Assembly: GCA_030645675.1 (NCBI GenBank)
Contig: JAUSLQ010000102.1
Location: 1,727 to 65,726 of the forward strand
Direction: 5' to 3'
Length of the DNA: 64,000 nt
Source of the DNA: Actinomycetota bacterium
GTDB lineage: Bacteria > Actinomycetota > Acidimicrobiia > Acidimicrobiales > Ilumatobacteraceae
Shown: piece after piece, positions 1 to 64,000 of the stretch
Layout: each line of letters opens with the position of its first letter
How positions within the stretch are numbered: the stretch's first letter is position 1
Notes under the pieces: generated by a model
Told to the model about the DNA's origin: nothing
The model's input: the letters and a program-made list of their open reading frames with translations, nothing else
Databases searched by the model: none
Position numbers and translations under genes: made by a program

Positions 1-188
1 TGCATGCCCGCAGCGTGGCCTTCCCGGCCATCTCCACCGGCATCTACGGGTACCCGCCCGGCCCTGCCGCGGAGATCGCCGTGCACACCGTACTGGCCAC
101 CCCTACCGAGGTGCAGGTGGTGGAGTTCGTGTGCTTCAACAGCACGGCGAAAGCAGCCTACGACACCGTCCTGCGCGCCCACGACTGA
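1..188 (+). CDS. Macro domain protein (ADP-ribose binding / O-acetyl-ADP-ribose deacetylase-like), C-terminal fragment; 5' end lies outside the window
   Basis: Frame 3 reads HARSVAFPAISTGIYGYPPGPAAEIAVHTVLATPTEVQVVEFVCFNSTAKAAYDTVLRAHD then TGA at 186-188. AFPAISTGIYGYP is the conserved macrodomain motif. It is absent from the ORF track only because it has no in-window start. Confidence 0.7.
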   Translation, partial: HARSVAFPAISTGIYGYPPGPAAEIAVHTVLATPTEVQVVEFVCFNSTAKAAYDTVLRAHD

Positions 189-251
189 AGCCCGAGCGCG
201 CGGCTGGAACCCGTGCCCCGGTTCGTGCCCCGGCCTGGGCCAGCCGGTGCG

Positions 252-1172
252 TCACGACGCGCCGGCGGCACGGCGCAGGGCGCGCTCCATCAGCTGCGGG
301 TCGCCGAGGCGGTGCCGCAGCTGCCGTTCCAGCCCGGCGATCGGGTAGAGGTTCTGGGGCGCCCGCGAGTCTTTGTGCGGCTCGCTGGCGAAGCGTGGCA
401 GGGTGCCCGTGATCATGTCGGCGCGCTCGACGGCATGCTGCACGGTGCCGGCACCCGGCAGTTCGCAGCGCACGATGCCCGACATCGGCTGGGCGACTGG
501 GCCGGGCAGCCGCAGGTACCAGCTGTAGCGGGTGCCGCGGCCGCCGATGAGGAACAACGGCGTGCGCTGGCCCGGGGCCAGGCGCCCCAGCAGCGCGTGC
601 AGCTCGTCGGGCAGGTACTGCACGTGCTGGGTCTTCACGTAGCCCACTGACCGCGGGTCGATGCGGTGGCGGAGCGGCCCGTCGTACACCACCAGCTCGG
701 CGTCGTGCTGCTCGGCGATGTGCGACTCCACCGCTGTCATCTGCTCGTGGATGCCGAGGTAGATGTCGTCGGGTGCATCGGAGGCGCACGGGAAGTAGCG
801 GTAGGTGCCGTGCGCGGTGACGATCGGCCCGGCCGCCGGCGACGAGCGAGCGAACATCCCCCGCACCACCACGAGCTCGTTCACGCGCGCTTCGGCGTGG
901 TCGGTGATCACCGAACCGGCAGCCACCGAGGCGCACACACCCGCACGGGTCAGCTGCCCGTCGTCGAACCAGACCCGCGCATCGATGCGGCGCACCCCGT
1001 CGACGAACAGCACGCTGGCCGGGCGGGCGGTGGCCGCCGGCGGGGAGATCGGCTCCCAGGCAGCCGGCGGCACTTCGATGGCGGGGTCGACGGCCCCGGC
1101 GGTCTCCACCAGCTGTGATTCGTCGGCCGACACGCCGTACTCGGGGGCCCAGCTCTCGACGGCGAACTTCAT
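252..1172 (-). CDS. nurA: NurA-like nuclease (DNA end-resection partner of HerA)
   Basis: 306-aa ORF with ATG at 1172 preceded by GGAGGTG. VLFVDGVRR, ELVVYDGPL and VGYVKTQH resemble the NurA acidic, DGxL and GxxK[ST] motifs. It is the last gene of the herA-sbcD-sbcC string. Confidence 0.55.
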   Translation of the reverse strand: MKFAVESWAPEYGVSADESQLVETAGAVDPAIEVPPAAWEPISPPAATARPASVLFVDGVRRIDARVWFDDGQLTRAGVCASVAAGSVITDHAEARVNELVVVRGMFARSSPAAGPIVTAHGTYRYFPCASDAPDDIYLGIHEQMTAVESHIAEQHDAELVVYDGPLRHRIDPRSVGYVKTQHVQYLPDELHALLGRLAPGQRTPLFLIGGRGTRYSWYLRLPGPVAQPMSGIVRCELPGAGTVQHAVERADMITGTLPRFASEPHKDSRAPQNLYPIAGLERQLRHRLGDPQLMERALRRAAGAS

Positions 1173-1239
1173 CGACGCGCCACCTCCGTAGGGAGCGGAC
1201 CGGCTGGCGGCCGAGTGGTGGTGGACGCGAGCGGCATGG

Positions 1240-4050
1240 CTACACGTCGACCCGTTGGACGCTGGAGCCGTTCGATCCCTTGGTGACCTCCAGGCGCGTC
1301 GGCATGCGCTCGGCGAGCTCGCGGATGTGGGTGACGATGCCGACCATTCGCCCGGTGGCGCCCAGCTCCTCGATCGTGCCGGCCACGACCTCCAGCGTGT
1401 CGGGGTCGAGCGTGCCGAAGCCCTCGTCGAGGAAGATGCTCTCCAGCGGGGCGCTGCCCTCGGCGGCCAGCTCCATCGAGCTGTCGGCCAGGGCCAGGGC
1501 GAGAGCCAGCGAGGTGAGGAAGGTCTCCCCGCCCGACAGCGAGCGGGCGTCGCGCACCTCGTCGGCGTTGCGGTGGTCGACGATGCGGAACGTGCGGTCG
1601 TCGACGATCAGCGAGTACTGGCCACCCGTCAGGTCGCCCAGCCGCAGGGTGGCCCGTGCCACCAGGTCGTGCACTGCTTCCTCCAACAGCCAACCCTGGA
1701 ACCCGTCGGCGCGCAGGTGGTGGCCCAGGTCGCGGGCGACGGCAGCCTGCGCGCGCAGCTCGGCCACCCGGGCCTCGGTGTCGGCCAGCTGCCGGCGCTG
1801 TTGCTGCGCGTCGGCCAGGTCGCGCTGGGCCTCGCTGTCGGCCTGCACGAGCAGGTCGCGCAGCTCGGCGACAGAAGCATCCGGCCGATCGACGAACGGG
1901 CCCACGAGCAAACGGATGCCCTGCACCTGTGCGGCATGTGCGGCGGCAGCCACGCCGTGCTGGGCAGCGACTTCGGCGAACTGCGCCTCGCATGTGCCGG
2001 CCTGCTCGGCCGCCCACGACACCAGCGCCTGCCAATCGAGCACCAGCGAGTCGGTGGCTGCCGGCGGGCGCAGCGCCGCCACGCTGTCGCGGGCCGCCTC
2101 GTAGGCGCGGCGACGCTCGCCCTCGCCGGCCGTGAGCGCCGCCAGCCGAGCCTGGCTCTGCTGATGCTCGGCCTGCGCCGCGTGTTCGGCCTCCTGGGCG
2201 GTGTCGCGGGCCGCTGCCAGCGCACGGGCCTGCGCCACCTGCGCCTCGGCGGCCGCTTCGTCGGGCTGGCCGGCCACGTGCAGCTGCGCGTGTTGCGCCT
2301 CGGCGACCAGCTGGGCTGCGGCGGCGGTGGCCAGCGTGGCCTCCTCGGCGGCCGCCTGCTGAGCCAGCAGCGCAGCCGTGTTCACCGGATCGGCTTCCGC
2401 TGCGGCGAGCGACTGCTCGCAGGTGCCAACGTGCTGGCGGGCTGCCGCCGCGGCGGCAGCCAGCTCGTCGAGCAGATCGAGGCGCACCTGGGTAGCCGCT
2501 GCGTCGGGCGCGCCGGCCAGCTGGGCACCCAGCTCGGCGATCGCCTGCTCGGCGCGCTGCACCTCGGCCAGCAGCAGATCGCACGCCTTCGCCGCCTGCC
2601 GCTCGCCGGCCTGGGCCTGCTGCAGCTGCTGTTGGGCGTCGTGCAGCAGTGCATGATCGACGGTGTGCAGTGCGGGCGCGTGATGCACCACCTGCTCGCA
2701 CACCGGGCACGGCTGGCCCGTCACCAAGCCGGCTGCCAGCAGGGCCGCTGGAGCCATGCGTTCGAGCCGAGCGACCTGCGCCGCTGCAGCGGCCTGCACC
2801 TGCTGGGCCTCAGCCAGCGTCGCGGCCGCCTCGGTGGCACGTTGCCGGTCGGTGGCCAGTGCCCCCTGCACCTGCTGCAGATGCCGGTGCGCGGCCAGAA
2901 CGGCCGACAGCTGCGCCCGGTCGCCGCCGGCCTGCACCGCGTCGTCGGCGGCCTCGCGGGCGGAACGTGCGGCTTGCACCTGCGCCGTGGCGGCAGCGAT
3001 GCGCTCGCGCGCCTCTGCCGCCGCAGCAGCAGTGGCCTGGCCCGCGGACACCGCGGCGTCGACGCGCTGCTGGGCCTCGCCCAGGCGCTGGGCCAGCTCG
3101 CGGCACCGATGGTGCCGGCTGAGCAGCAGCACTGCCTCGGCCTCCGATGGCCCGGCCCTGGCCAGCGCAGCCGCCTGCTGCGACCGGGTGCGCGCGGCCT
3201 CCCACTGGGCCGCTGCCACTTGCACGGAAGCCTCGGCCTCGGCCATCGACGCGTGAGCCTGCTGCAGGTCGGCGGGGGCCACCACTGCGGCCAGCAGTTG
3301 CAGGCTGCCCTCCAGCTGGCCCTGCCGTGCGGCCAGCGCTGCCAGCGCAGTCTCGGCCGCTGCCACCTCGGCAGCGGCGGCCGCCAGCTGGGCCCGGGCC
3401 GCAGCCACGGCTCCCGCCCGCTGCTGCAGCTGGGCCAGCACATCGTCGGAGAGGTGGCCACTGTCGGCGATGGTGCCGGCCAGCAGCTCGGCCGCGTTGT
3501 GCTGATCCTTCGCCCGTTCGCGTGCGGCCTTCGCCAGCCGCTCGTACATGCCCAGGCCTAGCAGCTCGCGCAGCAGTTCTTGGCGCACGGCCGGCTTGTC
3601 GTGCAGGAACTCCTGGAAGCGGCCCTGCGGCAGCACGACGGTCTTGTTGAAACGCTCGAACGTCAAGCCCAGCAGGGCCACCACCCGCTCGGTGACCTCC
3701 TTGCCGGAGGCCAGCACCTCGGTGCCGCACTCCAGCCGCACTTCCTTCGCCTTGCCACCGCCGTCCTTCGTGCGGGCCACGACGCGCGTCACGGTGTAGC
3801 GGGTGCCGGCGACGTCGAACGTCAGGCGCACCCGCGCCTCTGCCGACAGCTGGTTGATGACGGGGGCGACGGCCTTCTCGTCGTAGCGTGCCACCGAACC
3901 GAACAGTGCGAACGTCATCGCGTCGATGATGCTGCTCTTGCCGGCGCCCGTGGCCCCGACCAGCGCCACCAGCTCGATGTCGGCGAAGTCGATCTCCGCG
4001 GGTTCGCGGAACGCGGAGAAGCCCCGCAGCTCCAGCCGGACCGGCCTCAT
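1240..4050 (-). CDS. sbcC: SbcC/Rad50-family DNA repair ATPase (936 aa)
   Basis: ATG at 4050 (MRPVRLELRGFSAF) overlaps the sbcD stop as ATGA. It has Walker A GATGAGKSS, a long Ala/Gln-rich coiled coil, a CPVC zinc hook, an LSGGETF signature and IFLDEGFGTLD. The upstream run-on of track ORF 1240..5538 is a no-stop artefact. Confidence 0.9.
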   Translation of the reverse strand: MRPVRLELRGFSAFREPAEIDFADIELVALVGATGAGKSSIIDAMTFALFGSVARYDEKAVAPVINQLSAEARVRLTFDVAGTRYTVTRVVARTKDGGGKAKEVRLECGTEVLASGKEVTERVVALLGLTFERFNKTVVLPQGRFQEFLHDKPAVRQELLRELLGLGMYERLAKAARERAKDQHNAAELLAGTIADSGHLSDDVLAQLQQRAGAVAAARAQLAAAAAEVAAAETALAALAARQGQLEGSLQLLAAVVAPADLQQAHASMAEAEASVQVAAAQWEAARTRSQQAAALARAGPSEAEAVLLLSRHHRCRELAQRLGEAQQRVDAAVSAGQATAAAAAEARERIAAATAQVQAARSAREAADDAVQAGGDRAQLSAVLAAHRHLQQVQGALATDRQRATEAAATLAEAQQVQAAAAAQVARLERMAPAALLAAGLVTGQPCPVCEQVVHHAPALHTVDHALLHDAQQQLQQAQAGERQAAKACDLLLAEVQRAEQAIAELGAQLAGAPDAAATQVRLDLLDELAAAAAAARQHVGTCEQSLAAAEADPVNTAALLAQQAAAEEATLATAAAAQLVAEAQHAQLHVAGQPDEAAAEAQVAQARALAAARDTAQEAEHAAQAEHQQSQARLAALTAGEGERRRAYEAARDSVAALRPPAATDSLVLDWQALVSWAAEQAGTCEAQFAEVAAQHGVAAAAHAAQVQGIRLLVGPFVDRPDASVAELRDLLVQADSEAQRDLADAQQQRRQLADTEARVAELRAQAAVARDLGHHLRADGFQGWLLEEAVHDLVARATLRLGDLTGGQYSLIVDDRTFRIVDHRNADEVRDARSLSGGETFLTSLALALALADSSMELAAEGSAPLESIFLDEGFGTLDPDTLEVVAGTIEELGATGRMVGIVTHIRELAERMPTRLEVTKGSNGSSVQRVDV

Positions 4051-5225
4051 CCGCCCACCCACTCGACATTGGCATTGGCATCGGCATCGGCATCGGCATC
4101 GAGCAGCTGGGCGAACAGCAGGCCGAGCCGCGGGTCGTCGACGCCCTGCAGTTCCAGGTACTCGTGGAACAGCTCGTGCGGGGTGCGGCCCTGGCGGCGC
4201 GCGACCACCGGCCCGGCGCCACCCGCCGCCGGTTCCACCACCACATCCACTGCCCGCTCGCCGAACATCGCCCGCACCTCGTCGCCCAGGCCGGCGCGGC
4301 GCGGTTCGCGCACCACCAACCGCAGCCAGGCGTCGTCGTCGGGCACCGACTCGCGCAGCTGCTGCACCGTTCCGTGGTGCACGCACAGCTCGCGGCCGGC
4401 CGCCAGCGGCACGGCCGTCACCTTCGCCGGCAACCCCGGCTGCAGCTGCACCACGTTGACCTGCTTGCGCTGGGCCACTTCGCCGAAGTCGAGCTGCAGG
4501 GGCGAGCCGCAGTAGTGGATGGCCGAGGCGCCGGCCAGCTGCTGGGCGCGGTGCAGGTGGCCCAGGGCGACGTAGCCGGCGGTGGCGGGGAACGCCGTGG
4601 ACTGGATGGCGTACTCCTGCACGAGGTGCGCTGCCCGCTCGCCACCGCCCACCGTTCCGCCGGCGACGTAGGCGTGGGCCACCAGCACGTTCGCCGCCTC
4701 GGCGTGGAACGAAGCGGTCAGCATGTGCACCACGGCCGTCAGCCGCTGGGCGTAGAGCAACGCGTGCTCGAACCCCTGGCCCTGCATCAACTGCTCGCTG
4801 CGCACGATGCCGCGCTGCGACACGAACGGCAGCAGGGCCAGGTTCACGGGCGTGCCATCGGCGGCGGTGAACTGTCGTACACCGCCATCGTCGGGCCGGG
4901 CCGGTTCGCTGACCACGTGCACCCTTGCACGCTGGAACAGCGGGGCGAGCGCGTGGAGCTTGCGGGCGTTGTCGTGGTTGCCGGCCACCACTGCCACCTG
5001 CGGCGCCACCTCGGCGAACGCGAGCAGGGTGTCGTAGACGATGGCCTCGGCCTCCGGGGTGGGCGCCGCGGTGTCCCACAGGTCGCCGGCCACCACCACC
5101 AGATCGACCTGCTCGCGTTCGGCCACCTGGACCATCTCGGCCAACACGGCGCGGTGCTCCGCAGCCCTGCTGTTGCCACGGATCTGCTTGCCAACGTGCC
5201 AGTCGCTGGTGTGCAGCAACTTCAT
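4047..5225 (-). CDS. sbcD: SbcD/Mre11-family nuclease (392 aa)
   Basis: ATG at 5225 (MKLLHTSDWHVGK) overlaps the herA stop as ATGA. Calcineurin-type phosphoesterase motifs are present: DWH, AGDLWD, GNHD, GHLH. The C-terminus carries a DADADADANAN repeat. Confidence 0.9.
   Translation of the reverse strand: MKLLHTSDWHVGKQIRGNSRAAEHRAVLAEMVQVAEREQVDLVVVAGDLWDTAAPTPEAEAIVYDTLLAFAEVAPQVAVVAGNHDNARKLHALAPLFQRARVHVVSEPARPDDGGVRQFTAADGTPVNLALLPFVSQRGIVRSEQLMQGQGFEHALLYAQRLTAVVHMLTASFHAEAANVLVAHAYVAGGTVGGGERAAHLVQEYAIQSTAFPATAGYVALGHLHRAQQLAGASAIHYCGSPLQLDFGEVAQRKQVNVVQLQPGLPAKVTAVPLAAGRELCVHHGTVQQLRESVPDDDAWLRLVVREPRRAGLGDEVRAMFGERAVDVVVEPAAGGAGPVVARRQGRTPHELFHEYLELQGVDDPRLGLLFAQLLDADADADANANVEWVGG
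4067..4102. repeat. Hexanucleotide tandem repeat (cattgg/catcgg, 6 units) encoding the (D/N)A repeat at the SbcD C-terminus
   Basis: Direct reading: cattggcattggcatcggcatcggcatcggcatcga. Confidence 0.9.
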
Positions 5226-7012
5226 GACAAGCCTTCGAACGGGTCGGCCGGAAGAGCCGCGGCACCGGCCGTGTGGGCGGCGTGGCCCACGATGTCGGCC
5301 TCGGCAGAGCGTGTGGCCCACGCCGGGAACGGGAACTCGACCAGTACCGGCACGGGCAGCCGCGGCTGCGACACGTACATCGTGCCGGGCTTGAGGATGG
5401 TGGCCCGCTGACGCTGGGCCCCGGGCAACCAGCCGTACTGCTCGCGCCCTGCCTCGGCGGAGTCGAGGCGGCCCACCACCCGCACCGCGCTGTTGGCCAC
5501 CACCCGCCGCTCGACTTCGCTGGCCGTCTGCTGCGCACCGATGAGGATGATGCCCAGGCTGCGCCCGCGCTCGGCCACGTCGAGCAGGATCTCCTTGATC
5601 GGGCTGCTGCCCTCGCGCGGTGCGTACTTGTTCAGCTCGTCGAGCACCACGAACTGCAGCGGCTTGGCGATGCCCGACGCCTCCTTCCGCTCGAACGCCT
5701 GGCGCAGCACCACGCCCACCACAAACCGCTGAGCCCGCTCGTGCAAGTTGTGGATGTCGACCACGGTCACCTGTTGGGCGTCGAGATCCAGTGCGTACGC
5801 GGGCGCGTCGGCGATGTCGGCTCGGATGAGGTGCTCGACGCGTGCGGTGGCAGAGGCGAAGCGGCGGATGAACGCGTTGATGGTGCCAGCGCCCACGGCC
5901 CGACCCGTCCATCGTTGGTCGACGGGTTCGTCGGCGTCGTCGGGGATCAGCTTGCGTTCGATGAACTCCACCAGGTCGCGGAAGGAACGCACGGTGGTGC
6001 CCTCGATGCGCACCGCCCCGTCGGGCCCGCTGCCTGTTCGCGCCGCCTCCATCAGCCGCGCGGTCACCGACTGCACGACGATGGTGTACTGCTGGCGTTC
6101 GTCTTCCGCATCCGCGAACAGGAACGGCAGCAGACCCTGTGCGCAGAACTGGGCGATGGTCCAGAAGAAGGGCCGCACACCCACCGCCCGCGACCCCACG
6201 TCGGGGGTTGCGTTGGGGTCGCCCTTGCGCGGCGGGGCCAGCACGCCCACGCTGCGGAACGCGCCCGTGGGCAGCCCCAACAGCCGGTAGCGATCGGGCT
6301 GGTCGGGGTCGAGCCGGGTGTTGGGGTGATCGAGGAAGAGCAGGTCTTCACCCTTCACGTTGAAGATCAGCGCCTTCGTGTTGGCGGCCTCCGCGCCCAG
6401 CACGCCCGAGTGGAACAGCGAGTACAGCAGGAACGTCGCGTAGCTGGTCTTGGTGGCGACCCCGCTGATGCCGCTGATGTTGACGTGGGCGCCCTTCGTG
6501 CCGTCGAGGAAGTCGACATCGAGGAACACGGGCTCGCCATCGCGGCTGAGCCCGGCCGGCAGCTTGCGCTCGACGGTTTCGTAGTCGAGCGCGGCGGCGC
6601 GCTCTTCCTCGGTGGCCTTGCGCACCTCGGCCCCGGGCAGCGGGGGCACGAACACCTCCGGCACGACGCGGGTGACCTGCACCATCGCGGCTTCCGACAC
6701 CTCGGCGGGCAGCAACCCGTCGGCGATGAGGAACACGTCGCTCTGGAAGCGGGCCCCCTCGTGGCGGGCGCGCACCTGGCCGACGATGCCATAGATGCTG
6801 AGGATCTCGCCCGTGGGCAGGATGCGGTTCAGCGCCACCACGTCGTCGAGCTGGATGTGGGCACCCGGAGCCACGGCCACCCAGAACTCGAGCGGGGTGG
6901 CATCGTCGGTGCCGACCACCCTGCCCACCACCCGGCTCGCCCGCTGTGCCGCCATCGGATCTGCCGTGGGGTCGCCATCTGCCATGGGCCAGTTGTAGCA
7001 GAGGGGTGTCAC
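5222..7012 (-). CDS. herA: HerA-like (DUF87/FtsK-HerA superfamily) ATPase with N-terminal HAS-barrel-like region
   Basis: 596-aa ORF with GTG at 7012; an alternative ATG at 6985 gives MADGDPT. The N-terminal barrel-like segment is GRVVGTDDATPLEFWVAVAPGAHIQLDDVV. The P-loop region reads NISGISGVATKTS. Walker B is FVVLDELNKYAP. It is the first gene of the herA-sbcD-sbcC-nurA string. Confidence 0.75.
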   Translation of the reverse strand: MTPLCYNWPMADGDPTADPMAAQRASRVVGRVVGTDDATPLEFWVAVAPGAHIQLDDVVALNRILPTGEILSIYGIVGQVRARHEGARFQSDVFLIADGLLPAEVSEAAMVQVTRVVPEVFVPPLPGAEVRKATEEERAAALDYETVERKLPAGLSRDGEPVFLDVDFLDGTKGAHVNISGISGVATKTSYATFLLYSLFHSGVLGAEAANTKALIFNVKGEDLLFLDHPNTRLDPDQPDRYRLLGLPTGAFRSVGVLAPPRKGDPNATPDVGSRAVGVRPFFWTIAQFCAQGLLPFLFADAEDERQQYTIVVQSVTARLMEAARTGSGPDGAVRIEGTTVRSFRDLVEFIERKLIPDDADEPVDQRWTGRAVGAGTINAFIRRFASATARVEHLIRADIADAPAYALDLDAQQVTVVDIHNLHERAQRFVVGVVLRQAFERKEASGIAKPLQFVVLDELNKYAPREGSSPIKEILLDVAERGRSLGIILIGAQQTASEVERRVVANSAVRVVGRLDSAEAGREQYGWLPGAQRQRATILKPGTMYVSQPRLPVPVLVEFPFPAWATRSAEADIVGHAAHTAGAAALPADPFEGLS

Positions 7013-7192
7013 GGCAACAGAGGGCCGCCCGCCCCCGCCCGTTCACAATCGCCCGTGTCGTGGGCCCGACAACGTGAGACGGCGCTCGCCGCCGCGACAC
7101 GTGCAATCGTGCGTCGGCGGCGCCGTCACCCGTTCGCAACGGCGGCGCAGCCTAGGCTCGGGCGGGTGAGCAGCGGCAGCAGCACGACCTCC

Positions 7193-7246
7193 GGCCAGGC
7201 CCAGCACGGCCAGGCCCAGCACGGCCAGGCCCAGCACGGCCAGGCC
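7193..7246. repeat. 15-bp tandem repeat (ggccaggcccagcac, about 3.6 copies) in the herA-upstream intergenic region
   Basis: Direct reading of 7193-7246. On the minus strand it would encode LAVLG x3 within the small ORF 7043..7273. Confidence 0.9.
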
Positions 7247-7406
7247 ACCCCCGGCCCGTCGGCGGCGCGGCACGACTCAGCGGGGCCGTGCCTGTCATGC
7301 GGCAGCAGCCAGGCCCGCACATGGGGAACCGGCCAGGGCGCGGCGCGGCTGTGCCCGCCGTGCGCCACGCTGCACGGCCTCGGCTGCCCGTAGGTCAGCA
7401 GGCGGC

Positions 7407-8123
7407 GTGGCGATGACCGACCAACCCGTGCACCCGCTTGCGATCGTGGGGGCAGGGCGCATGGGGCACGCCCTCGCTGCCGCCCTGCCCTGGGCGCACG
7501 GCCCGTTCGGCCGCGGGTTCGACGGCCGCGGGTTCGAGGCGACGCTGCTGGCGGTACCCGACGGCGAGCTCCGGGCCGCAGCCGCGGCCATCGTCGCCGG
7601 GCCGCTGGTGGGCCACTGCGCGGGGGCCATCGGGCTCGACGTGCTCGCGCCGCACGAAGCGTTCGGGCTGCACCCGCTGATGACGGTCACCCTCGCAGGA
7701 GCCGACTTCACCGGCGCCGGCGCCGCGATCGCCGGCACCACGCCGCGCGCACTGGCCTTCGCCCAGCACCTGGCCGACGAGCTCGCCATGCACGCAGTGG
7801 AGATCCACGACCACGACCGGGCGGCCTATCACGCAGCTGCGTCGATCGCCTCCAACTTCCTGGTCACGCTGGAAGACGCCGCCGAGACGCTGCTCGCCAC
7901 CACCGGCGCCGACCGGCGCATCCTGGTGCCGCTGGTGCGGGCATCGTTCGAGAACTGGGCGGCACTGGGCGGCCAGCGGGCGATCACCGGGCCGATCGCC
8001 CGTGGCGACGAGGCGACAGTGGCCCGCCAGCGCGCCGCCGTTGCCGAGCGCACACCGCAACTGCTGCCGATGTTCGACGAGCTGTGCGCTCGCACCCGCG
8101 CGCTGGTGGCCGGGGGCCGGTGA
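7407..8123 (+). CDS. Rossmann-fold NAD(P)-binding protein, DUF2520-like
   Basis: 238-aa ORF with N-terminal LAIVGAGRMGHALAAAL dinucleotide-binding motif. The C-terminal half (AAYHAAASIASNFLV ... ITGPIARGD) is typical of the DUF2520 family. GTG at 7407 or ATG at 7413. Confidence 0.6.
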   Translation: MAMTDQPVHPLAIVGAGRMGHALAAALPWAHGPFGRGFDGRGFEATLLAVPDGELRAAAAAIVAGPLVGHCAGAIGLDVLAPHEAFGLHPLMTVTLAGADFTGAGAAIAGTTPRALAFAQHLADELAMHAVEIHDHDRAAYHAAASIASNFLVTLEDAAETLLATTGADRRILVPLVRASFENWAALGGQRAITGPIARGDEATVARQRAAVAERTPQLLPMFDELCARTRALVAGGR

Positions 8124-8156
8124 CCGGGTGCGCACCGCCGCGTGTCGACGACCCCT

Positions 8157-9386
8157 TCACAGGTTCAGACAGCGGAAGCCCAGCGCCAGCACGGTGACCG
8201 GCAGCACGACCGCAAGCGCCCACATCGCCCGCCGGCCCGACGAGCCCCACAGCACCAGCCACGCGCTGCCGGCGATCTCGTACGACTGCCGGAAGTCGGC
8301 CGGCACTGTCAGCACCGCATCGGTGGAGCACACCAGCACACCCAACGACCCCACGCCCAGCAGCAGCTCCCACGGCCGGGTCGCCCACGCCACCGCCCGC
8401 CCGTCGGAGGTGACGGCCCACACGATCAGGAACACCAGCGCGACGAAGCAGAGCAACGCCAGCGACGCGCCGATGCTGACGAAGTGGTTCGAGGCCAGCC
8501 CGGAGCCGGCGTCGTCCAGCCAACGGCGAAACGCCGGCCACACGTCGCGGAACGGCCACGTGGAGTTCGTCTCCGAGCTGCTCGTCGCCGGTAGTTCACC
8601 CGTGATGTGTGCGACGGCGAACTGCCAGCCGAGAAAGGCCACTGCCGCTGGCACTGCCACCAGCGCGGCCGGAGCGAGTGCGGCCCGCCACGTGGCGGAG
8701 CGCCGCTGGTGCAAGAGCACACCGATGGCCAAGGCTGCCACGGCCAGCACGGCCTGCTCGCGGGTCAGCACGGCAAGCACCAGCGCCACCCCGGCCCATG
8801 CGTACCTCGCCCGGCCCACCAGCAGCACGCCGCCGAACACCGCGGCAGCCGCCACCAGCTCCGACAGGTCGCGCCCCAGCACGATGCCGAACCCCCAGAA
8901 GCCGGCGATCGCCAAGCCCCATGCTGCGGCCCGCCCGTGGTCCAGTGCGAGCAGCGCCGCCGCGTACGCCAGTGCGCCCACGGCCAGCACGTTGACGGCG
9001 ATCATCGCCAGCGGCACCAGGCTCGGCCGCCCGCCGAACGACAGCAGCCACGCCAGCAGCGGATAGCCGATGCGCCCGCCGCGCACGCCGTAGTCGAACA
9101 TGATCCCGTGCGCACGGCCCATCCCGACGGTGGCCGGGTCGACCGCGAGGCGGTAGAAGAACTGGCCGTCGAAGCCGGTGCCGGCCAGCACGGGGATGCC
9201 ACCGGGCACCGTGGCCGGGTCGGTCCACGGCTGCCCGGCCAGCACGAACATGCCCGGCCCGCCGCCCACCGCCAACAACCGCAACACGACGAACAGCACT
9301 GCGCCGACGGCGGCGATCAGCGCCACCCACCGCGCCGACAGGCGAGCGAGCGCCGCCGGCACGCGGATGATGATCGAGGCGGCCAT
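8157..9386 (-). CDS. Polytopic integral membrane protein of unknown function (possibly GT-C-like)
   Basis: 409-aa ORF with roughly 10 hydrophobic segments separated by short charged loops. It contains a conserved-looking GFDGQFFYRLA loop. No specific family can be assigned by eye. Confidence 0.55.
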   Translation of the reverse strand: MAASIIIRVPAALARLSARWVALIAAVGAVLFVVLRLLAVGGGPGMFVLAGQPWTDPATVPGGIPVLAGTGFDGQFFYRLAVDPATVGMGRAHGIMFDYGVRGGRIGYPLLAWLLSFGGRPSLVPLAMIAVNVLAVGALAYAAALLALDHGRAAAWGLAIAGFWGFGIVLGRDLSELVAAAAVFGGVLLVGRARYAWAGVALVLAVLTREQAVLAVAALAIGVLLHQRRSATWRAALAPAALVAVPAAVAFLGWQFAVAHITGELPATSSSETNSTWPFRDVWPAFRRWLDDAGSGLASNHFVSIGASLALLCFVALVFLIVWAVTSDGRAVAWATRPWELLLGVGSLGVLVCSTDAVLTVPADFRQSYEIAGSAWLVLWGSSGRRAMWALAVVLPVTVLALGFRCLNL

Positions 9387-9502
9387 TGCCGTCGAACGCT
9401 ATCCCAGCACGTATGCCCGCACCCGTCGTGACACCGGCGCCGCGGCCGTCCGCTCACCGTCCACTCCGGCCAGGGAGAACCCCGCTGGCTATCGTCACCG
9501 GC

Positions 9503-10063
9503 ATGGCACACGATCGTCTCGGCCCCTGGCAACCGACCACCGTGGAGGAGCGCCTGGACCGCATGGAGTCGTATGCAGCCATCCAGCAACTGGTGTCTCG
9601 CTACGCCCGTGCGCTCGACGCCCGCGACATGGACACCGTGGTCGACATGTTCAACCCGCACGTTCAGGTCGGCGCCACCGGCACCGGCCGCGAAGCGTTG
9701 AAGGAGTGGATGAGCGGCCTGATGAGCCAGATGCGTACCTCGGTGCACCTGGTGGCCAACCACGTCATCGACTTCGAGAACGCCGACCATGCCACTGGGG
9801 TCGTGTACTGCCGCGACGAGCTCGAGCGCCCCGACACCGGCGAGTGGGCCGTGGGCACCCTGCAGTACTGGGACGACTACGACCGCGTCGACGGCCAGTG
9901 GTACATCAGCCGCCGCCGCATCCACCGTTGGTACCTCGTCGACTGGCTGGAGCGGCCCGAGCCTGGAGCAGGCGTGAACGACTTCGGCGCCACCATCCGC
10001 GAGCGGCTGCTGCCCGACGCCTACCCCAGCTGGCAGGCGTTCTGGGACACCCGCGGCGGCTGA
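9503..10063 (+). CDS. SnoaL-like / NTF2-fold protein
   Basis: ATG at 9503 (MAHDRLGPWQPTTVEERLDRMESYAAIQQLVSRYARALDARD). The NTF2-like pattern continues through HLVANHVIDF ... GTLQYWDDYDRVDGQWYISRR. The upstream part of track ORF 9386..10063 is Pro/Arg-rich and unlikely to be coding. Confidence 0.65.
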   Translation: MAHDRLGPWQPTTVEERLDRMESYAAIQQLVSRYARALDARDMDTVVDMFNPHVQVGATGTGREALKEWMSGLMSQMRTSVHLVANHVIDFENADHATGVVYCRDELERPDTGEWAVGTLQYWDDYDRVDGQWYISRRRIHRWYLVDWLERPEPGAGVNDFGATIRERLLPDAYPSWQAFWDTRGG

Positions 10064-10173
10064 CCCGCCGGCCTCGCCCAGACGCGTCCTCCACTGCGGA
10101 TCGGCCACCGCCGGCGCGCGATGATGCCCCTCGACCAGCGCCACCCACGAGGTAGCGACATAGGAGGCCTCCC

Positions 10174-11094
10174 TTGCCCGTCGATCCCGCCGCCCAACAA
10201 GTGCTCGACATGATCGCCGCCGTCGGCGCCCCACCGCTGCACGAGCTGACACCCGCGGCCGCCCGCGCCGCCTATGCGGGGCTCGCGCTGCTGGCCGGCG
10301 AAGGCGCGTCCGTGGCCTCCACCGAGGCTCGCACCATCGCGGGCGTGCCCAGCCTGGTGATCACCCCGCACGGCGACGGCCCGTTTCCGGTGCTGGTCTG
10401 GATCCACGGTGGTGGCTGGGTGATCGGCAGTGCCCAGGAAAGCGTGTCCACCACGCGCAACCTGGCTGCCGCCGCCGATTGCATCGTGGTGTCGCTCGAC
10501 TACCGCCTGGCACCCGAACACAAGGCCCCCGCCGCGCTCGAGGACTGCATTGCGGCCACCGGCTGGCTGCTCGACCACGCCGTCGAGCTGGGCGGCGACC
10601 CGACGCGCATCGCGGTGGGCGGCGACAGCGCGGGCGGCAACCTCTCGGCGCTGGTGGCCATCGAGTTCGGGCACCGCCTCTGCTACCAGGTGCTGGTCTA
10701 CCCCGGCACCGACCTGTCGCTCGACAGCCCGTCGGTGGCGGAGAACGCCGACGGCTACCTGCTCACCAGGGACTCGATGATCTGGTTCGCCAACCACTAC
10801 CTCGACGGCGCACCGGTCACCCACGAGGACCCCAGAGTGTCGCCCAGCCGCGCCACCGACGCCCAGCTCGCCGCGGTGGCACCGGCCTTCGTGATCACAG
10901 CCGAGTACGACCCGCTGCGCGACGAGGGCGAGGCCTACGCCCGCCGCCTGGCCGCGCTGGGTGTCCCGGTGGTGCATCGCCGCTTCGACGGCCAGATCCA
11001 CGGCTTCTACTCGCTGCCGCTGGTGATCCCCGCCGGCGCCGAAGCCGAGGCACAGACCGCCGAACTGCTGCGCAAGGCCTTCGTCCAGCACTAG
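10174..11094 (+). CDS. Alpha/beta hydrolase, hormone-sensitive-lipase-family carboxylesterase
   Basis: 306 aa with an HGGGW oxyanion motif (VWIHGGGWVIGS), a GDSAGG nucleophile elbow, and DPLRDEG plus HGF near the C-terminus. The start is TTG. Confidence 0.85.
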   Translation: MPVDPAAQQVLDMIAAVGAPPLHELTPAAARAAYAGLALLAGEGASVASTEARTIAGVPSLVITPHGDGPFPVLVWIHGGGWVIGSAQESVSTTRNLAAAADCIVVSLDYRLAPEHKAPAALEDCIAATGWLLDHAVELGGDPTRIAVGGDSAGGNLSALVAIEFGHRLCYQVLVYPGTDLSLDSPSVAENADGYLLTRDSMIWFANHYLDGAPVTHEDPRVSPSRATDAQLAAVAPAFVITAEYDPLRDEGEAYARRLAALGVPVVHRRFDGQIHGFYSLPLVIPAGAEAEAQTAELLRKAFVQH

Positions 11095-12332
11095 CGGTCG
11101 TCGCGCACGACGTCACCGGCCTTCGCCACCAGCGCCACGCGGGTGAGCTCGGTGATGTCGTCCAGCGGGTTGGCACGCAGGCCGATCACGTCGGCGTGCT
11201 TGCCCACGTCCAGCGCGCCCAGGTGATCGGCCTGGCGCAGCAGTCGCGCGGCGTTGACCGTCGCGGTCCGGATGCTCTCCTGCGGCGAGAGGCCCGCCTG
11301 CTGCGACAGCACCACGCACTCCTCTGCGTTCAGGCCGTGATGGTTCCCCGGCGTACCCGCATCGGTACCCATCGCGATCGGCACGCCCAGCTCGTGGGCA
11401 CGCCTGATGACGGCCAGGTGGACGTCGTTGAACTCCTGCATCCGTGCCAGCAGGTGCGGCGGCATCGAGGCCACCGCTGCGTCGTCGCGGAACAGCAGCT
11501 CACCGGCGCACAGCGTCGGCACCAGCGCCACGCCGGCCGCGGCCATGCGGCGCAGCACGGCGTCGTCGGCGAACGTGCAGTGCTCGATGCTGTCGACACC
11601 TGCCTCGACAGCGTTCTCGATGCCGCGAAGGGCGTGGCAGTGCGCGGCGACGTGCTTGTGGTTGTCGTGCGCGATCTCCACCGCCGCCCGCAGCTCTTCG
11701 AGCGTGAACTGGATGGCGCGTGAATCCTCGGTCTCCGACGAGAGCATCGCGCCGGTGGCCATCACCTTGATCAGGTCCGCACCCTTGGCCAGCTGGCGCC
11801 GGGCCGCTGCGCGCACCGCGTCGGCGCCGTCGGCCACCTCGTACATGCCCGGGTAGTACTCGGCGGTGGAGGTGGTGATGGAGAGCAGGCGACCGGCCAG
11901 GAACATGCGCGGCCCGGGGATGCTGCCGGCGTTCACCGCCTCGCGAACAGCCATCTCCACGTAGTTCCAGCCGCCCACGTCGCGCACCGTCGTGATGCCC
12001 GCCTGCAGGGTTCTCGCCGCAGCGCCAGCCGCGTACAGCGTGATGGCCGCGTCGGAGCGGTTGGCCGCGGCCGCTGGATCGCCCGCGTCGGTGGGCAGCG
12101 TGAGGTGCACGTGGCAGTCGATCAGGCCGGGCAGCAGCCACAGGCCCGACGCATCGATCATCTCGTCGTCCAGCGCCCTCCCGGCGTTGCTGCCCGCACC
12201 GGCGCCGAGCACAGCGATGCGCCCGTGGTCGATGCCGATGTCGGCCGCCCAGAACGTGCCGGCGTCAACGTCGTAGACCTGCCCACCCATCAACCAGCGC
12301 ATGGCCGCAGCGTAGGCCGGCGACATCAGCAC
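11091..12332 (-). CDS. Amidohydrolase-family metal-dependent hydrolase
   Basis: 413 aa with PGLIDCHVHL metal-binding HxH, a later AHCH, and TDAGTPGNHHG. It is convergent with the esterase gene and overlaps it by 4 nt. Confidence 0.85.
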   Translation of the reverse strand: MLMSPAYAAAMRWLMGGQVYDVDAGTFWAADIGIDHGRIAVLGAGAGSNAGRALDDEMIDASGLWLLPGLIDCHVHLTLPTDAGDPAAAANRSDAAITLYAAGAAARTLQAGITTVRDVGGWNYVEMAVREAVNAGSIPGPRMFLAGRLLSITTSTAEYYPGMYEVADGADAVRAAARRQLAKGADLIKVMATGAMLSSETEDSRAIQFTLEELRAAVEIAHDNHKHVAAHCHALRGIENAVEAGVDSIEHCTFADDAVLRRMAAAGVALVPTLCAGELLFRDDAAVASMPPHLLARMQEFNDVHLAVIRRAHELGVPIAMGTDAGTPGNHHGLNAEECVVLSQQAGLSPQESIRTATVNAARLLRQADHLGALDVGKHADVIGLRANPLDDITELTRVALVAKAGDVVRDDR

Positions 12333-12344
12333 CAGGATCTGTCC

Positions 12345-12379
12345 CTCCGCTCCAGGACTCCGCTCCAGGACTCCGCTGG
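12345..12379. repeat. 13-bp tandem repeat (ctccgctccagga, about 2.7 copies) in the divergent promoter region
   Basis: Direct reading. It lies between the amidohydrolase start (12332, minus) and the first gene of the seven-gene operon (12508, plus). Confidence 0.85.
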
Positions 12380-12507
12380 GTCACGGCCAGCGACGCGCCG
12401 CTCGTCCTTCCGACATCGTGAGGGCGCGATCCGTGCTAGATACCTCCACGTCGGTGGCAGGCAACGGGGGCAGGCCACGGCGATGACGAACGACGGGGAG
12501 AAGAACG

Positions 12508-15500
12508 ATGTTCCTCGAGAGCAAAGTCACCGAGATCGCGATCGGTCAGATCCGTGGTTTCGTCAAGCCGTCGAAAGCCGAGCGCCTTGCCGCGTTCGAA
12601 CTGTTCGTCGAGCTCTCCGTGCGCGTCACCACGCCGTCCATCGAGGACCAACGAGGAATGATGCGTGACGACCTCGACAACCTGGCGGCGATCGGTGCCG
12701 TCACCCGTGAGATCCTGCGCAAGCACGGTTGCGAGGCAGCCAAGAGCCGCAACGATGGCAACATCACGCTCGCGGTCGTCGCGCTGCGCGTGTACAACGA
12801 GATCATCCTCCCTCGGTTGATCGCTTGGGAACCTCTGCTACGCGACCACGAAGGGGTGCGCCTCACCAGGGACCCACCGGTGCAGCCGTACGAGTGGGAG
12901 CAAGGCTGGGACCAGATCTCGATCGCCACCTTCGACCTCGACGGGATGCGTCGCGAGATCCGCTCGTACATGGACACGTTGGCGGCGATCGCCGGCACAC
13001 CGTCGCTGACCGACCTCGTCGTGCCACTTCCGCCGAGTGCTCCGATCGACCCCGTCAGCGTGGCCCGCATCAGTGCAGCGTCGGAGGGTCTGGGTGCACC
13101 CCGCGAGAGGATGGTTCGCTGGTTCAGTCCGTGGGAGGCACTGGGCACGTTCCGGGCCAACCGCGGCCGGCACCCCGGCCGACCCGGTGCCCGCGACCGG
13201 CACGATCGGCAGCCGCAGTGCACGCCGATCACGATCGAAGGCGGGCCTGACGGCGAGACCTGGATCGACTACGTCAGCGACCTCGGCGACGGCTTCGACC
13301 CGACGATGGCGGTCGCGTTCCAGCTCACCCGGCCCTCGCTGACGCTTCCCATCGACCGATCCGGTGAACTGCCGCAACCACCCGGCCACCTGCCACGCGG
13401 CCGCCTGCTGGTGATGGGCGGCGACGAGGTGTACCCGCACTCCACCGCCGAGGGCTACCGCCGCCAGACGATCCTGCCGTACCACATCGCTGCCGAGGCA
13501 CAGCGTGGCGACGACCCGCCGCCCGACGTCGCGCACAACGACATCGTCGCGATTCCCGGCAACCACGACTGGTACGGCGGGCCCGAGCACTTCGAAGACG
13601 TCTTCGTCCACGCAGATCAGTTCGCAGGGCACTACCGGGCACGGCAGTCAGAGCGTTGGTGGGCGGTGCAACTGCCCAAGGGCTGGTGGATGTGGGGCAT
13701 CGACACCGCGCTCGACAACACCATGAACGACGACCAGATCGCCTACTTCCGTCAGGCCGCGGCATTGCTGCGAGAAGGCGATCGGGTGATCATCTGCTCA
13801 CCGGTGCCGTTCTGGCAGTTGCGCCAGAAACGGCAGGCGGACTACTTCGCGCTGCGTTCCTTCCTGCGCACCGAGATCCTTCAACGCGGAGCCCGCACCC
13901 CTCTGTTCCTCTCGGGCGACTCGCACTTCTTCGCGCACTACTGGCGGGTGGACGGGGTGACCGACGAACACCACATCACTGCCGGCGGTGGTGGCGCGTT
14001 CATGCAGCCGACGCACAATCTGCCGGAACAGGTGCCGTACGAGACCGGCGCACCGGAGTTCAAGCTCGGCGCCCGCTGGCCGCGACCCGTGGAGAGCCGT
14101 TCGCTCGGCGCAAGCCTCGGCAGCATCAAGGACCCTCAGTTCCGTTCTCTGTTCGTGATGATCGCACTGGTGCACGCGCTGTTCGCCGGCCTCGTCACCA
14201 TCCGCCTGGGTGCTCTCGACAAGGTTCGCCTGCCGGTCGAGGCTGCCGACAGCGCCGCCCGGTGGGTGATTGCCGCCTGGCCCGGCTGGCCGATCCTCGC
14301 GTTGCTGCTCATCGCGATGACGTTCGCCACCGCTCCGAACAGCCGGGAGTCGCACCTCGTCAAGGGCTCGAAGCGCTACGGCCTGATCCATGGAGCGATT
14401 CAGGCCGCCCTCTTCGTCGCAGTCGCCGCGTTCGCGCGACTCGTCGGCCCCGAGGCCTGGTGGTGGCGCTTCTTCCTCGTGCCGCTCATCGGTGGCGTGC
14501 TGTCCACCGTGCTGTTCGTGATGGCGGTGCGCTGGACGAATCGGTCGATCAAGGCGAACGACACGCTTGCGTTCAGCTCGGCGCATCTCACCCGCTACAA
14601 GCACTTCGTGCGCATGCGCATCAACGCCGAGGGCGACCTCGACGTGTACGTGATCGGCATCGATCCGGTGGGCACCGGCTGGTACCGGACACTCAGGGAC
14701 GGCGGCCTCGTCCCGCCGTACGACGCCAGGGTCGGCATCTCGAAACTGCACTACGTCTGGGGCCGGACGTTCTCCAACGCCAACGCCGGGCAGTTGGTCG
14801 AACGGGTTCGCACACTCGGACTCGGCCATCCCGAGACCCTGTACGCCGCGGTGAGCATGTCCCAACGCCTGCTGGGCGAGTACCGCAAGAACCCCGAGCA
14901 GGGCTCGATCACGGACATCGTCGAGAACCTTCGGCAAGCCGTCAGCCTCGCGCTGGTCACGCACGGGGTGACCCACCGCACCACGATCACCTACGGCGAA
15001 GCGCTGGCCGAGGCACTGATCGTCGCCGGCGGCGAGCTGGCAGCCGAGGGGCGGTCGCTGATGGTGGAGTGCGCCGAAGCCCGACTGGCCAACGACCTGC
15101 TCGAGCGGGAACCCGATGGAGTGCCCTCACCCGCGTCGGCAGCACTGCATCCGGCGACCGTCGACGCATACCTGCGAACTACCGACACCCTCGTCCTGGC
15201 GAACCTCAACGACGATGCGCAGAAGTTCCTGAGCCACGCGTTCGCGACGCTGCACGAACACGCGGGCCTCGGGAGCACGGTCGACCTCGCCCGCTTGGAG
15301 CACGCCGCAGCGCTGGTCAGCCTCGCCCGCGACGACCACCGCGAAGCCCGTTCCCTCATCGATCGCGGCCTGGCCGCGCTCTCGGCGGAGCCCGACACGT
15401 CGGGCGAGATCATCACCGAGGCGATCGCCACGTCGGCGCGGGTGCGGTGTGCCGAGCTCAACGACCCGTACGCCGGCGAGCCCACACGACCGCCGCTCGC

Positions 15501-17202
15501 CGCGGCCAGGATCGAGGAGCTGACAGAGCTGCTCAACGGGCCGCTCCGCGACCTGCCGGACACTCATCCCGCAGCACTCGAACTCCGGATGGCCCTCGCC
15601 AAAGCACACCAGGAGGACGGCTACCTCGCCGGCGCCAAGAGCTGGCTGGAGATGAACGCATATCGGCTGACGGCTGTCGAGTCGCCCGCGCAGCTGCGCG
15701 CACGCCTCCTCAACGCACAGCGGCTCGACGAGGTGCTCAAGGCGATGGGCGACAGCGCTGCGAGTCGCTCTCTTCAGCGTCAGATCATCGACGATGGAGA
15801 GCGGCTGTTCGACAACCCCCTCGCCATGATCAACGATCGGCTGGCGCTCGCCAGAGAGTTGCGCTGGGCGGGGGAACCGCACTTGGCGACAGGCGAGCTG
15901 GAGGAGGTCCTGGCGCGCTGCGCGCAGAAGCCGGGCGAGTCGGCACGGGGGTCGGATGCGGCAGACGTGGCGGCGGCGGCAGGGGCGGCAGCAGACGCGA
16001 GCATCCAACTCGCGAGGGTGCACCTCGATCTCTCCGAACCGCAGCAGGCGCTCGACATCCTCAACGCTGTCAGCACCAGGGGAACGCCCGTAGAGGCCAG
16101 GCTCGGCATCCTTCACCGGCAAGGCGTCGTCGCTGCGCTGAACGCGCTGGGCACCCCGGAGAAGGCACTGGCGCTGCTGCACGACGAATGGATCCGGGCT
16201 GCACAGAAGATGCACACAATCACGTGGGACGACCTCGTCCTCTGTCTGGAACTGGCCCAGCAGCGGGAACGAACGCAGCGCGACGACATCATCGAACTGC
16301 TCGAGCCGCGGATTCCGCAATTCGTCGAACACGACGGTGCCGACGGCTACTACACGCTGGAAGCCATGCGGCTGTTCGCCCGCGAACTGACCCGGTACCC
16401 GGGCTCGCGCGTGTCCGAGGCGGCGGCGATCCTGGAGTCGTGCCTGGCGCTGGTGAGCGACCCGGCGCACGCGCAGCACTGGCAGGTGCAGGCGATCGAG
16501 GCCGAGCTGCTCGAGAACGCGTTGAAGGGTGACCGCGAGATGGGTCTGGCAGTCGCCCGACGAGCGCTGGCACGCAACGACTGGACCTACGGGGACGACC
16601 GACACCTCTTCCTGTTCGACAACATCGCGCGCCTGACGCGAGACGACCCGGTGTCGGCTGTCGCCGCTGCCGAGGAGTTCACGGCTGCGGTTCGCTCCCG
16701 CCAGTTCGTGTTGTGGGACGAACGCGTTCGCCTGGCCGACTACGCGCTGGCGGAAGCGCTCGAGGCCGACCCACAGAACCGATACCGCGAACGAGCGCTC
16801 AGCGTGCGCGAATCGGTCCTGTCCAACGCACTGTGGAACCCGCAGCCCGAGCCGGACACCATCGCCTTCGCACGCTTCCACGTTGCGCGCCTCTCCTCCG
16901 AGGTCGGCGACTACCCGCGAGCGATCGCGTTGCTGGAAGCAATCGTCGCGAACCACGATGGTCCGGCCGCGATGTCCGAGCCACTGCGCATCGAGTGCCA
17001 GCAGATGCTGGCCGACGCCTACCTCGGTTGCGGTCGTGTCGGCGACGCATTGGATCTCATCGAGCGCACCTCCGCGGCGGCGGCTGCCCGTTTCGCTCGC
17101 GCCGACTCGCGCCGGACCGCGATCGAGGAGGCTGCCGAGTGCATCCGAACAGTCGCGGCTCGAGGGCCGTGGGATCCTTCCTCCGTTGCACCGGATGTCT
17201 GA
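12508..17202 (+). CDS. Giant (1564 aa) multidomain protein: N-terminal helical domain, calcineurin-like metallophosphoesterase, multi-TM block, long TPR-like helical repeat array
   Basis: ATG at 12508 preceded by GGGGAGA. Phosphoesterase motifs are YVSDLGDGFD, VMGGDEVYP, IPGNHDWYGG and LSGDSHFFAHY. Hydrophobic segments span roughly residues 545-680. The remaining roughly 800 aa are Ala/Leu/Arg/Glu-rich, TPR/MalT-like repeats. Confidence 0.8.
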   Translation: MFLESKVTEIAIGQIRGFVKPSKAERLAAFELFVELSVRVTTPSIEDQRGMMRDDLDNLAAIGAVTREILRKHGCEAAKSRNDGNITLAVVALRVYNEIILPRLIAWEPLLRDHEGVRLTRDPPVQPYEWEQGWDQISIATFDLDGMRREIRSYMDTLAAIAGTPSLTDLVVPLPPSAPIDPVSVARISAASEGLGAPRERMVRWFSPWEALGTFRANRGRHPGRPGARDRHDRQPQCTPITIEGGPDGETWIDYVSDLGDGFDPTMAVAFQLTRPSLTLPIDRSGELPQPPGHLPRGRLLVMGGDEVYPHSTAEGYRRQTILPYHIAAEAQRGDDPPPDVAHNDIVAIPGNHDWYGGPEHFEDVFVHADQFAGHYRARQSERWWAVQLPKGWWMWGIDTALDNTMNDDQIAYFRQAAALLREGDRVIICSPVPFWQLRQKRQADYFALRSFLRTEILQRGARTPLFLSGDSHFFAHYWRVDGVTDEHHITAGGGGAFMQPTHNLPEQVPYETGAPEFKLGARWPRPVESRSLGASLGSIKDPQFRSLFVMIALVHALFAGLVTIRLGALDKVRLPVEAADSAARWVIAAWPGWPILALLLIAMTFATAPNSRESHLVKGSKRYGLIHGAIQAALFVAVAAFARLVGPEAWWWRFFLVPLIGGVLSTVLFVMAVRWTNRSIKANDTLAFSSAHLTRYKHFVRMRINAEGDLDVYVIGIDPVGTGWYRTLRDGGLVPPYDARVGISKLHYVWGRTFSNANAGQLVERVRTLGLGHPETLYAAVSMSQRLLGEYRKNPEQGSITDIVENLRQAVSLALVTHGVTHRTTITYGEALAEALIVAGGELAAEGRSLMVECAEARLANDLLEREPDGVPSPASAALHPATVDAYLRTTDTLVLANLNDDAQKFLSHAFATLHEHAGLGSTVDLARLEHAAALVSLARDDHREARSLIDRGLAALSAEPDTSGEIITEAIATSARVRCAELNDPYAGEPTRPPLAAARIEELTELLNGPLRDLPDTHPAALELRMALAKAHQEDGYLAGAKSWLEMNAYRLTAVESPAQLRARLLNAQRLDEVLKAMGDSAASRSLQRQIIDDGERLFDNPLAMINDRLALARELRWAGEPHLATGELEEVLARCAQKPGESARGSDAADVAAAAGAAADASIQLARVHLDLSEPQQALDILNAVSTRGTPVEARLGILHRQGVVAALNALGTPEKALALLHDEWIRAAQKMHTITWDDLVLCLELAQQRERTQRDDIIELLEPRIPQFVEHDGADGYYTLEAMRLFARELTRYPGSRVSEAAAILESCLALVSDPAHAQHWQVQAIEAELLENALKGDREMGLAVARRALARNDWTYGDDRHLFLFDNIARLTRDDPVSAVAAAEEFTAAVRSRQFVLWDERVRLADYALAEALEADPQNRYRERALSVRESVLSNALWNPQPEPDTIAFARFHVARLSSEVGDYPRAIALLEAIVANHDGPAAMSEPLRIECQQMLADAYLGCGRVGDALDLIERTSAAAAARFARADSRRTAIEEAAECIRTVAARGPWDPSSVAPDV

Positions 17203-17220
17203 TCGCGAGAGGATGACAAC

Positions 17221-19341
17221 GTGACGCGTGTCGACGGCTCGCTGCCCACGCAGGGGGTCACGTTCCTGCTCACCGACATCGAAGGGTCCACGCGCGCGTG
17301 GCAGGCCGCACCGGAGGCGATGGCGGCGCCCGTCTCCCGCCACTACGAGATCCTCGATGCGGCCATCGCCGCCCATGGCGGCCAGCGGCCCGAAGAGCAG
17401 GGTGAGGGCGACAGCATCGTGGCCGTCTTCCGCAGCGCGGCCGGCGCGGTTGCCGCTGCGCTCGCCGCACAGGTGGCGCTGGCCGGCGAGCTGCCCCAGC
17501 TGCCGGTACGGATGGCCCTGCACAGCGGCGACGCCACGTTGCGCAACGAACGCAACTACGTGGGCCTCACCCTCATCCGCTGCGCCCGCATCCGGTCCTG
17601 CGGCCACGGCCGGCAGATCCTGCTGTCGAACGACACCGCCGCCGAGATCGACGGGGTGCTACCTCCCGGCGCCGGCGTCATCGACCTCGGGGTGTACGGC
17701 TTGCGCGATCTGGCCGGGCGCGAGCGCATCTGGCAGCTCACCCATCCCGCGCTCGCCATCGCGTTCCCTCCCTTGAAGGCCGGGGCCTCTGCCACCGGCA
17801 ACCTGCCCGCACCGATCAGCTCGTTCGTGGGCCGGCACGTGGAGCTGGCTGCGCTGAGCCATGCGTTGGCCGAGCATCGGTTGGTGATGCTCACCGGCGA
17901 GGCCGGGGTGGGCAAGAGCCGGCTGGCGATGGCCGCCGCGGCCGCCGGCGCCGACTCGCAGCCAGGAGGGGTGTGGTGGGTACCGCTGGCGGGCAGCGAT
18001 GAGGCCGGCTCGGTCATGGCGGCAATCGCTCAGGCGTGCGGCCTCGGCGGCACCGGCGACGACCCGTTCGACGCAGTGGTCCCGCACTTCCGCCGCGCGG
18101 CCGACGGGCTGGTGGTGATCGACGGCTGCGAGCATGCGGAGACGGCCGGCCTCGACGTGCAACGGTTGCTGGCGGCATGCCCCGCGCTGCACGTGCTGGC
18201 GACCGGCCGGGAGCCGCTGCGAGTCGCAGGTGAGTTCGTGTGCGCGGTGACCCCGCTCGCCACCCCGCCGGAGACCTTCGACGGGGGACTGCCCGCGCTC
18301 GGCGAGTTCGAGGCCGCACGGCTGTTCCTCGAGCGGGCCGCACCCGCGGCAGGAGGCTTCACCGATGCCGACGCCATTCTCATCGCCGGCATCTGCCGCC
18401 ACGTCGGAGGGAACCCACTGGGCTTGGAACTCGCCGCGGCGCGCAGCGCATCCACCTCGCTCACGGAACTGGCGAGTGGGCTCGGCACTCTCGCTGCCGC
18501 GACCGCACCAACGGGAGGCGTCACCGGCGCGCTGGAGTCGTCGATCGCATGGAGCTACCAGCTGCTCACCCAAGCTGAGCAGGCGGTGCTGCGCCGCTTG
18601 GCAGTGTTCGCCAGCGGGTTCGGGTTCGATGCGGCCATTGCCGTCGCCGTCGCCGGAGCCATCGACGAACCCACCGCGGCAGCCGGCATCCGCACGCTGA
18701 TCGACCAACGGTTCCTCAGCCTCATCGACGACAGCGGGCAGGTGGTGCTCCCGCCTGCCATCCGCAGGTTCGCACGCAGGGAGTCGCTGCGCTCGGACGA
18801 CGCGGGCGGAGCCGGCGCTCGGCATGGTGCGTGGTTCGCCGGCGTGGCCGAACGGTTCGCCGGCGCGGGTGCCTCGCTCCCCGCCTCGTTGCTGGCGCCC
18901 GACGAGGCCGATGTGCTGGCCGCCCTCGACGCATCGATGCACGGCAACGACCCGGAGGTGGCCTACCGCATCATCGTGGGCCTCGGCGCGAAGTGGCTGC
19001 AACTCGATCACGCCGAGATGCTGGCCGCAACGACCGAGTGGGTGTGCGGTCGTTCGCCCAGCGACGGTGAACAGGCCTGGGCTGCGGCCGTTGCACGACT
19101 GTGCTTCGTGCATGCCGACCGGCAGTCGTCACCGATCCACACCTACGCCGAGGAAGCGCTGGCCATCGCCGAGACCGTGCACGACGACCTGTCGCCGCAG
19201 TACCTGGCGCTCGCACGGGTGCCGCATGCCTCCCGACCCTCGGAATCACCCGCAGACCTCGCCGCCGCGATCGAGCTGGCCGCTGCTGCGCCCGGCAGGT
19301 CAGTGGGAACTGTCCGTCTCGACATGGCCGCATCGACATGA
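17221..19341 (+). CDS. Class III adenylate/guanylate cyclase domain fused to a STAND (NB-ARC/AAA_16-type) P-loop NTPase and a helical C-terminal region (706 aa)
   Basis: GTG at 17221, 8 nt after GAGAGGA. Cyclase motifs are VTFLLTDIEGSTRAW, GEGDSIVAVF and RMALHSGDA. These are followed by FVGRHVELAAL, then Walker A GEAGVGKSRLA and Walker B-like LVVIDGCEH. Confidence 0.8.
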   Translation: MTRVDGSLPTQGVTFLLTDIEGSTRAWQAAPEAMAAPVSRHYEILDAAIAAHGGQRPEEQGEGDSIVAVFRSAAGAVAAALAAQVALAGELPQLPVRMALHSGDATLRNERNYVGLTLIRCARIRSCGHGRQILLSNDTAAEIDGVLPPGAGVIDLGVYGLRDLAGRERIWQLTHPALAIAFPPLKAGASATGNLPAPISSFVGRHVELAALSHALAEHRLVMLTGEAGVGKSRLAMAAAAAGADSQPGGVWWVPLAGSDEAGSVMAAIAQACGLGGTGDDPFDAVVPHFRRAADGLVVIDGCEHAETAGLDVQRLLAACPALHVLATGREPLRVAGEFVCAVTPLATPPETFDGGLPALGEFEAARLFLERAAPAAGGFTDADAILIAGICRHVGGNPLGLELAAARSASTSLTELASGLGTLAAATAPTGGVTGALESSIAWSYQLLTQAEQAVLRRLAVFASGFGFDAAIAVAVAGAIDEPTAAAGIRTLIDQRFLSLIDDSGQVVLPPAIRRFARRESLRSDDAGGAGARHGAWFAGVAERFAGAGASLPASLLAPDEADVLAALDASMHGNDPEVAYRIIVGLGAKWLQLDHAEMLAATTEWVCGRSPSDGEQAWAAAVARLCFVHADRQSSPIHTYAEEALAIAETVHDDLSPQYLALARVPHASRPSESPADLAAAIELAAAAPGRSVGTVRLDMAAST

Positions 19342-19360
19342 CCCGGGCGACGATCCAGCG

Positions 19361-20095
19361 ATGAGCGCCCAGCTGCGTACCGACAACACCGAGCACGGTC
19401 CCGAGCAGGACAGCATCGCGCCCGAGGGACCGCGCGCCGGCGAACCCGCGCACGCCTGGTTGGTGCTGTACCAACCGGGTCGGGCGCCGCGCACGGTCGC
19501 GCTGAGTGGCGAGCTCACGGTCGGGCGTCACCTCGGCCAGCCCGACACTGCCGGCCACCTCGCGATTCAGAACGACCCCGCCGTCTCTCGCTTGCACGCG
19601 CTGTTCGTCCACAAGGCCCCCGGTTGGTGCGTGCAGGCAGCCGCCTCCACCAACGGTCTGTTCCTCGACGGCGTCCGGATGGCCAACGGTGCTGTGCAGC
19701 TGCTCGCGCCGGGCGACGAGATCCGATTGGGCGAGCACACCAGGTTGGTGTTCCACGACCTGCACTCGCGCCCCGCCGACCGCTCGCACACCCAGACGGC
19801 GCGCCCGGTACCCGACCTCACGCCGGCGGAGCGACGGGTGCTGCTCTGCCTGTGCTCGCCGGTGCTGGACGGCGACGCGTTCACCCCGCCCGCTACCGTG
19901 GCCGCGATCGCGGCGATGCTGTACGTCACCGAGAGCGCGATCAAGCAGCAGCTCGGGCGCCTGTACCTGAAGTTCGGTGTCGACGACGGCCCCGAACGGC
20001 GCGTGCGGCTGGCCAACGACGCGTTGACGCGCGGCGCCGTGCGCCGCGCCGACCTGCAGTCGTTCCGATCCGAGACCGGTGGCACCACGACATGA
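19361..20095 (+). CDS. FHA-domain protein with C-terminal LuxR/GerE-type HTH (244 aa)
   Basis: ATG at 19361 (MSAQLRTDN). FHA pattern: LTVGRHLG...AVSRLHALF...STNGLFLDGVR...GDEIRLG. C-terminal DLTPAERRVLLCL ... IAAMLYVTESAIKQQLGRLYLKFGV resembles GerE-type HTH. The stop overlaps the kinase start as ATGA. Confidence 0.8.
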   Translation: MSAQLRTDNTEHGPEQDSIAPEGPRAGEPAHAWLVLYQPGRAPRTVALSGELTVGRHLGQPDTAGHLAIQNDPAVSRLHALFVHKAPGWCVQAAASTNGLFLDGVRMANGAVQLLAPGDEIRLGEHTRLVFHDLHSRPADRSHTQTARPVPDLTPAERRVLLCLCSPVLDGDAFTPPATVAAIAAMLYVTESAIKQQLGRLYLKFGVDDGPERRVRLANDALTRGAVRRADLQSFRSETGGTTT

Positions 20096-23000
20096 CCCCC
20101 ACCACCGACGAGGCTGGGGGCAAGAGCACCGCCACACCACCGAGCGAGCTGATCGGTGGGCGCTTCCGCGTGTCACGACTCCTGGCCGGTGGCGGCGAGG
20201 CCGAGGTGTGGCTGGCAACCGATCAGGAACTGGGCCTCGAGGTCGTGGTCAAGGCCCGGCGGATCGTCGGCGGCGACGACCTCGGCCGGCTGCGGCGGGA
20301 GGCGGGCATGCTCATGCGCATCACGGCTCACCCCGGCCTGCCGATCGTGCGCAGCGACCTCGTCGACGGCGACCGGTACTGCCTGATCAGCGACTACATC
20401 CGCGGCCACGACCTGCGCACGCTGGTGGATGCCCAGCACGGCGGAGGGCTGCCGCTGCCGACGGTGCTGAACCTGGTGGACCAGTTGGCGGCGACGCTCG
20501 ACCACCTGCACAGCCACCGGCCGGCGGTGGTGCACGGCGATGTGAAGCCGGAGAACCTGGTGCTGGCGGAGGGCAGCCGGCTGGTGCTCGTCGACTTCGG
20601 CGCGGCGCTGCGAGTGGGCGACGACAGCGAGCGGCTGGGCACGCCCGGGTTCTCGGCCCCGGAGGTGCTGGCGGGCGAGGCGCTGTCGCCCGCCGCCGAC
20701 GTGTACTCGCTGGCCGCGCTGGTCGTGTACCTGTTGACCGGCATCGTGCCCAGGCTGGGCGCAGCGTGGCCCGCACAGCTCACCGGCGGGGGGCTGGGGC
20801 GGCTGGAGCGGGTGCTCCGAAGGGGCCTCACCTGGGATCCGCTGGGGCGGCCGTGGAGCGCTTCGGAGTTCGCGACGCGCCTGCGCGAGGCCGCCGAGAT
20901 GGACGTGCCGACCGGCACCATCACACTGGCGCTGCTCGATGCGACGCGGCCGGTCGCAGCTGTGCCCGGAGCCGGGCCGGGATCGGCACCTTCCCCGCTT
21001 GCCGAGCTGGAGGCCGCCGGCGGCAGGGTGATGTCCACTGTCGTGCCGCCGTCGGGCACCACGCTGGTGGCCTTCTCGCGCGCCGGCGATGCCGCCTCGG
21101 CCGCACTGGCGGTGGCCGAGGGCCAGGCCGGTGGGACCATCGCACTGCACGCCGGCGACCTCGGCGGGTGGCACGGCGCCACCCTGCAACAGCTCACCGA
21201 CGAGGTGGCGGCCCTCCGCGCACAGCACTCGGGAGGCGGTACGACGAACGACTCCCCAGGCGCTCGGGTGGTGTGCTCGCCACCGGTCCGCATGCTGCTG
21301 GGCAGCGACGAAGCACTCGTCTTCGAACCGTCGGCACATGCCTTCGTCATGCGGCGCGCCACCACAACCGTGGCGCCTACGGGCGTCCACTCCGAAGACC
21401 GTGGGCGGTCCGTCGCCTGGCGCAGCCGCGGCTGGATCGCAGCCCGTCGCGCCCGCCCATTGGTGGGCCGCGAGGCCTCGCTGCACTCCGCGACGGCGGC
21501 GGTGGATCGCGGTCGGCTGGCTGGCGAGTCGCCGGTGGTGATCGCACTGGGCGAGCCCGGCATGGGCAAGACCCGCCTGCTGGCCGAGCTGGCGGGCCGC
21601 GCCGCCGACCGCGGTGAGCCTGTGCTCGTCGGACGGTGCACCGAGTCGGGCGGAGCGTTCGAACCCTTCCTCGATGCGTTGGGCGACGAGCTCTTCCCGT
21701 TCGAGGCCGGGCAGCTGGAACGCGACGAGGAGGGCTGGATCGATCGGCGGCGGTTCTTCGCCCGCATCGCCGGCGCGCTGAGCGAGCTGGGTGGGCCGGT
21801 GACGATGGTGATCGACGACATCCAGTGGATCGACGGCTCGTCGCTCGCGTTGCTGGCGCAACTGCTCGACGACCTGGCCGGCTCGCTGGCCGTGCTGGCC
21901 GGCTGCCGGCCCGGTGCCGACCGGCAGGTGCTCGACGACCTGCTGCAACGGCCGGGGGTCACCACGCTGTCGGTGGGCCCGCTGGCGCGGGCATCGCTCG
22001 CCGAACTGGCGCGCGACGCCGGCCTGCAGCTGGGCCCCGAGGCGTTGGACAGCCTGTCGGCGCTCACCGGCGGCAACCCGTTCTTCGGCCTGCAGTTGCT
22101 CACCCACCTGCGCGACGTACCGGGCCACACGCTGCAAGGCCACGACCTGCCTGCCGGTGTGCGGGGCTGGATCCTGCAGCGGGTCGAACGCCTGGGCGAA
22201 GGTGTGGGGGCCACGCTCGCGCCGGCGGCCGTGATGGGTCGGAGCTTCGAGGTGATCGCGCTTGCCGACGTGCTGGGCCTCAGCCCGCTGGAGGCGCTGG
22301 CTCACCTCGATGCGGCGGCCGCCACGGGACTGCTGATCGACGGCGACCACCCCGGCGAGTTCCGCTTCGTGCACGCGATCGTGCGCACCACGTTGGAAGA
22401 CAGCCTGTCGCCGGCCAGGCGGGCGTTGATGCACGCCGCGATCGCTCAGCGGCTGGAGGACGACGGCGACGACCTGGAGAACCTCGAGCAAGTGCTGCAC
22501 CACTGGTTCGAAGCCGACCGTCTGGGCAACCCGGTGCACGCTGCGGAAGTTGCGGTGGAAGTGGCGAACAGGGCCACCGAGCGGTTGGCCCACGAGCGAG
22601 CCGTGGCGGTGCTCGACCGTGCGCTGGCGGTGCTCGGCTCCGCTGCTGCGACCGGCGAGCGCGATCGGGTGGAGGCACGCGTGCGTGTGGCGCACGGGCG
22701 CGCCGACTTCTTCGCTTCGCACCTCGACGCAGCCATCGCGCAGCTGTACCGCGCTGCCGATCTCGCCGAGGCGGGCGACGACCCGGCCACGCTCGCGCAA
22801 GCAGCACTCGTCGCCTCCATGCACCGCCGTCACGGGCGCGACGACCCCGACTTGCTGCGCCTGCTGGAGCGGGCAACCGATCGCTGTCCTCCCGAGCCGG
22901 CGGTCCTGCCGGCCATGCTGCACATCCGCCGCGCCAGGCTGCTGCCGTCCACGGTGCGCCACGAGCAGCGCTGTGCGATGGCCCGCCTGGGACTGGTCGA

Positions 23001-23919
23001 CCTGGAGCGGATGGATGCAATCGACCGCGCGACGGTGGAGACCGAGGTGGCGCGCGCCTGCTGGTGCCCCGACGACGCCGCCGATCGCGCAGCGCTGACC
23101 ACGCGGCACATCGACGAGGCTCGCCGGCAGCTGGCGGTCGGTGGCGCGTCGCGTTGGACCGGCGTGCTCATCGAAGCGCTCAACCACCGCTCGGCGGCAC
23201 ATGTGCAGCTGGGCGACCTCGGCCGGGCGCTCGACGACGCCAACCTCGCCGCCCGCCTGGCCGACGATGCCGGCACCACCTTCCTGCTGACGCGCGTGAT
23301 GATGGGCCAGGCGATGGTGAACAGCACCCTCGGCAACTGGGAGGAGGCGGAGCGCCTGGCCACCGACGCGGTGCGGCTGTCCAGCCGCCACAACCTGGTG
23401 CTGGCGCAGATGGCCATCGCCTACAGCGTCGGCCGCGACCGCGGGCAGCAGGCCGAGCTCGCACAGCTGGAACACCGGCTCGGCGCGTTCATCGATCAGA
23501 ACCCGCTGTTCCTTGCGGCGTTCGCGCTGGTGCACGCCGAGTCGAACCGGTTCGACGACGCCCGTCGCCTGCTCACCACCCTGCACGAGCAAGGCCCGTG
23601 GCCGCGCAACTGGCTGTGGCTGGGCACGAACGTGGCCGCACTGGAGGCGGCCCTGCTGGTCGGGGATCGCGACCAGGTGCGGCGGTACGCGGCGCTGCTC
23701 ACCCGCTACTCCGGGCAGTGGGCGCTAGCGGGTGCCGAGCTGGCCTGCTGGGGCCCGGTCGACCGAGTGCTCGGCCTCGCACATGCCATGGCGGGGCGCC
23801 ACGAGCAAGCGAGGGTGTTGCTCGGCGGGGCCCTGCGCTCGGCGGCGGACCAGCGCGCCACGCCGTGGGCTGCCCGTTGCCAGGCGGGGCTCGATGCCCT
23901 GCCGGCCAGTTCCTCCTGA
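20092..23919 (+). CDS. Ser/Thr protein kinase fused to a degenerate cyclase-homology segment, an AAA_16/STAND P-loop and TPR-like repeats (1275 aa; PknK/MalT-like architecture)
   Basis: ATG at 20092. Hanks motifs are VVKARR (VAIK-like), HGDVKPENLVL, VDFG and GTPGFSAPE. The middle segment TGTITLALLDAT...LVAFSRAGDA...ALHAGDL looks like a decayed class III cyclase fold. This is followed by LVGREASL, then GEPGMGKTRLLAEL, MVIDDIQWID, and a long helical repeat C-terminus. Confidence 0.85.
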   Translation: MTPTTDEAGGKSTATPPSELIGGRFRVSRLLAGGGEAEVWLATDQELGLEVVVKARRIVGGDDLGRLRREAGMLMRITAHPGLPIVRSDLVDGDRYCLISDYIRGHDLRTLVDAQHGGGLPLPTVLNLVDQLAATLDHLHSHRPAVVHGDVKPENLVLAEGSRLVLVDFGAALRVGDDSERLGTPGFSAPEVLAGEALSPAADVYSLAALVVYLLTGIVPRLGAAWPAQLTGGGLGRLERVLRRGLTWDPLGRPWSASEFATRLREAAEMDVPTGTITLALLDATRPVAAVPGAGPGSAPSPLAELEAAGGRVMSTVVPPSGTTLVAFSRAGDAASAALAVAEGQAGGTIALHAGDLGGWHGATLQQLTDEVAALRAQHSGGGTTNDSPGARVVCSPPVRMLLGSDEALVFEPSAHAFVMRRATTTVAPTGVHSEDRGRSVAWRSRGWIAARRARPLVGREASLHSATAAVDRGRLAGESPVVIALGEPGMGKTRLLAELAGRAADRGEPVLVGRCTESGGAFEPFLDALGDELFPFEAGQLERDEEGWIDRRRFFARIAGALSELGGPVTMVIDDIQWIDGSSLALLAQLLDDLAGSLAVLAGCRPGADRQVLDDLLQRPGVTTLSVGPLARASLAELARDAGLQLGPEALDSLSALTGGNPFFGLQLLTHLRDVPGHTLQGHDLPAGVRGWILQRVERLGEGVGATLAPAAVMGRSFEVIALADVLGLSPLEALAHLDAAAATGLLIDGDHPGEFRFVHAIVRTTLEDSLSPARRALMHAAIAQRLEDDGDDLENLEQVLHHWFEADRLGNPVHAAEVAVEVANRATERLAHERAVAVLDRALAVLGSAAATGERDRVEARVRVAHGRADFFASHLDAAIAQLYRAADLAEAGDDPATLAQAALVASMHRRHGRDDPDLLRLLERATDRCPPEPAVLPAMLHIRRARLLPSTVRHEQRCAMARLGLVDLERMDAIDRATVETEVARACWCPDDAADRAALTTRHIDEARRQLAVGGASRWTGVLIEALNHRSAAHVQLGDLGRALDDANLAARLADDAGTTFLLTRVMMGQAMVNSTLGNWEEAERLATDAVRLSSRHNLVLAQMAIAYSVGRDRGQQAELAQLEHRLGAFIDQNPLFLAAFALVHAESNRFDDARRLLTTLHEQGPWPRNWLWLGTNVAALEAALLVGDRDQVRRYAALLTRYSGQWALAGAELACWGPVDRVLGLAHAMAGRHEQARVLLGGALRSAADQRATPWAARCQAGLDALPASSS

Positions 23920-23951
23920 CCCCCAGGTCGTGCTCGCCGAGCGTGGAGGCG

Positions 23952-24877
23952 ATGGTGCCGCCGCGAGCAGCGGTGGACACTGATGGCATGCCAGGGCTGT
24001 TGTGCATCGCCGAGACCCCGGCGTGGGTCGACGGCATCGACATCTGCGAGCACCACGCCATCGACTTCGGTGAGGTACGCCGCAGAGGTGTTCGCGTGGT
24101 GGTGGTTCGCGCCGGGCGCGGCACTCGTCAGGACGCGCACTGGGTGGAGCACGTTCGCTCCGCCGATCTGCAACGGCTGGCGGTGGGTTCGTACTGGTAC
24201 GTGTTCCCGTCGCACACGACCGCACACCATCAAGCCGAGCTGTGGGCAGCCGCCATCTGGTCGGCGCCGACGGCATTCGCCGCTGGGCACTGGGCAGACG
24301 TCTCCACCACCGACGGGCTCGACCCCGTCGAGCTCGGCCGCTACGTCGCCTCGTTCCTGCGTCGCATGGACGAGTTGCTGGGGCACACCGTGGGGGTGTT
24401 CACGATCGGCTGCTTCTGGCGTCGCAACATCAGGTTCGACGTCTCCGACCGCCCGCGCTGGCGTTGTGCCGCCGACGGCCCGACGTCTGTGGATGAACGG
24501 AGAGCCGCCGCCGGTGACGCCTTCGCTGTCCGAACGCGGGCAGCGGATCGCGGTGGACCGGGCTGGCACCGCGTGCGCGCGAACTGGCTCGCTCCCCTGC
24601 GGGCACCCGAGCTGAACGGGCTGCACCTCGTGCCCCGCGGCCCGTTCGACTCCGTGGCGGAGTGGCAGTCGCGGTGGCTGCGTTCGCCCGACGTCGTGCT
24701 GTTGCAGCGGGCGCTGAACACGGCCGGGGCGGAGCTGATCGTCGATGGTGTGTACGGTCCGGCCACCGATGCGGCGGTGCACACCTGGCTCCTGCTGCGC
24801 CGGCGAGACCGGCTCGATCCGCCCGACCCGCACCTCCGTTCAACGCCCCTTCCCAGCGCTGCTAGAACGGCGGCCAC

Positions 24878-24881
<4 letters not shown>
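23952..24881 (+). CDS. GH25 (muramidase)-like domain protein with C-terminal peptidoglycan-binding (PG_binding_1-like) domain; no signal peptide
   Basis: ATG at 23952, with an alternative at 23988. WVDGIDICEHHAIDFGEVRRRGVRVVVVRAGRG ... GSYWYVFP matches the GH25 N-terminal pattern GIDVSxxQGxIDW...G..F..IKATEG...GAYHF. C-terminal VVLLQRALNTAGAELIVDGVYGPATDAAVHTW is PG_binding_1-like. The stop overlaps the next start as ATGA. Confidence 0.6.
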
Positions 24882-27094
<2,213 letters not shown>

Positions 27095-27134
27095 CGGTGG
27101 ACGGCCGAGCCGCGGACTCAAGGATGGTGCACCA

Positions 27135-30100
27135 GTGAGCGAACAAGCAGCAGCCTCCGCCCCTCAGGTGAGTGCGCCGGCACCGGCCGAGGTGAAGCCG
27201 AAGGGGCCGATCGTCGGGTTGGTCATCGCCGCCGCCGTCGCGATGGCCGCCACCGTCTGGTCGTTTCACAACGTGACATCGGCAGACACCGAGTGCGGCC
27301 CGGACTTGCGAGCGTCCTCACGAATCGTGGCCCTCGAGCTCGCCGGCACTGCCGATCGCTTCGAGGACCTCGACCTGCGATGCCGGCAGGAGGCTGCCGG
27401 CGAGGAAGCGGCATCGCACCCACCTGTCAACCAGATCGAGGCCGACCACGCGACCTTGACGAAGGAGTGGTGGCTCATCCTGGCGTACTCCTTCACGCTC
27501 GTCCTCTGGTGCCTGCTCGGCACGGTGGTGCCGAAGCGAAGGGTCACACAGAAGCTCGGCTTCTATCTGATCGCAGCCGCTGTGATCGCTGCAGTCGCCG
27601 ACATCCTCGAGAATTGTCTGCTGTGGAGTGCGGTCGAACACCCCGCCGATGTCACCGATCCCGAAGCTGGCCTCATCGCTGGCCTGGCCGTCACCAAGTT
27701 CATGATGTTCGGGCTCGCCGGCTCATTCGGCCTGGCGTCGTGGTTGGGGGCCGTCGCCCTCATCCTTCGATCGGTCTTCTCCTCGTCGGGTGGCCCGGCG
27801 TTCGAACCGGAGACGCCCACCACCACGATCTCCAAGATGCCCGACATCCTGAGGGACCGACGTGGCCAGCAACTGACTCGGTTTCAACGCCCCGACACCG
27901 GGGGCGTTCCAGTGGACCAGCCCAGCGGCGTCTGCTTCTCGGGGGGCGGCATCCGCTCGGCCAGTTTCACGGTCGGCTGTCTGCGGGCGTTGCAGGGCAG
28001 CGGCCGGCTGCGCCAGGTCCACTACATGTCCACGGTGTCGGGCGGCGGGTATGCGGCCATGGCCTGGCAGGTTGCCCAGCGCTGGAACGAGCAGCACGGG
28101 ATGGACAACGAGCAGGGCCCACTCGCGAAGGACGCACCCGAGTACCGGTACCTCGCCGACAACTCGCGTTTCCTGTGGCCACCTTTGACGGCGGGGTGCA
28201 GGTGGCGATCGACGCGGCTGTTCGTCGGCACGATGGCCAGCGTGCTCCGCGGGATCGGCTTCAACGTGCTGCTCCTCGTGGGCCTGCTGTACGCGGTCGC
28301 TCGCCCATTGGGGTGGTGGAGCGGCACGTGGGCGGCCGACGGGGGCCGGCCAGAGGCACTGTGGCAGATCTTGTCCGGCTTGGGCCAGGGCGTCCTCGTC
28401 TGCATCGTGCTGTGGCCGGCGTTGTCGCTGCGATTCGATCGGATGGCACCGAAGCAGTTCCGGAGAGATCCGACCGGGCCGGCTGACCGATGGGCTGTGT
28501 GGGGGATCGCGGCGATCACGGTGATCGGCGCTGCCTTCCTCATCTGGGTCGTGCTGTTCACCGACTCCCCGGTGCTGGTCAGCGGCTTCGCCCTCATCGT
28601 CGCGGCTGTGGCGTTGATCGCTGGGCTCGCCTGGGCAAAGGTCACCTGCGAGAACGACCCCGACGGTCCGCTCGGCGTCAGCGGCGGTGTGTCACTCGCT
28701 GCGGTGTGGCTGGCTGCACTGGGGTCGACGAGCACTTGGCCGCGGATCGTGGCCATCGTGTTGATCGCCATCAGCCTCGTGTTTGCGTCCATGAGGTTCA
28801 GATCGTTGAGGGCAGCGAGCAGCGTCGGGAACGACAAGACGTGTTCGCGTGCTGGCTGGACGGTTGCCTTCATCGTCGTGCTCCTCGGGGCGGCATGCTC
28901 CACGTTCTGGCGCGGGCTCGGCCGCGAGCATGTGGCGGTCTCGGCGATCCTGATGCTCGCCGGCCTCGGCAGTGCCGCCGTCTGGATCCTCCGCACTCGT
29001 GCCGGCTCCGGTTCTCCCGGAGTGTTGCTAGCGCTCGTGGCCATCGGCTTCGCCAAGATCTGGCTCGACGGGGGGTACCGGCATTCCGTAGACGGATGGC
29101 ACTCGATCGCCGTCCCGGAGATCGACGTGATCATCCGGGTGGGGATCCTGCTCGTCGTGATGGTGACCAGCCTGGCCCTCGCCCGACTGCTGTTCACCCG
29201 GGCGAGTCGGCGGTCCTTGGTCGTGGTCGGCATGATCCCGCTTCTCATCGCGGCGGTGCCAGCCGCGTACTGGCTGACCGGGGTCGCCCTCAGCTCGTGG
29301 AACGCGGTCGTCGGCGTGGTGATCATCGTGTTGCTCCTGTGTTCCTCCTTGGTGGGGCCGTTCGCACACCTCGGTCGCCACCGACGCTTGCCCTACAACG
29401 GGCCGGCCGGCGCCGGCGCCAGATTCCTCGCAGGCCTCTCCTTCGCGGCTCTGCTCACGGTGGGCACCGGCCTCCACCTGTGGCGCCACGACGCATTGCA
29501 CGTCGAGGTGCACGTCAAGGAATGGCTGCTGTGGACGATCGTGACGGCGCTGCTGGTGCTTGCCTACGCACTGTTGGACCAGAAGTGGTGGTCGCCGCAC
29601 GAGATGTACAAGCAGCGCCTTGGTGCCACGTTCGCTCGTGTCCGCAGCGCCAGCGACGATCCGGAGAAGACCGCGCCGCTGCAGGAGAGATCACGCCTGC
29701 CAGTCTGGGCGGAGAAGACCAAGGCCGGTCCGCAGCTCCTGATCTCGGCCGCCGCGTACGACACCACCAGCTTCCTTCCCTCGGAGATACCCACTGTGCC
29801 GTTCGTGTTCGCAGCCGACTACGTCGGCAGCGCTGACATGGGCTTCGCGCGCACGGTCGACTTCGAGGCGGTGCTCGGTCGGGTCAACGAGGCCGACAGC
29901 ACACTGCGCTCAGCCATGGCGGTATCCGGAGCGGCGGTGTCGCAGGCGATCGGCGCCATCCGAAAGGCATCGTTCTCGCAAGTGATCGCGCTGTTCAACC
30001 TGCGCCTCGGTGTGTGGCTGCCCAGTCCGAGCTACATCAACAGCTTCCGGGGTGATGGCTCCACCGGCCTCGGTGTTCGCTGGCTGAAGCTGCGCAGGTA

Positions 30101-30758
30101 CTCGTACCTGTTGAAGGAGTTCACCAGCAAGTACGACCCGGAGGATCGCTTCGTGTACGTGACCGACGGTGGCCAGCTGGAGAACCTCGGCCTCTACGAG
30201 CTCCTGGTCCGGCGCTGTGCAGTGGTCTACGCCTTCGACGCGTCCGGCGATGGCCCGACGAAGGCGACATCGTTGGTGCAGGCGATGCGACTGGCCAACG
30301 AGCGGCTGGGCATCGGGTTCGGGGCAGCCGAGAGCGACGGAGTCTGCGACCCGGCGAAGTACGAGTCGCTCGTCGTCAGCCTCGATCCGTCCGTACTGGA
30401 CCCTGCCGTACCGGACCCTGCCGTACTGGATCCTGCCGTACTGGATCCTGCCGTGTTGACCTCTCCGCCGATCCTGCAGCTGACGATCTTCTATCCCAGC
30501 GTCCTCGGGCTGCCCGAGGCATCAGGCCGGCTGCACTTCGCCAAGGCACGAATGTGGATGGGTGCTCCCCACGAGGTCACCGACTACATCAGCAGAACGG
30601 GCGACGCCGAGTTCCCGAACAACAGCACGATCGACCAGTTCCTGGAGCCCGATCAGTTCGCGGCCTACGTCTGCCTCGGCGAGGCGGTGGCCACCGCACT
30701 GCTGGCTGCTTCCGAGTTGCCGGCTGCTTCCGAGCCCGCTCCCACCGCGCCGGGCTGA
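27135..30758 (+). CDS. Large polytopic membrane protein (1207 aa) carrying a cPLA2/patatin-type lipase core split around TM blocks
   Basis: GTG at 27135. GVCFSGGGIRSASF is a GGGxR oxyanion motif, YMSTVSGGGYAAMAW is the nucleophile Ser motif, and a late YVTDGGQLENLGLYELL is a DG[GA] catalytic Asp motif. More than 12 hydrophobic segments lie between and before these motifs. A C-terminal (DPAVL)5 repeat is present. Confidence 0.75.
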   Translation: MSEQAAASAPQVSAPAPAEVKPKGPIVGLVIAAAVAMAATVWSFHNVTSADTECGPDLRASSRIVALELAGTADRFEDLDLRCRQEAAGEEAASHPPVNQIEADHATLTKEWWLILAYSFTLVLWCLLGTVVPKRRVTQKLGFYLIAAAVIAAVADILENCLLWSAVEHPADVTDPEAGLIAGLAVTKFMMFGLAGSFGLASWLGAVALILRSVFSSSGGPAFEPETPTTTISKMPDILRDRRGQQLTRFQRPDTGGVPVDQPSGVCFSGGGIRSASFTVGCLRALQGSGRLRQVHYMSTVSGGGYAAMAWQVAQRWNEQHGMDNEQGPLAKDAPEYRYLADNSRFLWPPLTAGCRWRSTRLFVGTMASVLRGIGFNVLLLVGLLYAVARPLGWWSGTWAADGGRPEALWQILSGLGQGVLVCIVLWPALSLRFDRMAPKQFRRDPTGPADRWAVWGIAAITVIGAAFLIWVVLFTDSPVLVSGFALIVAAVALIAGLAWAKVTCENDPDGPLGVSGGVSLAAVWLAALGSTSTWPRIVAIVLIAISLVFASMRFRSLRAASSVGNDKTCSRAGWTVAFIVVLLGAACSTFWRGLGREHVAVSAILMLAGLGSAAVWILRTRAGSGSPGVLLALVAIGFAKIWLDGGYRHSVDGWHSIAVPEIDVIIRVGILLVVMVTSLALARLLFTRASRRSLVVVGMIPLLIAAVPAAYWLTGVALSSWNAVVGVVIIVLLLCSSLVGPFAHLGRHRRLPYNGPAGAGARFLAGLSFAALLTVGTGLHLWRHDALHVEVHVKEWLLWTIVTALLVLAYALLDQKWWSPHEMYKQRLGATFARVRSASDDPEKTAPLQERSRLPVWAEKTKAGPQLLISAAAYDTTSFLPSEIPTVPFVFAADYVGSADMGFARTVDFEAVLGRVNEADSTLRSAMAVSGAAVSQAIGAIRKASFSQVIALFNLRLGVWLPSPSYINSFRGDGSTGLGVRWLKLRRYSYLLKEFTSKYDPEDRFVYVTDGGQLENLGLYELLVRRCAVVYAFDASGDGPTKATSLVQAMRLANERLGIGFGAAESDGVCDPAKYESLVVSLDPSVLDPAVPDPAVLDPAVLDPAVLTSPPILQLTIFYPSVLGLPEASGRLHFAKARMWMGAPHEVTDYISRTGDAEFPNNSTIDQFLEPDQFAAYVCLGEAVATALLAASELPAASEPAPTAPG
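30384..30458. repeat. 15-bp in-frame tandem repeat x5 (gayccKgccgtaYYg) encoding DP[SA]V[LP] units
   Basis: Direct reading of 30384-30458. Confidence 0.9.
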
Positions 30759-30782
30759 CAGCGCACCACCGGCTGTGTCGTA

Positions 30783-31664
30783 TCAGATGCGTTCCAGCTC
30801 GGCGCCGTCGAACAGCGGGGTGATGGCCAGTTCCTCCGCGTCGGCTGCCATGGCCTCGTCGTCGGGCACGCCGGCGGCCTTCGCCACCGCCCCGACGATG
30901 GAGCCCAGCAGGCGGGCGTCGCTGGACGTGTTGAGGAACAGCTGCGGGCGCCCCAGCACGTAGGCAACCGCTCGCTGCAGCGCAGGGCCTTCGGGCAGCG
31001 GCTCGTACCAGGACAGGCGGCGCTCGGTGGTGTCGGGCGACCAGCGCCGGCGTGCCACGGCCTTGATGGTCTGCACTGCCACGTCTCGCTCAGCGCACAC
31101 CTCCAGCAACTGCTCGACGTCGGCGCGGTACGCCGGGCTGCTCATCATCGAGAAGTTGTAGGGGAACAGCACCGAGTCGTAGTCGAACCGCTGCAAGCTG
31201 CGCACGTGCATCGCGGGGATGCGGGTGCCGTGGCCCGTGACGCCGATGAAGCGCACCAGCCCTTCCTCCCGAGCGCGCACCAGCGCCTCCAGCGCACCGC
31301 CCGGGCCATGAGCGACGACCCACTCGTCGGGCTCGACCAGGTTGTGCATCTGGACCAGGTCGAGCTGTTCCACGCCCATCCGCTGCAAGCTGCGCTCCAG
31401 CTCGGCGCGAGCCGCAGCACCGTCGCGCTCACCGGTCTTGGTGGCGAGGAAGAAGTCGCCGCGGTGCTCGGCAAGGAACGGGTGCAGCCGCACTTCGGCG
31501 TTGCCGTACGACGCGGCGGTGTCGATGTGGTTGATGCCTGCGGCCAGCACCTGAGCCATCGTGGAGTCGGCGCGCTGCTGGCTCATCGCGCCAAGGGCTG
31601 CAGCGCCGAAGATCAGCCGGGTGCTGTGGTGGCCGGTGCGGCCGAACGGACGGCGATCGATCAT
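30783..31664 (-). CDS. Aldo/keto reductase family oxidoreductase
   Basis: ATG at 31664 (MIDRRPFGRTGHHSTRLIFGAAALG), with an alternative at 31691. INHIDTAASYGNAE, LDLVQMHN and FIGVTGH are typical AKR motifs. Track ORF 30783..32783 runs on through a no-stop frame. Confidence 0.85.
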   Translation of the reverse strand: MIDRRPFGRTGHHSTRLIFGAAALGAMSQQRADSTMAQVLAAGINHIDTAASYGNAEVRLHPFLAEHRGDFFLATKTGERDGAAARAELERSLQRMGVEQLDLVQMHNLVEPDEWVVAHGPGGALEALVRAREEGLVRFIGVTGHGTRIPAMHVRSLQRFDYDSVLFPYNFSMMSSPAYRADVEQLLEVCAERDVAVQTIKAVARRRWSPDTTERRLSWYEPLPEGPALQRAVAYVLGRPQLFLNTSSDARLLGSIVGAVAKAAGVPDDEAMAADAEELAITPLFDGAELERI

Positions 31665-31732
31665 GGGCCGACCGTACACCCGGTGCGGCATACCGTCATG
31701 AAGGCCGCGACGACGAGCGGGACGACAGCCGT

Positions 31733-33535
31733 TCAGCAGAACTCGAGGCCGGTGAACTCCCCCGTGCTGCGCCACCTCGCGATGTAGTCGAAGTAGGCCA
31801 CCGGGCCGTCGGGGTAGCCGCTCGCCCCCAGGCGCTCCTTGCGGCCGATGGGCCCGCCCTCGTTGTTGTAGTAGCCGGGGGTGCAGTCGGGGTTGCCACC
31901 GAACGATCGCGGGTTGGTCTCCAGCAGTTCGATCCACCCGCGTTCCGCGGCGGCGGTGGCCTCCACCTGGTCGGCACCCACCGCCAGCGCATGGCCGACG
32001 ATCGCTGCGATGGTGGAGCCGGCCTCGGTGAGGTTCTGAGTGATGTTCGAGATCAGGTTCGCGCCCTGGCTTGGCCCGACGATGAACAGGTTGGGGAAGC
32101 CGTGCACGTTCATGCCGTGCAGGCTCCGCATGCCCTCGGCCCAGTGCTGCGTCAGCGTCTCGCCGCCGCGGCCCGTGGTCTCGAAACCGGCTCGCCGGGC
32201 AGCGGCCGTGCCGACCTCGAAACCACTCGCCAAGATCAGGCAGTCGAGCTCGTAGTGCACACCGTTCACCCAGGCGCCGGTCTCGTCGATGCGCTCCACG
32301 CCCTTGCCGTCGGTGTCCACCAAGTGGCAGCCCGGCTCGTTGTACGCCTGCAGGTACTCGTCGTGGAAGCACGGCCGCTTGCACAGCTGGCGGTACCACG
32401 GCTTCAGCGCCTCCGCCGTGGCCGGGTCGCACACGATCTCGTCGACACGCGCCCGGATCTCGGTCATCTTCTCGTCGTCGCTCTCCTCGTAGGCGCGCAA
32501 CAACGACTCGGGGCTGAGGTCGCCACCGTTCGCGAGGTTGGCCACGACGCGGTCGCGGATGCGCTTGGCGATGTCGGTCCAGCCGTCCTTCACGAGGTCT
32601 TCGTCGGCGAACCCGCCCGATTGCAGGGTGGCGAAGTTCACCAGCCATCGCTGCTGCCAGCCGGGCTGCAGCGTGGCGAACCACTCCGGGTCGATGGGGT
32701 GGTTGTTGCGCACGTCGATCGACGACGGGGTGCGCTGGAAGACGTACAGCTCCTTCGCATCGCGCGCCAGGTGGGGGATGCACTGCACCGCCGTGGCACC
32801 GGTACCGATGATGCCCACCTGCTTCTCGGCCAACCGCGCCATCCGCCCACCGGCAGGGTCGCCGCCCGTGTACTCGTAGTCCCAGCGGCTGGTGTGGAAC
32901 GCGTGGCCGATGAACGTCTCGATTCCGGGGATGCCGGGCAACTTCGGCCGGTGCAGCGGCCCGGTGCCCATCGCCACGAACCTGGCGCGCATGCGGTCAC
33001 CGCGGTCGGTGTGGATGACCCAGCGCGACGTCTGGTCGTCCCACTCCAGCAACGTCACGCGGGTGGAGAACACGGCGTTGTCGTACAACCCGAACGTGGT
33101 GGCGATGCGTCTCGCCTGCCCGTGGATCTCGGGTGCGAACACGTACTTCATGCTGGGCATGTGCCCGGTCTCTTCCAGCAGCGGCAGGTAGACCATCGCA
33201 GCCGTGTCGCACATCGCACCGGGGTAGCGGTTCCAGTACCACGCGCCGCCGAAGTCGCCACCACCTTCGATGATGCGCACGTCGTCGATGCCGGCCTGCT
33301 TGAGGCGGGCACCGGTGCACAGGCCGGAGAAGCCGCCGCCGATGAACGCGACCGTGACATCGTCGAACAGAGGCTCGCGTTCCACTCGCACGGTGTACGG
33401 GTCGTCGAGGAAGTGGGCGAAGCGGCCCGTGGGCTCGATGTACTGCTGGTTGCCCTCGGAGCGCAGTCGCTTGTCGCGTTCCGCTCGGTACTTGGCCCGG
33501 AGGGCCGCAGGGTCGGTCTGCTCCGCAGCGCTCAT
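31733..33535 (-). CDS. Baeyer-Villiger (type I flavin/NADPH-dependent) monooxygenase
   Basis: 600 aa with FAD motif FIGGGFSGLCTG, GGAWYWNRYPGAMCD, BVMO fingerprint FIGHAFHTSRWD, and a second Rossmann motif VGIIGTGATAVQ. Confidence 0.9.
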   Translation of the reverse strand: MSAAEQTDPAALRAKYRAERDKRLRSEGNQQYIEPTGRFAHFLDDPYTVRVEREPLFDDVTVAFIGGGFSGLCTGARLKQAGIDDVRIIEGGGDFGGAWYWNRYPGAMCDTAAMVYLPLLEETGHMPSMKYVFAPEIHGQARRIATTFGLYDNAVFSTRVTLLEWDDQTSRWVIHTDRGDRMRARFVAMGTGPLHRPKLPGIPGIETFIGHAFHTSRWDYEYTGGDPAGGRMARLAEKQVGIIGTGATAVQCIPHLARDAKELYVFQRTPSSIDVRNNHPIDPEWFATLQPGWQQRWLVNFATLQSGGFADEDLVKDGWTDIAKRIRDRVVANLANGGDLSPESLLRAYEESDDEKMTEIRARVDEIVCDPATAEALKPWYRQLCKRPCFHDEYLQAYNEPGCHLVDTDGKGVERIDETGAWVNGVHYELDCLILASGFEVGTAAARRAGFETTGRGGETLTQHWAEGMRSLHGMNVHGFPNLFIVGPSQGANLISNITQNLTEAGSTIAAIVGHALAVGADQVEATAAAERGWIELLETNPRSFGGNPDCTPGYYNNEGGPIGRKERLGASGYPDGPVAYFDYIARWRSTGEFTGLEFC

Positions 33536-33650
33536 GCGGGCGATGGTAGGTGTGAATCAGCGTCGCGCTGCGGTCGGACGGACGCAGTGGTATCCAGCAC
33601 CGCGCGACCGACTCTGTGGTGCGACACACGCGCCAACGAGGAGGCCGCAG

Positions 33651-36074
33651 ATGGGCACCGGACGTTTCAAGAACGGCAAGTTCGACCTCACGGTGGTGGC
33701 GAACTTCGTCATGTCGGCGGGCGACGTCACCGAGTGGGAGCGCGGCCTGAAGAAGGCCTCGGAGCTCTTCTGGGATGCGTCGGAGGGGCAGATCCAGTTC
33801 GGCCGCATCTTCGTCAGCGACGATTCGGTGGGCATCGACACGGCGGAGATGATCCTGCATGCCGCGGGCGACCCCAGCTACGGCACCTGGGGCCTGTTCG
33901 GCCAGCCGGGGCAGGCGTTGCACCTGATGCCCTACGTCAAGCGCCAGCCCCTCACCGTGCTGCACGAGATGGGCCATCACGTGTGGGCACTGGGCGAGGA
34001 GTACGCCGGGCCGGCCGCCTTCGACCGCATCGACACCAGCGTCGCGCCGGCCAACAACTCGACGATCCCACTGGTCGGCAGCACGTTCGCCGCCGGCACG
34101 TTGGTCGGCGCCAGCGTGATCCTGAAGTTCGGCGCCGTGCTGGAACGAAAGACCATCACGGCCAACACCACCACGTCGCTGACGGTGGCCTCCGCGTTCT
34201 CCCAGTCGCCCGTCAACGACGACGACGGCTGGGTGCAGTACCAGTTCGCGGCCGAGTGCGCGACTGCAGCCAACTCGCGCTTCTGCATCATGGAGAAGAG
34301 CCGCAACGCGGCGGGCGAGTTCAACGCCGCCGGCACCTGGGTGCCGGCGACCAACCCGGTGGTGGAGTTCTGCAGCGACTCCAACCACGACCCCGACGGC
34401 GACACCCAGCAGGAGGACCGCAACAGCGACTCGTGCTGGCAGACCATCGCCGCCCGCACCGGCTACACCGGCCTGACAGTACCGAACCCTGCCGCGGCCG
34501 GGCCGGCCACGGGCTTCACCGTGCCCTCGTGGATCGTGCTGGACAAGCAGCCGCGCTTCGCGGTGGTGTTCGACCGGTCGGGTTCGATGTCGGCGGGCAA
34601 CAAGATGGCCGACGCACACCACGGCGCCACCTACTGGCTGGAGTTCTGCGCGCTGGCCGACGACCTGCTGACCGTCGTCGCCTACGACCACGCCATCGAC
34701 GTGGTGGTGCCGCTGACGCAGGTGAGCACACTGGCCCCGCTGACGAACGAGATCGCGGCCATCGAAGCGCTCGGCCCGCGAGGTGCCACCGACATCCGCG
34801 ACGCGCTGTTCTCCGCCCGCTCGCAGATCATCGGGCCGCCCACCCGGGCCGCCGTGCAGGTCGCGCTGCTGCTCACCGACGGCATCCACAACACGCCGCC
34901 CGGTTCGTCGCCCACCGAGGTGCTGCCCAGCTTCCAGGACGACGGCATCCGCATCTACGCCCTGGGCGTGGGCAGCCCGGCGACGGTGGACATGACCCCG
35001 CTGAACGCGCTGGCCACGGGCACCGGTGGCCGTTCGTACGCGGTGGGCGACAACCAGCCCGGCCAGATCGAGGCGGCAATGGTCGAGATCAACGCCGAGG
35101 TGCGCGGCGGCATCATCACCACCTCGCCGGTGCTGTTCCCCGACAGCCGAGGCAGCACGCTGGACAAGTTCCTCGCGCCGTTCGTCGGCGAGCGGCGCAA
35201 GCCGCTGCCGCCCGAAAAGCGCCCTCGGCTGGAGGAGGTCCTGAAGGCCGCGCGTGTCGCCGACATCGACCGGCTGCGGGCGCGGCGTGGGCGGGCGGCC
35301 CACCCGCGTCTGGTGGCCATCCCCGTCGACGTGGAAGACGGCACCGCTCGCGCCTCGTTCGCCACGACTCACCCCGACACCACCGACCTGTGGTTGTACC
35401 TGGTCGACCCGGCAGGCAACGTGGCCGACCCGGCCGACCCGGCGGTGCACCACGTGGCCAGCCCCGCCCCACATGAGTTCATCGTGGTCGACGGGCCGAT
35501 GCCCGGCCGCTGGTACGTGGTGGCGGTGCGCATCCGGCCTGGCGCGGCCACCACGGCACGCTTCGTGGCCGGCGGCGAGAACCCCTCGTTGCAGGTGTTC
35601 GGCTGGGCCACTCCGGCCGTGCAGTCGGGCTCGCCGGCCATGCTGCATGCGTCGGCCCGCTGGCTGCACCAGCTGACCGGCCTGCGCATCACCGCCGAGG
35701 TGCACGACCCCCTTGGTACGACGCGCACCGTGGTGCTCACCGACAACGGCGTGCCGCGCGACGGCACCGGCCAGTTCGAGGCAGCGATCGCGACCACGGT
35801 GGACGGCCGCTACACGGGCCTGATCACCGTGTCGCACCTGGGCGACGCGCAGATCGCGGATGCCTCGACGCTGATGCTGCACAGCGCGAAGGACGAGCTG
35901 TCGGCAGAGGTGAAGGTGCCCCCGTTCGTGCGCCAGATCCCGTTCTCGTTCGAGGTCGGCTCACCCAGGGACATCAAGGACGAGGAAGACCCTCAGCGGT
36001 GGGAGATCCCCGAAGTGCGGGTGCACCCCAAGCCCGACCGCAAGGTGGTGTCCGCCAAGCTGCGCCGCCGCTGA
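33651..36074 (+). CDS. Zinc metalloprotease (HExxH) fused to a von Willebrand factor A domain and a C-terminal beta-rich region; CLCA-like architecture
   Basis: ATG at 33651, 7 nt after GAGGAGG. The zinc site is LHEMGHHVWALGEEY, followed by a Cys-containing segment (CIMEKS, FCSDSNHDPDGD, SCWQ). The VWA MIDAS motif is VVFDRSGSMS, with later LLTDG. No obvious N-terminal signal peptide. Confidence 0.75.
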   Translation: MGTGRFKNGKFDLTVVANFVMSAGDVTEWERGLKKASELFWDASEGQIQFGRIFVSDDSVGIDTAEMILHAAGDPSYGTWGLFGQPGQALHLMPYVKRQPLTVLHEMGHHVWALGEEYAGPAAFDRIDTSVAPANNSTIPLVGSTFAAGTLVGASVILKFGAVLERKTITANTTTSLTVASAFSQSPVNDDDGWVQYQFAAECATAANSRFCIMEKSRNAAGEFNAAGTWVPATNPVVEFCSDSNHDPDGDTQQEDRNSDSCWQTIAARTGYTGLTVPNPAAAGPATGFTVPSWIVLDKQPRFAVVFDRSGSMSAGNKMADAHHGATYWLEFCALADDLLTVVAYDHAIDVVVPLTQVSTLAPLTNEIAAIEALGPRGATDIRDALFSARSQIIGPPTRAAVQVALLLTDGIHNTPPGSSPTEVLPSFQDDGIRIYALGVGSPATVDMTPLNALATGTGGRSYAVGDNQPGQIEAAMVEINAEVRGGIITTSPVLFPDSRGSTLDKFLAPFVGERRKPLPPEKRPRLEEVLKAARVADIDRLRARRGRAAHPRLVAIPVDVEDGTARASFATTHPDTTDLWLYLVDPAGNVADPADPAVHHVASPAPHEFIVVDGPMPGRWYVVAVRIRPGAATTARFVAGGENPSLQVFGWATPAVQSGSPAMLHASARWLHQLTGLRITAEVHDPLGTTRTVVLTDNGVPRDGTGQFEAAIATTVDGRYTGLITVSHLGDAQIADASTLMLHSAKDELSAEVKVPPFVRQIPFSFEVGSPRDIKDEEDPQRWEIPEVRVHPKPDRKVVSAKLRRR

Positions 36075-36124
36075 CACGGGTGGGCGCCGTTACCGCTCGG
36101 TCGATACAACCCCGATACAAGCGT

Positions 36125-37030
36125 TCAACGGGGCCCGGAGACTGCGCCGCTGAGGCGGCGGGCGCCGAGGTGCACCTTGTGCACACTGGCCACGGGTTCC
36201 AGGAACATCAGCGGGCAGGCGCCCGGCACCGTCTGGAAGCCGTGGGTGCGGCACAGCGCCAACGTGCGCCGGCTGACCGCGCCCTGGCCTGCGCCCCTGA
36301 ACAGCCAGACGTGCTCCACGCCCTTTGCCCCGCACTCCTCCACCGCCCCTGCCGCATCGTCGCCCGTGAGCATGATCATCACGGCGTCGATGTCGTCGGG
36401 GAGGTCGGCGATGCGGCGCACGCACGCGATGCCCTCCACCTCGCCGGCCCGCGGGTTCACCGGCACCACCTCGTGGCCGGCATCGCGCAACGCACGGAAG
36501 ATCACGTTGCCGAACTTCTTCGGGTCGGCCGACGCACCCACCAACGCGATCCGGTCGTGCGCGAGGAAGCGCTGCGCGGTGGCCGCATCCACCACTTCGC
36601 GCCCGACACCACGGGTGCGCCAACCGGCGACCGCGAACGCCGCGCCGACCACGATGTACAGCGGCTGGAAGAAGCTGAACTGGCGGATGATCAGCATCTG
36701 CACCACGATCCACGCGATCACCAGCGCGCCGACGCAGACCGCGGAGATGCCCGTGCTCGCCCGGCCTCGCGCAGCCCGCGCGGCCAGCACGGTGAACGGC
36801 ACCGCCACCCACAGGGCCAACGCGATGCCACCGAGCACAGGACTGTCGAACGGCAGCCGCCGCTCGATGTCGCCGAGCGACAGGAAGCCGCCGATCAGCC
36901 CGGCGGCACCTCCCCACGCGCTCAGCGCGGCTACTCCGGCGGCGATCGCCATGCCCATGCGCGGTGGCATGCGAACGGGTGCTACGGGTTCTGGGGCGGC
37001 GTGCATGATGCCCTCCTCGGCCGTCATCAT
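36125..37030 (-). CDS. Membrane-anchored CoA-binding (YccU/Rossmann-like) domain protein
   Basis: The C-terminal half, IALVGASADPKKFGNVIFRALRDAGHEVVPVNPRAGEVEGI ... VWLFRGAG, matches the CoA_binding_2 pattern. The N-terminal half has about 4 hydrophobic segments. The start is uncertain: ATG at 37030 is preferred over 37120, whose first 30 aa are Arg-rich. Confidence 0.6.
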   Translation of the reverse strand: MMTAEEGIMHAAPEPVAPVRMPPRMGMAIAAGVAALSAWGGAAGLIGGFLSLGDIERRLPFDSPVLGGIALALWVAVPFTVLAARAARGRASTGISAVCVGALVIAWIVVQMLIIRQFSFFQPLYIVVGAAFAVAGWRTRGVGREVVDAATAQRFLAHDRIALVGASADPKKFGNVIFRALRDAGHEVVPVNPRAGEVEGIACVRRIADLPDDIDAVMIMLTGDDAAGAVEECGAKGVEHVWLFRGAGQGAVSRRTLALCRTHGFQTVPGACPLMFLEPVASVHKVHLGARRLSGAVSGPR

Positions 37031-37247
37031 CGTCCGCCCGCAGCGGCTCGCGATGCAGGGGCCAACGTCCCGACGCGGGGCGCGGCCGCCCACGCGAAGG
37101 ACACGCAGTGCGCGATTCACACGGTTCGCGCGGATGTCAAACGCGCTCCGCGGTCCTCGCTTGCGAAGTCGCTGAGGTCCCCTTTACGGAGCTGTCTCGG
37201 CGGGTTTATGGTCGTCGGTACTGAGTCGATTACCAGGAGGTGCGGTT

Positions 37248-40200
37248 GTGGTCGTTTCCGTCCAGTTGAACCGGTGGGGGAAGTCGCCCACGCGGCGGCG
37301 GGCCCGCAGTCTTGGTGTGCTGGCCGCGGCCGCACTGATCGCCGGTGTCGTCCCTCTCCAGGCCAGCGCCGCCCCGTCGGGTGTCGGCCATCCGTCGCCC
37401 TCCGGGCCTTCACCGGTGCTGTTCTTCGCGGCCGACGGCCTGCGCCAAGACCTGGTCGAGCGGTACGCCGACGACGGCGTCGTACCTGGCTTCAAGGATC
37501 TGCTGCGCAACGGCGCCAAGGCCGCCGGTAACGGCTTGCTCACCCAGGCCCCACCCAACACGGGTGCCGGGTGGTACTCACTCGCGTCCGGCGCCTGGCC
37601 GGCGGTCACCGGCTCCACCAACAACACGTTCCACGTCAACGGCCAGCCGTTCGCCAACCGCACCGCGGCATTCGACCCGGGCGTGCTGCAGGCCGAGACC
37701 ATTGCCCAGTCTGCCGAGCGCGGCGGGCTGAAGGTGGCCCAGATCGAATGGGCCGGCGGGCGCGGCGCCAGCATTTCGGGCCCCACGCTGGACTACCGCA
37801 CGTTCCTCTCGGGGCGCGGCATCGCCACCAACTACATCTCGCCCACCGACCTGGCGAACTTCGTCGCCGCCTTCGGGCTGCAGTACGACCACCCGGCCGG
37901 GTTCGCCGGTCAAGCAGCGTTCCCAGGGGCCGCGCCCGCGCCGGCCGCCGGGTGGACCAACGTGCCCACCTCGTACAGCCCGGCGCAGGAGATGCGGCTG
38001 CGGGTGCTCGACTTCGGCACCGACAAGTACGGCCTGAACGCGTACATCTACGACCCCACCAACGACCACCGCGTCAACTACACCCGCGTGCTGTTCTCGC
38101 CCACCAAGTCGGGCACCGACAAGGTGGCCGACCTGCGCGAGGGCCAGTGGGCCGACGTGAAGGTCACCGTGCAGGGCGGCGCCCTGGCCGGCAAGACCGC
38201 AGCGATGCTGCTGAAGGTCGAGCGGCTGGCCCGCGACCTGTCGCAGGTGCGCCTGTTCCACACCTCCGTGACACGAGCGATCGCCACCTGGCCCACGTGG
38301 CCCGGCGAGCCCGGCTTCACCGGCTCGTTCGAGGACTACGTGGCGGCCACCTTCCCGTCGTCGCAGGCAGCCGACTTCGCCGTGCTGGAGGCCGGCATCG
38401 TCAGCGAAGACACCTACGTCGAGCAGGGCCTGTACTGGGAGAAGTCGTACCACCCGATCATCAAGTACGTGCTGAACAAGTACAAGCCGGACCTGGCGTT
38501 GGTGGGTTACCCGGTCACCGACGAGTTCCAGCACCAGTTCCTCGGCCTGGTCACCAAGAAGCTGATCAACGGCGCCCCCAACCCGGCGTACGACGACGTC
38601 GAGGTGAACGGCACCCCCGACGGTCGCGTGCGCCCGCGCGAGCAGTACATGCGGCGGGCCTACATGGGCGCCGATTCCACCATGCGCCTGGCGCAGGGCC
38701 TGCTCGACCAACGTTCACGTCACAGCGGGTCGAAGCTCACCACGTTCGTCGCCAGCGACCACGGCTTCGCGCCGCAGTTCGCTGCCATCGACGCCAGCAA
38801 GGTGCTGGTCGACATGGGGCTGCTCTCGCGGCCGCAGACGTCGAACTGCCGCCCGGCCACGGGCGAGACGATCGGCAAGGCCAAGGCCTGCTGGGCGGGC
38901 GGTGCGGTGCAGATCTACCTGAACCTGGCCGGCCGCGACCCCGCGGGTGGCGGGCTGGTACAGGTAGCAGCCGCTGACGAAGCGGCCACGGTCGCAGCGA
39001 TCAAAGCTGCGTTCCTGGCGCTCGCCGACCCCAACGACTGGACCGGCGACGGTGCAGCCGAGGGCTGGAAGGTGATCGACCGGGTGTACACCAAGGCCGA
39101 AGCCCGCTACATCCCCAACGGCCCGGGCAGCACCGCCAACATGGCGCACCCGACCCGCACCGGTGATGTCGTGGCGTTCTCCTACCCGCCGTACCAGTTC
39201 GACGCCGCCACGCCGGGCACGCTGATCGCCCGGTCGGCGTTCTTCGGGCAGCACGGCTACGTGCCCGACGTGCAGAACCTGGGCGCCAACGTCAACATGC
39301 GGGCCACCTTCCTGGCCGGCGGTGCTGGCATCCGGCACACGACGGTGCAGGGTGTGCGCACGATCGACATCGCGCCCACCATCGCCTTCCTGCTGCGTGT
39401 TCCCGAGCCGCAGCAGAGCCAGGGCGTGGTGCTGCTCAACGCGCTCAGCAACGGCAACTCCTTCAAGCCGATCTCCGTGGTCGGGCTCACCGACTTCCAC
39501 GGCCAACTGGAGCCCTCCACGACCGTGATCGACGGGCGCAACGTGTCGGTGGGCGGCGCCGCCCAGCTGGCCACGATGTTCGACGAGGAAGCTGCCCGGC
39601 TGCCCGGGCAGACCATGCTGCTCGCCTCGGGCGACAACGTCGGCGCCTCACCGCCGAACTCGGCACTGCTGGACGACATGCCGGCCATCGACGTGGAGAA
39701 CGCCTGGGGCCTCGACGCCACCAGCTACGGCAACCACGAGTTCGACTACGGCGTTGCCCGCCTGCTGGCCCACCAGGATCGGGCCGACTTCCCCTTCCTC
39801 GCGTCCAACATCGTGGAGACGTCCACCGGCCTGCCACCCGCGTGGGTGAAGACGTCGGCGGTGTTCACCGTCAACGGCATCAAGGTGGGTGTCATCGGTG
39901 CCAACGTGGAGAACACGCCCGAGCTGGTCTCGGCGGGCAACACCGCCGGACTGTCGTTCCTCGACGAAGCCGAACGCATCCACATGGAGTCCGAGCGTCT
40001 GCGCGCGCTGGGTGTGAAGGTGCAGATCGTGGTCATCCACAACGGTGCCAACACCGGTGCCAACGCGATCGACGGCAACCCGGCACAGCCATGGGCGGGG
40101 CCGATCGTCGACATCGTCAACCAGCTGCAGGACACCACCATCGACCTGGTGTTGGCCGGGCACACCCACCGCATCGCGAACACGATGGTGGGGCACATCC

Positions 40201-41018
40201 CGGTGGCCGAGGGAGCGAACGCCGGCGGCAGCTACTCGGTGGCGCAGATGATGGTCAGCGGTGGCGACGTGGTCTGGACCGGCACGGCGACACGGGTGGC
40301 GGTGAACCTCGGCGTCGCCCAGCGTGCCGACGTGAAGGCGATCGTCGACGACGCCAACGCCCAGACGGCTGTGCTGCGCAACCAGGTCGTGGGCAGCCAG
40401 TCCATCGACATCATGCGCGACCCGGCCCGATTGGCCGAGTCGGCGATGGGCAACTTGGTGGCCGACGCGATGCTCGAGAAGTACCCGGGCATCGACGCCG
40501 CGCTCACCAACTCGGGCGGCCTGCGCGCCAACCTCCTGATGGCTCCGCCCAGTGCGGGTGAAGCCGTCGGCCAGATCACCTGGGGTGAGGTGTTCGCAGT
40601 GCTGCCCTTCGGCAACCGCACGGTGATCGAGACGATCACCGGCGCCCAGTTGCAGGCCGCGCTCCTCAACGGCTTCGCGCCGTCGTGCGACCCGGCCTTC
40701 CCCGGCGGCACAGGGCGTTCGCCACAGGTGTCGGGCCTGGTGATCAACTTCACGTGCTCGGGCACCACGCCGGTGGTGACGGCCATGTACAAGGCACCCG
40801 ACGGCCCGTTGGGCACCCTGACACCCATCGGCCCGGCCGACACCGTGCGCATCGTCACCAACGACTTCATGTACACCGCCGGCGACGGCTACACCGCGTT
40901 GACCGGTGGCACCGATGTGCTGCAGCCGGGCGACGCACTGCTCGACATCGTGGTGGACTACATCGCCCTCCACTCGCCGGTCGCCCCGGTGGTGCAAGGG
41001 CGCATCGTCAAGTCATAG
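37248..41018 (+). CDS. Secreted bifunctional phosphoesterase: N-terminal type I phosphodiesterase/nucleotide pyrophosphatase (alkaline-phosphatase superfamily) fused to a C-terminal metallophosphatase/5'-nucleotidase (1256 aa)
   Basis: GTG at 37248 after AGGAGG. The signal peptide is [32 protein letters not shown]-like motifs are [29 protein letters not shown] and ASDHGF. 5'-nucleotidase motifs are [29 protein letters not shown] and AGHTHR. The C-terminal substrate-binding domain contains NSGGLRA. Confidence 0.8.
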
Positions 41019-41041
41019 GCGTGCAGTCCGTCAGCGTGTCG

Positions 41042-41073
41042 TCGCCACGCCCCTCAGCCGGGGCGTGGCGACC
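41042..41073 (+). terminator. Perfect 13-bp stem / 6-nt loop GC-rich hairpin 24 nt downstream of the phosphoesterase stop
   Basis: gtcgccacgcccc-tcagcc-ggggcgtggcgac. There is no U-tract, as is common in high-GC actinobacteria. Confidence 0.5.
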
Positions 41074-41184
41074 GCTCGCGTGAAACTTGCGCGGCGAGCC
41101 AAACCTTCGCGCTGACTGCGTCGTGCCTTCTGCGAACTCACCGACTCACCGCCGGTCGGCCATTCGCACAAGGAGCAGCACGAC

Positions 41185-41811
41185 ATGAGCATTCGCACCC
41201 GCCTGGGCAACCGCACCGCCATCATCATCGCCGGGACGATCGGCTTCGCCGCCGGTGGCGCAGGGTTGGCCGCCGCCGCCCTGTCCGAGACCTTCGCCAC
41301 CGAGACCACGGTCCCGGACGTCTCCACCCCCACCGTGTCGACGCCCGGCTCGTCAGCACCCGACAACTCGGCGCCCGACAGCTCCGCACCGGACAGTTCG
41401 GCACCTGACTCGTCAGCACCCGACAACTCGGCGCCCGACAGCTCCGCACCGGACAGTTCGGCGCCCGACTCGTCCGCACCCGACAACTCGGCACCGGACA
41501 ACTCCGCTCCCGACAACTCCGCCCCGGGCGGCTCCGCTCCCGACAACTCGATGCCGAACAACTCGACGCCGGGCCGGCCGCTGCCGGCACCGTTCACCAA
41601 GACCTACTCGTCGGCAGGCGGCTCCATCACCGTCACGTGGGACGGCAACTCGTTCCACCTCGACTCGGTCGACCCCGCCGACGGCTTCCAGGCCGACATC
41701 CACGACAACGAGGCGGATCGCATCCGGGTCGACTTCGAGGGCGACGACGACGCCCGCATCGAGGTGCGCATCAGCGACGACGACAACTCCGTCCGGGTGC
41801 GCATCGACTGA
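41185..41811 (+). CDS. Membrane-anchored/secreted protein with a (SAPD[NS])n pentapeptide-repeat linker and a small C-terminal beta domain
   Basis: ATG at 41185 after AAGGAG. N-terminal hydrophobic segment TAIIIAGTIGFAAGGAGLAAAAL, about 13 SAPDN/SAPDS units, then YSSAGGSITVTWDGNSFHLDSVDPADGFQADIHDNEADRIRVDFEGDD. Confidence 0.7.
   Translation: MSIRTRLGNRTAIIIAGTIGFAAGGAGLAAAALSETFATETTVPDVSTPTVSTPGSSAPDNSAPDSSAPDSSAPDSSAPDNSAPDSSAPDSSAPDSSAPDNSAPDNSAPDNSAPGGSAPDNSMPNNSTPGRPLPAPFTKTYSSAGGSITVTWDGNSFHLDSVDPADGFQADIHDNEADRIRVDFEGDDDARIEVRISDDDNSVRVRID
41353..41565. repeat. 15-bp in-frame tandem repeat array with a near-identical 60-bp higher-order duplication (41353-41412 vs 41413-41472)
   Basis: Direct reading: tcagcacccgacaactcggcgcccgacagctccgcaccggacagttcggc[a/g]cc[t/c]gactcg occurs twice in tandem. 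Confidence 0.9.
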
Positions 41812-41862
41812 ACCACGGAGCACCGACTCACCGCACCGCGCGAGTTGCGCCGGATGGTGCCG

Positions 41863-42213
41863 TCAGAGTGCCAGGATGCCCGCTCTGAGGGTGGCGAGGC
41901 CGGAGGTGCTGATGCAGTAGCGGGTGCGCGGGCCCTCGATCTCGCCCTGGATCAAGCCTGCTTCGCGCAGGATGCGGAGGTGCTCGGAGACCGTTGATTG
42001 GGCGAGGCCGACTTCGGTCACGACATCTCCGGTCACGCATGCCTGGCGACTGTCGAGCATCCGCAAGATCTTGATGCGTGCGGGGTGGGCGAGCGCTTTG
42101 GCCATGACGGCAAGCGTGTCGTCGTCGGGTGCGGCGACGTCCGAGGGGGGTGCGGCGACAGTGCAGCAAGGCTCCTGCGCTGGAGCACGCCGCGTTCGTT
42201 GCTCGGTGGTCAT
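41863..42213 (-). CDS. arsR: ArsR/SmtB-family metalloregulator
   Basis: ATG at 42213 overlaps the acr3 stop as ATGA. The winged-HTH core is LAVMAKALAHPARIKILRML...VGLAQSTVSEHLRILREAGLI. It has an N-terminal Cys pair (EPCCTV) plus a Cys in QACVTGD, as in the Corynebacterium-type As(III) site. Confidence 0.85.
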   Translation of the reverse strand: MTTEQRTRRAPAQEPCCTVAAPPSDVAAPDDDTLAVMAKALAHPARIKILRMLDSRQACVTGDVVTEVGLAQSTVSEHLRILREAGLIQGEIEGPRTRYCISTSGLATLRAGILAL

Positions 42214-43337
42214 TGATTGCTCCCTCTGCCGGTGGTGGGGAGGCCGTCGCCGGCGTAGAAGCGTCGTCGTGCCCACAGTGAGACGTAGACCAGTCCCACA
42301 AGGACTGGCACTTCGATGAGCGGCCCGACGACGCCGGCGAGGGCTTGCCCGGAGGAGACGCCGAAGACGCCGATCGCGACGGCGATGGCAAGTTCGAAGT
42401 TGTTGCCGGCTGCGGTGAATGCGATGGATGCGTTGCGGTCGTAGGGGATCCGCATCCGCATGCCGGTGAAGAAGCTGCCGAACCACATGATCGCGAAGTA
42501 GACGAGCAGCGGCAGTGCGATGCGGGCGACGTCGAACGGCTGGTTGGTGATCTGATCGCCCTGGAGAGCGAACAGGATGACGATGGTGTACAGCAGCCCG
42601 TAGAGCGCGAACGGGCCGATCTTGGGGAGGAACGTGTGCTCGTACCAGTCGTTGCCCTTGGCGCGTTCGAGGAAGGTGCGGGTGAGGAACCCGGCGAGCA
42701 GTGGGATGCCGAGGAAGATCAGCACCGACTTGGCGATCTCCCAGATGGTGACGTCGATGCCGTCGCTGCTGAGTCCGAGCCAGCCGGGAAGCAGGTCGAG
42801 GTAGAAGTAGCCGAGCAGGGAGTAGGCCACGATCTGGAACAGGGAGTTGATCGCGACGAGTACGGCTGCGAGCTCGCGGTTGCCGCAGGAGAGGTCGTTC
42901 CAGATGAGGACCATCGCGATGCAGCGGGCGAGGCCGACGATGATCAGGCCGGTCCGGTACTCCGGGAGATCGGGCAGCATCAGCCAGGCGAGCGTGAACA
43001 TCACCGCTGGCCCGATGACCCAGTTGAGGAGCAAGGACATCACCAGTGAGCGGCGGTCGGTCATGACGGTGCCGATCGAGCGATAGCGCACCTTGGCCAG
43101 CACCGGGTACATCATCGCGAACAGGCCGATAGCGATCGGCAGCGACACCGTGTCGATCTTCACCTTCTCCAGCTGGTCGTTGAGATCCGGGAATGCTCTG
43201 CCGAGGGCGATGCCGGCAAGCATCGCCAGCCCGATCCACAGCGGGAGCAGCCGATCGAGCGTCGACAGCCGCCCGGTCGGGGCGGCAACACCGGGCTCCT
43301 CGGCAACTGTCGCGTGTTGGTCGCTCATCGTTCCCAC
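42210..43337 (-). CDS. acr3: ACR3-family arsenite efflux permease
   Basis: 375 aa with LSTLDRLLPLWIGLAMLAGIALG ... LPIAIGLFAMMYPVLAKVRY ... CIAMVLIWN, typical of ACR3. GTG at 43337 or ATG at 43328. Confidence 0.9.
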   Translation of the reverse strand: MGTMSDQHATVAEEPGVAAPTGRLSTLDRLLPLWIGLAMLAGIALGRAFPDLNDQLEKVKIDTVSLPIAIGLFAMMYPVLAKVRYRSIGTVMTDRRSLVMSLLLNWVIGPAVMFTLAWLMLPDLPEYRTGLIIVGLARCIAMVLIWNDLSCGNRELAAVLVAINSLFQIVAYSLLGYFYLDLLPGWLGLSSDGIDVTIWEIAKSVLIFLGIPLLAGFLTRTFLERAKGNDWYEHTFLPKIGPFALYGLLYTIVILFALQGDQITNQPFDVARIALPLLVYFAIMWFGSFFTGMRMRIPYDRNASIAFTAAGNNFELAIAVAIGVFGVSSGQALAGVVGPLIEVPVLVGLVYVSLWARRRFYAGDGLPTTGRGSNQ

Positions 43338-43345
43338 ACCCCTGC

Positions 43346-43427
43346 CATCGTTGATCGTCGAACGACGATGAGTCTACCGGCACGGCCTTGCAGACGGAAA
43401 GCTCATCGGTTATCGTCGATGAACGAT
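43346..43427. promoter_or_regulatory. Divergent acr3-arsR / arsA promoter region with two short inverted repeats sharing ATCGTCGA (candidate ArsR operators)
   Basis: catcgttgATCGTCGAacgacgatg at 43346-43370 has inner arms tcgtcg/cgacga. ATCGTCGAtgaacgat at 43412-43427 has arms atcgt/acgat. The region is locally AT-richer. Confidence 0.35.
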
Positions 43428-43451
43428 ACAGGGACATGATCGAGGCGACAC

Positions 43452-45203
43452 ATGGCTGACCGGCGCGAGATCGACTGGCTCGGATGGGGCACCCGGTTCG
43501 TGCTGTTCACCGGGAAGGGCGGTGTCGGCAAGACGACCATCGCCTCGGCGTCCGCCGTGGCACTGGCCGATGCCGGGCGGCGGGTGCTGCTCGTGTCCAC
43601 CGACCCTGCGTCGAACCTCGCCGACGTGTTCCAGATGGTCACCGGCGAGCATCCGCGCCCGATCCCGGAGGTGCCGGGTCTCGACATCATGGACCTCGAC
43701 CCCCATGCGGCTGCCGACGACTACCGATCCAGGGTGATCACCCCGTACCGCGGCGTGCTTCCAGACGCCGAGGTCGCCGCCCTGGAGGAGAAGCTCGCCG
43801 GCGCCTGCACCGTCGAGGTCGCCGCCTTCGACACCTTCGCCCGCCTCCTCGCCGACCCTGGTTCGATCAGCGACTACGACCATGTGGTGTTCGACACCGC
43901 ACCCACCGGGCACACCTTGCGACTGCTCAGCTTGCCTGCGGCCTGGTCGGACTACCTGGGCGACAACCCCGATGCAACGAGCTGCCTGGGCCCATTGGCT
44001 GGGCTGCAGGACGACCGCCCGATCTACGCAGCAGCAGTCGCCACGCTCAAGGACCCGCTCAGCACCACCGTCGCGCTCGTTGCCCGAGCCGATCGGGGCG
44101 CATTGGCCGTCGCCGCCGCGGCAGCTGAGGAGTTGCACCAGCTCGGCATCGATCATCAGATGCTGATCGTCAACGGTGTGCTCACCCACCCGCTCGCCGG
44201 CGACCCTGTCGCGTCCGCGTACTCACACGTGCAGCAGCGAGCACTCGGGACGATCCGCGAGAACCTGGCCTGCCTCCCAACCGCCGTCGTCCCGCTGATC
44301 GCGCTCGATCTGGTCGGTGTCGCGGCACTTCGGCGACTCGCCTCCGGACCGACGGGTGGCGCGACCAGTCGTGATGCTCGGCCCGCACCGGTCGCGGCGC
44401 CCCGCATCACCGCCCTCGTCGACGACCTCGAGCGCGGCGGTCATGGGGTGATCCTCGTCACCGGCAAGGGTGGTGTGGGCAAGACCACCGTCGCGGGCCT
44501 CGTCGCCGTCGAACTCGCCCGGCGCGGTCACCGCGTCCACCTGTCGAGCACCGATCCGGCAGGCCACGCCGCCGCGACGGCTGCGGACCTGCCACACCTC
44601 ACGACCAGCGCGATCGACCCGGAGGCCGAAACCCAGCGATACACCGACGGGCGCATGCACGCCGCCGCCCGCAACGGCCTCGACCAGGCCCACCTCGACC
44701 TGCTCGCCGAGGACCTCCGCTCGCCGTGCTCGCAGGAGGTCGCTGTGTTCCAGGCGTTTCACCGGCTCCTCGGGCGCGGTCGCAACGAGTTCGTGGTGAT
44801 CGACACCGCACCCACCGGCCACACCCTGTTGCTGCTCGATGTCACCGGCGCCTACCACCGTCAAGCAATCGAAGGCGTCGGCCAACAGTTCCGGCACGTC
44901 GTCACCCCGTTGATGCGACTCCGAGACCCCGACTACTCGAAGGTGCTGATCGTCGCGCTCGCCGAGACCACCCCGGTCGCCGAGGCCAAGGACCTGCAGG
45001 ACGAACTCCGTCGAGCCGGCATCGAGCCCTACGGCTGGATCGTCAATGCCACCCTCGTCGACTCGGGCACCGCCGATCCGATCCTCGAGTCGCGAACTGA
45101 GCTCGAACAAGCACAACTGGCACGAGTCGCGACCATTGCCCCGCGCTTGTGGACGCTGCCGTGGAACCCCGAGATCGCATCAGCCGAGCCGACCGTTCCA
45201 TGA
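43452..45203 (+). CDS. arsA: Arsenite-stimulated ATPase ArsA (two-halves architecture)
   Basis: 583 aa with two P-loops, FTGKGGVGKTT and VTGKGGVGKTT. Each is followed by STDPA and DTAPTGHTL(R)LL signal-transduction motifs. Confidence 0.9.
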   Translation: MADRREIDWLGWGTRFVLFTGKGGVGKTTIASASAVALADAGRRVLLVSTDPASNLADVFQMVTGEHPRPIPEVPGLDIMDLDPHAAADDYRSRVITPYRGVLPDAEVAALEEKLAGACTVEVAAFDTFARLLADPGSISDYDHVVFDTAPTGHTLRLLSLPAAWSDYLGDNPDATSCLGPLAGLQDDRPIYAAAVATLKDPLSTTVALVARADRGALAVAAAAAEELHQLGIDHQMLIVNGVLTHPLAGDPVASAYSHVQQRALGTIRENLACLPTAVVPLIALDLVGVAALRRLASGPTGGATSRDARPAPVAAPRITALVDDLERGGHGVILVTGKGGVGKTTVAGLVAVELARRGHRVHLSSTDPAGHAAATAADLPHLTTSAIDPEAETQRYTDGRMHAAARNGLDQAHLDLLAEDLRSPCSQEVAVFQAFHRLLGRGRNEFVVIDTAPTGHTLLLLDVTGAYHRQAIEGVGQQFRHVVTPLMRLRDPDYSKVLIVALAETTPVAEAKDLQDELRRAGIEPYGWIVNATLVDSGTADPILESRTELEQAQLARVATIAPRLWTLPWNPEIASAEPTVP

Positions 45204-46121
45204 GTTCAGAGGCCCTCGACCTCGGCGAGCGACACCGAGACGTTCTCGACGCACGTGCCGGCGCAGCAGGAAGCGGACGGCCAGGACGAACAGGTCGATG
45301 ATCAGCAGGCCCACCAGCACGATCAGCAGCAGCGGACGCTGACGCGTGACGTCGCTCGCTGTCACGGCTGGGCCAGCGCCCGAGGCAGTGACCCGCCACT
45401 CGATCTCGCCGAGCGACGGCCCAGGCACCTCTGCCGACACCACCTGCTTCCAGGTCTGTCCTGCCCCGATCACGCCCGGATCATCCAGCGCCAACGTGGC
45501 CAGCAGGTCGTTGCTGCGCACCGCTGCTCCGGCCAACGACACGTGCGAGTAGGGCGCTGTGGACCGGTTCCTCACCGTCACCGTCACCTCGTAACGAGCA
45601 GGCCCGCCCAGGCTGGTGCGGGCCCGCTCCAGGGCGCCCAACGGCGCCGGCCGGGCAACGATCGACACGACCAGCGGGTCGCTCGTCGCCGGACCATCCG
45701 TCAAGGGTTCCACCGGGTGCCCCACCAGGGTGAAGGGCGCCACCGCGATCTCGTCGTTGAGGCGGCTGGAGACACGGACGACGCATGGGCAGCCCACCGG
45801 GGGCACCTCGATCGGCACTTGCACCACCGTCGGCGTGCCGTCGTCGTCCAGCCGCAGGCCGCGGCCGGCCACCATGTTGCAGTCCGCCGACCCGCGACGC
45901 GCCTCGTTCCCGCACACGGTGATCGTGACCGAAGCGGCTTGGAAGCCGTCGATGGTGAGCACCACCCGCTCGTCGGGCGCCAGCTCGGTGTCGGCCATCG
46001 TCACGGTGGGCCCACTGGTGGTGGGCTGCGCATCGGCACCGGCGGCCGCGCCGAGCACCACGCACGACACGAGCAGCGCGAGCAGCGGAACCCACCTGAG
46101 CGGTGACACCAGCGAGTTCAC
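45180..46121 (-). CDS. Secreted, C-terminally TM-anchored beta-rich protein of unknown function (last gene of the surface cluster)
   Basis: GTG at 46121 overlaps the upstream stop as GTGA. The signal peptide is WVPLLALLVSCVVLGAAAGADA. It has two Cys pairs and a C-terminal anchor LLLIVLVGLLIIDLFVLAVRFLLRRH. It overlaps the arsA 3' end convergently by 24 nt. Confidence 0.55.
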   Translation of the reverse strand: MNSLVSPLRWVPLLALLVSCVVLGAAAGADAQPTTSGPTVTMADTELAPDERVVLTIDGFQAASVTITVCGNEARRGSADCNMVAGRGLRLDDDGTPTVVQVPIEVPPVGCPCVVRVSSRLNDEIAVAPFTLVGHPVEPLTDGPATSDPLVVSIVARPAPLGALERARTSLGGPARYEVTVTVRNRSTAPYSHVSLAGAAVRSNDLLATLALDDPGVIGAGQTWKQVVSAEVPGPSLGEIEWRVTASGAGPAVTASDVTRQRPLLLIVLVGLLIIDLFVLAVRFLLRRHVRRERLGVARRGRGPLNSWNGRLG

Positions 46122-47275
46122 GCGGTCTGCGGTTCGCGTGCGCGTTCGGTGTCGCCGGCCACGCTGGCCTCGATGATCGGCGCATGGCGACCGGCAGGAA
46201 CCACGGGGCCACGGTGCCGCCGGTGTGCCCGGCGGGCGAGCACGAACAGGATCACGAGCAGCAGCAGCAGCAGGACGGCGACCGGCGGAACGAACGTGAG
46301 GTCGTCGGCACTCGCCGCCCCCGTCGCGCCGCCCTCGACGGCAAGGGGCGTCACACTCACGGTGGCCGAACCGAGGAACAGCGCCGGCACGTCGCGCACA
46401 TCGGCAGTGACGGTGATCCCTTCGCCGGGCAGCAGCTCCGGCACGTCGGGCAACGCGATCGTCTGTTCACCGATGCCGAAGGGGCCGCCGATCGTCAGCG
46501 TCGCCGAGCCCCCGAGGCGCACGTTGCCGTGGTTCTCGATGCGGTAGGTCACCCGTGCCGAGCCGCCCATGGGGTTCAGCGCGTGGTCGTAGTCGGTCTC
46601 CACGTCGGCGACAGCCAACTCCGGCGAGATCGGGCCGCTCACCCGCACGTACAGCCGGCTACCGATGCGTCGGTCCAGTGTCACCACCTGGCCCTGGTCG
46701 CCGGTGCCCAGCGTCTCGCTGGAGGCGAGGATGGCTCCGGTGTGGTCGCCGGGGCGAGCGTCGACCGGGATGGTGATCGTGATCGGCATGGTCACCTGCG
46801 TGCCGGCCGGCACGGTGATCAGCTCCTGCGGGAACGCCACCCAGGTGCCGACGTCCACCGGCACCTCGTCGCCCGGCAGCAGATCGAACTGGCCTGCGTC
46901 GTTGTTGAACGCGTCTGTCGCGTACACCCGGAACGTCAGCTGCACGGTGCCGTAGTTGTACAGGGTCACCGCATCCTCCAGCACGGCGCCCGGGTCGGCG
47001 ACGTAGGTGAGGTCGGGCCGGTTGCCGGTTCCGTCGGGGTCGGCGGAACCCGCCGGTGCCAGCGCCCAGCTCTCCACCACTTCGGTCGGCGGTGCCTGGC
47101 CGTCCGGCGCCGTCCCGTCGGGTGCGGGTGGCGCTGGTGCAGGGGGCGTCGTCGCGGTGTTCGCGGGCCCGACCATGGGCGGCCCCGCCGACGCAACGGA
47201 CGCCGGCAGCGCAGACGCGAGGAAGGCCGCCGCCGAGGTGGTGGCCAGGAGGACGAGACGTCGCCAGGTGTTCAT
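46118..47275 (-). CDS. DUF916/DUF3324-like cell-surface protein (WxL-locus partner type), C-terminal TM anchor
   Basis: ATG at 47275 (MNTWRRLVLLATTSAAAFLASALPASVASA). The pattern YVADPGAVLEDAVTLYNYGTVQLTFRVYATDAF...GQFDLL...WVAFPQELITVPAGTQVTMPITITIPVDARPGDHTGAI resembles DUF916. A second beta domain follows, then the anchor VAVLLLLLLVILFVLARRAHRRH. Confidence 0.55.
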   Translation of the reverse strand: MNTWRRLVLLATTSAAAFLASALPASVASAGPPMVGPANTATTPPAPAPPAPDGTAPDGQAPPTEVVESWALAPAGSADPDGTGNRPDLTYVADPGAVLEDAVTLYNYGTVQLTFRVYATDAFNNDAGQFDLLPGDEVPVDVGTWVAFPQELITVPAGTQVTMPITITIPVDARPGDHTGAILASSETLGTGDQGQVVTLDRRIGSRLYVRVSGPISPELAVADVETDYDHALNPMGGSARVTYRIENHGNVRLGGSATLTIGGPFGIGEQTIALPDVPELLPGEGITVTADVRDVPALFLGSATVSVTPLAVEGGATGAASADDLTFVPPVAVLLLLLLVILFVLARRAHRRHRGPVVPAGRHAPIIEASVAGDTERAREPQTA

Positions 47276-47373
47276 GGGTTGCGGTGCAGCTTTCGTGGGG
47301 AAACACCGGGGTGGTGTGGAGCGCAGGAGACGCCCCACACCACCTTCGGCGTGTTGGTTGACAGGAGTGCGGG

Positions 47374-49161
47374 TCAGATGACCGTGAAGGTCAGCGTCCC
47401 TGCATAGGTGCCGGAGCGGGCGCTCACCGGGATCAGCAGCTTCACCCGGGCATCGAACTTGGCGATGCCGAGGCCAGCGCCGCTGGCGGCCGAGGAGAGC
47501 ACCTTCGGCGTGGCGAGGCCGGCAGCCGTGTCGGGCAGCACCGGCGCACCGGCCACCACGGTCTGGTCGTAGCCAGCCGAGGTTGCGTCGGAGTCGTCGG
47601 TCACGACCGGGGTCCAGCCCAGGTAGTTGCCGCTGAACGACGAGCCGCCACCGGCGACGACGAAGTCGCTCATCGTGCCGTTGACGGTCCAGCCGGTGTC
47701 GGTGTCACGGGTGTCCGAGACGGTGACCTGGTTCAGGCGGCCGCTGGCCGTGTAGTACTGACCGGCGAGCGGGCCGCTGGTGACCAGCTGGCTGGTGCCC
47801 AGGTCGAGACCACAGCGGGTCGGGTACGTCGGGCTGGACGGGCTCGGGTAGTTGACGAACTGCGGGTCGGGCAGGCCGGCCGAGTTCAGCGGGGCGGTGC
47901 CCACCTGGTCGGCGGAGGCCAGCTCGGCGGGCAGCGACGCGAAGCCGGGCGAGGCGGGCTCGATCGGCAGCGCACCGTACACACCGCAACGCTGGGTCAG
48001 CACCAGGGCGCCGGCCGGGCGAACCACGGTCACGTCCTGGATGATGTTCTGCGCGGCGAGCGGCACGGCCGAGACCGACGCCGAGGTGCCGACGTACGGG
48101 GCCGGGTGGGTCGGGGTCACGGTGTACGTGTAGTTCGTGCCGGCGGTGAGGCCGGTCACGTCAAACGTCGTCGCGCCGGCGGCTGCCGTGAACGGCGAAC
48201 CGGCCACGACGGGGCTGACGGCGATCGTGTAGCCGGTGGGGGCCACACCCGTGGGCGTCACCCAGTTGAGCGTGACGGCACCAGTGCCGGGCACCGCAGC
48301 CAAGCCCGTCACCGCAGGGCGGGCGCCCGGGTTTGGGGTACCACTGACCACGTTCGACACCGCGCTGCCACCGACCGAGTTGGTCGCGATCAGCGACACG
48401 GCGTACGACGTGCCGTTGACCAGGCCGGTCAGGGTGAACGAGGTGGCGCCGGCCGCGAGGGGCAGGGTCACCGTCGGGCCAGCGGTCGGGACGGCCGTCA
48501 CCGTGTACGACGTGGTGGCGGGCACCGACGTCGAGTGGGTGAACGTGCCGGCCAGCGTCTGATCACCAGCGGTCAGGGTGCCACCGAGGACCGGAGCCGC
48601 AGGGACTGCGCCGTAGGCGTAGTCGATCTGGGCGGGGCCACCCGCAGCGTTGGTCGTGATGGTGATCGGGGCCGTCCAGTAGCTGACGGTCGCGCCGGCG
48701 AGGGTGCAGGCGAAACCGACCGTGTAGGCACCGGCGGGAACGAACCCGGGGGCGAACACGTTCATGGCGACTGCGGGGATGCCGGTGATGAGGCCGGTGG
48801 TGACCGCGGTGTTCTTGTTGATGACCGGGGTACCAGCGGCGAACATCGGCTGGGTGAAGGCAGCGCCGCCCGAAACCGGGCCCGATGCGTTGTAGGTCAG
48901 GGTTGCCGGGTCGACCGACGAGGCAACCATGAACGTCTGCCACTTGTAGCCACCCGACGCCGAGTCACCGGGGCACACGGCACCGGAGGGGGGCAGGAGG
49001 GTGATGCTGGTGGCACTGTTGCCGGTGAGCGGCGACACCGTGGCGGCGCCGTTGGCCGGGGTACCGGGCGGCAGTGCCGCAGCACTGGACGCGAGAAGGG
49101 CGACAGAGGCGATGGCAAGTGTTGCCACCCCTGCTGCGACCTTGGTGATGGTGGTACGCAT
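47374..49161 (-). CDS. Secreted protein: N-terminal unassigned two-Cys domain (paralog A), two fibronectin type III-like repeats, C-terminal WxL-like domain
   Basis: ATG at 49161 (MRTTITKVAAGVATLAIASVALLASSAAA). FN3-like segments are TSYTVTAVP...LTGLVNGTSYAVSLIATN and TGYTIAVSP...VTGLTAGTNYTYTVTP. The C-terminus reads VSDTRDTDTGWTVNGTMSDF...GNYLGWTPVV...GTYAGTLTFTVI, resembling a WxL domain. Confidence 0.65.
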   Translation of the reverse strand: MRTTITKVAAGVATLAIASVALLASSAAALPPGTPANGAATVSPLTGNSATSITLLPPSGAVCPGDSASGGYKWQTFMVASSVDPATLTYNASGPVSGGAAFTQPMFAAGTPVINKNTAVTTGLITGIPAVAMNVFAPGFVPAGAYTVGFACTLAGATVSYWTAPITITTNAAGGPAQIDYAYGAVPAAPVLGGTLTAGDQTLAGTFTHSTSVPATTSYTVTAVPTAGPTVTLPLAAGATSFTLTGLVNGTSYAVSLIATNSVGGSAVSNVVSGTPNPGARPAVTGLAAVPGTGAVTLNWVTPTGVAPTGYTIAVSPVVAGSPFTAAAGATTFDVTGLTAGTNYTYTVTPTHPAPYVGTSASVSAVPLAAQNIIQDVTVVRPAGALVLTQRCGVYGALPIEPASPGFASLPAELASADQVGTAPLNSAGLPDPQFVNYPSPSSPTYPTRCGLDLGTSQLVTSGPLAGQYYTASGRLNQVTVSDTRDTDTGWTVNGTMSDFVVAGGGSSFSGNYLGWTPVVTDDSDATSAGYDQTVVAGAPVLPDTAAGLATPKVLSSAASGAGLGIAKFDARVKLLIPVSARSGTYAGTLTFTVI

Positions 49162-49226
49162 CGAAGCGTGGGTCCTTTCGAGAGTGGGGAATCGAAGTTG
49201 GTGACGGGTGGGTGATCGGTGCGACA

Positions 49227-50414
49227 TCAGAGCTGGCCGCTGATGAGGCTGCCCTTGGTGGCGGTGGAGCCGCAGCTCGGGTGCACCAAGAAGCCGAAGG
49301 CGTTGATCGTGGCGGTCGCCGAGCACAGCGCCGACGTGGGGCCCGAGAACAAGGTCTTCAGGTCGTCGTTGCCGAAGGCGCTGGTGATCACCGAGGTCGG
49401 GAACACGTTGTAGACGTTGCGCCCGAAGACGGAGTCGCCGAAGAAAGCGGCAGCGGGCACCAGGTTCGGGGCAACGCCAGTGACCGGCGAGCCGAGGTTG
49501 ACGCCCGAGCCGTTGTTGCTGATCGAGCCCATCAGTGCGGCTGCGTTGTTGCCGGGGGCGACACCGTTGGCCTTGGACACGAACGAGCCGGCCGAGAAGC
49601 CGATGACGACTTGGTCACCGGAGTGTCCGGGCAGGGCAGCGAGGGCATCGCCACGAGCCTGCAGTTCGTCGCCGTGGTTCTCCTGGGCGCGACCGAGCAG
49701 CGCGTTGCACTCGGTGGTGGCCGTGTTCTCCGCCGAAGCCGAGGCCGTTGTCACCGTGTTCCAGAAGGCGTAGGTGCCCGAGCTGGTCTGGATGCCGCAG
49801 GGCACGATGCGCACGCCGGCGATCACCTGCGGACCGGTCGTGAACAGCGAGGTCAGCTCGGCGCGGGTCAGGCTGGCGACCGGGCTGCCGGCAGCCCGGT
49901 AGTAGGCGAAGCTCATTCCGTCACGGCCGAACGGGATGTAGGTGAGGTCGGTGCCGGTGTCGCCGCTGGCCGGGCCGCTCGACGAACGAGCGAACTCCAC
50001 CAGACCGGAGACGTCCTGCACGCCACCGCAGGCGGCGCTGCCGTACAGCGTGCCGTCGATCGCACGGCTGAGCGCCCGGCGACCGCCAGTGGAGCCGTTC
50101 GGGCGGGCGAACGTCGGCCCCCCGACCTTGGGGGTGATGCAGTTGTCGGACACGCCGGCGGGCGGGGTGGCGTCGAACGAGATCACCTGGCGGGCACCCG
50201 AGGCGGTGCTGCTGTGGATCGGGGTGTAGTAGTCGCCGTTCGTGAAGCCCGTCATCGCGTTCATGACGTCTTGCGTTGTGTCAGAGCCGACGCCCACGGC
50301 AGCGGTCAGCTGCTTCGGGTCGGCCGAGGCGGAGCTGCCGGTGAAGGCGGCTCCCAGGCTGGCGGCGAGGGCGACGGTGAGAGCGAGTCGCTTCGTGGTG
50401 GATGAGTGCAACAT
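49227..50414 (-). CDS. Secreted periplasmic-binding-protein-like (type 2 PBP / PstS-superfamily-like) protein
   Basis: ATG at 50414 (MLHSSTTKRLALTVALAASLGAAFTGSSASA). GVGSDTTQDVMNAM and later FGRDGMSFAYY and VVIGFSAGSF resemble PBP_like_2 proteins. The assignment is tentative. Confidence 0.5.
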   Translation of the reverse strand: MLHSSTTKRLALTVALAASLGAAFTGSSASADPKQLTAAVGVGSDTTQDVMNAMTGFTNGDYYTPIHSSTASGARQVISFDATPPAGVSDNCITPKVGGPTFARPNGSTGGRRALSRAIDGTLYGSAACGGVQDVSGLVEFARSSSGPASGDTGTDLTYIPFGRDGMSFAYYRAAGSPVASLTRAELTSLFTTGPQVIAGVRIVPCGIQTSSGTYAFWNTVTTASASAENTATTECNALLGRAQENHGDELQARGDALAALPGHSGDQVVIGFSAGSFVSKANGVAPGNNAAALMGSISNNGSGVNLGSPVTGVAPNLVPAAAFFGDSVFGRNVYNVFPTSVITSAFGNDDLKTLFSGPTSALCSATATINAFGFLVHPSCGSTATKGSLISGQL

Positions 50415-50562
50415 GGTGGTGGGTGCGGTCCCTTCAGGTGACGGTGTGCCCGGTCTCCAGACCGGACGACGGTGATGGTGACAGCCCAACCTGACGGCCA
50501 CTTGGCCTCCAGATGAACGCTCGACGCCCGGATCGAGGGTTCATGTGGCGGACACCGTGCGG

Positions 50563-51930
50563 CTATCCGAAACGACCGTTGACGTAATCGTTGGTGCGTT
50601 GATCCTGCGGCGAACCGAACATCGCCGCCGTCGGCCCGTGCTCGACGATCACACCCGGCGTACCGTGCTCTGCCAGGAAGAACGCACAGCGCGACGACAC
50701 ACGCGCTGCCTGCTGCATGTTGTGCGTGACGATCACGATCGTCACCTCCGCCACCAGCTCCATGATCGTCTCCTCGATGCGTCGCGTCGACGTCGGGTCG
50801 AGTGCGGAGCACGGCTCGTCCATCAACAAAACCCGCGGCCGGATGGCCAGCGCGCGAGCGATGCACAGCCGTTGCTGCTGCCCACCGGAGAGCCCGCCAC
50901 CCGGCTTGCGCAGGCGATCGCGAACCTCGTTCCACAGGCCGGCCTTGGTGAGGCAGGTCTCGACGATCTCGTCCTTCAGCTCCAGGCTTGCCTTCACACC
51001 GGTCAGGCGCAGGCTGGCCAGCACGTTGTCGTAGATCGACATCGCGGGGAACGGGTTCGGCTTCTGGAACACCATGCCGATCTCGCGGCGGGCGTCGGTG
51101 AGCTTGCGTTCCACGTCGTACAGGTCGTGACCGTCCACGAGCACCTCGCCGGCCATCGCCGCCGAGGGGATCATCTCGTGCATGCGGTTGAGGATGCGCA
51201 GGAACGTCGACTTGCCGCAGCCGGACGGGCCGATCAGCGAGGTCACCTCACCGGCCGGCATGTCCAGCGACACCCGGTCGAGCACCTGGTGTGAGCCGAA
51301 CCAGGCGGAGATGTTGCGGGCATCGATGCCGGTCAGCGCGGCCCGCGATGCACTGACCGCCGCGACGATCGGAAGCGTGGCGGTGCCGATCGCGGCCTCG
51401 GGCGCGGCGATCACTTCCGGGGCAGGCGACAACGGCGTCGTGAGCAGGTCGGCGAGCTGCGACATCGACGGGGCGGGTGTTGCTTCCGCGATCGACAGCG
51501 GGACAGCGGCCTGCTTGTCGAGCTGCTGCCACGACTGCTGCTCCCACGACTGCTGCTGACGCACGGCGAGGCCGGGCAGTGCGGCCAACGTGCGGCGGAA
51601 CTCGTCGACGCGGTCGGCCGCGACCGACACGCCGAAGTCGGGAATGCCGGGGACGATCAGGATCGTCCAACATCCCTCGGCGGCGTGCACGACCCCCTGG
51701 ATCTCGTCGGTCAGCCACGACCAGACGATGTCGCCGTCCATGGCGGTGATGCGATGCCTCGCGACGGTCACTTCTGCGGAGTGCAGCTCGGTCACCACGG
51801 CATCGGGCCGGTTCGCTTCTCCCCGCACCAACTGCACCACGGCGGCGTTGGGGAAGAACGCAAGCTCGGCCTCGGCAGCAACATCGTCGCGCCCGCTGGC
51901 CCCCAGGGTGTGCGTCGGTTCGGTGGTCAC
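50563..51930 (-). CDS. pstB: Phosphate ABC transporter ATP-binding protein PstB with an unusual N-terminal extension of about 190 aa
   Basis: The C-terminal roughly 260 aa are canonical PstB: GPSGCGKST, VFQKPNPFPAMSIYDNV, LSGGQQQRLCIARA, LLMDEPCSALDP. GTG at 51930 lies 7 nt after GGAGG, and the frame is open throughout. Confidence 0.85.
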   Translation of the reverse strand: MTTEPTHTLGASGRDDVAAEAELAFFPNAAVVQLVRGEANRPDAVVTELHSAEVTVARHRITAMDGDIVWSWLTDEIQGVVHAAEGCWTILIVPGIPDFGVSVAADRVDEFRRTLAALPGLAVRQQQSWEQQSWQQLDKQAAVPLSIAEATPAPSMSQLADLLTTPLSPAPEVIAAPEAAIGTATLPIVAAVSASRAALTGIDARNISAWFGSHQVLDRVSLDMPAGEVTSLIGPSGCGKSTFLRILNRMHEMIPSAAMAGEVLVDGHDLYDVERKLTDARREIGMVFQKPNPFPAMSIYDNVLASLRLTGVKASLELKDEIVETCLTKAGLWNEVRDRLRKPGGGLSGGQQQRLCIARALAIRPRVLLMDEPCSALDPTSTRRIEETIMELVAEVTIVIVTHNMQQAARVSSRCAFFLAEHGTPGVIVEHGPTAAMFGSPQDQRTNDYVNGRFG

Positions 51931-51979
51931 GGCGTTGCCTCCATGTCGTTCGTGGTCGAGGTGGTCACTGGGTCGGGGT

Positions 51980-52942
51980 TCACAGGAGGTTCGGCAGCAG
52001 GCGGGCGAACTCGCCGGACGTGGCGAGGCCGACGAGCAGCATCGTGGGCAGGAACACGACCCACGTCTGGGCGTGCCCCCAGCGATGCCACGACCACACG
52101 ACGGCGACCGACAGCGCGATCATCGCCTGCAGCCAGAACGCGAGCACCCACAGCGTGCGGTTGTCGCCGGCCATCATCCGTTCCTCGGCGGGAAGCGCCG
52201 AGAAGCTCAGCACACGGGCAGCACCGATCACGGGTTCACCGACGATCTCGGCGTCGACGCGGAGTACTCCGTCGGGCAGGAAGGCGCTGCCGGCGGCGGT
52301 GACCAGCAGTAGCCGCGAGCCGCCGGACGCGAGCGTCGCGGGCGCCGGGTCGCCTTCCCGGCGCACACCGATGACGGAGTACTCGAACGTGCCCTGGCCG
52401 GTGGTGACGCGGATGAGGTCGTTCTCCTGCAACTCGCCGAGGCGCGCGAACGGCCCGCCGAACGCGGCACGCCGGCCGTACACCACGCTCGAGCCCACCT
52501 GGCCGGGCAGCGGGGTGTCGCGGCGATGCCCGGGCCCGTCGAACAGCACACTCGCGCTCGTGCCCTCGCCGATCACCTCGCTCACGCCGATCGAAGGGAT
52601 CTCGAGGAAGGTCACCGGCGTGCCCGCCGCGAGTGCGTAACCGGCTCTGTCGACGGGGCCGATCGCCGCCGTACCCTTTGCCAGCTGCTCACGGAACGCG
52701 TCGAACCGGCGGCCCTGGGCCGCTCGGTGCTGCAACGAGCTGAGCAGCACGAGTTGGATCAGCAGTGTCGCAGTCAGCACGAACACCAACAGCAACATGG
52801 CGCGCACCAGCTGCAGCCGAGGGCTCAGCGGCGGCGCCTCGGCGCGGCTCACCGCCGTCGGGCGAGCGCCGCTGCGCGGGCGCAGACGCGCCCACACCGA
52901 GGTCGGTTCCGACCGCGGCGGAAGCGTGGCCGTGGCGGTCAT
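51980..52942 (-). CDS. Sortase-fold (class E-like) membrane protein apparently lacking the catalytic His and Cys; extra C-terminal TM segments
   Basis: ATG at 52942 overlaps the upstream stop as ATGA. LEIPSIGVSEVIGEGTSASVLFDGPGHRRDTPLPGQVGSSVVYGRRAAFGGPFARLGELQENDLIRVTTGQGTFEYSV aligns by eye with class E sortases (GPGHYPGTALPGQxGNxAxAGHRxTYGAPFxxLxxLxxGD). AGHR is replaced by YGRR, and LTTCHP by LLLVTAAGS. Confidence 0.6.
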   Translation of the reverse strand: MTATATLPPRSEPTSVWARLRPRSGARPTAVSRAEAPPLSPRLQLVRAMLLLVFVLTATLLIQLVLLSSLQHRAAQGRRFDAFREQLAKGTAAIGPVDRAGYALAAGTPVTFLEIPSIGVSEVIGEGTSASVLFDGPGHRRDTPLPGQVGSSVVYGRRAAFGGPFARLGELQENDLIRVTTGQGTFEYSVIGVRREGDPAPATLASGGSRLLLVTAAGSAFLPDGVLRVDAEIVGEPVIGAARVLSFSALPAEERMMAGDNRTLWVLAFWLQAMIALSVAVVWSWHRWGHAQTWVVFLPTMLLVGLATSGEFARLLPNLL

Positions 52943-53952
52943 CGTTGCTCGGGTGGGAGCACTCGCAACGGCCGCCCGAGCAGGATGACCATGCGGCCGA
53001 ACACCAGCAGGAGCACGCCCCAGACCAGGAGCGGCAGCGGCGACGAGCCGGTGGCGGAGAGCGAGCCGCCACCGTTCCCACCGGCACCCGAGCCCACGCG
53101 CACCGTGGTGGTGGTGCCCGACCCTGAACCCACCAGGGTCGTGGTGGTGGCGCGCACCGTGGTGGTGGTGCCGCCGCCGGCTGTCGTGGTGGTGGTGGCG
53201 GCCGACGTGCTCGTCGTGCTGCCGCCCGCCTGGGTGGTCGTGGTCGTGGCCGCCGTCGTCGTGGTGGTGGCGCCTCCACCGCCACCGCCGACGACGGTCC
53301 ACGTGATGCCCGAGGGCACATCGCCGGCGTCAGCCGCGAACGTGAGCTGCACGTTCCAGTACTTGTCGAGCTGTGTGGCCGAGGCGGCGCCCAGGGTGCA
53401 GGCAAAGCCGAGGTTGTAGGTGCCAGCAGGCACGATGGAGGGGCCGCTGGCGCCGAACAGCGCGAACGACATCGTCGGGAGGCCGGTGAGCAGGCCGGGG
53501 CCGCCCGCCTCGCTGGCGACGGCGGTGTTCCTGTTGACGACCGGGGTGCCCCCCGAGCTGAACATCGGCTGGCGGTAGCTGGCGCCGGTGCCGGCCGGCA
53601 TGGGGCCACTGGAGTCGAACGTCAGCGTCGCCGGGTCGACGCTGGCGGGCACCATGTAGCTCTGGATCTTGTAGCCACCAGACGTCGTGTCGCCGGTGCA
53701 CGAGGCGCCCACCGGCGGGGTCATCGCGAAGACGGTGGCGCTGCCGCCGCTGTTCAGCGGTTGGCCGGCGGTGGGCGAACCGGGCGGCACCAGGATCTGG
53801 ATGGCTCCCCCGTTGATCGGAGCGGCTGCGGCGGTGCCGGCGGGGCCCGCCAGCATCGCCACGCCGGCCACCAGCATCACAGTGGAGACCACCGCTCCGA
53901 GGGCGGCGACGTTGCGCGCGAAGCGGCGCCAGTACGTGTTCAGGCGGATCAT
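52939..53952 (-). CDS. Secreted surface protein: two-Cys domain (paralog B), Thr-rich linker, LSATG sortase-type sorting signal
   Basis: ATG at 53952 overlaps the upstream stop as ATGA. It has a signal/anchor segment, a conserved domain (ASCTGDTTSGGYKIQSYMVPASVDPATLTF...PAGTYNLGFACT...YW), and poly-Thr linkers. The C-terminus is LSATG followed by a hydrophobic stretch and RMVILLGRPLR. Confidence 0.65.
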   Translation of the reverse strand: MIRLNTYWRRFARNVAALGAVVSTVMLVAGVAMLAGPAGTAAAAPINGGAIQILVPPGSPTAGQPLNSGGSATVFAMTPPVGASCTGDTTSGGYKIQSYMVPASVDPATLTFDSSGPMPAGTGASYRQPMFSSGGTPVVNRNTAVASEAGGPGLLTGLPTMSFALFGASGPSIVPAGTYNLGFACTLGAASATQLDKYWNVQLTFAADAGDVPSGITWTVVGGGGGGATTTTTAATTTTTQAGGSTTSTSAATTTTTAGGGTTTTVRATTTTLVGSGSGTTTTVRVGSGAGGNGGGSLSATGSSPLPLLVWGVLLLVFGRMVILLGRPLRVLPPEQR

Positions 53953-54695
53953 CGGGGCTCCTTGGAGGTGGTCGTACGTCGGCGCGCCCGCACTTTCCAG
54001 ACGAGACCGCCCAGCACCACCAGCACCGCGGTGATCACGGCGGGAGCGATCCAGCCGGACGAGTCGTCGGAAGCCGGGGCGATGGCGGGTGCGTCGGCGA
54101 GGCGCCAGGTGAGCTGCGCGGGAGCGTCGTCGGGGTTGGCGGTCAGCACGATCACCGTGTCCCAGTAGGTCGCGGTTTCACGGAAGTAGGTGCAGGCGAT
54201 CCCGATGCGATAGTCGCCGTCGGGCAGCGTGCCGGGGGGGAACACGGCGAAGCTGAGGGCTGGGATGTCGGAGATCACACCGGGCTCGCCTGCCTGGTCG
54301 TTCGCGCGTGTGAGCATGTCCGTGAACGGGCTGGTGTTCAGTTCGTACAGCGCGTACTGGTGAAGCCCCTCGGGGCCGTTCGCGCCGTACTTGATCGTGC
54401 CCGGGTCGTCGGCCGCGGGGATGATGAAGCTCTGCACGCGCCACTGGTCGTGCAAGCTGTCGCCCGGGCACGCCGCATCGGCCGGAAGGGCCAGCGAGAA
54501 CTCAGTGGCGCTGCGGCCGCGGACGATCGCGACGCGGTCGTTGACGCCGACCGGTTGTACCTCGCCGAGGTCGATCGGGTCGCCGGCGACTGCCCACGCG
54601 ACGGAGCCGGCGAGACCCGAAGCGAGGAGCAGGGCCACTGCAGCAGCGGCACTGCGACAGCGCACGCGCGGCCGCACACTCGGTGTCAATGTCAT
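53949..54695 (-). CDS. Secreted, TM-anchored protein consisting mainly of the two-Cys domain (paralog C)
   Basis: ATG at 54695. The signal peptide is AAAAVALLLASGLAGSVAWA. The domain reads AACPGDSLHDQWRVQSFIIPAADDPGTIKY...PDGDYRIGIACT...YW. The C-terminal anchor is APAVITAVLVVLGGLVWKVRARRR. Confidence 0.6.
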   Translation of the reverse strand: MTLTPSVRPRVRCRSAAAAVALLLASGLAGSVAWAVAGDPIDLGEVQPVGVNDRVAIVRGRSATEFSLALPADAACPGDSLHDQWRVQSFIIPAADDPGTIKYGANGPEGLHQYALYELNTSPFTDMLTRANDQAGEPGVISDIPALSFAVFPPGTLPDGDYRIGIACTYFRETATYWDTVIVLTANPDDAPAQLTWRLADAPAIAPASDDSSGWIAPAVITAVLVVLGGLVWKVRARRRTTTSKEPR

Positions 54696-54697
54696 GT

Positions 54698-57385
54698 TCA
54701 GCTGCCTCCGCCGGTGTCAGTGGCCCGCTCGCCGGCGCGGCGCCGGCGCGGGCGCTTCGTGATCTCCAACGCACCCAATGCCGAGCCGAGAGCCGTCACG
54801 CCCAGGGTGGGCACCGCGTACCGGCTCCGGGCCAACCCGGCGAACGGGGTCAGCACGGTCGGCGGCGAGGGGGCGGGCTCCTCGGAGTCTTCCTCGTCGA
54901 CGACGACCTGGGTGGTGGTGGTTGCCGCCGTCACCGTCGTGGCCGTGACGGTGGTGGTGGAGGTGGCCGGCAAGGTCGCGACCGTCGTCGTCGTGCGCCG
55001 CGGGGTTGTGGTCACCGTGCGGGGCACCGTCGTGGTGGTGGCCGGCGGATCGGGCGTGTCCACGAGCGTGCGCACCCGGTCGGCAGCGGTGGCCGCCTGC
55101 GTCTGGAGCACAGCCGGCAGCGGGGCGTAGCCCCGCGGCAGCAGGCCCAGCTCGAGGCCGGCCACCTGGCCGGCACCGGTGGCGTACTCGATGAACGCGG
55201 CGTACTCGCTACGGGCTTGGGTGTCGAGCGTCAGCGGCGAGATGGCAGCGTAGGTGAGGGTGGTCAGCGGGTAGGCAGTGGGAGCGCCGGCCGTGGGGGC
55301 AGGCTCCAGGAAGGTCTGCTCGGTGCGGGGTGCCATCGAGGCGACGCCAGCGGCGAGGCCGGCTCCGTCGGCCGCGATGAACGTGCGCTCGGCACCGTTG
55401 TCGCCGGCGCGGCTGAGACGAGCGACCTGCAGCCCGAACGTCGCCGCCGACGGCGAGTCGGTGAGCGACAGGATCGCTCGCCGGCCGAGGAACTGGGGCA
55501 GCTCGCGGCTCCACACCTCGCTGGCCGCCTGGGCGAACGGGTTGTCGACGATGCGGGCCCCGACCGCAGCGGTGCGCGTGACGAGCGCAGCGTCGGCGAA
55601 GCTGCGCGAGTACGGCATCCAGTCGGTACCGCACAGCAACGGGGGAACGATCGCGTTGCCCGCACCGCGGGCGGGCGCCTGGTAGCAGTACGGGTCGGCC
55701 TTGGGGAACGACGAGGGCAGCGGGTCGCCGAACGCGATACCGGTGGGGTTCACCGACGCCGAGGTCGAGTACCACGAGTTCACCTTCATGCCGTACTCGT
55801 CGGGTTCCCCGTTCAGCCAGGCGCGGGCCTCGGGGTCGGCCAGCAGCCACTCCCAGACCTGCAACGCAGCGTCGGAGTTGCCGGCCGGCAACTGCAACCC
55901 ACTGAACGAGCGTCCGTCGGCGATCTGCAGCTGCGTGAACTCGGGGTTGAAGCGCAGGAAGTCGGGGTCGAGGCCCATGTGCGACGGGTTCGCCGCCATC
56001 CACGGGTAGTTCGGTGACTGTTGGATGGTCACCTGCTCGCGGTACGACTGAGTGAGCAGCTTGGCGACCAACCGCGGGGTCAGGTTCAGCTGGGCGACGC
56101 GCACACCGGCGAGTTGTTGCTCATCGGCGGGCGCGTCGGTCCGCGGGTTGCGTTCGATGTTGAAGCCGATCACCAAGCCCGAGAGGCTGATCGGTGCGTA
56201 CACGACCGGCTTGTGCGGGTCGGCGTTCGCCGTCGACAGCGGGCGCGAGACCACGATCATCCCGGGCGCGCCCTGCGTGCCCGACACCAGCTGCTGGCGA
56301 GCAGAGGCGTCGCTGATCGGCGCATACGAGTACGGGGGCAGCGTGCCGCCTGAGCACAGCGCAGGCTGCCAGCTGGCCACCGCGGTGAGCGCGGTCTCCG
56401 AGCCGGCGATGCGCCGCTCCTGGTCGGCCAACGAGCACGGGGAGTCGACCGGGTTGAACTCGATCGGGATCGCGATGCGGTTGGCCCATGCGGTGGGCGA
56501 CAGCGGGGAGGTGGCCACACCGTACTGCTCGGGGGCTTCCGCGAAGGGGGTGCCGACGTTCTCCTCGGAGGGCGAACCACGGGGCACGATGACGATCCAG
56601 CACTTCGGGATCTTCGGCTCGGCACCCTCCACCGGCTGCACCTTCTGCCCGCACCCGAGGCCCGACGACTGCACGCCGGTGAGCAGCTGCATCAGCTCGG
56701 CACCCGTACCGTCGGGGCCAGTGACGCCACCGGCGATCTCGTTGGTGGTCACCAGGTTGAAGTACGGGTTGAGCCAGAAGTTGCCGCCCACCACCGACGG
56801 GTTGAACGAGGGGTCGGTCTGGATGTCGACGACGGTGCCGCTGACTGCCCGGAAGGGCAGCCACACGTTGGTGGTGCGGGTGTCGAGATGGCCCACCGTG
56901 GAGTCGAAGTTGGGCCAGTCCGAGCGGGAGATCACCCTGCTGAGCGAGAAGCCACTGGGGTAGAGCCCGCCGGGCAGGCCGCCGTAGGTGCCGGCGACCG
57001 CGCCCTGCACGCAGTGCTCGGGGGGCGGGCCGGGATTGCCGGGCACCGAACCGTCGTCGTCGCCCCAGCACTGCATCAGCTGCAGGTAGTGGCTGCCGAA
57101 CCGGCCGGGCCCGGCGATGGTGGGTTCGCCGCCGGTCCAGGTGACCGACACGGCCTGGTTGGTGAGCTTCGCGGTCTGGTTCACCGTGATCGCCAAGCCG
57201 GCGTACTGCCCGCGACCGTTGACGGTGAGCACCGAGTCGGTGGCGGGCAGGGCGGTGTCGGTGCCCTGGCTGCCGGCCAGCGTGGCGGCCCCGGCGTCGG
57301 GCACGGCGAGCGTCGCCAACGCAGTCAGCGTCGCCACTGCGGCCACGGCGCTCAACAGCACCACCGATGTGCGCCGCGAGTTCAT
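54698..57385 (-). CDS. Large (895 aa) secreted, TM-anchored protein with a PstS-like (PBP type 2) C-terminal half and Thr-rich stalk
   Basis: ATG at 57385 overlaps the pstS stop as ATGA. The signal peptide is VVLLSAVAAVATLTALATLAVPDAGA. The C-terminal part AYPLTTLTYAAI...EYAAFIEYATGAGQ...LLPRGYAPLP mirrors the PstS C-terminal consensus. A poly-Thr/Pro stalk, a TM segment and KRPRRRR follow. Confidence 0.7.
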   Translation of the reverse strand: MNSRRTSVVLLSAVAAVATLTALATLAVPDAGAATLAGSQGTDTALPATDSVLTVNGRGQYAGLAITVNQTAKLTNQAVSVTWTGGEPTIAGPGRFGSHYLQLMQCWGDDDGSVPGNPGPPPEHCVQGAVAGTYGGLPGGLYPSGFSLSRVISRSDWPNFDSTVGHLDTRTTNVWLPFRAVSGTVVDIQTDPSFNPSVVGGNFWLNPYFNLVTTNEIAGGVTGPDGTGAELMQLLTGVQSSGLGCGQKVQPVEGAEPKIPKCWIVIVPRGSPSEENVGTPFAEAPEQYGVATSPLSPTAWANRIAIPIEFNPVDSPCSLADQERRIAGSETALTAVASWQPALCSGGTLPPYSYAPISDASARQQLVSGTQGAPGMIVVSRPLSTANADPHKPVVYAPISLSGLVIGFNIERNPRTDAPADEQQLAGVRVAQLNLTPRLVAKLLTQSYREQVTIQQSPNYPWMAANPSHMGLDPDFLRFNPEFTQLQIADGRSFSGLQLPAGNSDAALQVWEWLLADPEARAWLNGEPDEYGMKVNSWYSTSASVNPTGIAFGDPLPSSFPKADPYCYQAPARGAGNAIVPPLLCGTDWMPYSRSFADAALVTRTAAVGARIVDNPFAQAASEVWSRELPQFLGRRAILSLTDSPSAATFGLQVARLSRAGDNGAERTFIAADGAGLAAGVASMAPRTEQTFLEPAPTAGAPTAYPLTTLTYAAISPLTLDTQARSEYAAFIEYATGAGQVAGLELGLLPRGYAPLPAVLQTQAATAADRVRTLVDTPDPPATTTTVPRTVTTTPRRTTTTVATLPATSTTTVTATTVTAATTTTQVVVDEEDSEEPAPSPPTVLTPFAGLARSRYAVPTLGVTALGSALGALEITKRPRRRRAGERATDTGGGS

Positions 57386-59127
57386 GCCGGCTCCTTGCTG
57401 GAGAAGCGACGCCAGGCCAAGGCCGGTGTGAGCACAAGGCCCAACGTCAGCGCGATGACGAGCAGCAGCAACACGGTCGAGCCGCCCCACCCCGACGGCT
57501 GGGGAAGCACGGTGGTGGCAATGGCGCCCGCGGCGCCGCCGGTCGCAGTGCCGCCACCCGTGGGTGTGCCCGACGAACCGCCAGCGCACAGCCCCGTGTC
57601 GGCGTCGCAGCCCTGGCCGCCGGTCCCGGCGTCGACTCCGCCGTTCGAGCCCGGCAGGGTGGTGCCGGTGGCGGCGCCCGGCACCGAGCCCCCTGCAGGC
57701 GTGGAGCCCGCGGCGGGGGTGCTGCCACCGGCCGGGGTGCTGCCACCGGCAGGCGTGGTGCCACCGGCAGGCGTGGTGCCGCCGGTCACCGGCCCGGCGA
57801 GCACATCGGTGGGTACGTTCGACAGGCCGCCGGTGCCGTTGGGGCACTGGCTGACACTGCCCTGCTGATCGCACGCCTGTGGTTGTGGCGCGTTCTGGGC
57901 GAGCACGTTGGTGCCGTTGGCGGAGAACGTGGGGTTGTCGCACGAGGCGATGTCGATGTCTTGCACGACCACGCCGGGGATCTTGCGGATCTGGTCGAAG
58001 CTCGCCTCCACCAGGTTGATCGGCATCGGCGAGTAGCCCACCGACGCCCACTGCTGCTGCGCCTGGCACAATGCGTAGTAGGCGAACGCCCCCACGGTGG
58101 CGCCCTTGTCCTCGTTGAACTGGCCGGCCACCTTCGTCGGCACGATCAGGTAGGAGTACGACGACAGCTGGTAGCTGCGCGGGTCGGTGTCGTTGTACAC
58201 GCCCTCGAGCTGCTGGGTGAGATACACCGTCGGGTCGGCCTCGTTGGTGTTGATCCGCGCCTGCAACAGCGACACCGCCACGTTGTCCGGCGTGGGCTCG
58301 GTGTAGTAGCCGGCCTCGTTGAGCACCTTCGCCACTGGGAACTGGGCGTTCAGTGCGTACGAGTAGTTGACGTAGCCGATCGCACCCTCGGCGAATCCCT
58401 GGCTGACGTACCCGGCCACGCCGAGGTCGCCGTTCTGGGCGATCATGCCCGGGATCGTTGGATAGAACGACGTGTTACCGCAGGCCGGCGCACGACCCGA
58501 CCGGTTGCAGAACTCGGTCCACAGCGCCCCGTGCTCCGCGATCATCCACTTCGTGAACTGGGCGCTCGAACCCGACCCGTCGGAACGCACCACCGGCACG
58601 ATCGTGCGGGCCGGCATCGTCAGGCCCGGGTTGTCGGCTGCGATCGCCGGGTCGTTCCACGTGGTGATGACGCCGGTGAAGATCTTGGCGACGTTCTCGC
58701 CCGACAGCCGCAGGTTGGTGACCCGCTTGCCGTTGATCTGCAGGTTGTACATGAACGACGTGCCACCGGCGGTGACCGGGATGTACGCGTAGCTGCCGGG
58801 GGCCGGGTTCTCCGGCGCCGACCCATCTTCCGGCGAGAACTGGAACGGGATGTCGGAGGCCGCGAAGTCGACCGTGCCGTTCAGGAAGTTCCTACGCCCC
58901 GCCGTCGAACCACTGGGGTTGTAGTCGACCGTGATGCCGAACTGGCGCACGTTGACGCGCATCGCGTCGATCGCGTTCGCGGCCCACGACGAGCCCTCAC
59001 CGGAGATCCGCTGATAGCTGAACGATGCCGATGCGATCGGCGGTGAGCCGCCACCGACGAACGACCCGGCGACCAGCGTGGCCGAGACCGCGAACACGAC
59101 GCGGCGCAGGAGTCGAGGCACGCTCAC
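57382..59127 (-). CDS. pstS: Phosphate ABC transporter substrate-binding protein PstS with a Gly/Thr/Pro linker and C-terminal TM anchor
   Basis: GTG at 59127 after AAGGAG; it overlaps the pstA stop as GTGA. ISGEGSSWAANAI, DFAASDIP, VTAGGTSFMYN and RSDGSGSSAQFT are PstS-like. The C-terminus has (GGTTPA)n repeats, LPQPSGW, and a TM segment plus WRRFSSK. Confidence 0.85.
   Translation of the reverse strand: MSVPRLLRRVVFAVSATLVAGSFVGGGSPPIASASFSYQRISGEGSSWAANAIDAMRVNVRQFGITVDYNPSGSTAGRRNFLNGTVDFAASDIPFQFSPEDGSAPENPAPGSYAYIPVTAGGTSFMYNLQINGKRVTNLRLSGENVAKIFTGVITTWNDPAIAADNPGLTMPARTIVPVVRSDGSGSSAQFTKWMIAEHGALWTEFCNRSGRAPACGNTSFYPTIPGMIAQNGDLGVAGYVSQGFAEGAIGYVNYSYALNAQFPVAKVLNEAGYYTEPTPDNVAVSLLQARINTNEADPTVYLTQQLEGVYNDTDPRSYQLSSYSYLIVPTKVAGQFNEDKGATVGAFAYYALCQAQQQWASVGYSPMPINLVEASFDQIRKIPGVVVQDIDIASCDNPTFSANGTNVLAQNAPQPQACDQQGSVSQCPNGTGGLSNVPTDVLAGPVTGGTTPAGGTTPAGGSTPAGGSTPAAGSTPAGGSVPGAATGTTLPGSNGGVDAGTGGQGCDADTGLCAGGSSGTPTGGGTATGGAAGAIATTVLPQPSGWGGSTVLLLLVIALTLGLVLTPALAWRRFSSKEPA
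57699..57790. repeat. 18-bp in-frame tandem repeat (about 4-5 units) encoding the (G-G-[ST]-T-P-A) linker of PstS
   Basis: Direct reading: ggggtgctgccaccggcc / ggggtgctgccaccggca / ggcgtggtgccaccggca / ggcgtggtgccgccggtc. Confidence 0.85.
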
Positions 59128-60479
59128 GAGCTCTCCTTCGACGAGTAGGGAGGGGCTCCAGCGGACAGAGCGATGGGGGCGACCGTCACGTCGCTGGAGG
59201 CGGCGGCGAGGCGGCGGGCCTCGATTCGCTGCAGGTCGCGACTCGATCGCGCCACGGTTCCACGAGCTTGCCGCTTGGAGAGCTGACCCGCCGGGCGACC
59301 GCCCAGCACTCGGGCGATGGAGAACAGGATGAGCACCAGCACCATCAGCACGGCCGCTGTGCCGAAACCGCGTGCCATCTGCTCGGGCTGCCCCGAGCGC
59401 ACCAGCATGTATGCCGTGAGCGGCAGCGAGACCATCGGTCCCTCGTTCGGATTGAGGTTCATTGAAGATGTGAAGCCGGCGGTGAGCAGCACCGGCGCGG
59501 TCTCTCCCACGCCACGGGCGATGCCGAGGATCACGGAGGTGGTGAGGCCCGAGCGGGCGGTGGGCAGCACCACGTGCCAGACGGTGCGCCACTGCGGCGC
59601 CCCGAGCGCCGCCGAGGCCTCGCGCAGGTTGCCGGGCACGAGGCGCAGCACCACGTCGGCGGAGCGGATCATGATCGGAAGCGTCATGATGCTGATCGCG
59701 ATCGACGCCGCGAGGCCCGAGCGTTCGAAGCCGAGGATCAGGACCCAGGTGGCGAAGATGAACAGGCCGGCCAGGATCGACGGCAAGGCGGTCATCGCGG
59801 TCACGACCGTGCGCACCAGCGACGTCAGGCGGCTACGGGTCTCGTTGAGGTACACCGAGCAGGCGATTCCGAGCGGCACCGTGATGACGAGGGAGATCAG
59901 CGTCATGATCAGCGTGCCGACGATGGCGTGCGAGATGCCACCCTTGGTCAGCGGATCGAGCGGGCCGGTGCTGCTGAGGTCGTCGACGTAGAAGTTCGTG
60001 TGCACCAGCGCCTTCACGCCGCGGATGAACACGTAGACGATCACGGAGAACAGCGCGCACAATGCCACCACGGCCGCCGAGGCCATCAGCACGGTCATCA
60101 CCCGGTCGTACACGGCGGGGCGGTTCTCGGTGAGCGACACCACCACCGCGTAGGTGAGGAGGAACACGAGGAAGAAGACGGCGAGGAAGCCGATCACGCC
60201 TTCCATCGACGTGAACCGGCCGAACAGCAGCATCGTCGTCGACAACGCACTGACCAGCGAGCCCAACAGCGGCAGCAACTCGTTCCGCGACCACTTGCGC
60301 ACGGCCCGCCGCACCGCAGGAGGCGCCTCGGGTCCCGGGTGCCCGGCGAGCACCGTCAATGGTGCGGGGTCGTCGGCGAACCGCAGCTCCCCGAACTCGC
60401 CCTCGAACGCCTCGTCGAACGCGTCGCCCATCGAGCGGCTACCGCCGTCATCGGCACTCTTGGTGAGGGTGGAGGTCAT
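59124..60479 (-). CDS. pstA: Phosphate ABC transporter permease PstA
   Basis: 451 aa with KGGISHAIVGTLIMTLISLVITVPLGIACSVYLNE and the EAA-loop region EASAALGAPQWRTVWHVVLP. The start overlaps the pstC stop by 4 nt. Confidence 0.9.
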   Translation of the reverse strand: MTSTLTKSADDGGSRSMGDAFDEAFEGEFGELRFADDPAPLTVLAGHPGPEAPPAVRRAVRKWSRNELLPLLGSLVSALSTTMLLFGRFTSMEGVIGFLAVFFLVFLLTYAVVVSLTENRPAVYDRVMTVLMASAAVVALCALFSVIVYVFIRGVKALVHTNFYVDDLSSTGPLDPLTKGGISHAIVGTLIMTLISLVITVPLGIACSVYLNETRSRLTSLVRTVVTAMTALPSILAGLFIFATWVLILGFERSGLAASIAISIMTLPIMIRSADVVLRLVPGNLREASAALGAPQWRTVWHVVLPTARSGLTTSVILGIARGVGETAPVLLTAGFTSSMNLNPNEGPMVSLPLTAYMLVRSGQPEQMARGFGTAAVLMVLVLILFSIARVLGGRPAGQLSKRQARGTVARSSRDLQRIEARRLAAASSDVTVAPIALSAGAPPYSSKESS

Positions 60480-61534
60480 GCTTCGCTGCTCGCTCCGCTA
60501 CGCGAACGCGCCACGAACCATGATGCGGTGAAGTTCACGACGAGGGTGACGGCGAACAGCGCCAAGCCGGCGGCCATCAGTGCCGACAGGCCGAACCCCG
60601 ACGACTCGAAGGTGAGCAGTGCGATGTGGCTCGACACCGAGTTGCTGCCGGCCTCGAGGACGTGGAAGTTGAGGTCGAACCGAGGCGAGATGATCATCAC
60701 CACGGCGATCGTCTCGCCCAACGCCCGACCGAGGCCCAGCATCGTGCCGCCGATGATGCCGCCGCGGCCGAACGGCAGCGCCACCACGCGGATCATGCCC
60801 CAGCGGGTGGAGCCCAGTGCGTACGCCCCTTCGCGCTCTCCCAAGGGCACCTGCGAGAAGACTTCGCGCATGACCACACACTGGATCGGCATCACCATCA
60901 TCGCGACGACGACGCCTGCGATGAACGTTGATGCGGTGTACACCGACTCGCTGGACAGCGGGCTGTTCGGGTCGGCGCGGGCAACGTCGAGAAAGGGGAT
61001 CCACCCGAACCACGCGTTGATCCACCGGGACAGGCCGACGATCTTGCCCTGCAGCAGGTATGCCCCCCACAGCCCGTAGACGACGCTGGGCACTGCCGCC
61101 ATCAGGTCGACGAGTGCGATCAGCCACGAGCGCAACCACTTCGGGGCCACCTCGGTGATGAACAGCGCGGTGCCCATCGAGATCGGCAGCGCGATGGCGA
61201 CTGCCACGAGAGCGATCAGCACCGTACCGAGCATGATCGCGGCGATGCCGAACTCGCCACGATCGGGCTGCCACACGGAAGTGGTGAGGAAGGAGAAGCC
61301 CGACGACTTGAGCGCCTGGCTGGCCTGGATCGCCAGGAACACGCCGACGGCGACCATGATCGCCAGCACGAACGCGCCGCTGAACGAGGCCCCGCCGAAG
61401 AAGATGCGGTCGCCGCGGCCCTTGCGAACCACCAGCCTGCGCGGCGGTGCGGGCTCGCCAGTGGCGACATGGTCGACACTGGTCGTCTCGACAGCGCCGC
61501 CGGCACCGAACGCTTCCATGGTCACGCCAGCCAT
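60476..61534 (-). CDS. pstC: Phosphate ABC transporter permease PstC
   Basis: 352 aa with FGIAAIMLGTVLIALVAVAIALPISMGTALFITEVAP and GEREGAYALGSTRWGMIRVVALPFGRGGIIGG, typical of PstC. Confidence 0.9.
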   Translation of the reverse strand: MAGVTMEAFGAGGAVETTSVDHVATGEPAPPRRLVVRKGRGDRIFFGGASFSGAFVLAIMVAVGVFLAIQASQALKSSGFSFLTTSVWQPDRGEFGIAAIMLGTVLIALVAVAIALPISMGTALFITEVAPKWLRSWLIALVDLMAAVPSVVYGLWGAYLLQGKIVGLSRWINAWFGWIPFLDVARADPNSPLSSESVYTASTFIAGVVVAMMVMPIQCVVMREVFSQVPLGEREGAYALGSTRWGMIRVVALPFGRGGIIGGTMLGLGRALGETIAVVMIISPRFDLNFHVLEAGSNSVSSHIALLTFESSGFGLSALMAAGLALFAVTLVVNFTASWFVARSRSGASSEA

Positions 61535-62403
61535 GCGGCGAGCACCACCAACATGATGACCATTGCGGCGGTCAGCAGCAGCACGTCGATGTGCATGGCC
61601 GCAGACCAGAACGAGCGCTTCGGAGCGCGGGGGGCTTGCGCCTGAGCGATGGAGAGCTGCCCGGGCACGTGGCTCAAGCCCCCGGCGGCGAGGCGCTCGT
61701 CGATCATCGTCGCGAACACGGCGGCGAACACGCGAGCGAACGCCTCGGCGTCGATGCTGACGGCCGCCGGGGACTGCCCGGCCAGACCCTCCGTCGGCGG
61801 AGCTGGTGTGGCCGCCGCGACGAGGGGCATCGCGGCGGCCACGAGCGGTGCTGCCGGTACGAACGGTTCAGCGGTGCTGACCGGCGGCGGCAGGAAAGGC
61901 GGGAGAGGCGGGAGAGGCAGGCGAGGCAGGAGAGGAACGAACGGAAGCGGGGCGTCCGGAGCCACCAGACCGAGTGGCGCCGGAGGAGGCTCGACGGCCG
62001 CTGTCAGATCCACCGGCTGCACCACCGGTCGCAGCACTGGTTGTGCGACCGGTTGCGCCACTGGTTGCGCCACTGGTTGCGCGACCGGTTGCGCGGTGGG
62101 CCGTGGAGCGGCGTCCGCTCTCGCCAGCATCACGTCGGCGGCTCGCCGCGCAGCTGCGACCGCGGCCGACGCCTCTGCTCGGGCCTGTGCCAAGGCCTGT
62201 GTCAACGCTTGCCGGCGCTCGTCGACCAGCGGTTGGATTCGGGCGCGCAGCTCGGCGCAGGCGTCGTCCGGTTGGCTCGCTGCCGACGCCTTCTCGGCAT
62301 CGGCTGCCTCCTGCAACGCAGCGCGCAGTTGCAGCGTCAGAACTGCGATGGCCGCACGTGACGACAACGGCGCGGCGCTGGGAGCGAGTGCATCACTGTG
62401 CAT
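61522..62403 (-). CDS. Tail-anchored hypothetical protein: N-terminal coiled coil, (AQPV)n repeat, Pro-rich region, C-terminal TM
   Basis: ATG at 62403 (MHSDALAPS). It overlaps the pstC start by 13 nt. The C-terminal anchor is IDVLLLTAAMVIMLVVLAAWLA. No family recognised. Confidence 0.5.
   Translation of the reverse strand: MHSDALAPSAAPLSSRAAIAVLTLQLRAALQEAADAEKASAASQPDDACAELRARIQPLVDERRQALTQALAQARAEASAAVAAARRAADVMLARADAAPRPTAQPVAQPVAQPVAQPVAQPVLRPVVQPVDLTAAVEPPPAPLGLVAPDAPLPFVPLLPRLPLPPLPPFLPPPVSTAEPFVPAAPLVAAAMPLVAAATPAPPTEGLAGQSPAAVSIDAEAFARVFAAVFATMIDERLAAGGLSHVPGQLSIAQAQAPRAPKRSFWSAAMHIDVLLLTAAMVIMLVVLAAWLA
62047..62106. repeat. 12-bp in-frame tandem repeat x5 (cYggttgYgcSR) encoding (AQPV)n
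   Basis: Direct reading of 62047-62106. Confidence 0.85.
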
Positions 62404-62905
62404 CAGGTGCCTCCGCGGCCCGGCCGTCGAGGGGTTGTCGACGGTTCTCCGCCACGCGCTGGCGAGCACCTTCGAGGATGCGCTTCACTTCGGCGTCGGC
62501 ATCGGCCTTCACCTGCGCGATGGTCGCCTGGAACTCCGCTTCCATCCGGGCGAGCGCCGCACGCGACTCGTCCAGCTGGGCGCGCAGCGCCTCGCGCACC
62601 TCTGCATCGCGGGTCGCCGCGTTTCGCTCGGCCACCGCCGCGCGCATCCGCGCAGCGGCGATCTCGTGCTCCAACCTGGCGCGTTCGCGTTCGACACCGG
62701 CAGAGGCGTCGTCCGTCCAACGCAGGGTCGCCGCGGCGTCGCTCGCTCCCCTTGCGCCAAGCCCGCCACCGTCGCCATCGCGATCCGCGTCATCGCGATC
62801 CGCACCATGGCTGCCGTTCAGCAGCACGCTGTGCCCAGCGGTGCCGTTGACACGCAGGCCGTGTGCGTGGGTGCCGTTCATCGAGATGCCGTTCGGTGCG
62901 CTCAT
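62393..62905 (-). CDS. Small coiled-coil protein of unknown function
   Basis: ATG at 62905 (MSAPNGISMNGTHAHG). The C-terminal roughly 100 aa are Ala/Arg/Glu-rich heptad-like (ERARLEHEIAAARMRAAVAERNAATRDAEVREALRAQLDESRAALARMEAEFQATIAQVKADADAEVKRILEGARQRV). The 3' end overlaps the next gene by 11 nt. Confidence 0.5.
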   Translation of the reverse strand: MSAPNGISMNGTHAHGLRVNGTAGHSVLLNGSHGADRDDADRDGDGGGLGARGASDAAATLRWTDDASAGVERERARLEHEIAAARMRAAVAERNAATRDAEVREALRAQLDESRAALARMEAEFQATIAQVKADADAEVKRILEGARQRVAENRRQPLDGRAAEAPDAQ

Positions 62906-62912
62906 GGCTCGC

Positions 62913-63902
62913 TCACACCACCCAGGCCAACATCGCGGTGACGGCAGCGAGCGAGCCGGCTGCCGCCACAGGAAGCGCCAGCCGGGGCGGAACGCCCCTG
63001 CTGCGCCGGCGGCGCACGACAGCACGGTCGGGCAGATCCTTGGCCCAGAACCGCACGAACGCGTCGTCGCCGTCAGCGCCGGTGATGTCGATGATGGGCG
63101 TCGCGTCTCGTCCGACAGGCACGACATCGAGCGCTGGTTCCGCCGGGGGATACGGCTTGGCGGCCAGATCCAACGTGACTGCGAGGTCGGCCAGCAGCTG
63201 CTGCAGATCGGCGTGTTCCCCGGTGTCGAGCACCGACATCAGATCAGTCGGCAGTCGTGAAGGTTGGGGTGACGGCAGTCGTGAAGGTTGGGGTGACGGC
63301 AGGTTCGACGCGTGCGACTCCCCTGCTTCGTGGGCGCCTGCGTCCGTCGCGGTGGTTGGGCCGGGTGGCGGCGGCGCAGCGGCGTGCTCGCCGGCTTCGA
63401 CAACGGCCAGGTGGTAGCGCACGTCGGCCCGCGCGTGGGCGTCGTCGATGACCGCACGGCCCTCCTGGACCTCGTCGTGCCACCACTCGTCGAGCAGTGC
63501 GGTCAGTCGCCGCTGCGCGGCCACGCCGTCGAGGTCTGCAGTCTCGAACGCCTGGTCGATCACCGTCGCCAGCGACTCGATGTCGTCCGTCGTGCGCACC
63601 ACCGACACGCCCAGCGCTGCGATGTCGCGGCTGTTCAGCCGGAACGGGCCGGCGAGCGCGGGTTGCGGCGTGCGCACGTCCAGCGCCGGGGGACGTTGCC
63701 CGATGCTGGAACGCGGCGATGTCCGGCCGCCGTGGACCACCACGGCAGGAACCTCGCCCACCAAGGCCGCAGCCCGTGCAGCCGCAGCATCGGCGATCTG
63801 CGCCACCTCCGCATCCACCTCTGCGCGCCGCTGGAGGATCGACCGTTGGGCATCCATGAACTGCCTCAGCAAACGCTGGTGGATGCCGGCGAGGTTGGCC
63901 AT
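62913..63902 (-). CDS. Tail-anchored hypothetical protein (start uncertain; may begin at 63989 or beyond the window)
   Basis: ATG at 63902 (MANLAGIHQRLLRQFMDAQRS), but the frame stays open to the window edge. It carries an internal LPSPQPSR x2 repeat. The C-terminal anchor is LALPVAAAGSLAAVTAMLAWVV. Confidence 0.45.
   Translation of the reverse strand: MANLAGIHQRLLRQFMDAQRSILQRRAEVDAEVAQIADAAAARAAALVGEVPAVVVHGGRTSPRSSIGQRPPALDVRTPQPALAGPFRLNSRDIAALGVSVVRTTDDIESLATVIDQAFETADLDGVAAQRRLTALLDEWWHDEVQEGRAVIDDAHARADVRYHLAVVEAGEHAAAPPPPGPTTATDAGAHEAGESHASNLPSPQPSRLPSPQPSRLPTDLMSVLDTGEHADLQQLLADLAVTLDLAAKPYPPAEPALDVVPVGRDATPIIDITGADGDDAFVRFWAKDLPDRAVVRRRRSRGVPPRLALPVAAAGSLAAVTAMLAWVV
63251..63302. 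repeat. 24-bp perfect tandem duplication (gcagtcgtgaaggttggggtgacg x2, plus a partial third copy)
   Basis: Direct reading. On the minus strand it encodes LPSPQPSR twice. Confidence 0.9.
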
Positions 63903-64000
63903 CTGCCCATCGGCCTGCCCGTCGGCGGAGGCCAGGGAGGAACAGGCGTCGCCCATCGCCTCCAGGCAGCACATGTGTGCGGCACGCAACGCGTCGAGGT

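Follow-up and report, generated by a model that had tools for sequence, protein, structure and literature searches.

Seven genes lie head to tail on one strand of the 64-kb window (the whole 64,000-nucleotide stretch of DNA analysed here), and the question that they raise is whether they encode a single system and, if so, what that system does. The first-pass annotation had read them as one seven-gene system in which sensor scaffolds and phosphorylation relays drive a muramidase-like protein and two membrane lipases. All seven plus-strand open reading frames that it claimed are present (Table 1), and nearly all of its domain calls were upheld by Pfam, structure and motif evidence. The junction lengths were also recovered; going from g1 to g7, there are gaps of 18 and 19 nt, an ATGA overlap, a gap of 32 nt, a second ATGA overlap and a gap of 40 nt. 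The start of g5 is the sole ambiguity among the seven reading frames: the public record begins at Met13, which would widen the g4-g5 gap from 32 nt to 68 nt. On balance, we favour the view that a modular signalling system of the Acidimicrobiia, based on STAND NTPases, has been elaborated in this lineage to give the block, and that it follows an abortive-infection or conflict logic.

Table 1. Coordinates of the seven genes, counted from the first nucleotide of the window.
Gene	Position	Strand	Product	Stop codons
g1	12508-17202	+	1564 aa	single, terminal
g2	17221-19341	+	706 aa	single, terminal
g3	19361-20095	+	244 aa	single, terminal
g4	20092-23919	+	1275 aa	single, terminal
g5	23952-24881	+	309 aa (297 aa if start = Met13, 23988)	single, terminal
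g6	24878-27094	+	738 aa	single, terminal
g7	27135-30758	+	1207 aa	single, terminal

Gene order was compared in 52 related loci from Acidimicrobiia MAGs and metagenomes, with g5 as the anchor. The order g2-g3-g4-g5 is almost invariant: of the loci that could be judged, 33/34 have g2 upstream of g5, 35/36 have g3, and 43/44 have g4 directly upstream of g5. An order kept in this way across dozens of contigs is more than chance. The core occupies stable chromosomal positions in many genomes, with uridine-kinase-like, GroEL and HemQ-like neighbours, and one MAG carries two copies of it (L010 and L030). In the recovered loci g5 always stands beside g4, and g6 follows g5 in half of the loci (18/36). 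A variant made up of four genes, g2-g4-g6-g1N (54-57% identity), occurs in loci including L058 and L063; in these two, g3 and g5 are both missing and g6 comes directly after g4 and before a g1-type gene. Judged from these comparisons, the fixed part of the system appears to be g2 and g4, each with a head, a P-loop switch and a helical or TPR sensor tail, usually joined by g3 and g5. The exchangeable part would be membrane-embedded hydrolase cassettes (g6 and g1-type) placed 3′ or occasionally 5′ of this core.

The g2 protein consists of a class III cyclase-like domain (aa ~10-190), a STAND NTPase with a Walker A motif (GEAGVGKS at 226; AAA_16/nSTAND1 match) and a helical C-terminal region. Its cyclase domain scores 21.8 bits for Guanylate_cyc, against a Pfam cut-off of 21.9, and matches the trypanosome GRESAG4 cyclases in the PDB with an E-value of 2e-8. 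The domain retains Arg123 and both metal-binding Asp residues (D19, D64), with Gln60 at the substrate-Lys position and Ile119 at the transition-state Asn position; all of these residues are invariant in ~30 orthologues. The g4 protein, 57-77% identical to its orthologues, begins with a non-RD Ser/Thr kinase head (K54, H148-G-D150, D168-F-G, APE; Pkinase E 3e-25), in which HGD and DFG are kept in 30/30 orthologues. A linker (aa ~230-450), a STAND NTPase (GEPGMGKT at 487; AAA_16 E 4e-18) and a TPR-like C-terminal array (TPR_2 match) follow. PADLOC matches to g4 concern the kinase domain only. According to HSP identities, the TPR tail is no more divergent than the kinase head, and there is thus no sign of sensor diversification. 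The two or three NTP-dependent scaffolds originally proposed are reduced to these two, since a motif scan found no Walker A or P-loop in g1.

Between the two STAND genes, g3 encodes a solidly called FHA domain (aa ~53-125; E 7e-11), in which the canonical G55-R56, S76-x-x-H79 and N98-G99 are invariant in orthologues and whose ortholog profile matches FHA structures including that of EmbR. Support is weak for an HTH of sigma70-r4/LuxR type at the C-terminus (aa ~150-210), which matches Sigma70_r4 at E 0.004 and the C-terminal domains of NarL and ChrA at E 0.2-0.7 (0.67 for NarL). The predicted role of g3 is that of a phospho-threonine reader, which from its distribution would belong to the core of most loci. 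The kinase, FHA, patatin and phosphoesterase parts of the block all have intact catalytic motifs that are conserved.

The muramidase-like g5 had been cast as a wall-hydrolase effector. Its fold and its lack of a signal peptide stand: matches to GH25 (E 2e-11) and to a canonical PG_binding_1 domain (aa ~244-280; E 1e-4) were recovered, a segment scan found no hydrophobic, TM or signal segment, and the top Foldseek matches of its AF2 model (pLDDT 76.8, barrel >90) are all GH25 lysozymes, at TM 0.72-0.76. The effector role is less well served, because in the DxE motif only D116 is retained and the catalytic Glu is replaced by Ser118 (S/T/C/A in 29 relatives). The protein is probably a cytoplasmic GH25-fold barrel and an unlikely wall hydrolase; a role as sensor or adaptor is at least as likely as one as hydrolase. 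Its family is tiny: when 1.84 billion representatives were searched exhaustively with its profile, only 16 matches reached E<=1e-30, mostly fragments.

The putative effector cassette behind the core is g6, a frequent one on the locus counts given above. It opens with a patatin domain (87 bits; GGGAKG at 38, G-A-S67-A-G, D214-G-G), continues into ~5-6 TM segments, also has an Asp-Asn low-complexity tract, and keeps its motifs in orthologues, with the Ser-Asp dyad intact. At the other end of the block, g1 comprises an N-terminal helical domain (aa 1-220), a metallophosphoesterase (aa ~240-530), four TM helices (aa 547-674), a small beta domain (aa ~695-755) and a long helical, TPR-like tail (aa ~760-1564). 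Pfam scores are low (Metallophos E 0.03; TPR_7 weak). The motif set DxG/GDxxY/GNHD/GDSH/TH is invariant, with D258-x-G, G-D306-x-x-Y309, G-N352-H353-D, H473 and H503 unchanged in 30 homologues, and an AF2 model of aa 1-760 (pLDDT 87.5, pTM 0.89) has purple acid phosphatases/phytases and SMPDL3A/B as its top Foldseek/PDB matches. Motifs and model together support a predicted purple-acid-phosphatase/SMPDL3-like metallophosphoesterase.

By its distribution, g1 seems to be a variable module outside the fixed core. Phosphoesterase-4TM proteins of this type recur in 12 loci. Only in two of these (L006 and L007; 43-50% identity) do they lie upstream of g2 with a TPR tail; in the other 10 they take other positions, nearly all downstream of g5/g6, are mostly SLOG-tailed and often stand behind a TIR gene. 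The 760-aa module is found elsewhere either SLOG-tailed or alone beside TIR genes. Its regulatory tail is TPR here, and SLOG in sister loci, where it is paired with a TIR protein. Such modules next to TIR or with SLOG were seen in seven type-B loci and in L004, L058, L060 and L061; in some orthologous clusters a TIR protein and a SLOG-tailed g1 come directly after g6. Other related loci hold several TIR and TIR-SLOG genes beside transposases, which accompany L058 and L060. A SLOG remnant directly after g5 in L010 indicates cassette decay.

TIR and SLOG form the Thoeris signalling pair (bioRxiv 10.64898/2025.12.03.692087), and their presence in sister loci favours a conflict or abortive-infection role. 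The resemblance to conflict systems that had been suggested gains support from the sister loci, and is weakened by the stable chromosomal positions and by a 64-kb window in which no mobile-element signature or flanking repeat was found. If the favoured reading holds, the TPR tails would bind a trigger, perhaps by way of g5, which might bind peptidoglycan fragments or precursors. NTP-dependent assembly would then activate g4 as a kinase, and perhaps g2 as a cyclase. Phospho-threonines on g4 or g2 would recruit g3 through its FHA domain and couple the complex to DNA via the HTH, a layout that would resemble an Rv0386/PknK-type regulator with its LuxR module moved to a separate FHA protein. The output may be the activation or expression of g6 and g1, which would attack membrane lipids and lead to growth arrest or death.

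Several features sit uneasily with an immune function. The HTH component suits a plain transcriptional regulator; the g2 cyclase lacks the canonical Asn, and no receiver for its product, cNMP-binding or other, was found in the window; the g4 tail shows no sensor diversification; and the core lies beside housekeeping genes, has no counterparts on the viral contigs searched and carries no hallmark of a named system. It is possible, though we think it rather unlikely, that the locus is instead a non-immune regulator, in which kinase, cyclase and FHA-HTH protein sense envelope status, g5 binds cytoplasmic peptidoglycan precursors or turnover products, and the patatin and phosphoesterase adjust membrane lipid and wall homeostasis, much as in PknB/FhaA, PknH/EmbR or MalT/LAL. 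The core is 50-77% identical over family-level diversity in its stable contexts, g5 resembles a binder more than an enzyme, and the EmbR match of the FHA profile, the HTH output and the lack of mobile elements in the window all fit such a regulator. FHA+LuxR, CHD+LuxR and PKc+TPR+LuxR are, moreover, known architectures of ordinary actinobacterial regulators (PMC3466318). However, TIR/SLOG partners and multi-TIR neighbourhoods such as those of the sister loci typically go with immune signalling rather than housekeeping, close relatives differ by the gain, loss and decay of effector cassettes, and only 29 loci were recovered when 185,579 species representatives were scanned. Cluster genes also diverge faster than their flanks, with 60-77% identity to the nearest relatives vs 81-86% for the shared flanks.

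That the seven genes together make up a single operon-encoded system, with g5 as muramidase and g6 and g7 as lipases co-deployed to destroy the envelope, is improbable, and g7 tells against it. This polytopic membrane protein has a split patatin/cPLA2-type core (N-half aa ~260-350, C-half aa ~850-1200) interrupted by a ~500-aa TM insert, with roughly >=12 hydrophobic segments; S269-GGG-I-R274, V-S302-GGG and D1011-GG are invariant in 24 family members, and the N-half scores 24.9 bits for Pfam Patatin, below the 27.7 cut-off. Co-directionality, gaps of <=40 nt, two ATGA overlaps and Ser-Asp lipase dyads intact in both g6 and g7 favour the seven-gene reading, as do g7-family members in Proteobacteria that are fused to PG_binding_1 and so echo the g5-g6-g7 neighbourhood. 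Nevertheless, g7 was found in 0/24 of the related loci long enough to show it, and the homologue nearest to it, at 38% identity, stands alone in an unrelated genomic setting. Here g7 occupies a variable gap between g6 and a conserved flavin oxidoreductase flank; L003, L005 and L023 keep this oxidoreductase at 81-85% identity but have other genes in the place of g7. L023 is without g1 as well, although its upstream amidohydrolase flank is kept at 86% identity. The missing catalytic Glu of g5 recalls the Cpl-1 E94Q form used to trap ligand (PDB 2ixv), and g3 and g5 are dispensable in the four-gene variant. The claim of a single seven-gene system is not supported: synteny holds for g2-g5, extends to g6 in half of the loci, is rearranged for g1 and fails for g7. 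Membership of g7 in the system is not supported by these comparisons; it appears to be a neighbouring membrane lipase that was added in this lineage only, and it may or may not share control with the genes 40 nt upstream. Its family is widespread, with ~900 homologues spread over many phyla.

We give very little credence to a lysis-cassette-like arrangement, in which g5 is held in the cytoplasm until membrane patatins permeabilise the membrane, by an endolysin/holin logic, for programmed release of cell contents or altruistic death: the signal-less GH25-fold and PG-binding g5 does lie directly upstream of, and is translationally coupled to, the predicted membrane-damaging g6, but the catalytic Glu is missing family-wide, g5 occurs without g6 in half of the loci and co-varies with g3 rather than g6, and neither nearby phage genes nor viral homologues were found.

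The modular signalling system that we favour has no described equivalent in PADLOC, NCBIfam or the literature searched, in agreement with the first-pass annotation, and domain searches confirmed that the window is without CD-NTase, SAVED, TIR or other named-system hallmarks; PADLOC called no defence system there. Thoeris (ThsB TIR; ThsA SIR2-SLOG), in which TIR makes a signal, SLOG senses it and an effector fires, with many effector types newly proposed, resembles the sister-locus g1-type module with its SLOG tail (LD_cluster2/STALD) beside a TIR protein. In contrast, TIR and SLOG are both missing from the window, as is any match to the PADLOC ThsA/ThsB models, g1 is TPR-tailed, the predicted effector is a TM-bearing purple-acid-phosphatase/SMPDL3-like protein instead of SIR2, Macro or similar, and a larger STAND kinase/cyclase cluster surrounds the module. 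The mycobacterial regulators Rv0386/Rv1358/Rv2488c (cyclase-ATPase-TPR-LuxR) and PknK-type proteins (kinase-ATPase-TPR) share the LAL/MalT-like head-switch-repeat layout of g2 and g4, and a Gln at the substrate-Lys position of Rv0386, the same as in g2, is said to have been described by Castro et al. in 2005. They differ in that the HTH of the block is unfused, on g3, and that its STAND proteins are always paired and tied to GH25-like and membrane hydrolases. PknH-EmbR likewise sets a kinase beside an FHA DNA-binding protein, with the pThr residues invariant in g3; EmbR, however, has BTAD+wHTH vs the small sigma70-r4/LuxR-like HTH of g3, and the g4 kinase is of non-RD type, in a cytoplasmic protein where a STAND NTPase is fused to it.

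Among defence systems, CBASS CapV, like the patatin effectors of other such systems, shares the patatin Ser-Asp dyad with g6, which weakly matches PADLOC phospholipase effector models (E 9e-11). The block has no CD-NTase or cyclic-oligonucleotide sensor, though, and g6 is twice the size, has its TM helices and reaches 22 bits against an NCBIfam CBASS_lipase cut-off of 200. Antiviral STAND/NLR-like ATPases (Avs, bNACHT and their relatives) are tripartite effector-NTPase-TPR sensors too, but their heads are nucleases or proteases whereas those of the block are signalling enzymes (kinase, cyclase-like), the STAND pair here is obligate with extra conserved partners, and no PADLOC Avs or bNACHT model matched the block. 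The NTP-dependent conflict systems of multicellular bacteria described by Kaur, Burroughs, Iyer and Aravind (2020; PMC7159879) have domains in common with the block and its sister loci: FHA, STAND and S/T kinase recur in them, as do TIR, SLOG, a calcineurin-type phosphodiesterase and a cNMP cyclase that is often inactive. Their cores (vWA-MoxR-VMAP ternary, GTPase etc.) are absent from the block, patatin has 0 occurrences in that paper, and neither there nor elsewhere in the literature searched was this gene set found to be described.

The first and last genes had also been thought to use more A/T-ending codons. Their GC3 (g1 0.846, g7 0.849) is indeed below that of g3, g4 and g6 (0.89-0.90), but g2 (0.856) and g5 (0.826) are equally low and the flanking genes overlap (0.837-0.921), which leaves the signal weak; overall GC is lowest in g7, at 0.670.

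The block comprises seven plus-strand genes, referred to here as g1 (phosphoesterase with four transmembrane (TM) helices and TPR), g2 (cyclase-like head and STAND module), g3 (FHA-HTH), g4 (kinase, STAND and TPR), g5 (GH25-like with PG_binding_1), g6 (patatin with TM segments) and g7 (polytopic protein with a split patatin domain). Their open reading frames lie exactly where the first-pass annotation had placed them, and so do the junctions (18 nt, 19 nt, an ATGA overlap, 32 nt, a second ATGA overlap and 40 nt). The sole ambiguity is the start of g5, which the public annotation sets at Met13; the first ~24 residues are unconserved in an alignment of relatives, and look-up located the 297-aa form on a single 3.7-kb Logan contig and nowhere else. 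Exact look-up in the contig index gave no record for g5 with the first-pass start or for g7 (locus tag Q7V88_06140). The contig that holds the window is 66.9 kb long and comes from an Actinomycetota MAG; MAGs of Ilumatobacteraceae and Acidimicrobiaceae are the nearest relatives. At its GC content of ~70%, neither the promoter scan of the block (0 promoters) nor the terminator scan (a count equal to shuffle expectation) is informative. GC3 differences fall inside the spread of the flanking genes, and a compositional island was ruled out as evidence.

Rather than the fixed seven-gene operon originally proposed, the unit consists of a modular core, g2-g5(-g6), to which variable cassettes are attached. 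The small g5 family served as synteny anchor, and all seven proteins were mapped onto the recovered loci, 29 of them in species-representative genomes and 23 in metagenomes; near-duplicates (L023/L035/L036/L053 and L011/L040) make independent observations fewer than the raw counts, and denominators refer to loci long enough for judging. The g2-g5 genes are near-invariant, with g4 directly upstream of g5 in 43/44 loci, g3 in 35/36 and g2 in 33/34. By comparison, g6 follows g5 in half of the loci (18/36), g1-type genes occur in 12 and g7 in none (0/24). All conserved genes retain the window's order. Two loci, L006 and L007, have g1 with its TPR tail in the same position as in the window, giving a conserved six-gene g1-g6 arrangement; in both, a convergent endonuclease/exonuclease/phosphatase-family gene lies right after g6. 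In the nearest relatives (L003, L005 and L023), identity in the flanks (amidohydrolase 86%, flavin oxidoreductase 81-85%) exceeds that of the cluster genes (g2-g6, 60-77%). These relatives have no g1, and unrelated small enzymes at the place of g7; therefore g1 and g7 are lineage-specific additions at both ends of a conserved g2-g6 body. Two locus labels, "uncultured Bifidobacterium" (L006) and "delta proteobacterium" (L029), are probably binning or labelling errors, and horizontal transfer was set aside as their explanation.

The cassettes vary in content as well as in presence. Seven loci carry g6, then a 445-aa TIR protein, then a g1-type protein in which a SLOG tail (LD_cluster2/STALD, PF18163) replaces TPR. 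The SLOG-form gene directly follows g5 in L004, L044 reads g5-g6-g1N (g1N being the ~760-aa g1-type module without a particular tail), and only a SLOG remnant follows g5 in L010. Seven other loci have no cassette, g5 being followed directly by housekeeping genes (uridine-kinase-like, DUF1800/DUF1501, GroEL and HemQ-like). The closest g1N homologues led to three further arrangements. In L063, g3 and g5 are missing and the order is g2-g4-g6-g1N (54-57% identity); L058 has these four genes too, and behind them four genes of TIR or TIR-SLOG type next to an IS element; L060 and L061 are bare g1N+TIR modules. The modules are {g2, g4}, {g3, g5}, {g6, g1N} and {TIR, SLOG}, with g7 an outsider. One MAG, MFD09964.bin.2.226, holds two copies of the g2-g5 core (L010 and L030), the SLOG remnant of L010 being truncated; barring a binning artefact, this points to a core that was duplicated and a cassette that has decayed.

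Two proteins of the core, g2 and g4, share a layout of head, Walker A P-loop inside AAA_16/nSTAND1, and helical or TPR tail. Two of the "two or three NTP-dependent scaffolds" first envisaged are thus present; the third is not, as g1 has no P-loop. The cyclase-like head of g2 scores 0.1 bit below the Pfam cut-off, and its PDB matches include trypanosome cyclases (E 2e-8); it is followed by the Walker A/AAA_16/nSTAND1 module. It retains both metal Asp residues (D19 and D64) and R123, and has Gln60 at the substrate-Lys position and Ile119 at the transition-state Asn position. These five residues are invariant in ~30 orthologues, which argues that the domain is under selection; g2 is at most a putative cyclase. 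No receiver for a cyclase product and no cNMP_binding domain is present in the block, and the sole candidate receiver among all loci is a cNMP_binding protein encoded directly upstream of the g2 orthologue of one Ilumatobacteraceae genome (L033). The g4 protein consists of a Ser/Thr kinase (K54, HGD, DFG, APE), AAA_16 and TPR. Its kinase is of the non-RD type (HGD) with motifs kept in 30/30 orthologues, the linker at aa ~277-456 matches no Pfam family, and the TPR tail is not hypervariable among orthologues. In g3, every phospho-threonine (pThr)-binding residue of the FHA domain is invariant, and a small C-terminal HTH gives only weak matches (Sigma70_r4, E 0.004; C-terminal domains of NarL and ChrA, E 0.2-0.7).

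The GH25 (beta/alpha) barrel fold of g5 is supported by both HMM (Pfam 44.9 bits, the cut-off being 27) and structure comparison, in which the best 22 Foldseek matches are all GH25 lysozymes (TM 0.66-0.76). The protein also carries a canonical PG_binding_1 motif, and no signal peptide or TM segment was found in it. Of the catalytic Asp-x-Glu pair, D116 is retained and the Glu position is Ser118, this position being S/T/C/A in 29/29 aligned relatives, and the family has invariants of its own (RAGRGTRQD, HHQAELW and GHWAD). The sequence thus speaks against the earlier assignment as a wall hydrolase, which g5 probably is not. It always has g4 as a neighbour and co-varies with g3. A ligand-binding adaptor is the more plausible role and a lysin the less plausible one, making it a candidate intracellular peptidoglycan-ligand sensor in bacteria. 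A more specific proposal, which we regard as rather improbable, is that g5 could be a cytoplasmic receptor for peptidoglycan fragments or precursors feeding the NLR-like STAND kinase/cyclase pair, which would be the bacterial counterpart to muropeptide sensing of the NOD1/NOD2 type. If true, wall damage (e.g. by phage lysins or antibiotics) would be coupled to phospho-Thr/FHA signalling and membrane-lipid-degrading effectors, and the PG_binding_1-fused g7-family patatins of Proteobacteria would be a second, independent case of such coupling.

Both g6 and g7 carry the oxyanion, Ser-nucleophile and Asp motifs of patatin-type lipases. The motifs of g6 (GGGAKG at 38, GAS67AG and D214GG) are kept in orthologues, and the protein scores 87 bits against Pfam Patatin, with an intact dyad and ~5-6 TM segments. 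For g7 the score of 24.9 bits is under the 27.7 cut-off, PF01734 is found on many homologues, and the patatin/cPLA2 motifs (S269GGGIR, VS302GGG and D1011GG) show no variation among 24 relatives; a ~500-aa polytopic insert splits the patatin/cPLA2-type domain throughout this large family (~900 matches in many phyla). The closest homologue of g7 (38% identical) occurs by itself, in an unrelated gene neighbourhood, and g7 is probably a bystander to the system. Six ~1250-aa family members from Proteobacteria (P0077, P0080, P0091, P0095, P0099 and P0101) have an N-terminal PG_binding_1/PG_binding_2, and neither a leader nor a TM segment precedes the patatin half, so that these domains would seem to face the cytoplasm. 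A membrane patatin paired with an intracellular PG-binding module thus looks like a recurrent design. The sole repeats found are in-frame tandem tracts, one in g6 and one in g7, both candidate length-variable linkers.

The g1 protein is nearly invisible to profile HMMs (Metallophos E 0.03; 15-18 bits against a 21.5 cut-off). A ~220-aa helical domain stands before its phosphoesterase; behind the enzyme come four TM helices, then a small beta domain and finally a helical/TPR-like tail of ~800 aa. Neither the N-terminal nor the beta domain matches a Pfam family. Across thirty homologues the motifs DxG, GDxxY, GNHD, GDSH and TH are invariant, and this set is the purple-acid-phosphatase signature. 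A sequence-profile search of g1N against the PDB gave no match, and fold search alone succeeded: the confident AF2 model of residues 1-760 (pLDDT 87.5, pTM 0.89) retrieved purple acid phosphatases/phytases first (E 4e-6) and SMPDL3A/B second (~3e-4). With these metal-ligand motifs and the MPE sandwich fold of the model, g1 is predicted to be a calcineurin-like metallophosphoesterase of the purple-acid-phosphatase/SMPDL3 branch.

The cluster is an unnamed, new variant within the known STAND-based signalling/conflict class. As the first-pass annotation had anticipated, no named system is matched: PADLOC on the seven proteins, the sister TIR, SLOG and g1N proteins and the flanks gave generic kinase, patatin and HerA similarities only, NCBIfam gave nothing above any curated cut-off in the block, and no description of the cluster was found in the literature on this domain combination. 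A TIR with a SLOG-bearing effector follows Thoeris logic (bioRxiv 10.64898/2025.12.03.692087); TIR (ThsB) is absent from all seven proteins (Pfam and PADLOC) and present only in sister loci, and the g1 tail is TPR-like, the signal-binding SLOG occurring only at other loci. The block has no CD-NTase or SAVED match as in CBASS, and g6 reaches 22.4 bits against the 200-bit CBASS_lipase cut-off. For Pycsar, g2 has a class III cyclase-like head, yet no PADLOC Pycsar model matches and no cNMP_binding domain accompanies it. Both g2 and g4 have the effector-NTPase-repeat architecture of Avs/NLR-like antiviral STAND proteins, but no Avs or bNACHT PADLOC model matches either, g4 being matched by kinase-domain models only. 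The best of these, PD-T4-6 (E 6e-36), is a stand-alone kinase of ~300-500 aa and covers only aa 18-225 of 1275 in g4; it is generic kinase similarity. The domain vocabulary overlaps that of NTP-dependent conflict systems, but the domains of the vWA-MoxR-VMAP ternary systems are absent from all seven proteins (Kaur et al., 2020, PMC7159879). This gene set appears neither in that paper nor in the Thoeris-effector study. A vWA protein just past the flavin oxidoreductase flank, with no MoxR-type partner among the neighbours scanned, is not obviously part of such a ternary system. The head-switch-repeat layout of g2 and g4 is also that of Rv0386-/PknK-type actinobacterial regulators, from which they differ in having no fused LuxR, the HTH being supplied by g3 on an FHA protein; FHA+LuxR, CHD+LuxR and PKc+TPR+LuxR are catalogued actinobacterial architectures (PMC3466318).

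On balance we lean slightly towards a conflict system. Of the first-pass interpretation, the seven-gene unit and the third scaffold have fallen, the g5 hydrolase is improbable, and the conflict-like design stays plausible, strengthened because TIR and SLOG occur in sister loci. In the simplest model of such a system, ligand would induce NTP-dependent assembly of the STAND pair (g2/g4), the kinase would be activated, g3 would be recruited via pThr, and the membrane hydrolases would then be activated transcriptionally and/or directly. A stress or envelope-regulatory role, unlikely as we judge it, stays a serious rival because the core sits in stable chromosomal contexts in many genomes, the window has no mobile-element scars (and no direct or inverted repeats around g1 or g7), no cyclase-product receiver is present, the g4 tail is not hypervariable, and viral contigs hold no g5 relatives and one distant relative of g1N. 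Were the role regulatory, the cluster would be a natural "split" LAL/MalT-type regulator, with a DNA-binding module recruited via phospho-threonine. If the conflict reading is right, it would be an unnamed multi-gene system from Acidimicrobiia, a poorly studied, abundant class, with eukaryote-like parts (non-RD Ser/Thr kinase, FHA, cyclase-like domain and STAND switches) upstream of membrane-lipid effectors. One phosphoesterase-TM effector would be driven alternatively by TPR, SLOG/TIR or the STAND pair, and a purple-acid-phosphatase/SMPDL3-type enzyme would widen the catalogue of Thoeris-like effectors. Three features stand out: an apparently dead lysozyme as partner, an FHA-HTH output that is split off, and a putative TM effector of purple-acid-phosphatase type in which SLOG can take the place of TPR.

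Table. Coordinates of the block, its neighbours and features of related loci.
Sequence	Position	Strand	Feature
Window	1192-3561	+	789-aa protein, no family
Window	5222-7042	-	606-aa protein, no Pfam family at E<=1e-3; PADLOC HerA 7e-11, mad8 8e-11
Window	8157-9398	-	413-aa protein, no family
Window	12508-30758	+	g1-g7
Window	~26765-26815		(GACAAC)n tract encoding (Asp-Asn)8, g6 aa 630-645
Window	~30420-30450		VLDPA pentapeptide repeat, g7 aa ~1097
Window	30759-31732		Stretch of ~1 kb from g7 to the conserved flavin oxidoreductase, no convincing gene
Window	31206-31787		193-aa ORF, no family
Window	33228-36074	+	948-aa vWA protein
Window	37176-41018	+	1280-aa fusion: type I phosphodiesterase/nucleotide pyrophosphatase, metallophosphoesterase, 5'-nucleotidase C-terminal domain
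Window	42210-45203		Divergent pair: SBF/ACR3-type transporter, tandem ArsA ATPase
Window	46118-53329	-	Surface-protein cluster: WxL, WxL-interacting PG-binding, fibronectin-III and sortase domains
L007	13039-15105	-	~690-aa endonuclease/exonuclease/phosphatase-family protein (example)
L010	11113-11676		Truncated SLOG remnant right after g5
L033	2337-3314		325-aa cNMP_binding protein

Several other loci lie in the window. About 5 kb before the block begins, the 606-aa protein and the two proteins flanking it may form a defence-like locus of HerA type in its own right. The region of the 193-aa ORF beyond g7 differs between relatives. Further downstream, the 1280-aa fusion is probably a large extracellular nucleotide-scavenging enzyme, and the divergent pair after it looks like an arsenic-resistance module. 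The surface-protein cluster adjoins an ABC ATPase; because WxL clusters are best known from Firmicutes, it is slightly unusual to find one in a MAG of Acidimicrobiia.

Follow-up and report, generated by a model that had tools for sequence, protein, structure and literature searches.

Why should the genes of a phosphate transporter be interleaved with genes for secreted, anchored and coiled-coil proteins? The question is raised by 15 consecutive minus-strand genes (here g15 down to g1) at one end of a 64,000-nucleotide window of actinobacterial DNA, the whole stretch that we analysed. From sequence comparisons we put a probability of roughly 60% on the reading that these genes encode a distinct, ancient actinobacterial high-affinity Pst phosphate ABC importer together with dedicated cell-envelope accessory proteins. 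The interleaved anchored proteins would suggest that the phosphate-uptake apparatus has been adapted to a thick cell wall. The cluster is apparently undescribed, as we found no description of it in the literature.

The unbroken run of 15 genes named in the preliminary description is borne out by the codon-position GC pattern of the minus-strand frames (GC1 > GC2, GC3 0.77–0.91), and the six 4-nt stop-start overlaps it listed (46118–46121, 52939–52942, 53949–53952, 57382–57385, 59124–59127 and 60476–60479) each read exactly ATGA or GTGA. Nearly all of its domain guesses were likewise verified. The permeases pass the NCBIfam equivalog cut-offs: PstC (60476–61534; minus strand, like every feature below) scores 235 bits against TIGR02138 (cut-off 196) and is 62–84% identical among related loci, and PstA (59124–60479) scores 228 bits against TIGR00974 (cut-off 193) and has an N-terminal extension with two extra predicted transmembrane (TM) helices, kept in 97% of homologues. 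PstS (57382–59127) matches PBP_like_2 (E 5e-36) and aligns to solved PstS structures, PstS-1 and PstS-3 of M. tuberculosis among them. It retains all eight phosphate-ligand positions (S47, W48, S74, D92, R181, S185, G186 and S187), which are invariant or nearly so in an alignment of 22 sequences. PstS also carries a signal peptide, a Gly/Thr/Pro stalk of ~110 aa (residues 438–551) and a conserved C-terminal TM anchor, and no lipobox was found in it; a C-terminal helix and a flexible stalk, not a lipid anchor, are thus predicted to hold it at the membrane. PstB (50563–51930) begins with a 200-aa extension, comprising a conserved domain of ~120 aa and a variable linker of ~80 aa, for which no relative was found in the PDB. 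The extension is specific to Acidimicrobiia and absent from the PstB proteins of the corresponding Streptomyces and Micromonospora clusters, to which the ATPase part is 80% identical.

We compared 80 loci at the level of GTDB species with enough flanking sequence, from Ilumatobacteraceae, Microthrixaceae, Iamiaceae and other groups, down to 45% g9 identity. The order pstC-pstA-pstS-g9-g8-g7-sortase-like gene-pstB-g4-g3-g2-g1 is kept in nearly all of these Acidimicrobiia loci and is therefore not due to chance. In Streptomyces aidingensis, Micromonospora, Plantactinospora and one Frankiales MAG the cluster is present as a core: all four of these Actinomycetes contexts share, in this order, pstC, pstA, a long PstS, g9, a set of g4-like, Ig-like and LPXTG proteins, a Cys-less sortase and pstB. 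The inserted genes thus always occur with pstC/A/S/B, in the Acidimicrobiia loci as in the four Actinomycetes genomes, and what had been read as a pst operon split open appears instead to be a distinct and ancient operon type. Across related loci the median intergenic distance from pstC through the sortase-like gene is −4 nt at six consecutive junctions, and AAGGAG Shine-Dalgarno sequences sit inside the stop regions of upstream genes. On this arrangement pstC through the sortase-like gene are translationally coupled, which ties most of the inserted genes to pst as had been proposed. By contrast, the pstB-g4 gap measures ~150–170 nt and the gaps at g4, g3 and g2 measure 65–110 nt, so the g4–g1 block is probably transcribed separately from the genes upstream.

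Upstream of pstC lie three proteins that had all been described as tail-anchored and coiled-coil or Pro-rich. This holds for g15 (62913–64000, running off the window), which is coiled-coil/Pro-rich, has a single TM helix at its C-terminus and lacks a signal peptide, and for g13 (61522–62403), a 293-aa protein with QPVA/Pro repeats, a tail anchor and no signal peptide, but not for g14 (62393–62905), a 170-aa coiled-coil protein that lacks both a TM segment and a signal peptide and whose gene overlaps g13 by 11 nt. The bulk of g15 and g13 should lie in the cytoplasm, because both are tail-anchored without a signal peptide. On this side, then, the transporter genes are not surrounded by surface proteins, as had been suggested, but by cytoplasmic or tail-anchored ones. 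The first gene had been taken to start at 63902; its real start lies past the window at the equivalent of 64067 and gives a protein of 384 aa, the gene being called at positions 385–1539 of the parent-contig piece L082, which differs from the window by 1 mismatch in 5871 nt. Homologues of g15 were found in ~25 loci. The C-terminus of g13 is conserved (..DV.L....VIVLVVL.AW.(A/G)), its gene end coincides with the pstC start, and in distant loci, too, this tail-anchor gene stands directly 5’ of pstC.

A PHO box had been anticipated beyond position 64000, and a PHO-box-like operator is indeed present there. The first gene has phased 11-nt GTTCAY direct repeats at its promoter, where the core pair is GTTCATCCGGC GGTCAGGCGTC (L082 343–364, just past base 64000), and such repeats occur again before g4. 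A TAnnnT box lies +11 or +22 nt after the repeats. We counted 80 matches to the two-unit pattern where 13.3±3.4 would be expected, only 6 of them inside cluster genes; the pattern in its strict form was found upstream of the first gene in 22/43 loci and after pstB in 25/46. The repeats match the Streptomyces PHO-box consensus G(G/T)TCAYYYR(G/C)G (PMC2275107), which may not be that of the Acidimicrobiia regulator. The second site, a conserved operator-like element in the pstB-g4 spacer (50415–50562), contains the inverted pair TGAAC-N17-GTTCA (50511–50546), which runs on into the phased 11-nt units GTTCATCTGGA / GGCCAAGTGGC / CGTCAGGTTGG from 50518 downward and is followed by a small 5’-UTR hairpin and a GAAGGGA Shine-Dalgarno sequence before g4. 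Unlike classical PHO boxes, this element is partly palindromic. It is conserved in ~36 of 38 aligned spacers, palindromic matches number 2 in the window against 0.02 expected, and across loci the full palindrome was found at the pstB-g4 position only; the spacer yielded neither a consensus RNA structure nor an Rfam family. Because the same repeats stand at both sites, the upstream genes and the g4–g1 block would share an operator. An OmpR/PhoB-family regulator gene adjoins the box in three loci (L023, L063 and L073).

The block behind this second operator encodes, after g4, a surface module. The 595-aa g3 (47374–49161) has a signal peptide, a two-Cys domain, two fn3 domains (E 1e-13), two conserved GW(T) motifs and a WxL-like C-terminal domain with a conserved ..LDARLKLLIPV.. 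ending; the FN3/WxL-like assignment stands, but the protein has no terminal TM helix and so is not anchored as had been supposed. Its WxL score of 22.5 bits lies below the Pfam cut-off of 25, and only 4 of 22 family members match the model, while the C-terminal domain is 36–38% identical to a Micromonospora protein encoded after pstB. The DUF916-like identity proposed for g2 (46118–47275) is confirmed by PF06030 (WxLIP_PGBD, formerly DUF916), at 29.1 against a cut-off of 27.3 and with matches in 20/20 family members (best E 6e-12). Alongside its DUF916/PGBD domain this 385-aa WxLIP-like protein contains a second Ig-like domain; it bears a signal peptide and has a TM anchor plus basic tail. Its Micromonospora homologue (39% identity) is encoded after the WxL-like gene. 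The two would form a WxL-like/WxLIP-like pair; no second WxL protein accompanies g3. The product of the last gene, g1 (45180–46121), is beta-rich and 313 aa long, and carries a signal peptide as well as a TM anchor with an Arg-rich tail; the gene overlaps g2 by 4 nt here, and an overlap with g2 is present in 19/20 loci. The combination of signal peptide, C-terminal TM anchor and Thr/Pro/Gly stalk, which had been ascribed to nearly every non-transporter product, is predicted for g9, g8, g7, g2 and g1, as for PstS, but not for g15, g14, g13, g4 or g3.

Alternatively, the accessory genes may encode ordinary surface proteins of the Pho regulon, co-regulated with pst and sharing its neighbourhood but physically independent of the transporter and without a part in transport, which might serve particle adhesion, wall remodelling or protection in phosphate starvation. 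Spacers and an operator of its own set the g4–g1 block apart, sequence conservation of the Ig-like proteins does not extend across classes, the WxL/WxLIP pair is missing from the S. aidingensis locus, and the WxL/WxLIP clusters of Firmicutes are adhesion and peptidoglycan-binding modules with no link to transport (PMC9772566, PMC10599100). We nevertheless regard this explanation as rather unlikely, as pstS and pstB flank g9, g8, g7 and g6 in an arrangement kept across two classes, with 4-nt overlaps between neighbouring genes in most species, g9 and g4 themselves have the PstS fold, and PstS, g9 and g7 have TM anchors of conserved sequence. Such anchors would fit intramembrane contacts. Apart from weak resemblance to WxL/WxLIP proteins and to the sortase fold, the accessory proteins showed no match to a characterised family.

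The proposed PstS-like nature of g9 (54698–57385), an 895-aa secreted protein of a family with 1666 representatives, is upheld by a profile of 82 sequences that matched 16 PDB chains, every one a PstS (best E 4.9e-10); Pfam gave no match. An N-terminal Cys-rich region of ~340 aa without a known relative precedes a PstS-like fold with insertions (residues ~348–770), followed by a Thr-rich stalk, a conserved Gly/Ala-rich TM helix and KRPRRR. Alignment to the PstS family of the cluster with hhalign (E 4e-4 over residues 348–765) indicates that the anion-binding loop is lost, the RSDGSGS of PstS having shrunk to (G/N)SD-AA. The 395-aa secreted protein g4 (49227–50414) matches neither Pfam nor NCBIfam; profile comparison places it among the PstS/PBP_like_2-type binding proteins as a divergent member (E 0.0012 against the PstS family with hhalign; E 0.009 and 0.1 against the PstS-like Sll0540 and 1TWY) with altered ligand positions (..FARSS.. 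and ..GIQTSSGT..), and actinomycete homologues with 31% identity carry weak PF12849 matches. It was rightly called PBP-like, but it lacks the anchor attributed to it. We therefore take g9 and g4 as PstS-fold paralogues that have lost the canonical anion loop, g9 membrane-tethered and g4 free.

Three PstS-fold proteins with differing ligand-site residues could mean that PstS, g9 and g4 bring different phosphorus ligands (for example organophosphates, polyphosphate, wall teichoic-acid fragments or arsenate), besides or instead of orthophosphate, to one PstCA, the surface proteins being secondary. Streptomyces genomes normally contain a canonical pstSCAB besides, which makes the cluster a second Pst-like system in genomes of this type. 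In addition, PstS and PstB fall just short of their equivalog cut-offs (186 against 205 for TIGR00975 and 339 against 343.2 for TIGR00972). On these two grounds the cluster may be a paralogous Pst system whose substrate is not necessarily orthophosphate. The genes for ArsA and ACR3 adjoin the cluster, and M. tuberculosis has several PstS paralogues. However, with the whole anion loop missing and ~340 extra residues at its N-terminus, g9 is atypical of a docking substrate-binding protein, the canonical PstS keeps every phosphate ligand, and a domain search of the cluster genes revealed no enzyme releasing phosphate from complex substrates. A multi-receptor importer of this kind thus strikes us as improbable.

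Between g9 and pstB lie two two-Cys proteins and a sortase-fold protein. In the 248-aa g8 (53949–54695), a signal peptide and a two-Cys domain with invariant C76 and C168 are followed by a TM anchor plus basic tail; the domain is predicted to be a beta-sandwich (AF2 pLDDT 83.5), and the model had no significant match in the PDB (best E 0.016, TM<0.3). One of the Ig-like surface proteins of the cluster, the 337-aa g7 (52939–53952), has a signal peptide, a two-Cys domain, a Thr/Gly stalk and an LSATG sorting-type motif, followed by a hydrophobic tail of conserved sequence (W..LLLVFGRM.ILLGRP) and then basic residues. The gene ending at the start of the sortase-like gene encodes an L(P/A)xTG-like motif with a hydrophobic tail in 42–44 of 46 loci, and FGR[MI] in 33/46. 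The sortase-like label given to g6 (51980–52942), which has one N-terminal and two C-terminal TM helices, is correct as to the Sortase domain (52 bits against PF04203, over profile positions 1–84 of 125 only; 57 against the class E model, far under the cut-off of 160) but not as to catalysis: g6 contains no Cys, and alignment to 5uus and 4d70 places Arg at the catalytic His position. Of the homologues, 116/118 have Ala in place of the Cys of TLxTC and 115/115 have Arg in place of the His, and both catalytic residues are likewise missing from the Streptomyces and Micromonospora proteins. With Cys and His both gone, g6 is a predicted pseudo-sortase that could not act as a transpeptidase. A sortase-assembled pilus or fibre locus that polymerises Ig-like LPXTG proteins and lies inside a pst operon by chance is scarcely credible, for although a Sortase-domain gene stands next to one for an Ig-like LPXTG protein, and fn3/Big_3_5 domains occur as well, the cluster contains no pilin motif and no second pilin-type sortase, the sortase-like gene is conserved as a pst component across classes, and polymerisation by g6 is ruled out because neither catalytic residue occurs in any of >170 homologues examined.

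For a Pst importer with dedicated envelope proteins, the reading that we prefer, we propose that phosphate limitation would lead an OmpR/PhoB-type regulator to switch on both transcription units, whose products would gather around PstCA in an ensemble associated with membrane and wall. On its stalk, PstS would reach into or through the wall, capture phosphate and hand it back to the permease. Roles as auxiliary receptors, chaperones or regulators might fall to g9 and g4, perhaps with other phosphate-containing compounds as ligands, and the dead sortase might be a non-catalytic docking partner of the LPXTG protein, tying the wall-facing Ig-like/WxL proteins to the transporter. The products may thereby form one envelope-spanning assembly, or a phosphate relay. 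The preliminary description was not aware of a comparable assembly, but the general design has precedents: in the nearest functional analogues, the haem relay Isd and the Znu/Hta accessory proteins of C. diphtheriae, one regulated locus likewise combines a nutrient ABC importer, binding proteins anchored to wall or membrane and a sortase gene. The neighbouring genes, which besides those for ArsA and ACR3 include one for a 1256-aa phosphodiesterase/nucleotidase, fit phosphate/arsenate physiology.

The fifteen consecutive minus-strand genes that the preliminary description placed between position 45180 and the window end are real, as their codon-position composition bears out (GC1 exceeding GC2, GC3 of 0.77–0.91, against a window G+C of ~70%). 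With starts set after inspection of start codons, and numbering the genes g15 to g1 in the direction of transcription, three upstream genes (g15, 62913 to beyond 64000; g14, 62393–62905; g13, 61522–62403) are followed by pstC, pstA and pstS, then by four genes (g9, g8, g7 and g6) that separate pstS from pstB, and finally by g4 to g1, all on the minus strand. The domain guesses made from the sequence were borne out by Pfam and NCBIfam (PstC, PstA, PstB, PstS, Sortase, two fn3 domains with a weak WxL match, and WxLIP_PGBD, formerly DUF916), and the six 4-nt overlaps that had been listed each read exactly ATGA or GTGA. The start proposed for g15 inside the window (63902) did not survive: in a 6.3-kb assembly from this genome, which differs from the window at 1 of 5871 nt, the true start lies at the equivalent of base 64067 and the protein has 384 aa. 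Tail anchoring, proposed for all three upstream proteins, holds for g13 and g15, which, lacking a signal peptide and having one helix at the C-terminus, are cytoplasmic tail-anchored proteins, and fails for g14, which has no transmembrane (TM) segment. Similarly, a hydropathy scan supported the combination of signal peptide and C-terminal TM anchor for PstS, g8, g7, g2 and g1, found a weaker, Gly/Ala-rich anchor in g9, and left g4 anchorless. Thr/Pro/Gly-rich stalks lie at residues 438–551 of PstS, 792–827 of g9 and 212–305 of g7.

The transporter core, composed of pstC (60476–61534), pstA (59124–60479), pstS (57382–59127) and pstB (50563–51930), resembles the PstSCAB system of the Pho regulon. 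PstC and PstA exceed the NCBIfam equivalog cut-offs (TIGR02138, 235.3 versus 196.45; TIGR00974, 227.9 versus 193.45). PstB scores 339.0 with TIGR00972, below the cut-off of 343.2 and by far its best family match, and PstS scores 186 with TIGR00975, its best match too and below the cut-off of 205, and aligns with solved PstS proteins at an E value of 7e-25. The E. coli PstS residues T10, F11, S38, D56, R135, S139, G140 and T141 correspond to S47, W48, S74, D92, R181, S185, G186 and S187 of the cluster protein, and all eight positions are invariant or nearly so across 22 family members. As the phosphate-ligand positions are kept, orthophosphate or a close oxyanion is the expected ligand.

The cluster departs from PstSCAB in several respects. 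Its gene order is C-A-S, four conserved genes, then B, rather than the canonical pstS-C-A-B(-phoU); phoU is not adjacent, and neither phoU nor phoRP was found among the window open reading frames (ORFs) scanned. PstS has no lipobox and is not the lipoprotein of canonical Gram-positive systems, being tethered instead by a C-terminal TM helix that follows a ~110-residue Gly/Thr/Pro linker, which if fully extended would reach a few tens of nanometres. The N-terminus of PstA is longer by two TM helices (kept in 97% of homologues), and PstB of the window carries a 200-aa N-terminal extension; a conserved N-terminal domain of ~120 aa is present in PstB of Acidimicrobiia only, and our searches, the PDB included, detected no relative of it. 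Two degenerate PstS paralogues (g9 and, probably, g4) and a catalytically dead sortase homologue (g6) are likewise integral to the cluster.

To determine how widely this arrangement is kept, we scanned one genome per GTDB species, which returned 80 loci, two complete chromosomes among them, from Ilumatobacteraceae, Microthrixaceae, Iamiaceae and 'Acidimicrobiaceae'. A tblastn comparison with the 15 window proteins revealed the order pstC-pstA-pstS-g9-g8-g7-g6-pstB-g4-g3-g2-g1 in nearly all loci with enough flanking sequence, down to 45% g9 identity, the exceptions being L060 and a rearranged L072, where an inversion affects pstB and the sortase-like gene (L numbers denote loci fetched for comparison). 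A tail-anchored protein of the g13 type (..DV.L....VIVLVVL.AW.G) lies immediately 5' of pstC, distant lineages included. Three records of metagenome-assembled genomes (MAGs) with an Acidimicrobiia-type cluster are labelled Bifidobacterium or Myxococcales (L011, L037 and L018) and are probably mislabelled or contaminated bins.

The spacing of the genes indicates translational coupling through the first block. The median gap along pstC-pstA-pstS-g9-g8-g7-g6 is −4 nt and rises to 33 nt at the pstB junction; the spacers ahead of g4, g3 and g2 measure 170, 65 and 109 nt, respectively, and g2 and g1 again overlap by 4 nt. Many cluster products end in ..SKE(P/S).. in most species (in the window at the gene ends 53949–53965, 57382–57398 and 59124–59140), because the AAGGAG Shine-Dalgarno sequence of the overlapping next gene sits in the last codons. 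The conserved C-terminal SKE 'motif' is in fact a translation signal.

An Actinomycetota MAG encodes a 'hypothetical protein' with the same sequence as g9, whose close relatives number over 1000, none of them named and none with a Pfam domain. An exhaustive profile search extended the family to 1666 representatives (50% identity level), of which 749 reached E ≤ 1e-30, and its distant members include proteins of a Frankiales MAG, Micromonospora, Plantactinospora and Streptomyces aidingensis. All four non-Acidimicrobiia contexts examined have the arrangement BPD_transp, BPD_transp, a long PBP_like_2 protein, the g9 homologue, three to five secreted proteins, Sortase and ABC_tran. By BLAST, the cluster proteins of the Streptomyces and Micromonospora loci match their window counterparts at 62% identity for PstC, 53–59% for PstA, 47–56% for PstS (likewise C-terminally TM-anchored), 36–37% for g9, ~31% for g4 (in one or two copies directly after g9), 41–46% for the sortase-like protein (0 Cys) and 80–82% for PstB, which lacks the N-terminal extension. 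The presence of the cluster core in these four lineages therefore identifies it as an old actinobacterial operon type and not a local insertion. Ig-like proteins of a different sort (Big_3_5) occupy the intervening positions in the Actinomycete loci; they include one that bears an LxxTG signal (LANTG, LALTG) and another whose anchor is a simple TM helix. Downstream of pstB, Micromonospora encodes first a protein that shares the WxL-like C-terminus of g3 and then a g2 (WxLIP) homologue. Before pstC, the place of g13–g15 is taken by a small DUF1508-like protein in S. aidingensis (L083, 5295–5672) and by a small protein without a Pfam match in Micromonospora (L085, 5294–5830).

The nature of g9 (54698–57385), an 895-aa protein with no Pfam match, emerged from profile comparisons. 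An AlphaFold model from an 11-sequence alignment was unusable for fold search (pLDDT 39.8), and the corresponding profile gave marginal PstS matches in the PDB (E = 0.009). An 82-sequence profile matched 16 PDB chains, all of them PstS phosphate-binding proteins, the best being M. tuberculosis PstS-1 (E = 4.9e-10, over the C-terminal lobe), 7xg7 (2e-9) and 8ods (2e-8). Alignment to the PstS family of the cluster by hhalign paired g9 residues 348–765 with PstS 64–377 (E = 4e-4, probability 35%), including the motif pairs VYAPVALSG..IAFNI with YAYIPVTAGGTSFMYNL and LTPRLVAKLLTQSY with LSGENVAKIFTG. In this low-probability alignment the PstS anion loop VVRSDGSGSS is shrunk to PAGNSD---AA in g9, the family reading (G/N)-S-D-A-A with GSG deleted, and we conclude with moderate confidence that g9 would lack the anion-binding loop R-x-D-G-S-G-T/S. 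Overall, g9 appears to combine an insertion-bearing PstS fold, from which the phosphate loop is missing, with an unrelated Cys-rich N-terminal region of ~340 aa. Direct PstS HMM matches in g9 sequences were discarded, as they were dominated by low-complexity stalks.

The 395-aa g4 protein (49227–50414) is probably also of PstS ancestry, as a more distant protein of the PBP_like_2 type. Its profile matched Sll0540 (E = 0.009) and 1TWY (E = 0.1) in the PDB, hhalign related it to the PstS family at E = 0.0012, and its Actinomycete homologues have weak PF12849 matches. The ligand positions are altered, with FARSS in place of the FAASD of PstS and GIQTSSGT in place of its VRSDGSGS.

The product of g6 (51980–52942), which the preliminary description called sortase-like, cannot be an enzyme by its residues. 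It matches the sortase profile PF04203 at 52.1 bits (cut-off 26.6) over profile positions 1–84 of 125, matches PDB sortases at an E value of about 2e-8, aligns over the N-terminal two-thirds of the fold with class E and D structures at about 1e-8, and scores 57 against a cut-off of 160 with the class E model NF033747. Like the class E (housekeeping) sortases of Actinobacteria, it has a sortase fold, an N-terminal TM helix and an LAxTG/LPxTG signal in the neighbouring gene; unlike them, it lacks both the Cys nucleophile and the catalytic His, and adds two C-terminal TM helices that end in ..LPNLL. The catalytic His position is Arg (GRR versus GHR), in a register confirmed by alignment with 5uus, 4d70 and 5go6. 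The window protein contains 0 Cys, and across 52 species loci the Cys position of the TLxTC motif is occupied by A, D, G, E or T (LVTAAG, LATADG, LVTVEG). Among the 120 closest database homologues 88 are without any Cys, with Ala at the Cys position in 116/118 and Arg at the His position in 115/115, and the Streptomyces and Micromonospora homologues have 0 Cys and the same losses. Public records (NCBI, JGI) call this family 'class E sortase', 'sortase A' or 'LPXTG-site transpeptidase', which looks like a systematic mis-annotation of a family without the Cys and the His. A study of 'all five sortases' of Actinoplanes does not include a g6-type protein among them.

The gene that ends at the g6 start codon, g7 (52939–53952), encodes a secreted Ig-like protein, and in 42–44 of 46 loci the protein at this position has an L(P/A)xTG-type motif accompanied by a hydrophobic segment and by basic residues. 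The hydrophobic segment is itself conserved (W..LLLVFGRM.ILLGRP, with FGR[MI] in 33/46 loci), which is unusual because the tail of a sorting signal is normally discarded. We infer a non-catalytic docking role for g6, in which the dead sortase would hold the LPXTG protein; cleavage of g7 by a housekeeping sortase encoded elsewhere in the genome is possible.

A 'two-Cys' domain of ~150 aa is common to g8 (53949–54695), g7 and the N-terminus of g3 (47374–49161), with C76 and C168 invariant. It is confidently predicted as a beta-sandwich (pLDDT 83.5 in the g8 model), and a Foldseek search of this model against the PDB returned generic beta-sandwich noise with no significant neighbour. The last two genes are g2 (46118–47275) and g1 (45180–46121). 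WxLIP_PGBD is above threshold in 20/20 members of the g2 family (best E = 6e-12), a TM helix is present, and the second domain matches fn3_5, DUF7507 or NPCBM_assoc, not DUF3324. The WxL match of g3 is weak (22.5 bits versus a cut-off of 25; 4/22 members match), and no second, small WxL protein was found in the cluster, leaving g3 as its sole WxL-like one. By definition, a WxL cluster contains a WxLIP together with two or more WxL proteins, usually a small and a large one (PMC10599100), and Firmicutes account for >91% of the WxL proteins known (PMC10599100, PMC9772566). With its one weak WxL-like protein, the cluster is therefore a relative of WxL clusters and not a member. The likeness to the WxL/Csc clusters of Lactobacillales (PMC9772566, PMC10599100, PMC1534035) lies in a large WxL-like protein, in the DUF916 (WxLIP) protein encoded next, which has a C-terminal TM helix, and in the proximity of an LPxTG protein; unlike those, the present cluster has a single, sub-threshold WxL-like protein and no detected DUF3324/HBD, resides in a high-GC actinobacterial host and is linked to a transporter.

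We determined the regulatory sequences by comparing loci. The upstream PHO-box-like operator that had been guessed to lie beyond 64000 is present 65–145 nt past the window end (positions 308–387 of L082, a piece of the parent contig) as GTTTCACGAAT-cAGCCACCCGG-TGAACATGTCGT-GTTCATCCGGC-GGTCAGGCGTC-ACTTCTACCGT..ATG, and alignment upstream of g15 homologues revealed an array of direct repeats, five phased units of 11 nt, after which come TACnGT and the start codon. An 11-nt direct-repeat PHO-box-like element preceding a −10 box would be a further likeness to PstSCAB. Measured against the PhoP direct-repeat unit of Streptomyces, G(G/T)TCAYYYR(G/C)G (PMC2275107), the core pair of this Acidimicrobiia host agrees at 10/11 and 7/11 positions. 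A two-unit pattern, GTTCAY-N5-[GCT][GT][TC]CA, occurs 80 times in 1.2 Mb of loci compared with 13.3 ± 3.4 in Markov simulations. Only 6 of these 80 matches fall within cluster genes; the others concentrate upstream of the first gene (22/43 loci with the strict pattern) and after pstB (25/46), and TAnnnT follows the two-unit box at +11 or +22 nt. The window itself has 4 matches, 50503–50518 included, compared with 0.5 expected. PHO-like TGAAC/GTTCA repeats are also present in the Streptomyces and Micromonospora loci.

The spacer between pstB and g4 holds a block, aTGAAC-N17-GTTCAtCT...GGCCA...GtCA, that is kept in about 36 of 38 loci. An RNA element or riboswitch was considered and rejected in favour of a protein operator, since RNAalifold gave no consensus structure for this spacer and Rfam was empty across the whole window. 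The palindrome TGAAC-N17-GTTCA occurs, among the loci, after pstB only, and what the spacer has in common with the upstream promoter is the direct-repeat unit, not the palindrome. The same repeat units at both sites therefore define an operator type common to both transcription units, most simply a putative Pho regulon operator. In three loci of Microthrixaceae/Iamiaceae type (L023, 2591–3463; L063, 2871–3716; L073, 3048–3551), an OmpR/PhoB-type regulator (weak receiver plus Trans_reg_C) is encoded in the upstream block right before the PHO-like box. Extra two-unit boxes in the g3–g2 spacer or just after g1 (L010, 21161; L040, 22015; L043, 16310) suggest that the downstream block, or the region past it, has additional promoters of Pho type.

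Taken on its genes and sequence motifs, the cluster is best supported as encoding a distinct actinobacterial form of the Pho-type, high-affinity phosphate importers, whose genes are always accompanied by those of dedicated envelope accessory proteins. We give a probability of roughly 30% to a more specific reading, an unrecognised, Actinomycetota-wide and Pho-controlled envelope machine for phosphate acquisition, in which a long-stalked, tethered PstS and its two degenerate paralogues would work with PstCAB, and the dead sortase would be a non-covalent LPXTG-docking adaptor coupling Ig-like, WxL-type and peptidoglycan-binding proteins to the transporter. In the best-supported reading, the cluster products would assemble around PstCA, the stalked PstS and its paralogues would act at different depths of the wall, and the dead sortase would dock the LPXTG protein. 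The main rival is that the surface proteins are co-regulated yet independent, against which stand the location of g9–g6 between pstS and pstB and the retention of the overlaps across two classes. An importer variant with an alternative substrate or with several receptors is less likely but possible. A pilus locus is excluded, because the catalytic residues are missing in the sortase homologue.

In the haem-uptake system Isd of Staphylococcus and Bacillus, a single locus under Fur control encodes NEAT receptors, sortase B and an ABC importer (reviews PMC7815599, PMC10147376). The present cluster is likewise a locus, putatively regulated by nutrient limitation, that joins an ABC importer to wall-anchored LPXTG-type proteins and a sortase-family gene, and Isd receptors are arrayed across the wall. 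In contrast to Isd, its ligand would be phosphate and not haem, the putative receptors are PstS-fold or Ig-like and not NEAT proteins, the sortase homologue is catalytically dead, and any ligand relay is putative. In Corynebacterium diphtheriae, uptake is modulated by the accessory proteins ZnuE/F/G of the znu locus and by the Hta haem proteins, which pair a signal peptide with a sortase signal or a C-terminal TM helix (PMC12445094). Both cases are actinobacterial ABC importer loci whose accessory proteins carry a signal peptide and either a C-terminal TM helix with a positive tail or a sortase signal; the Znu/Hta accessory proteins are co-regulated and ligand-binding, properties that are putative for the cluster counterparts. 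Ligands and folds differ from those of the Znu cluster, and the pseudo-sortase, the giant paralogue derived from a substrate-binding protein and the WxL/WxLIP pair are peculiar to the present one. In the literature we found no description of a Pst operon with these insertions, of the g9 family or of a Cys-less sortase family.

The core transporter is already known, and what is new is the conserved accessory module, including the pseudo-sortase. Phosphate is often limiting for the carrier Acidimicrobiia of freshwater, marine, soil and activated-sludge habitats (Ilumatobacteraceae, Microthrix relatives). Surveys score 'pstSCAB present' and 'class E sortase', which hides at least eight extra conserved proteins and a non-enzymatic sortase; a genome survey of Microthrix, for example, records just 'pstSCAB' as present (PMC8267870). 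If the accessory proteins do join in uptake, the cluster would show how thick-walled monoderms run a high-affinity binding-protein system beyond the membrane, and would provide functions for a 1,600-cluster family of 'hypothetical' proteins of 800–950 aa as well as a first pseudo-sortase case. Were the envelope-machine reading true, it would be the phosphate counterpart of the Isd haem relay and give a pseudo-sortase its first functional role. As the cluster is present in culturable Micromonospora, Plantactinospora and Streptomyces aidingensis, it is directly testable.

Directly downstream of the cluster and convergent with it lies an ArsA-type anion-transporting ATPase (43452–45203, plus strand), which together with an ACR3/SBF-family permease (42210–43337, minus strand) forms an arsenic-resistance pair beside a phosphate/arsenate-type importer. 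Further away, a 1256-aa protein (37248–41018, plus strand) fuses a type I phosphodiesterase and a calcineurin-like phosphoesterase domain to a 5'-nucleotidase C-terminal domain. It represents an enzyme type that scavenges phosphorus, and its upstream region yielded no strict PHO-box match. Both the ArsA/ACR3 pair and the fusion fit a phosphate/arsenate physiology. Two candidate ORFs on the plus strand, of 1564 aa (12508–17202) and 1207 aa (27135–30758), have no Pfam match and occupy the lowest-GC stretches of the window (0.675–0.69). A STAND-type signalling pair that is unrelated to the cluster lies at 17221–23919 (plus strand) and consists of an nSTAND1 NTPase of 706 aa and, after it, a Ser/Thr kinase-AAA_16-TPR protein of 1431 aa.

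Follow-up and report, generated by a model that had tools for sequence, protein, structure and literature searches.

A conserved family of sortase homologues lacking the catalytic histidine and cysteine, encoded within a phosphate transporter-like operon of Actinomycetota

The minus strand of the 64-kb window (by which we mean the whole stretch of DNA that was analysed) encodes a 320-aa sortase homologue that lacks both the catalytic histidine and the catalytic cysteine, and these residues are missing family-wide. Sortases are textbook cysteine transpeptidases that are widely used as protein-engineering tools. Since the full sortase fold is present here without the catalytic His and Cys, the fold in this case probably binds or organizes proteins, rather than cutting them. 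The gene for this pseudo-sortase belongs to the core of a conserved operon of 13 genes.

The pseudo-sortase family is large, conserved, and apparently undescribed. There are 120 close homologues at 59-71% identity, and 426 clusters at 50% identity (E <= 1e-30). At least 488 matches were found in a genome collection that holds one genome per species and, among the 80 matches listed, most were from Acidimicrobiia. The dN/dS ratio among close pairs is ~0.08-0.18, and the gene is therefore under purifying selection. In the searchable literature, we found no natural, conserved family of catalytically dead sortases or pseudo-sortases, nor anything that describes this one in connection with Pst, WxL, or Acidimicrobiia.

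Results

The pseudo-sortase gene is located at positions 51980-52942 (like all other features described below, on the minus strand) and is an intact open reading frame of 320 aa plus a stop codon. The predicted layout of its product is a cytoplasmic N-terminus, a first transmembrane (TM) segment with a stalk helix, an extracytoplasmic barrel with the sortase fold, and a C-terminal hairpin of two TM helices. This layout is based on an AlphaFold2 monomer model made with a 150-sequence alignment (pLDDT 92.9, pTM 0.85), which superseded an earlier model from 41 close homologues (pLDDT 63), in which region 128-162 was unreliable. At the N-terminus, the membrane anchor and stalk (aa 41-89; 52676-52822) are modeled as a single long helix. 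The β-barrel (aa 100-240; 52223-52645), assigned from the AlphaFold2 strands and from TM-scores, has strands at 109-115, 120-126, 150-155, 176-181, 184-195, 209-219 (β7), and 222-234 (β8), with the β7-β8 loop reduced to a tight turn. The hairpin (aa 261-315; 51998-52162) consists of helices 261-288 and 290-315 and is followed by a conserved LLPNLL; of the "two or three" extra C-terminal helices counted in the first-pass annotation, the model thus has two. In conservation, the hairpin equals the barrel itself, with the motifs TLW..LWLQ, W..RWG..Q.W, and LLPNLL.

The first-pass annotation had identified the product by eye as a class E sortase homologue, and had suggested an alignment to PF04203 and a structural model of the active site as checks. 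Both agree with sortase homology. The Pfam Sortase profile (PF04203) gives 52.1 bits (cutoff 26.6), with the match confined to profile positions 1-84 of 125, whilst the NCBIfam class_E_sortase model (NF033747) scores 57 bits, below its cutoff of 160. When the PDB was searched with a profile of residues 172-240, no sortase came up. At the level of structure, a Foldseek search of the PDB with the model gave 132 matches at E <= 0.001, and all 50 among the matches listed are sortases; the TM-score is 0.81 to C. perfringens SrtD (4D70) and 0.71 to 5GO5. Annotations of family members as "class E sortase" or "sortase A" are routine but wrong.

Alignments to the structurally solved class D/E sortases 4D70, 5UUS, 5GO5/6, and 5UTT place the sortase G-H-R on G156-R157-R158, such that Arg157 (codon 52472-52474) occupies the position of the catalytic His and G-H-R reads G-R-R. 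This is the loss that had been suspected from the sequence YGRR. Among 150 representatives of the 50%-identity clusters, position 157 is Arg in 146 and Lys in 4, and in the 167 genomic loci it is Arg in 160, Lys in 6, and His in 1. The suspected loss of the catalytic Cys (from LLLVTAAGS) is likewise upheld: LTLxTC reads LLLVTA (family consensus LTLVTA), with Ala216 (codon 52295-52297) at the Cys position, and in the broad-family consensus, RLTLVTAxG, the sortase motif LTLxTC is recognizable with Cys changed to Ala216. Position 216 is occupied by Ala (108), Ser (20), Thr (8), Val (5), or Gly (5) in the 150 representatives and by Ala (118), Ser (35), Thr (8), Val (4), or Gly (2) in the 167 loci, but never by Cys, and across the 167 loci there is no conserved Cys anywhere in the sortase domain. 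Because the profile of residues 172-240 matched no PDB sortase, the placement of the Cys rests upon the LTLxTC/LTLVTA motif, the strand order of the model, the whole-domain Foldseek superposition, and an alignment to S. aureus SrtA that is weak (1.9 bits), in which QLTLITC falls onto RLTLVTAxG with C184 in the column of residue 216. In the SrtA sequence used, the numbering of H120, C184, and R197 is correct.

Several other positions are conserved. A hydroxyl residue is found at position 215 in 146/150 representatives, His139 and Asp230 are highly conserved, and the sortase groove motifs are still conserved in the family. His139 is the ordinary, non-catalytic histidine of GxGH, which is present in true class D/E sortases too. 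The β8 Arg position of sortases corresponds, in the family alignment, to Arg228 (LRVDAE; codon 52259-52261). The first-pass annotation considered this Arg to be retained; it is indeed present here, but is specific to the clade of the window.

For comparison with class D/E sortases of known structure, we used 5CUW, 5GO5, 5UUS, and 4D70, which are S. coelicolor SrtE1, S. avermitilis SrtE, C. diphtheriae SrtF, and C. perfringens SrtD, respectively. The pseudo-sortase has in common with them the eight-strand barrel, the N-terminal membrane anchor, the motifs GxGH..T..PG..G, G-x-R after β4, and L-T-L-x-T on β7, as well as being encoded beside a protein with an LPxTG-like tail. In contrast to these enzymes, the family has Arg for the catalytic His and Ala for the catalytic Cys, the β8 Arg is not conserved across it, the C-terminal half of the domain is unrecognizable to sortase sequence profiles, and the β7-β8 loop is very short. 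In addition, the pseudo-sortase carries the conserved C-terminal two-TM hairpin, which is absent from canonical class E sortases, and its gene sits inside an ABC-transporter operon.

The gene immediately upstream (52939-53952) encodes a secreted protein of 337 aa. The ATG of the pseudo-sortase overlaps the TGA of this gene as ATGA, in agreement with the coupling noted in the first-pass annotation; a 4-nt overlap recurs in locus L001. The 337-aa protein comprises a signal peptide, a domain of ~150 aa with paralogues in the 248-aa and 595-aa proteins of the operon, a Thr-rich linker, and an LPxTG-type tail. The tail (52942-53061) resembles a sorting signal, with LSATG (aa 298-302), a spacer, a hydrophobic segment, and a positively charged end that is atypically long and conserved ("FGRMxILLGRPxRVxP"); the C-terminus reads LSATG-SSPLPLLVWGVLLLVFG-R-MVILLGRPLRVLPPEQR. 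The 77 orthologous tails conform to [L/I/F]-[P/V/A]-x-T-G, with Leu (57), Ile (9), or Phe (7) at position 1, Pro (45), Val (13), Ala (13), or Ser (2) at position 2, and T-G in all 77. It had been suggested that LSATG represents a class E, LAxTG-type signal. The likeness to a sorting signal stands, but the family motif is LPxTG in most members and LSATG only rarely, so the signal is not specifically of the class E type. The motif is followed in the 77 tails by an unusually conserved "W..LLLVFGRMAILLGRP", and the conservation of this anchor goes far beyond the needs of a generic hydrophobic anchor. A profile search with the 43-aa tail returned 11 short fragments only. We also compared motif position 2 (Pro, or not Pro) with the columns of the pseudo-sortase alignment, but the top columns (261, 121, 249, and 232) are confounded by phylogeny and were not used.

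The 13-gene operon, a wider context than was recognized at first pass, combines a PstSCAB-like ABC transporter and PstS-like proteins with WxL-like and WxLIP-like surface proteins, and gene order and strand are the same in 83 loci. The first of the transporter genes encode a PstC-like permease (60476-61534) and a PstA-like permease (59124-60479), both assigned by PF00528 and synteny. They are followed by a gene for a 581-aa PstS-like binding protein (57382-59127; PF12849, E = 5e-36; TIGR00975, 186 bits vs. a cutoff of 205), with a Thr/Gly-rich linker and, at its C-terminus, a conserved TM anchor. Next is an 895-aa, Cys-rich, TM-anchored extracytoplasmic protein (54698-57385), assigned by synteny and a weak TIGR00975 match, with a remote PstS-like segment whose profile match to M. 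tuberculosis PstS-1 has E = 7e-4. Its tails were considered as degenerate sorting signals and rejected: each clade conserves its own ("LEITKRPRR" in one and a pre-anchor "G-x-T" in the other), but they are not LPxTG-like. A 248-aa TM-anchored paralogue of the N-terminal domain of the LSATG protein (53949-54695; BLASTP 31% identity, E = 7e-26) is syntenic in 75 loci and lies next to the gene for the 337-aa protein.

Directly downstream of the pseudo-sortase is a PstB-like ATPase (50563-51930; TIGR00972, 339 bits vs. a cutoff of 343.2, residues 202-455) with an N-terminal extension of ~200 aa, which has no similarity to a 177-aa protein of the sister clade described below. A 395-aa secreted protein (49227-50414) is syntenic in 67 loci, and the gene at its position in the sister-clade locus L085 carries PF12849 (PBP_like_2, PstS-like). 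The 595-aa protein (47374-49161) has the paralogous N-terminal domain, fn3 repeats (E = 1e-13), and a C-terminal WxL-like domain, for which PF13731 gives 22.5 bits here and 15.7 and 15.9 bits in the orthologues of L001 and L002 (cutoff 25); its counterpart in L085 has no WxL match. A 406-aa WxLIP-like (DUF916) protein, TM-anchored at its C-terminus (46118-47338), is borderline for PF06030, at 29.0 bits vs. a cutoff of 27.3, with orthologues at 28.7, 26.9, and 22.4 bits. The last conserved gene encodes a 313-aa TM-anchored protein (45180-46121; synteny in 44 loci). A small WxL protein was sought among the 248-, 313-, 315-, and 395-aa proteins, none of which has a WxL match. Conserved anchors are also found in the other membrane-anchored proteins of the operon.

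The operon and the pseudo-sortase are also kept in a sister clade, for which the evidence includes a metagenome scan, but without an adjacent LPxTG gene. There, the pseudo-sortase gene directly follows and overlaps the 895-aa gene, which is its invariant upstream neighbor. Across both clades, the invariant neighbors are pstC, pstA, PstS, and the 895-aa protein, and not the LPxTG gene. Likewise, Streptomyces sp. NPDC002574, a cultured isolate, has the pseudo-sortase in a reduced operon with no LPxTG gene adjacent. Docking of an LPxTG tail is therefore not the universal function of the family. The two clades also differ at position 228, which is Arg in 77 of the 84 members of the window's clade and Tyr or Phe in 83/83 sister-clade loci. 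Of the loci, 64 combine Arg228 with an LxxTG tail encoded alongside, and 54 have Tyr or Phe and no such tail; a genuine tail is accompanied by Tyr228 in four loci. As the link essentially comes down to a contrast between two clades, phylogeny is a confounder.

Neither the 64-kb window nor the other 166 loci, searched to ~10 kb from the gene, contain a second sortase homologue (167 sources, ~2.0 Mb in all). Canonical LPXTG/LAXTG proteins with ordinary tails are present in the flanks of loci L064, L107, L128, and L158, and Ilumatobacter coccineus has been reported to have 13 LPXTG ORFs (PMC3910706).

Discussion

In the absence of a thiol, an acyl-enzyme intermediate is impossible, and the pseudo-sortase is thus most likely a non-catalytic scaffold or receptor subunit. 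More specifically, we infer, tentatively and with a little less than even confidence, that it would serve the envelope complex of its operon in this way and, in the clade of the window, would dock an LPxTG tail. The sortase-like groove (Arg157, Ala216, and Arg228) would hold the L-x-x-T-G of the coupled 337-aa protein, and the TM hairpin might pack against the conserved membrane anchor and cytoplasmic tail of that protein, which would then be kept non-covalently at the membrane beside the transporter, neither cleaved nor linked to the wall. TM-TM contacts between sortase and substrate have been proposed from molecular dynamics (PMC12746448). Read from the sequences and models, the combination of a dead active site with an intact fold, purifying selection, the coupling, the conservation of T-G and anchor, the conserved operon, and the lack of a local sortase would favor such a scaffold or receptor. 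The receptor or non-covalent anchor that had been proposed at first pass fits the invariant T-G, the anchor and tail of the partner, the TM hairpin, and the co-occurrence of Arg228, although it would not be the sole role of the family. The invariant T-G could, on the other hand, be a requirement of cleavage chemistry, with an active sortase encoded elsewhere.

This last point leads to the idea that the genome encodes an active housekeeping sortase elsewhere, with the pseudo-sortase as its accessory, either an adaptor that presents the LPxTG protein or a decoy (anti-sortase) that shields it. An unvarying T-G (77/77) is expected if the scissile bond still matters, and the canonical LPXTG/LAXTG proteins in the four flanks, together with the 13 ORFs of I. 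coccineus, make it likely that an active sortase is present. We nevertheless regard such an accessory as unlikely, given that the window and the ~10 kb around the gene at the other 166 loci showed no active sortase, that a fragment discarded after cleavage would hardly be expected to keep so conserved an anchor and cytoplasmic tail, and that the adjacent substrate is absent from the sister clade. In another reading, the protein binds no sorting signals at all and would be one of the structural components of the Pst-like transporter and surface-protein complex, with the adjacency of LSATG a clade-specific accident; its role could be, for example, to tether the 895-aa or PstS-like proteins, or to bind peptidoglycan or lipid II. 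The neighbors that are invariant in both clades, the overlap with the 895-aa gene in the sister clade, the Streptomyces locus, and the conserved anchors of other operon membrane proteins are all consistent with such a subunit. We still consider it improbable, as it would account for neither the coupling of the two genes through ATGA, nor the tendency of Arg228 and the tail to occur together, nor the special conservation of that tail, and the sortase groove motifs are still conserved.

A different nucleophile was the alternative offered at first pass. A non-canonical enzyme of this kind would cleave or transfer the LxxTG protein using Thr215 (or Ser), or Ser216 in some members, assisted by Arg157 or His139. 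The near-constant hydroxyl at 215, the always basic residue at 157, the strong conservation of His139 and Asp230, and the invariant T-G of the partner could be cited for it. Thr215 (of TLxTC) and His139 (of GxGH) are conserved in true sortases too, however, and are therefore inherited structural residues rather than new catalytic ones. Moreover, position 216 is Ala in 108/150 representatives and Val or Gly in others, the β8 Arg is missing in half of the family, and the β7-β8 loop is a tight turn in the model, all of which make such an enzyme very improbable. As for an artefact or a decaying gene, whether through faulty sequencing, a frameshift, or recent inactivation of a sortase, nothing speaks for it beyond the missing catalytic residues, and its probability is negligible. 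The 320-aa open reading frame is collinear with hundreds of homologues, identical substitutions occur in 167 independent loci, and these observations, along with the low dN/dS, rule out a frameshift or sequencing error; the AlphaFold2 model is also confident.

The non-catalytic scaffold or receptor, which we prefer, has a parallel in the rhomboids, where the pseudoproteases iRhoms and Derlins bind clients instead of cleaving them. In both cases, a protease fold is kept and strongly conserved whilst the catalytic residues are lost and an extra domain is gained. The proposed role, binding of the TM or juxtamembrane region of a client, would also be shared, although for the pseudo-sortase it is only inferred; fold and domain of life differ. 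Reviews of the pseudoenzyme concept are available (PMC5106787, PMC10211241). If the pseudo-sortase does bind LPxTG-type tails uncleaved, sorting signals would have a second, non-covalent use, and the protein would be a natural substrate-trapping sortase scaffold. A broader proposal is that this is the first natural family of dead sortases that reads LPxTG without cutting, and that it anchors a surface protein non-covalently to a Pst-like transporter within an unrecognized envelope complex, in which an array of PstS-like binding proteins and WxL-like wall binders would be joined, widespread in Acidimicrobiia and other Actinomycetota; as a whole, we regard this as doubtful.

The pseudo-sortase also marks an uncharacterized 13-gene operon, in which a phosphate-transporter-like ABC system is combined with wall-associated surface proteins. 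The hosts of the operon are abundant, mostly uncultured freshwater and soil Actinomycetota. Since the reduced operon is found in a cultured Streptomyces isolate, experiments are possible.

Parts of the operon resemble the WxL/Csc clusters of Firmicutes. Two papers describe these as having small WxL, large WxL, and WxLIP (DUF916-DUF3324-TM) proteins, often with an LPxTG protein, and assign >91% of known WxL proteins to Firmicutes (PMC9772566, PMC10599100). The operon similarly has an LPxTG-tailed protein, a TM-anchored WxLIP_PGBD-like protein, and a large protein that ends in a WxL-like domain. In contrast to the Firmicutes clusters, its WxL matches do not reach the Pfam cutoff, the search for a small WxL protein gave none, and the host belongs to Actinomycetota. 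The operon also joins the cluster to a Pst-like ABC transporter and a pseudo-sortase, of which the two papers make no mention (the term "ABC transporter" did not occur).

The operon is also related to the PstSCAB phosphate importer, with which it shares PstB-, PstC-, PstA-, and PstS-like genes that have near-threshold equivalog scores. Those for PstB and PstS are just under the respective cutoffs, and the operon differs further in the 200-aa N-terminal extension of PstB, the linker and TM anchor of PstS, and the two additional PstS-like proteins, surface proteins, and pseudo-sortase that are interleaved among the transporter genes. In one related genome (L002), the operon is adjoined by the apparent start of a second, ordinary pst operon, consisting of a PBP_like_2 gene and two permease genes.

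A sortase domain lacking both catalytic residues

The gene encoding the 320-aa pseudo-sortase (window 51980-52942, reverse strand) lies in a tight reverse-strand gene array that runs from ~62.5 kb down to 45.2 kb of the window, whose G+C content is ~70%. The ATGA coupling described in the first-pass annotation can be seen in the reverse-strand sequence (...CAA CGA TGA CCG...), where the pseudo-sortase ATG sits on the TGA of the gene for a 337-aa protein with an LSATG tail (52939-53952, reverse strand). The Pfam Sortase model, PF04203, matched the pseudo-sortase with 52.1 bits (cutoff 26.6; E = 7e-14), a match confined to residues 113-195 (profile positions 1-84 of 125), and the top NCBIfam model, class E sortase, gave 57 bits, below its cutoff of 160.

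The best PDB matches in sequence and profile searches were the class D and class E sortases 4D70, 5UUS, 5GO5/6, and 5UTT. Because the sortase G-N-x-x-x-x-G-H-R falls on G-s-S-V-V-Y-G-R-R in all of the printed alignments, we conclude that the catalytic His is replaced by Arg157. The same alignments identify His139 (GPGH) as the ordinary, non-catalytic GxGH histidine that is also found in true class D/E sortases; conservation does not suggest that it is a relocated catalytic residue. The alignments end near residue 195, and a profile of residues 172-240 alone retrieved no sortase from the PDB, so the Cys position had to be placed by other means. Across 150 cluster representatives (50% identity), the β7 consensus is R-L-T-L-V-T-A-x-G, i.e., the sortase L-T-L-x-T-C with Ala for Cys at position 216. 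The broad-family profile aligned QLTLITC of S. aureus SrtA exactly onto β7, a weak match of 1.9 bits; the SrtA sequence used has H120, C184, and R197 in their expected places.

Both substitutions extend across the family. Position 157 is R146/K4 in the top 150 representatives and R160/K6/H1 in 167 genomic and metagenomic loci, while position 216 is A108/S20/T8/V5/G5 and A118/S35/T8/V4/G2, respectively. No conserved Cys was found anywhere in the domain among the 167 loci. By alignment, then, the catalytic His and Cys are absent family-wide, and the initial description of a sortase homologue that has lost both residues is borne out by the PDB alignments, the β7 consensus, and the family-wide composition of both positions. 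The downstream Arg (LRVDAE), which had been described as retained, is present in the window's protein as Arg228.

An AlphaFold2 model based on a 150-sequence alignment (pLDDT 92.9, pTM 0.85) has strands at residues 109-115, 120-126, 150-155, 176-181, 184-195, 209-219, and 222-234. Foldseek returned 132 PDB matches at E ≤ 0.001; all 50 of the 50 matches listed are sortases, the best being C. perfringens SrtD (4D70; target-normalised TM-score 0.81, rmsd 3.3 Å, 170 aligned columns). The predicted structure thus shows the sortase fold to be intact. It also contains one helix near the N-terminus (41-89), serving as membrane segment and stalk, and at the C-terminus a pair of membrane helices (261-288 and 290-315), a conserved hairpin added to the sortase domain; of the "two or three" extra helices originally proposed, two stand and a third does not. 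The short basic loop that joins them, HRWGH, would fit a cytoplasmic location, with the barrel extracytoplasmic. By fold and Pfam threshold the protein is a sortase homologue, but it lacks the defining catalytic features and scores below the class E cutoff, and should therefore not be classified with the class E sortases.

Extent of the family and selection

The pseudo-sortase is no isolated case but one of a family. A search of the protein database gave 1880 matches, the best 120 of which are full length and 59-71% identical, and at E ≤ 1e-30 an exhaustive representative search gave 426 clusters (50% identity). At least 488 matches were found in a collection with one genome per species, and nearly all of the 80 genome matches listed are Acidimicrobiia MAGs (Ilumatobacteraceae, Acidimicrobiaceae, Microthrixaceae). 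The homologues are annotated in their sources as "sortase A", "class E sortase", or "sortase domain-containing protein". Around 30 positions are ≥90% conserved among distant members, and these include the R-W-G loop of the C-terminal part and the closing LLPNLL. Purifying selection acts on the gene (dN/dS ~0.08-0.18 for close pairs with unsaturated dS of 0.15-0.6).

The operon and the LPxTG-type partner

In order along the reverse strand, the operon encodes a conserved but unassigned protein (315 aa), PstC-like and PstA-like permeases (352 and 451 aa), a TM-anchored PstS-like protein (581 aa; 57382-59127), a Cys-rich, TM-anchored protein (895 aa; 54698-57385), a TM-anchored paralogue of the LSATG protein's domain (248 aa; 53949-54695), the LSATG protein itself, the pseudo-sortase, a PstB-like ATPase with a 200-aa N-terminal extension (455 aa; 50563-51930), a secreted protein (395 aa), a protein with fn3 repeats and a WxL-like C-terminus (595 aa; 47374-49161), and two further TM-anchored proteins (406 and 313 aa), the former matching WxLIP_PGBD (PF06030) with 29.0 bits against a cutoff of 27.3. 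This context is fixed: order and strand were the same across 83 related genome loci wherever the contig was long enough. The 895-aa family profile gave a weak match (E = 7e-4) to M. tuberculosis PstS-1, in its C-terminal lobe, and since the sister-clade gene at the position of the 395-aa protein carries PBP_like_2, the PstS-like proteins of the operon number up to three. Orthologues again gave the weak WxL and WxLIP matches. Firmicutes WxL clusters comprise small WxL, large WxL, and WxLIP proteins, often with an LPxTG protein, and Firmicutes hold >91% of known WxL proteins (PMC9772566; PMC10599100).

In the window's clade, the pseudo-sortase is translationally coupled to an LPxTG-type partner with a conserved anchor. 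The 337-aa partner consists of a signal peptide, a ~150-aa domain with paralogues in the 248-aa (E = 7e-26) and 595-aa (E = 1e-35) proteins, a Thr-rich linker, and the C-terminus LSATG-SSPLPLLVWGVLLLVFG-R-MVILLGRPLRVLPPEQR. Across 77 orthologous tails, the motif begins with L57/I9/F7; its second position is P45/V13/A13/S2, its third varies, and T-G is found in 77/77. A strongly conserved stretch, "W..LLLVFGRMAILLGRP.+V", comes next. Given these counts, the motif of the family is LPxTG-like and not the particular LAxTG type of class E to which the tail had been assigned. Judged from the aligned tails, anchor and tail are conserved far beyond the needs of a generic stop-transfer anchor. Some sources annotate tail fragments as "LPXTG-motif cell wall-anchored protein".

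The sister clade and Arg228

Data on the sister clade came from a distant family representative, P0230 (L085 and L086), and from 80 metagenome loci, most of them apparently from soil or peat, judging from sample identifiers. The order there is PstB - PstC - PstA - PstS - 895-aa protein - pseudo-sortase, with the pseudo-sortase immediately after the 895-aa gene and a WxLIP-like gene further downstream; the 248-aa and 337-aa genes are absent from all of these loci. A reduced operon occurs in Streptomyces sp. NPDC002574 (L083; NZ_JBIARB010000004.1, a 617-kb contig), with genes for pstC, pstA, PstS, an 895-aa-like protein, a binding-protein/Ig-domain protein, the pseudo-sortase (motifs GRAAAYGGPF and RLVLVTATG), and PstB, and no LPxTG partner at the locus. 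Of all the loci examined, perhaps only the one in this cultured isolate has a host amenable to experiment.

Position 228 is Arg in 77/84 proteins of the window's clade and never in the sister clade (Tyr 65, Phe 18). Where enough upstream sequence was available, 64 loci had Arg228 together with an adjacent LxxTG tail, and 54 had Tyr/Phe and no such tail. True exceptions are few: a genuine tail with Tyr228 in four loci, and Arg228 without a tail in Streptomyces. Because the β8 Arg of sortases touches the bound sorting signal, this association is suggestive, but it stems from essentially two lineages.

Possible roles of the pseudo-sortase

Without a thiol there can be no acyl-enzyme intermediate, and the pseudo-sortase is therefore most likely non-catalytic; that it is an enzyme with a non-canonical nucleophile, as the first-pass annotation had also considered, seems to us very improbable. 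An artefact or a decaying gene is scarcely credible beside the purifying selection and the size of the family. Its most likely role would be that of a scaffold or receptor, in an envelope complex with the Pst-like transporter at its centre. In the window's clade, the L-x-x-T-G of the partner might dock in the disabled groove, with the partner's anchor against the TM hairpin, a tentative proposal to which we give slightly less than an even chance.

An unlikely alternative is that the pseudo-sortase is an adaptor or decoy alongside an active housekeeping sortase. The family profile picks up true sortases (E ~1e-15 against PDB chains), and when run against all six-frame ORFs of the window and 166 loci (~2.0 Mb) it found no intact sortase, but exactly one sortase-like gene per source, always the pseudo-sortase. 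Indirect evidence for active sortases in these organisms comes from a canonical LPRTG tail in the flank of L064, from ordinary LAxTG/LPxTG tails on large proteins at the 3′ end of several sister-clade clusters (L107, L128, and L158), and from the 13 LPXTG ORFs reported for Ilumatobacter coccineus (PMC3910706). Equally doubtful is a structural subunit with no relation to sorting signals, which the sister-clade operons lacking an adjacent tailed gene would fit and the Arg228-tail association would not. For the scaffold or receptor that we favor, the nearest functional analogy may be client-binding pseudoproteases such as iRhom. MEROPS family C60 lists "non-peptidase homologues" generically; the searchable literature yielded nothing on natural pseudo-sortases or on the operon described here. 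The dead-sortase observation is itself robust.

Other features of the operon proteins

The common ~150-aa domain of the three operon proteins (47374-49161, 52939-53952, and 53949-54695, reverse strand) carries the signature "C.GD...GGY..Q[ST][FY]..P...DP.T" and has no match to a Pfam family. Their C-terminal attachments differ, being a WxL-like domain, an LPxTG-type tail, and a plain TM anchor, respectively. L040, L045, and L074 each have two genes in a row whose products carry the special LPxTG plus "FGR...RP" tail at the end, so this tail must have spread among the operon's paralogues. The ~1000-aa protein that is often last in sister-clade operons (L107 16351-19248, L128 16784-20026, L158 13314-16577) has an ordinary LAxTG or LPxTG sorting signal (LADTG, LASTG, LAATG), despite there being no LPxTG gene adjoining the pseudo-sortase in that clade.

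The 581-aa PstS-like protein has its own conserved anchor (LPQPSGWGG...LAWRRFSSKEPA in the window), and its orthologues in L005, L010, L042, L043, and L073 have LAQSGG, LSNAGG, or LSEAGS ahead of a TM segment and "APALAWR.FS..EP". The arrangement resembles a degenerate sorting-signal-like motif before a conserved TM and tail. In the 895-aa family, many Cys are invariant and one segment weakly resembles PstS-1. Among 106 homologous tails the family's anchor is conserved per clade ("SR[YF]AVPGLG...ALGALEITKRPRR" in the window's clade), and sister-clade tails have a "G-x-T" motif ~10-15 residues ahead of it. The ~200-aa extension of the PstB-like ATPase (50563-51930, reverse strand) had no family match; sister-clade PstB is short (277 aa) and stands at the operon start, and the gene after it encodes a 177-aa protein that matches DUF1508 faintly and has no similarity to the extension. 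Elsewhere in the window, a 524-aa ORF (41863-43437, reverse strand), whose long N-terminal region had no family match, has a C-terminal ArsR-type HTH domain (residues ~450-497). In L002, a related genome, a PBP_like_2 gene and two permease genes lie directly downstream of the specialised operon (18659-20960); they resemble the beginning of a second pst operon, of the ordinary kind, so the specialised system may add to a housekeeping phosphate importer.
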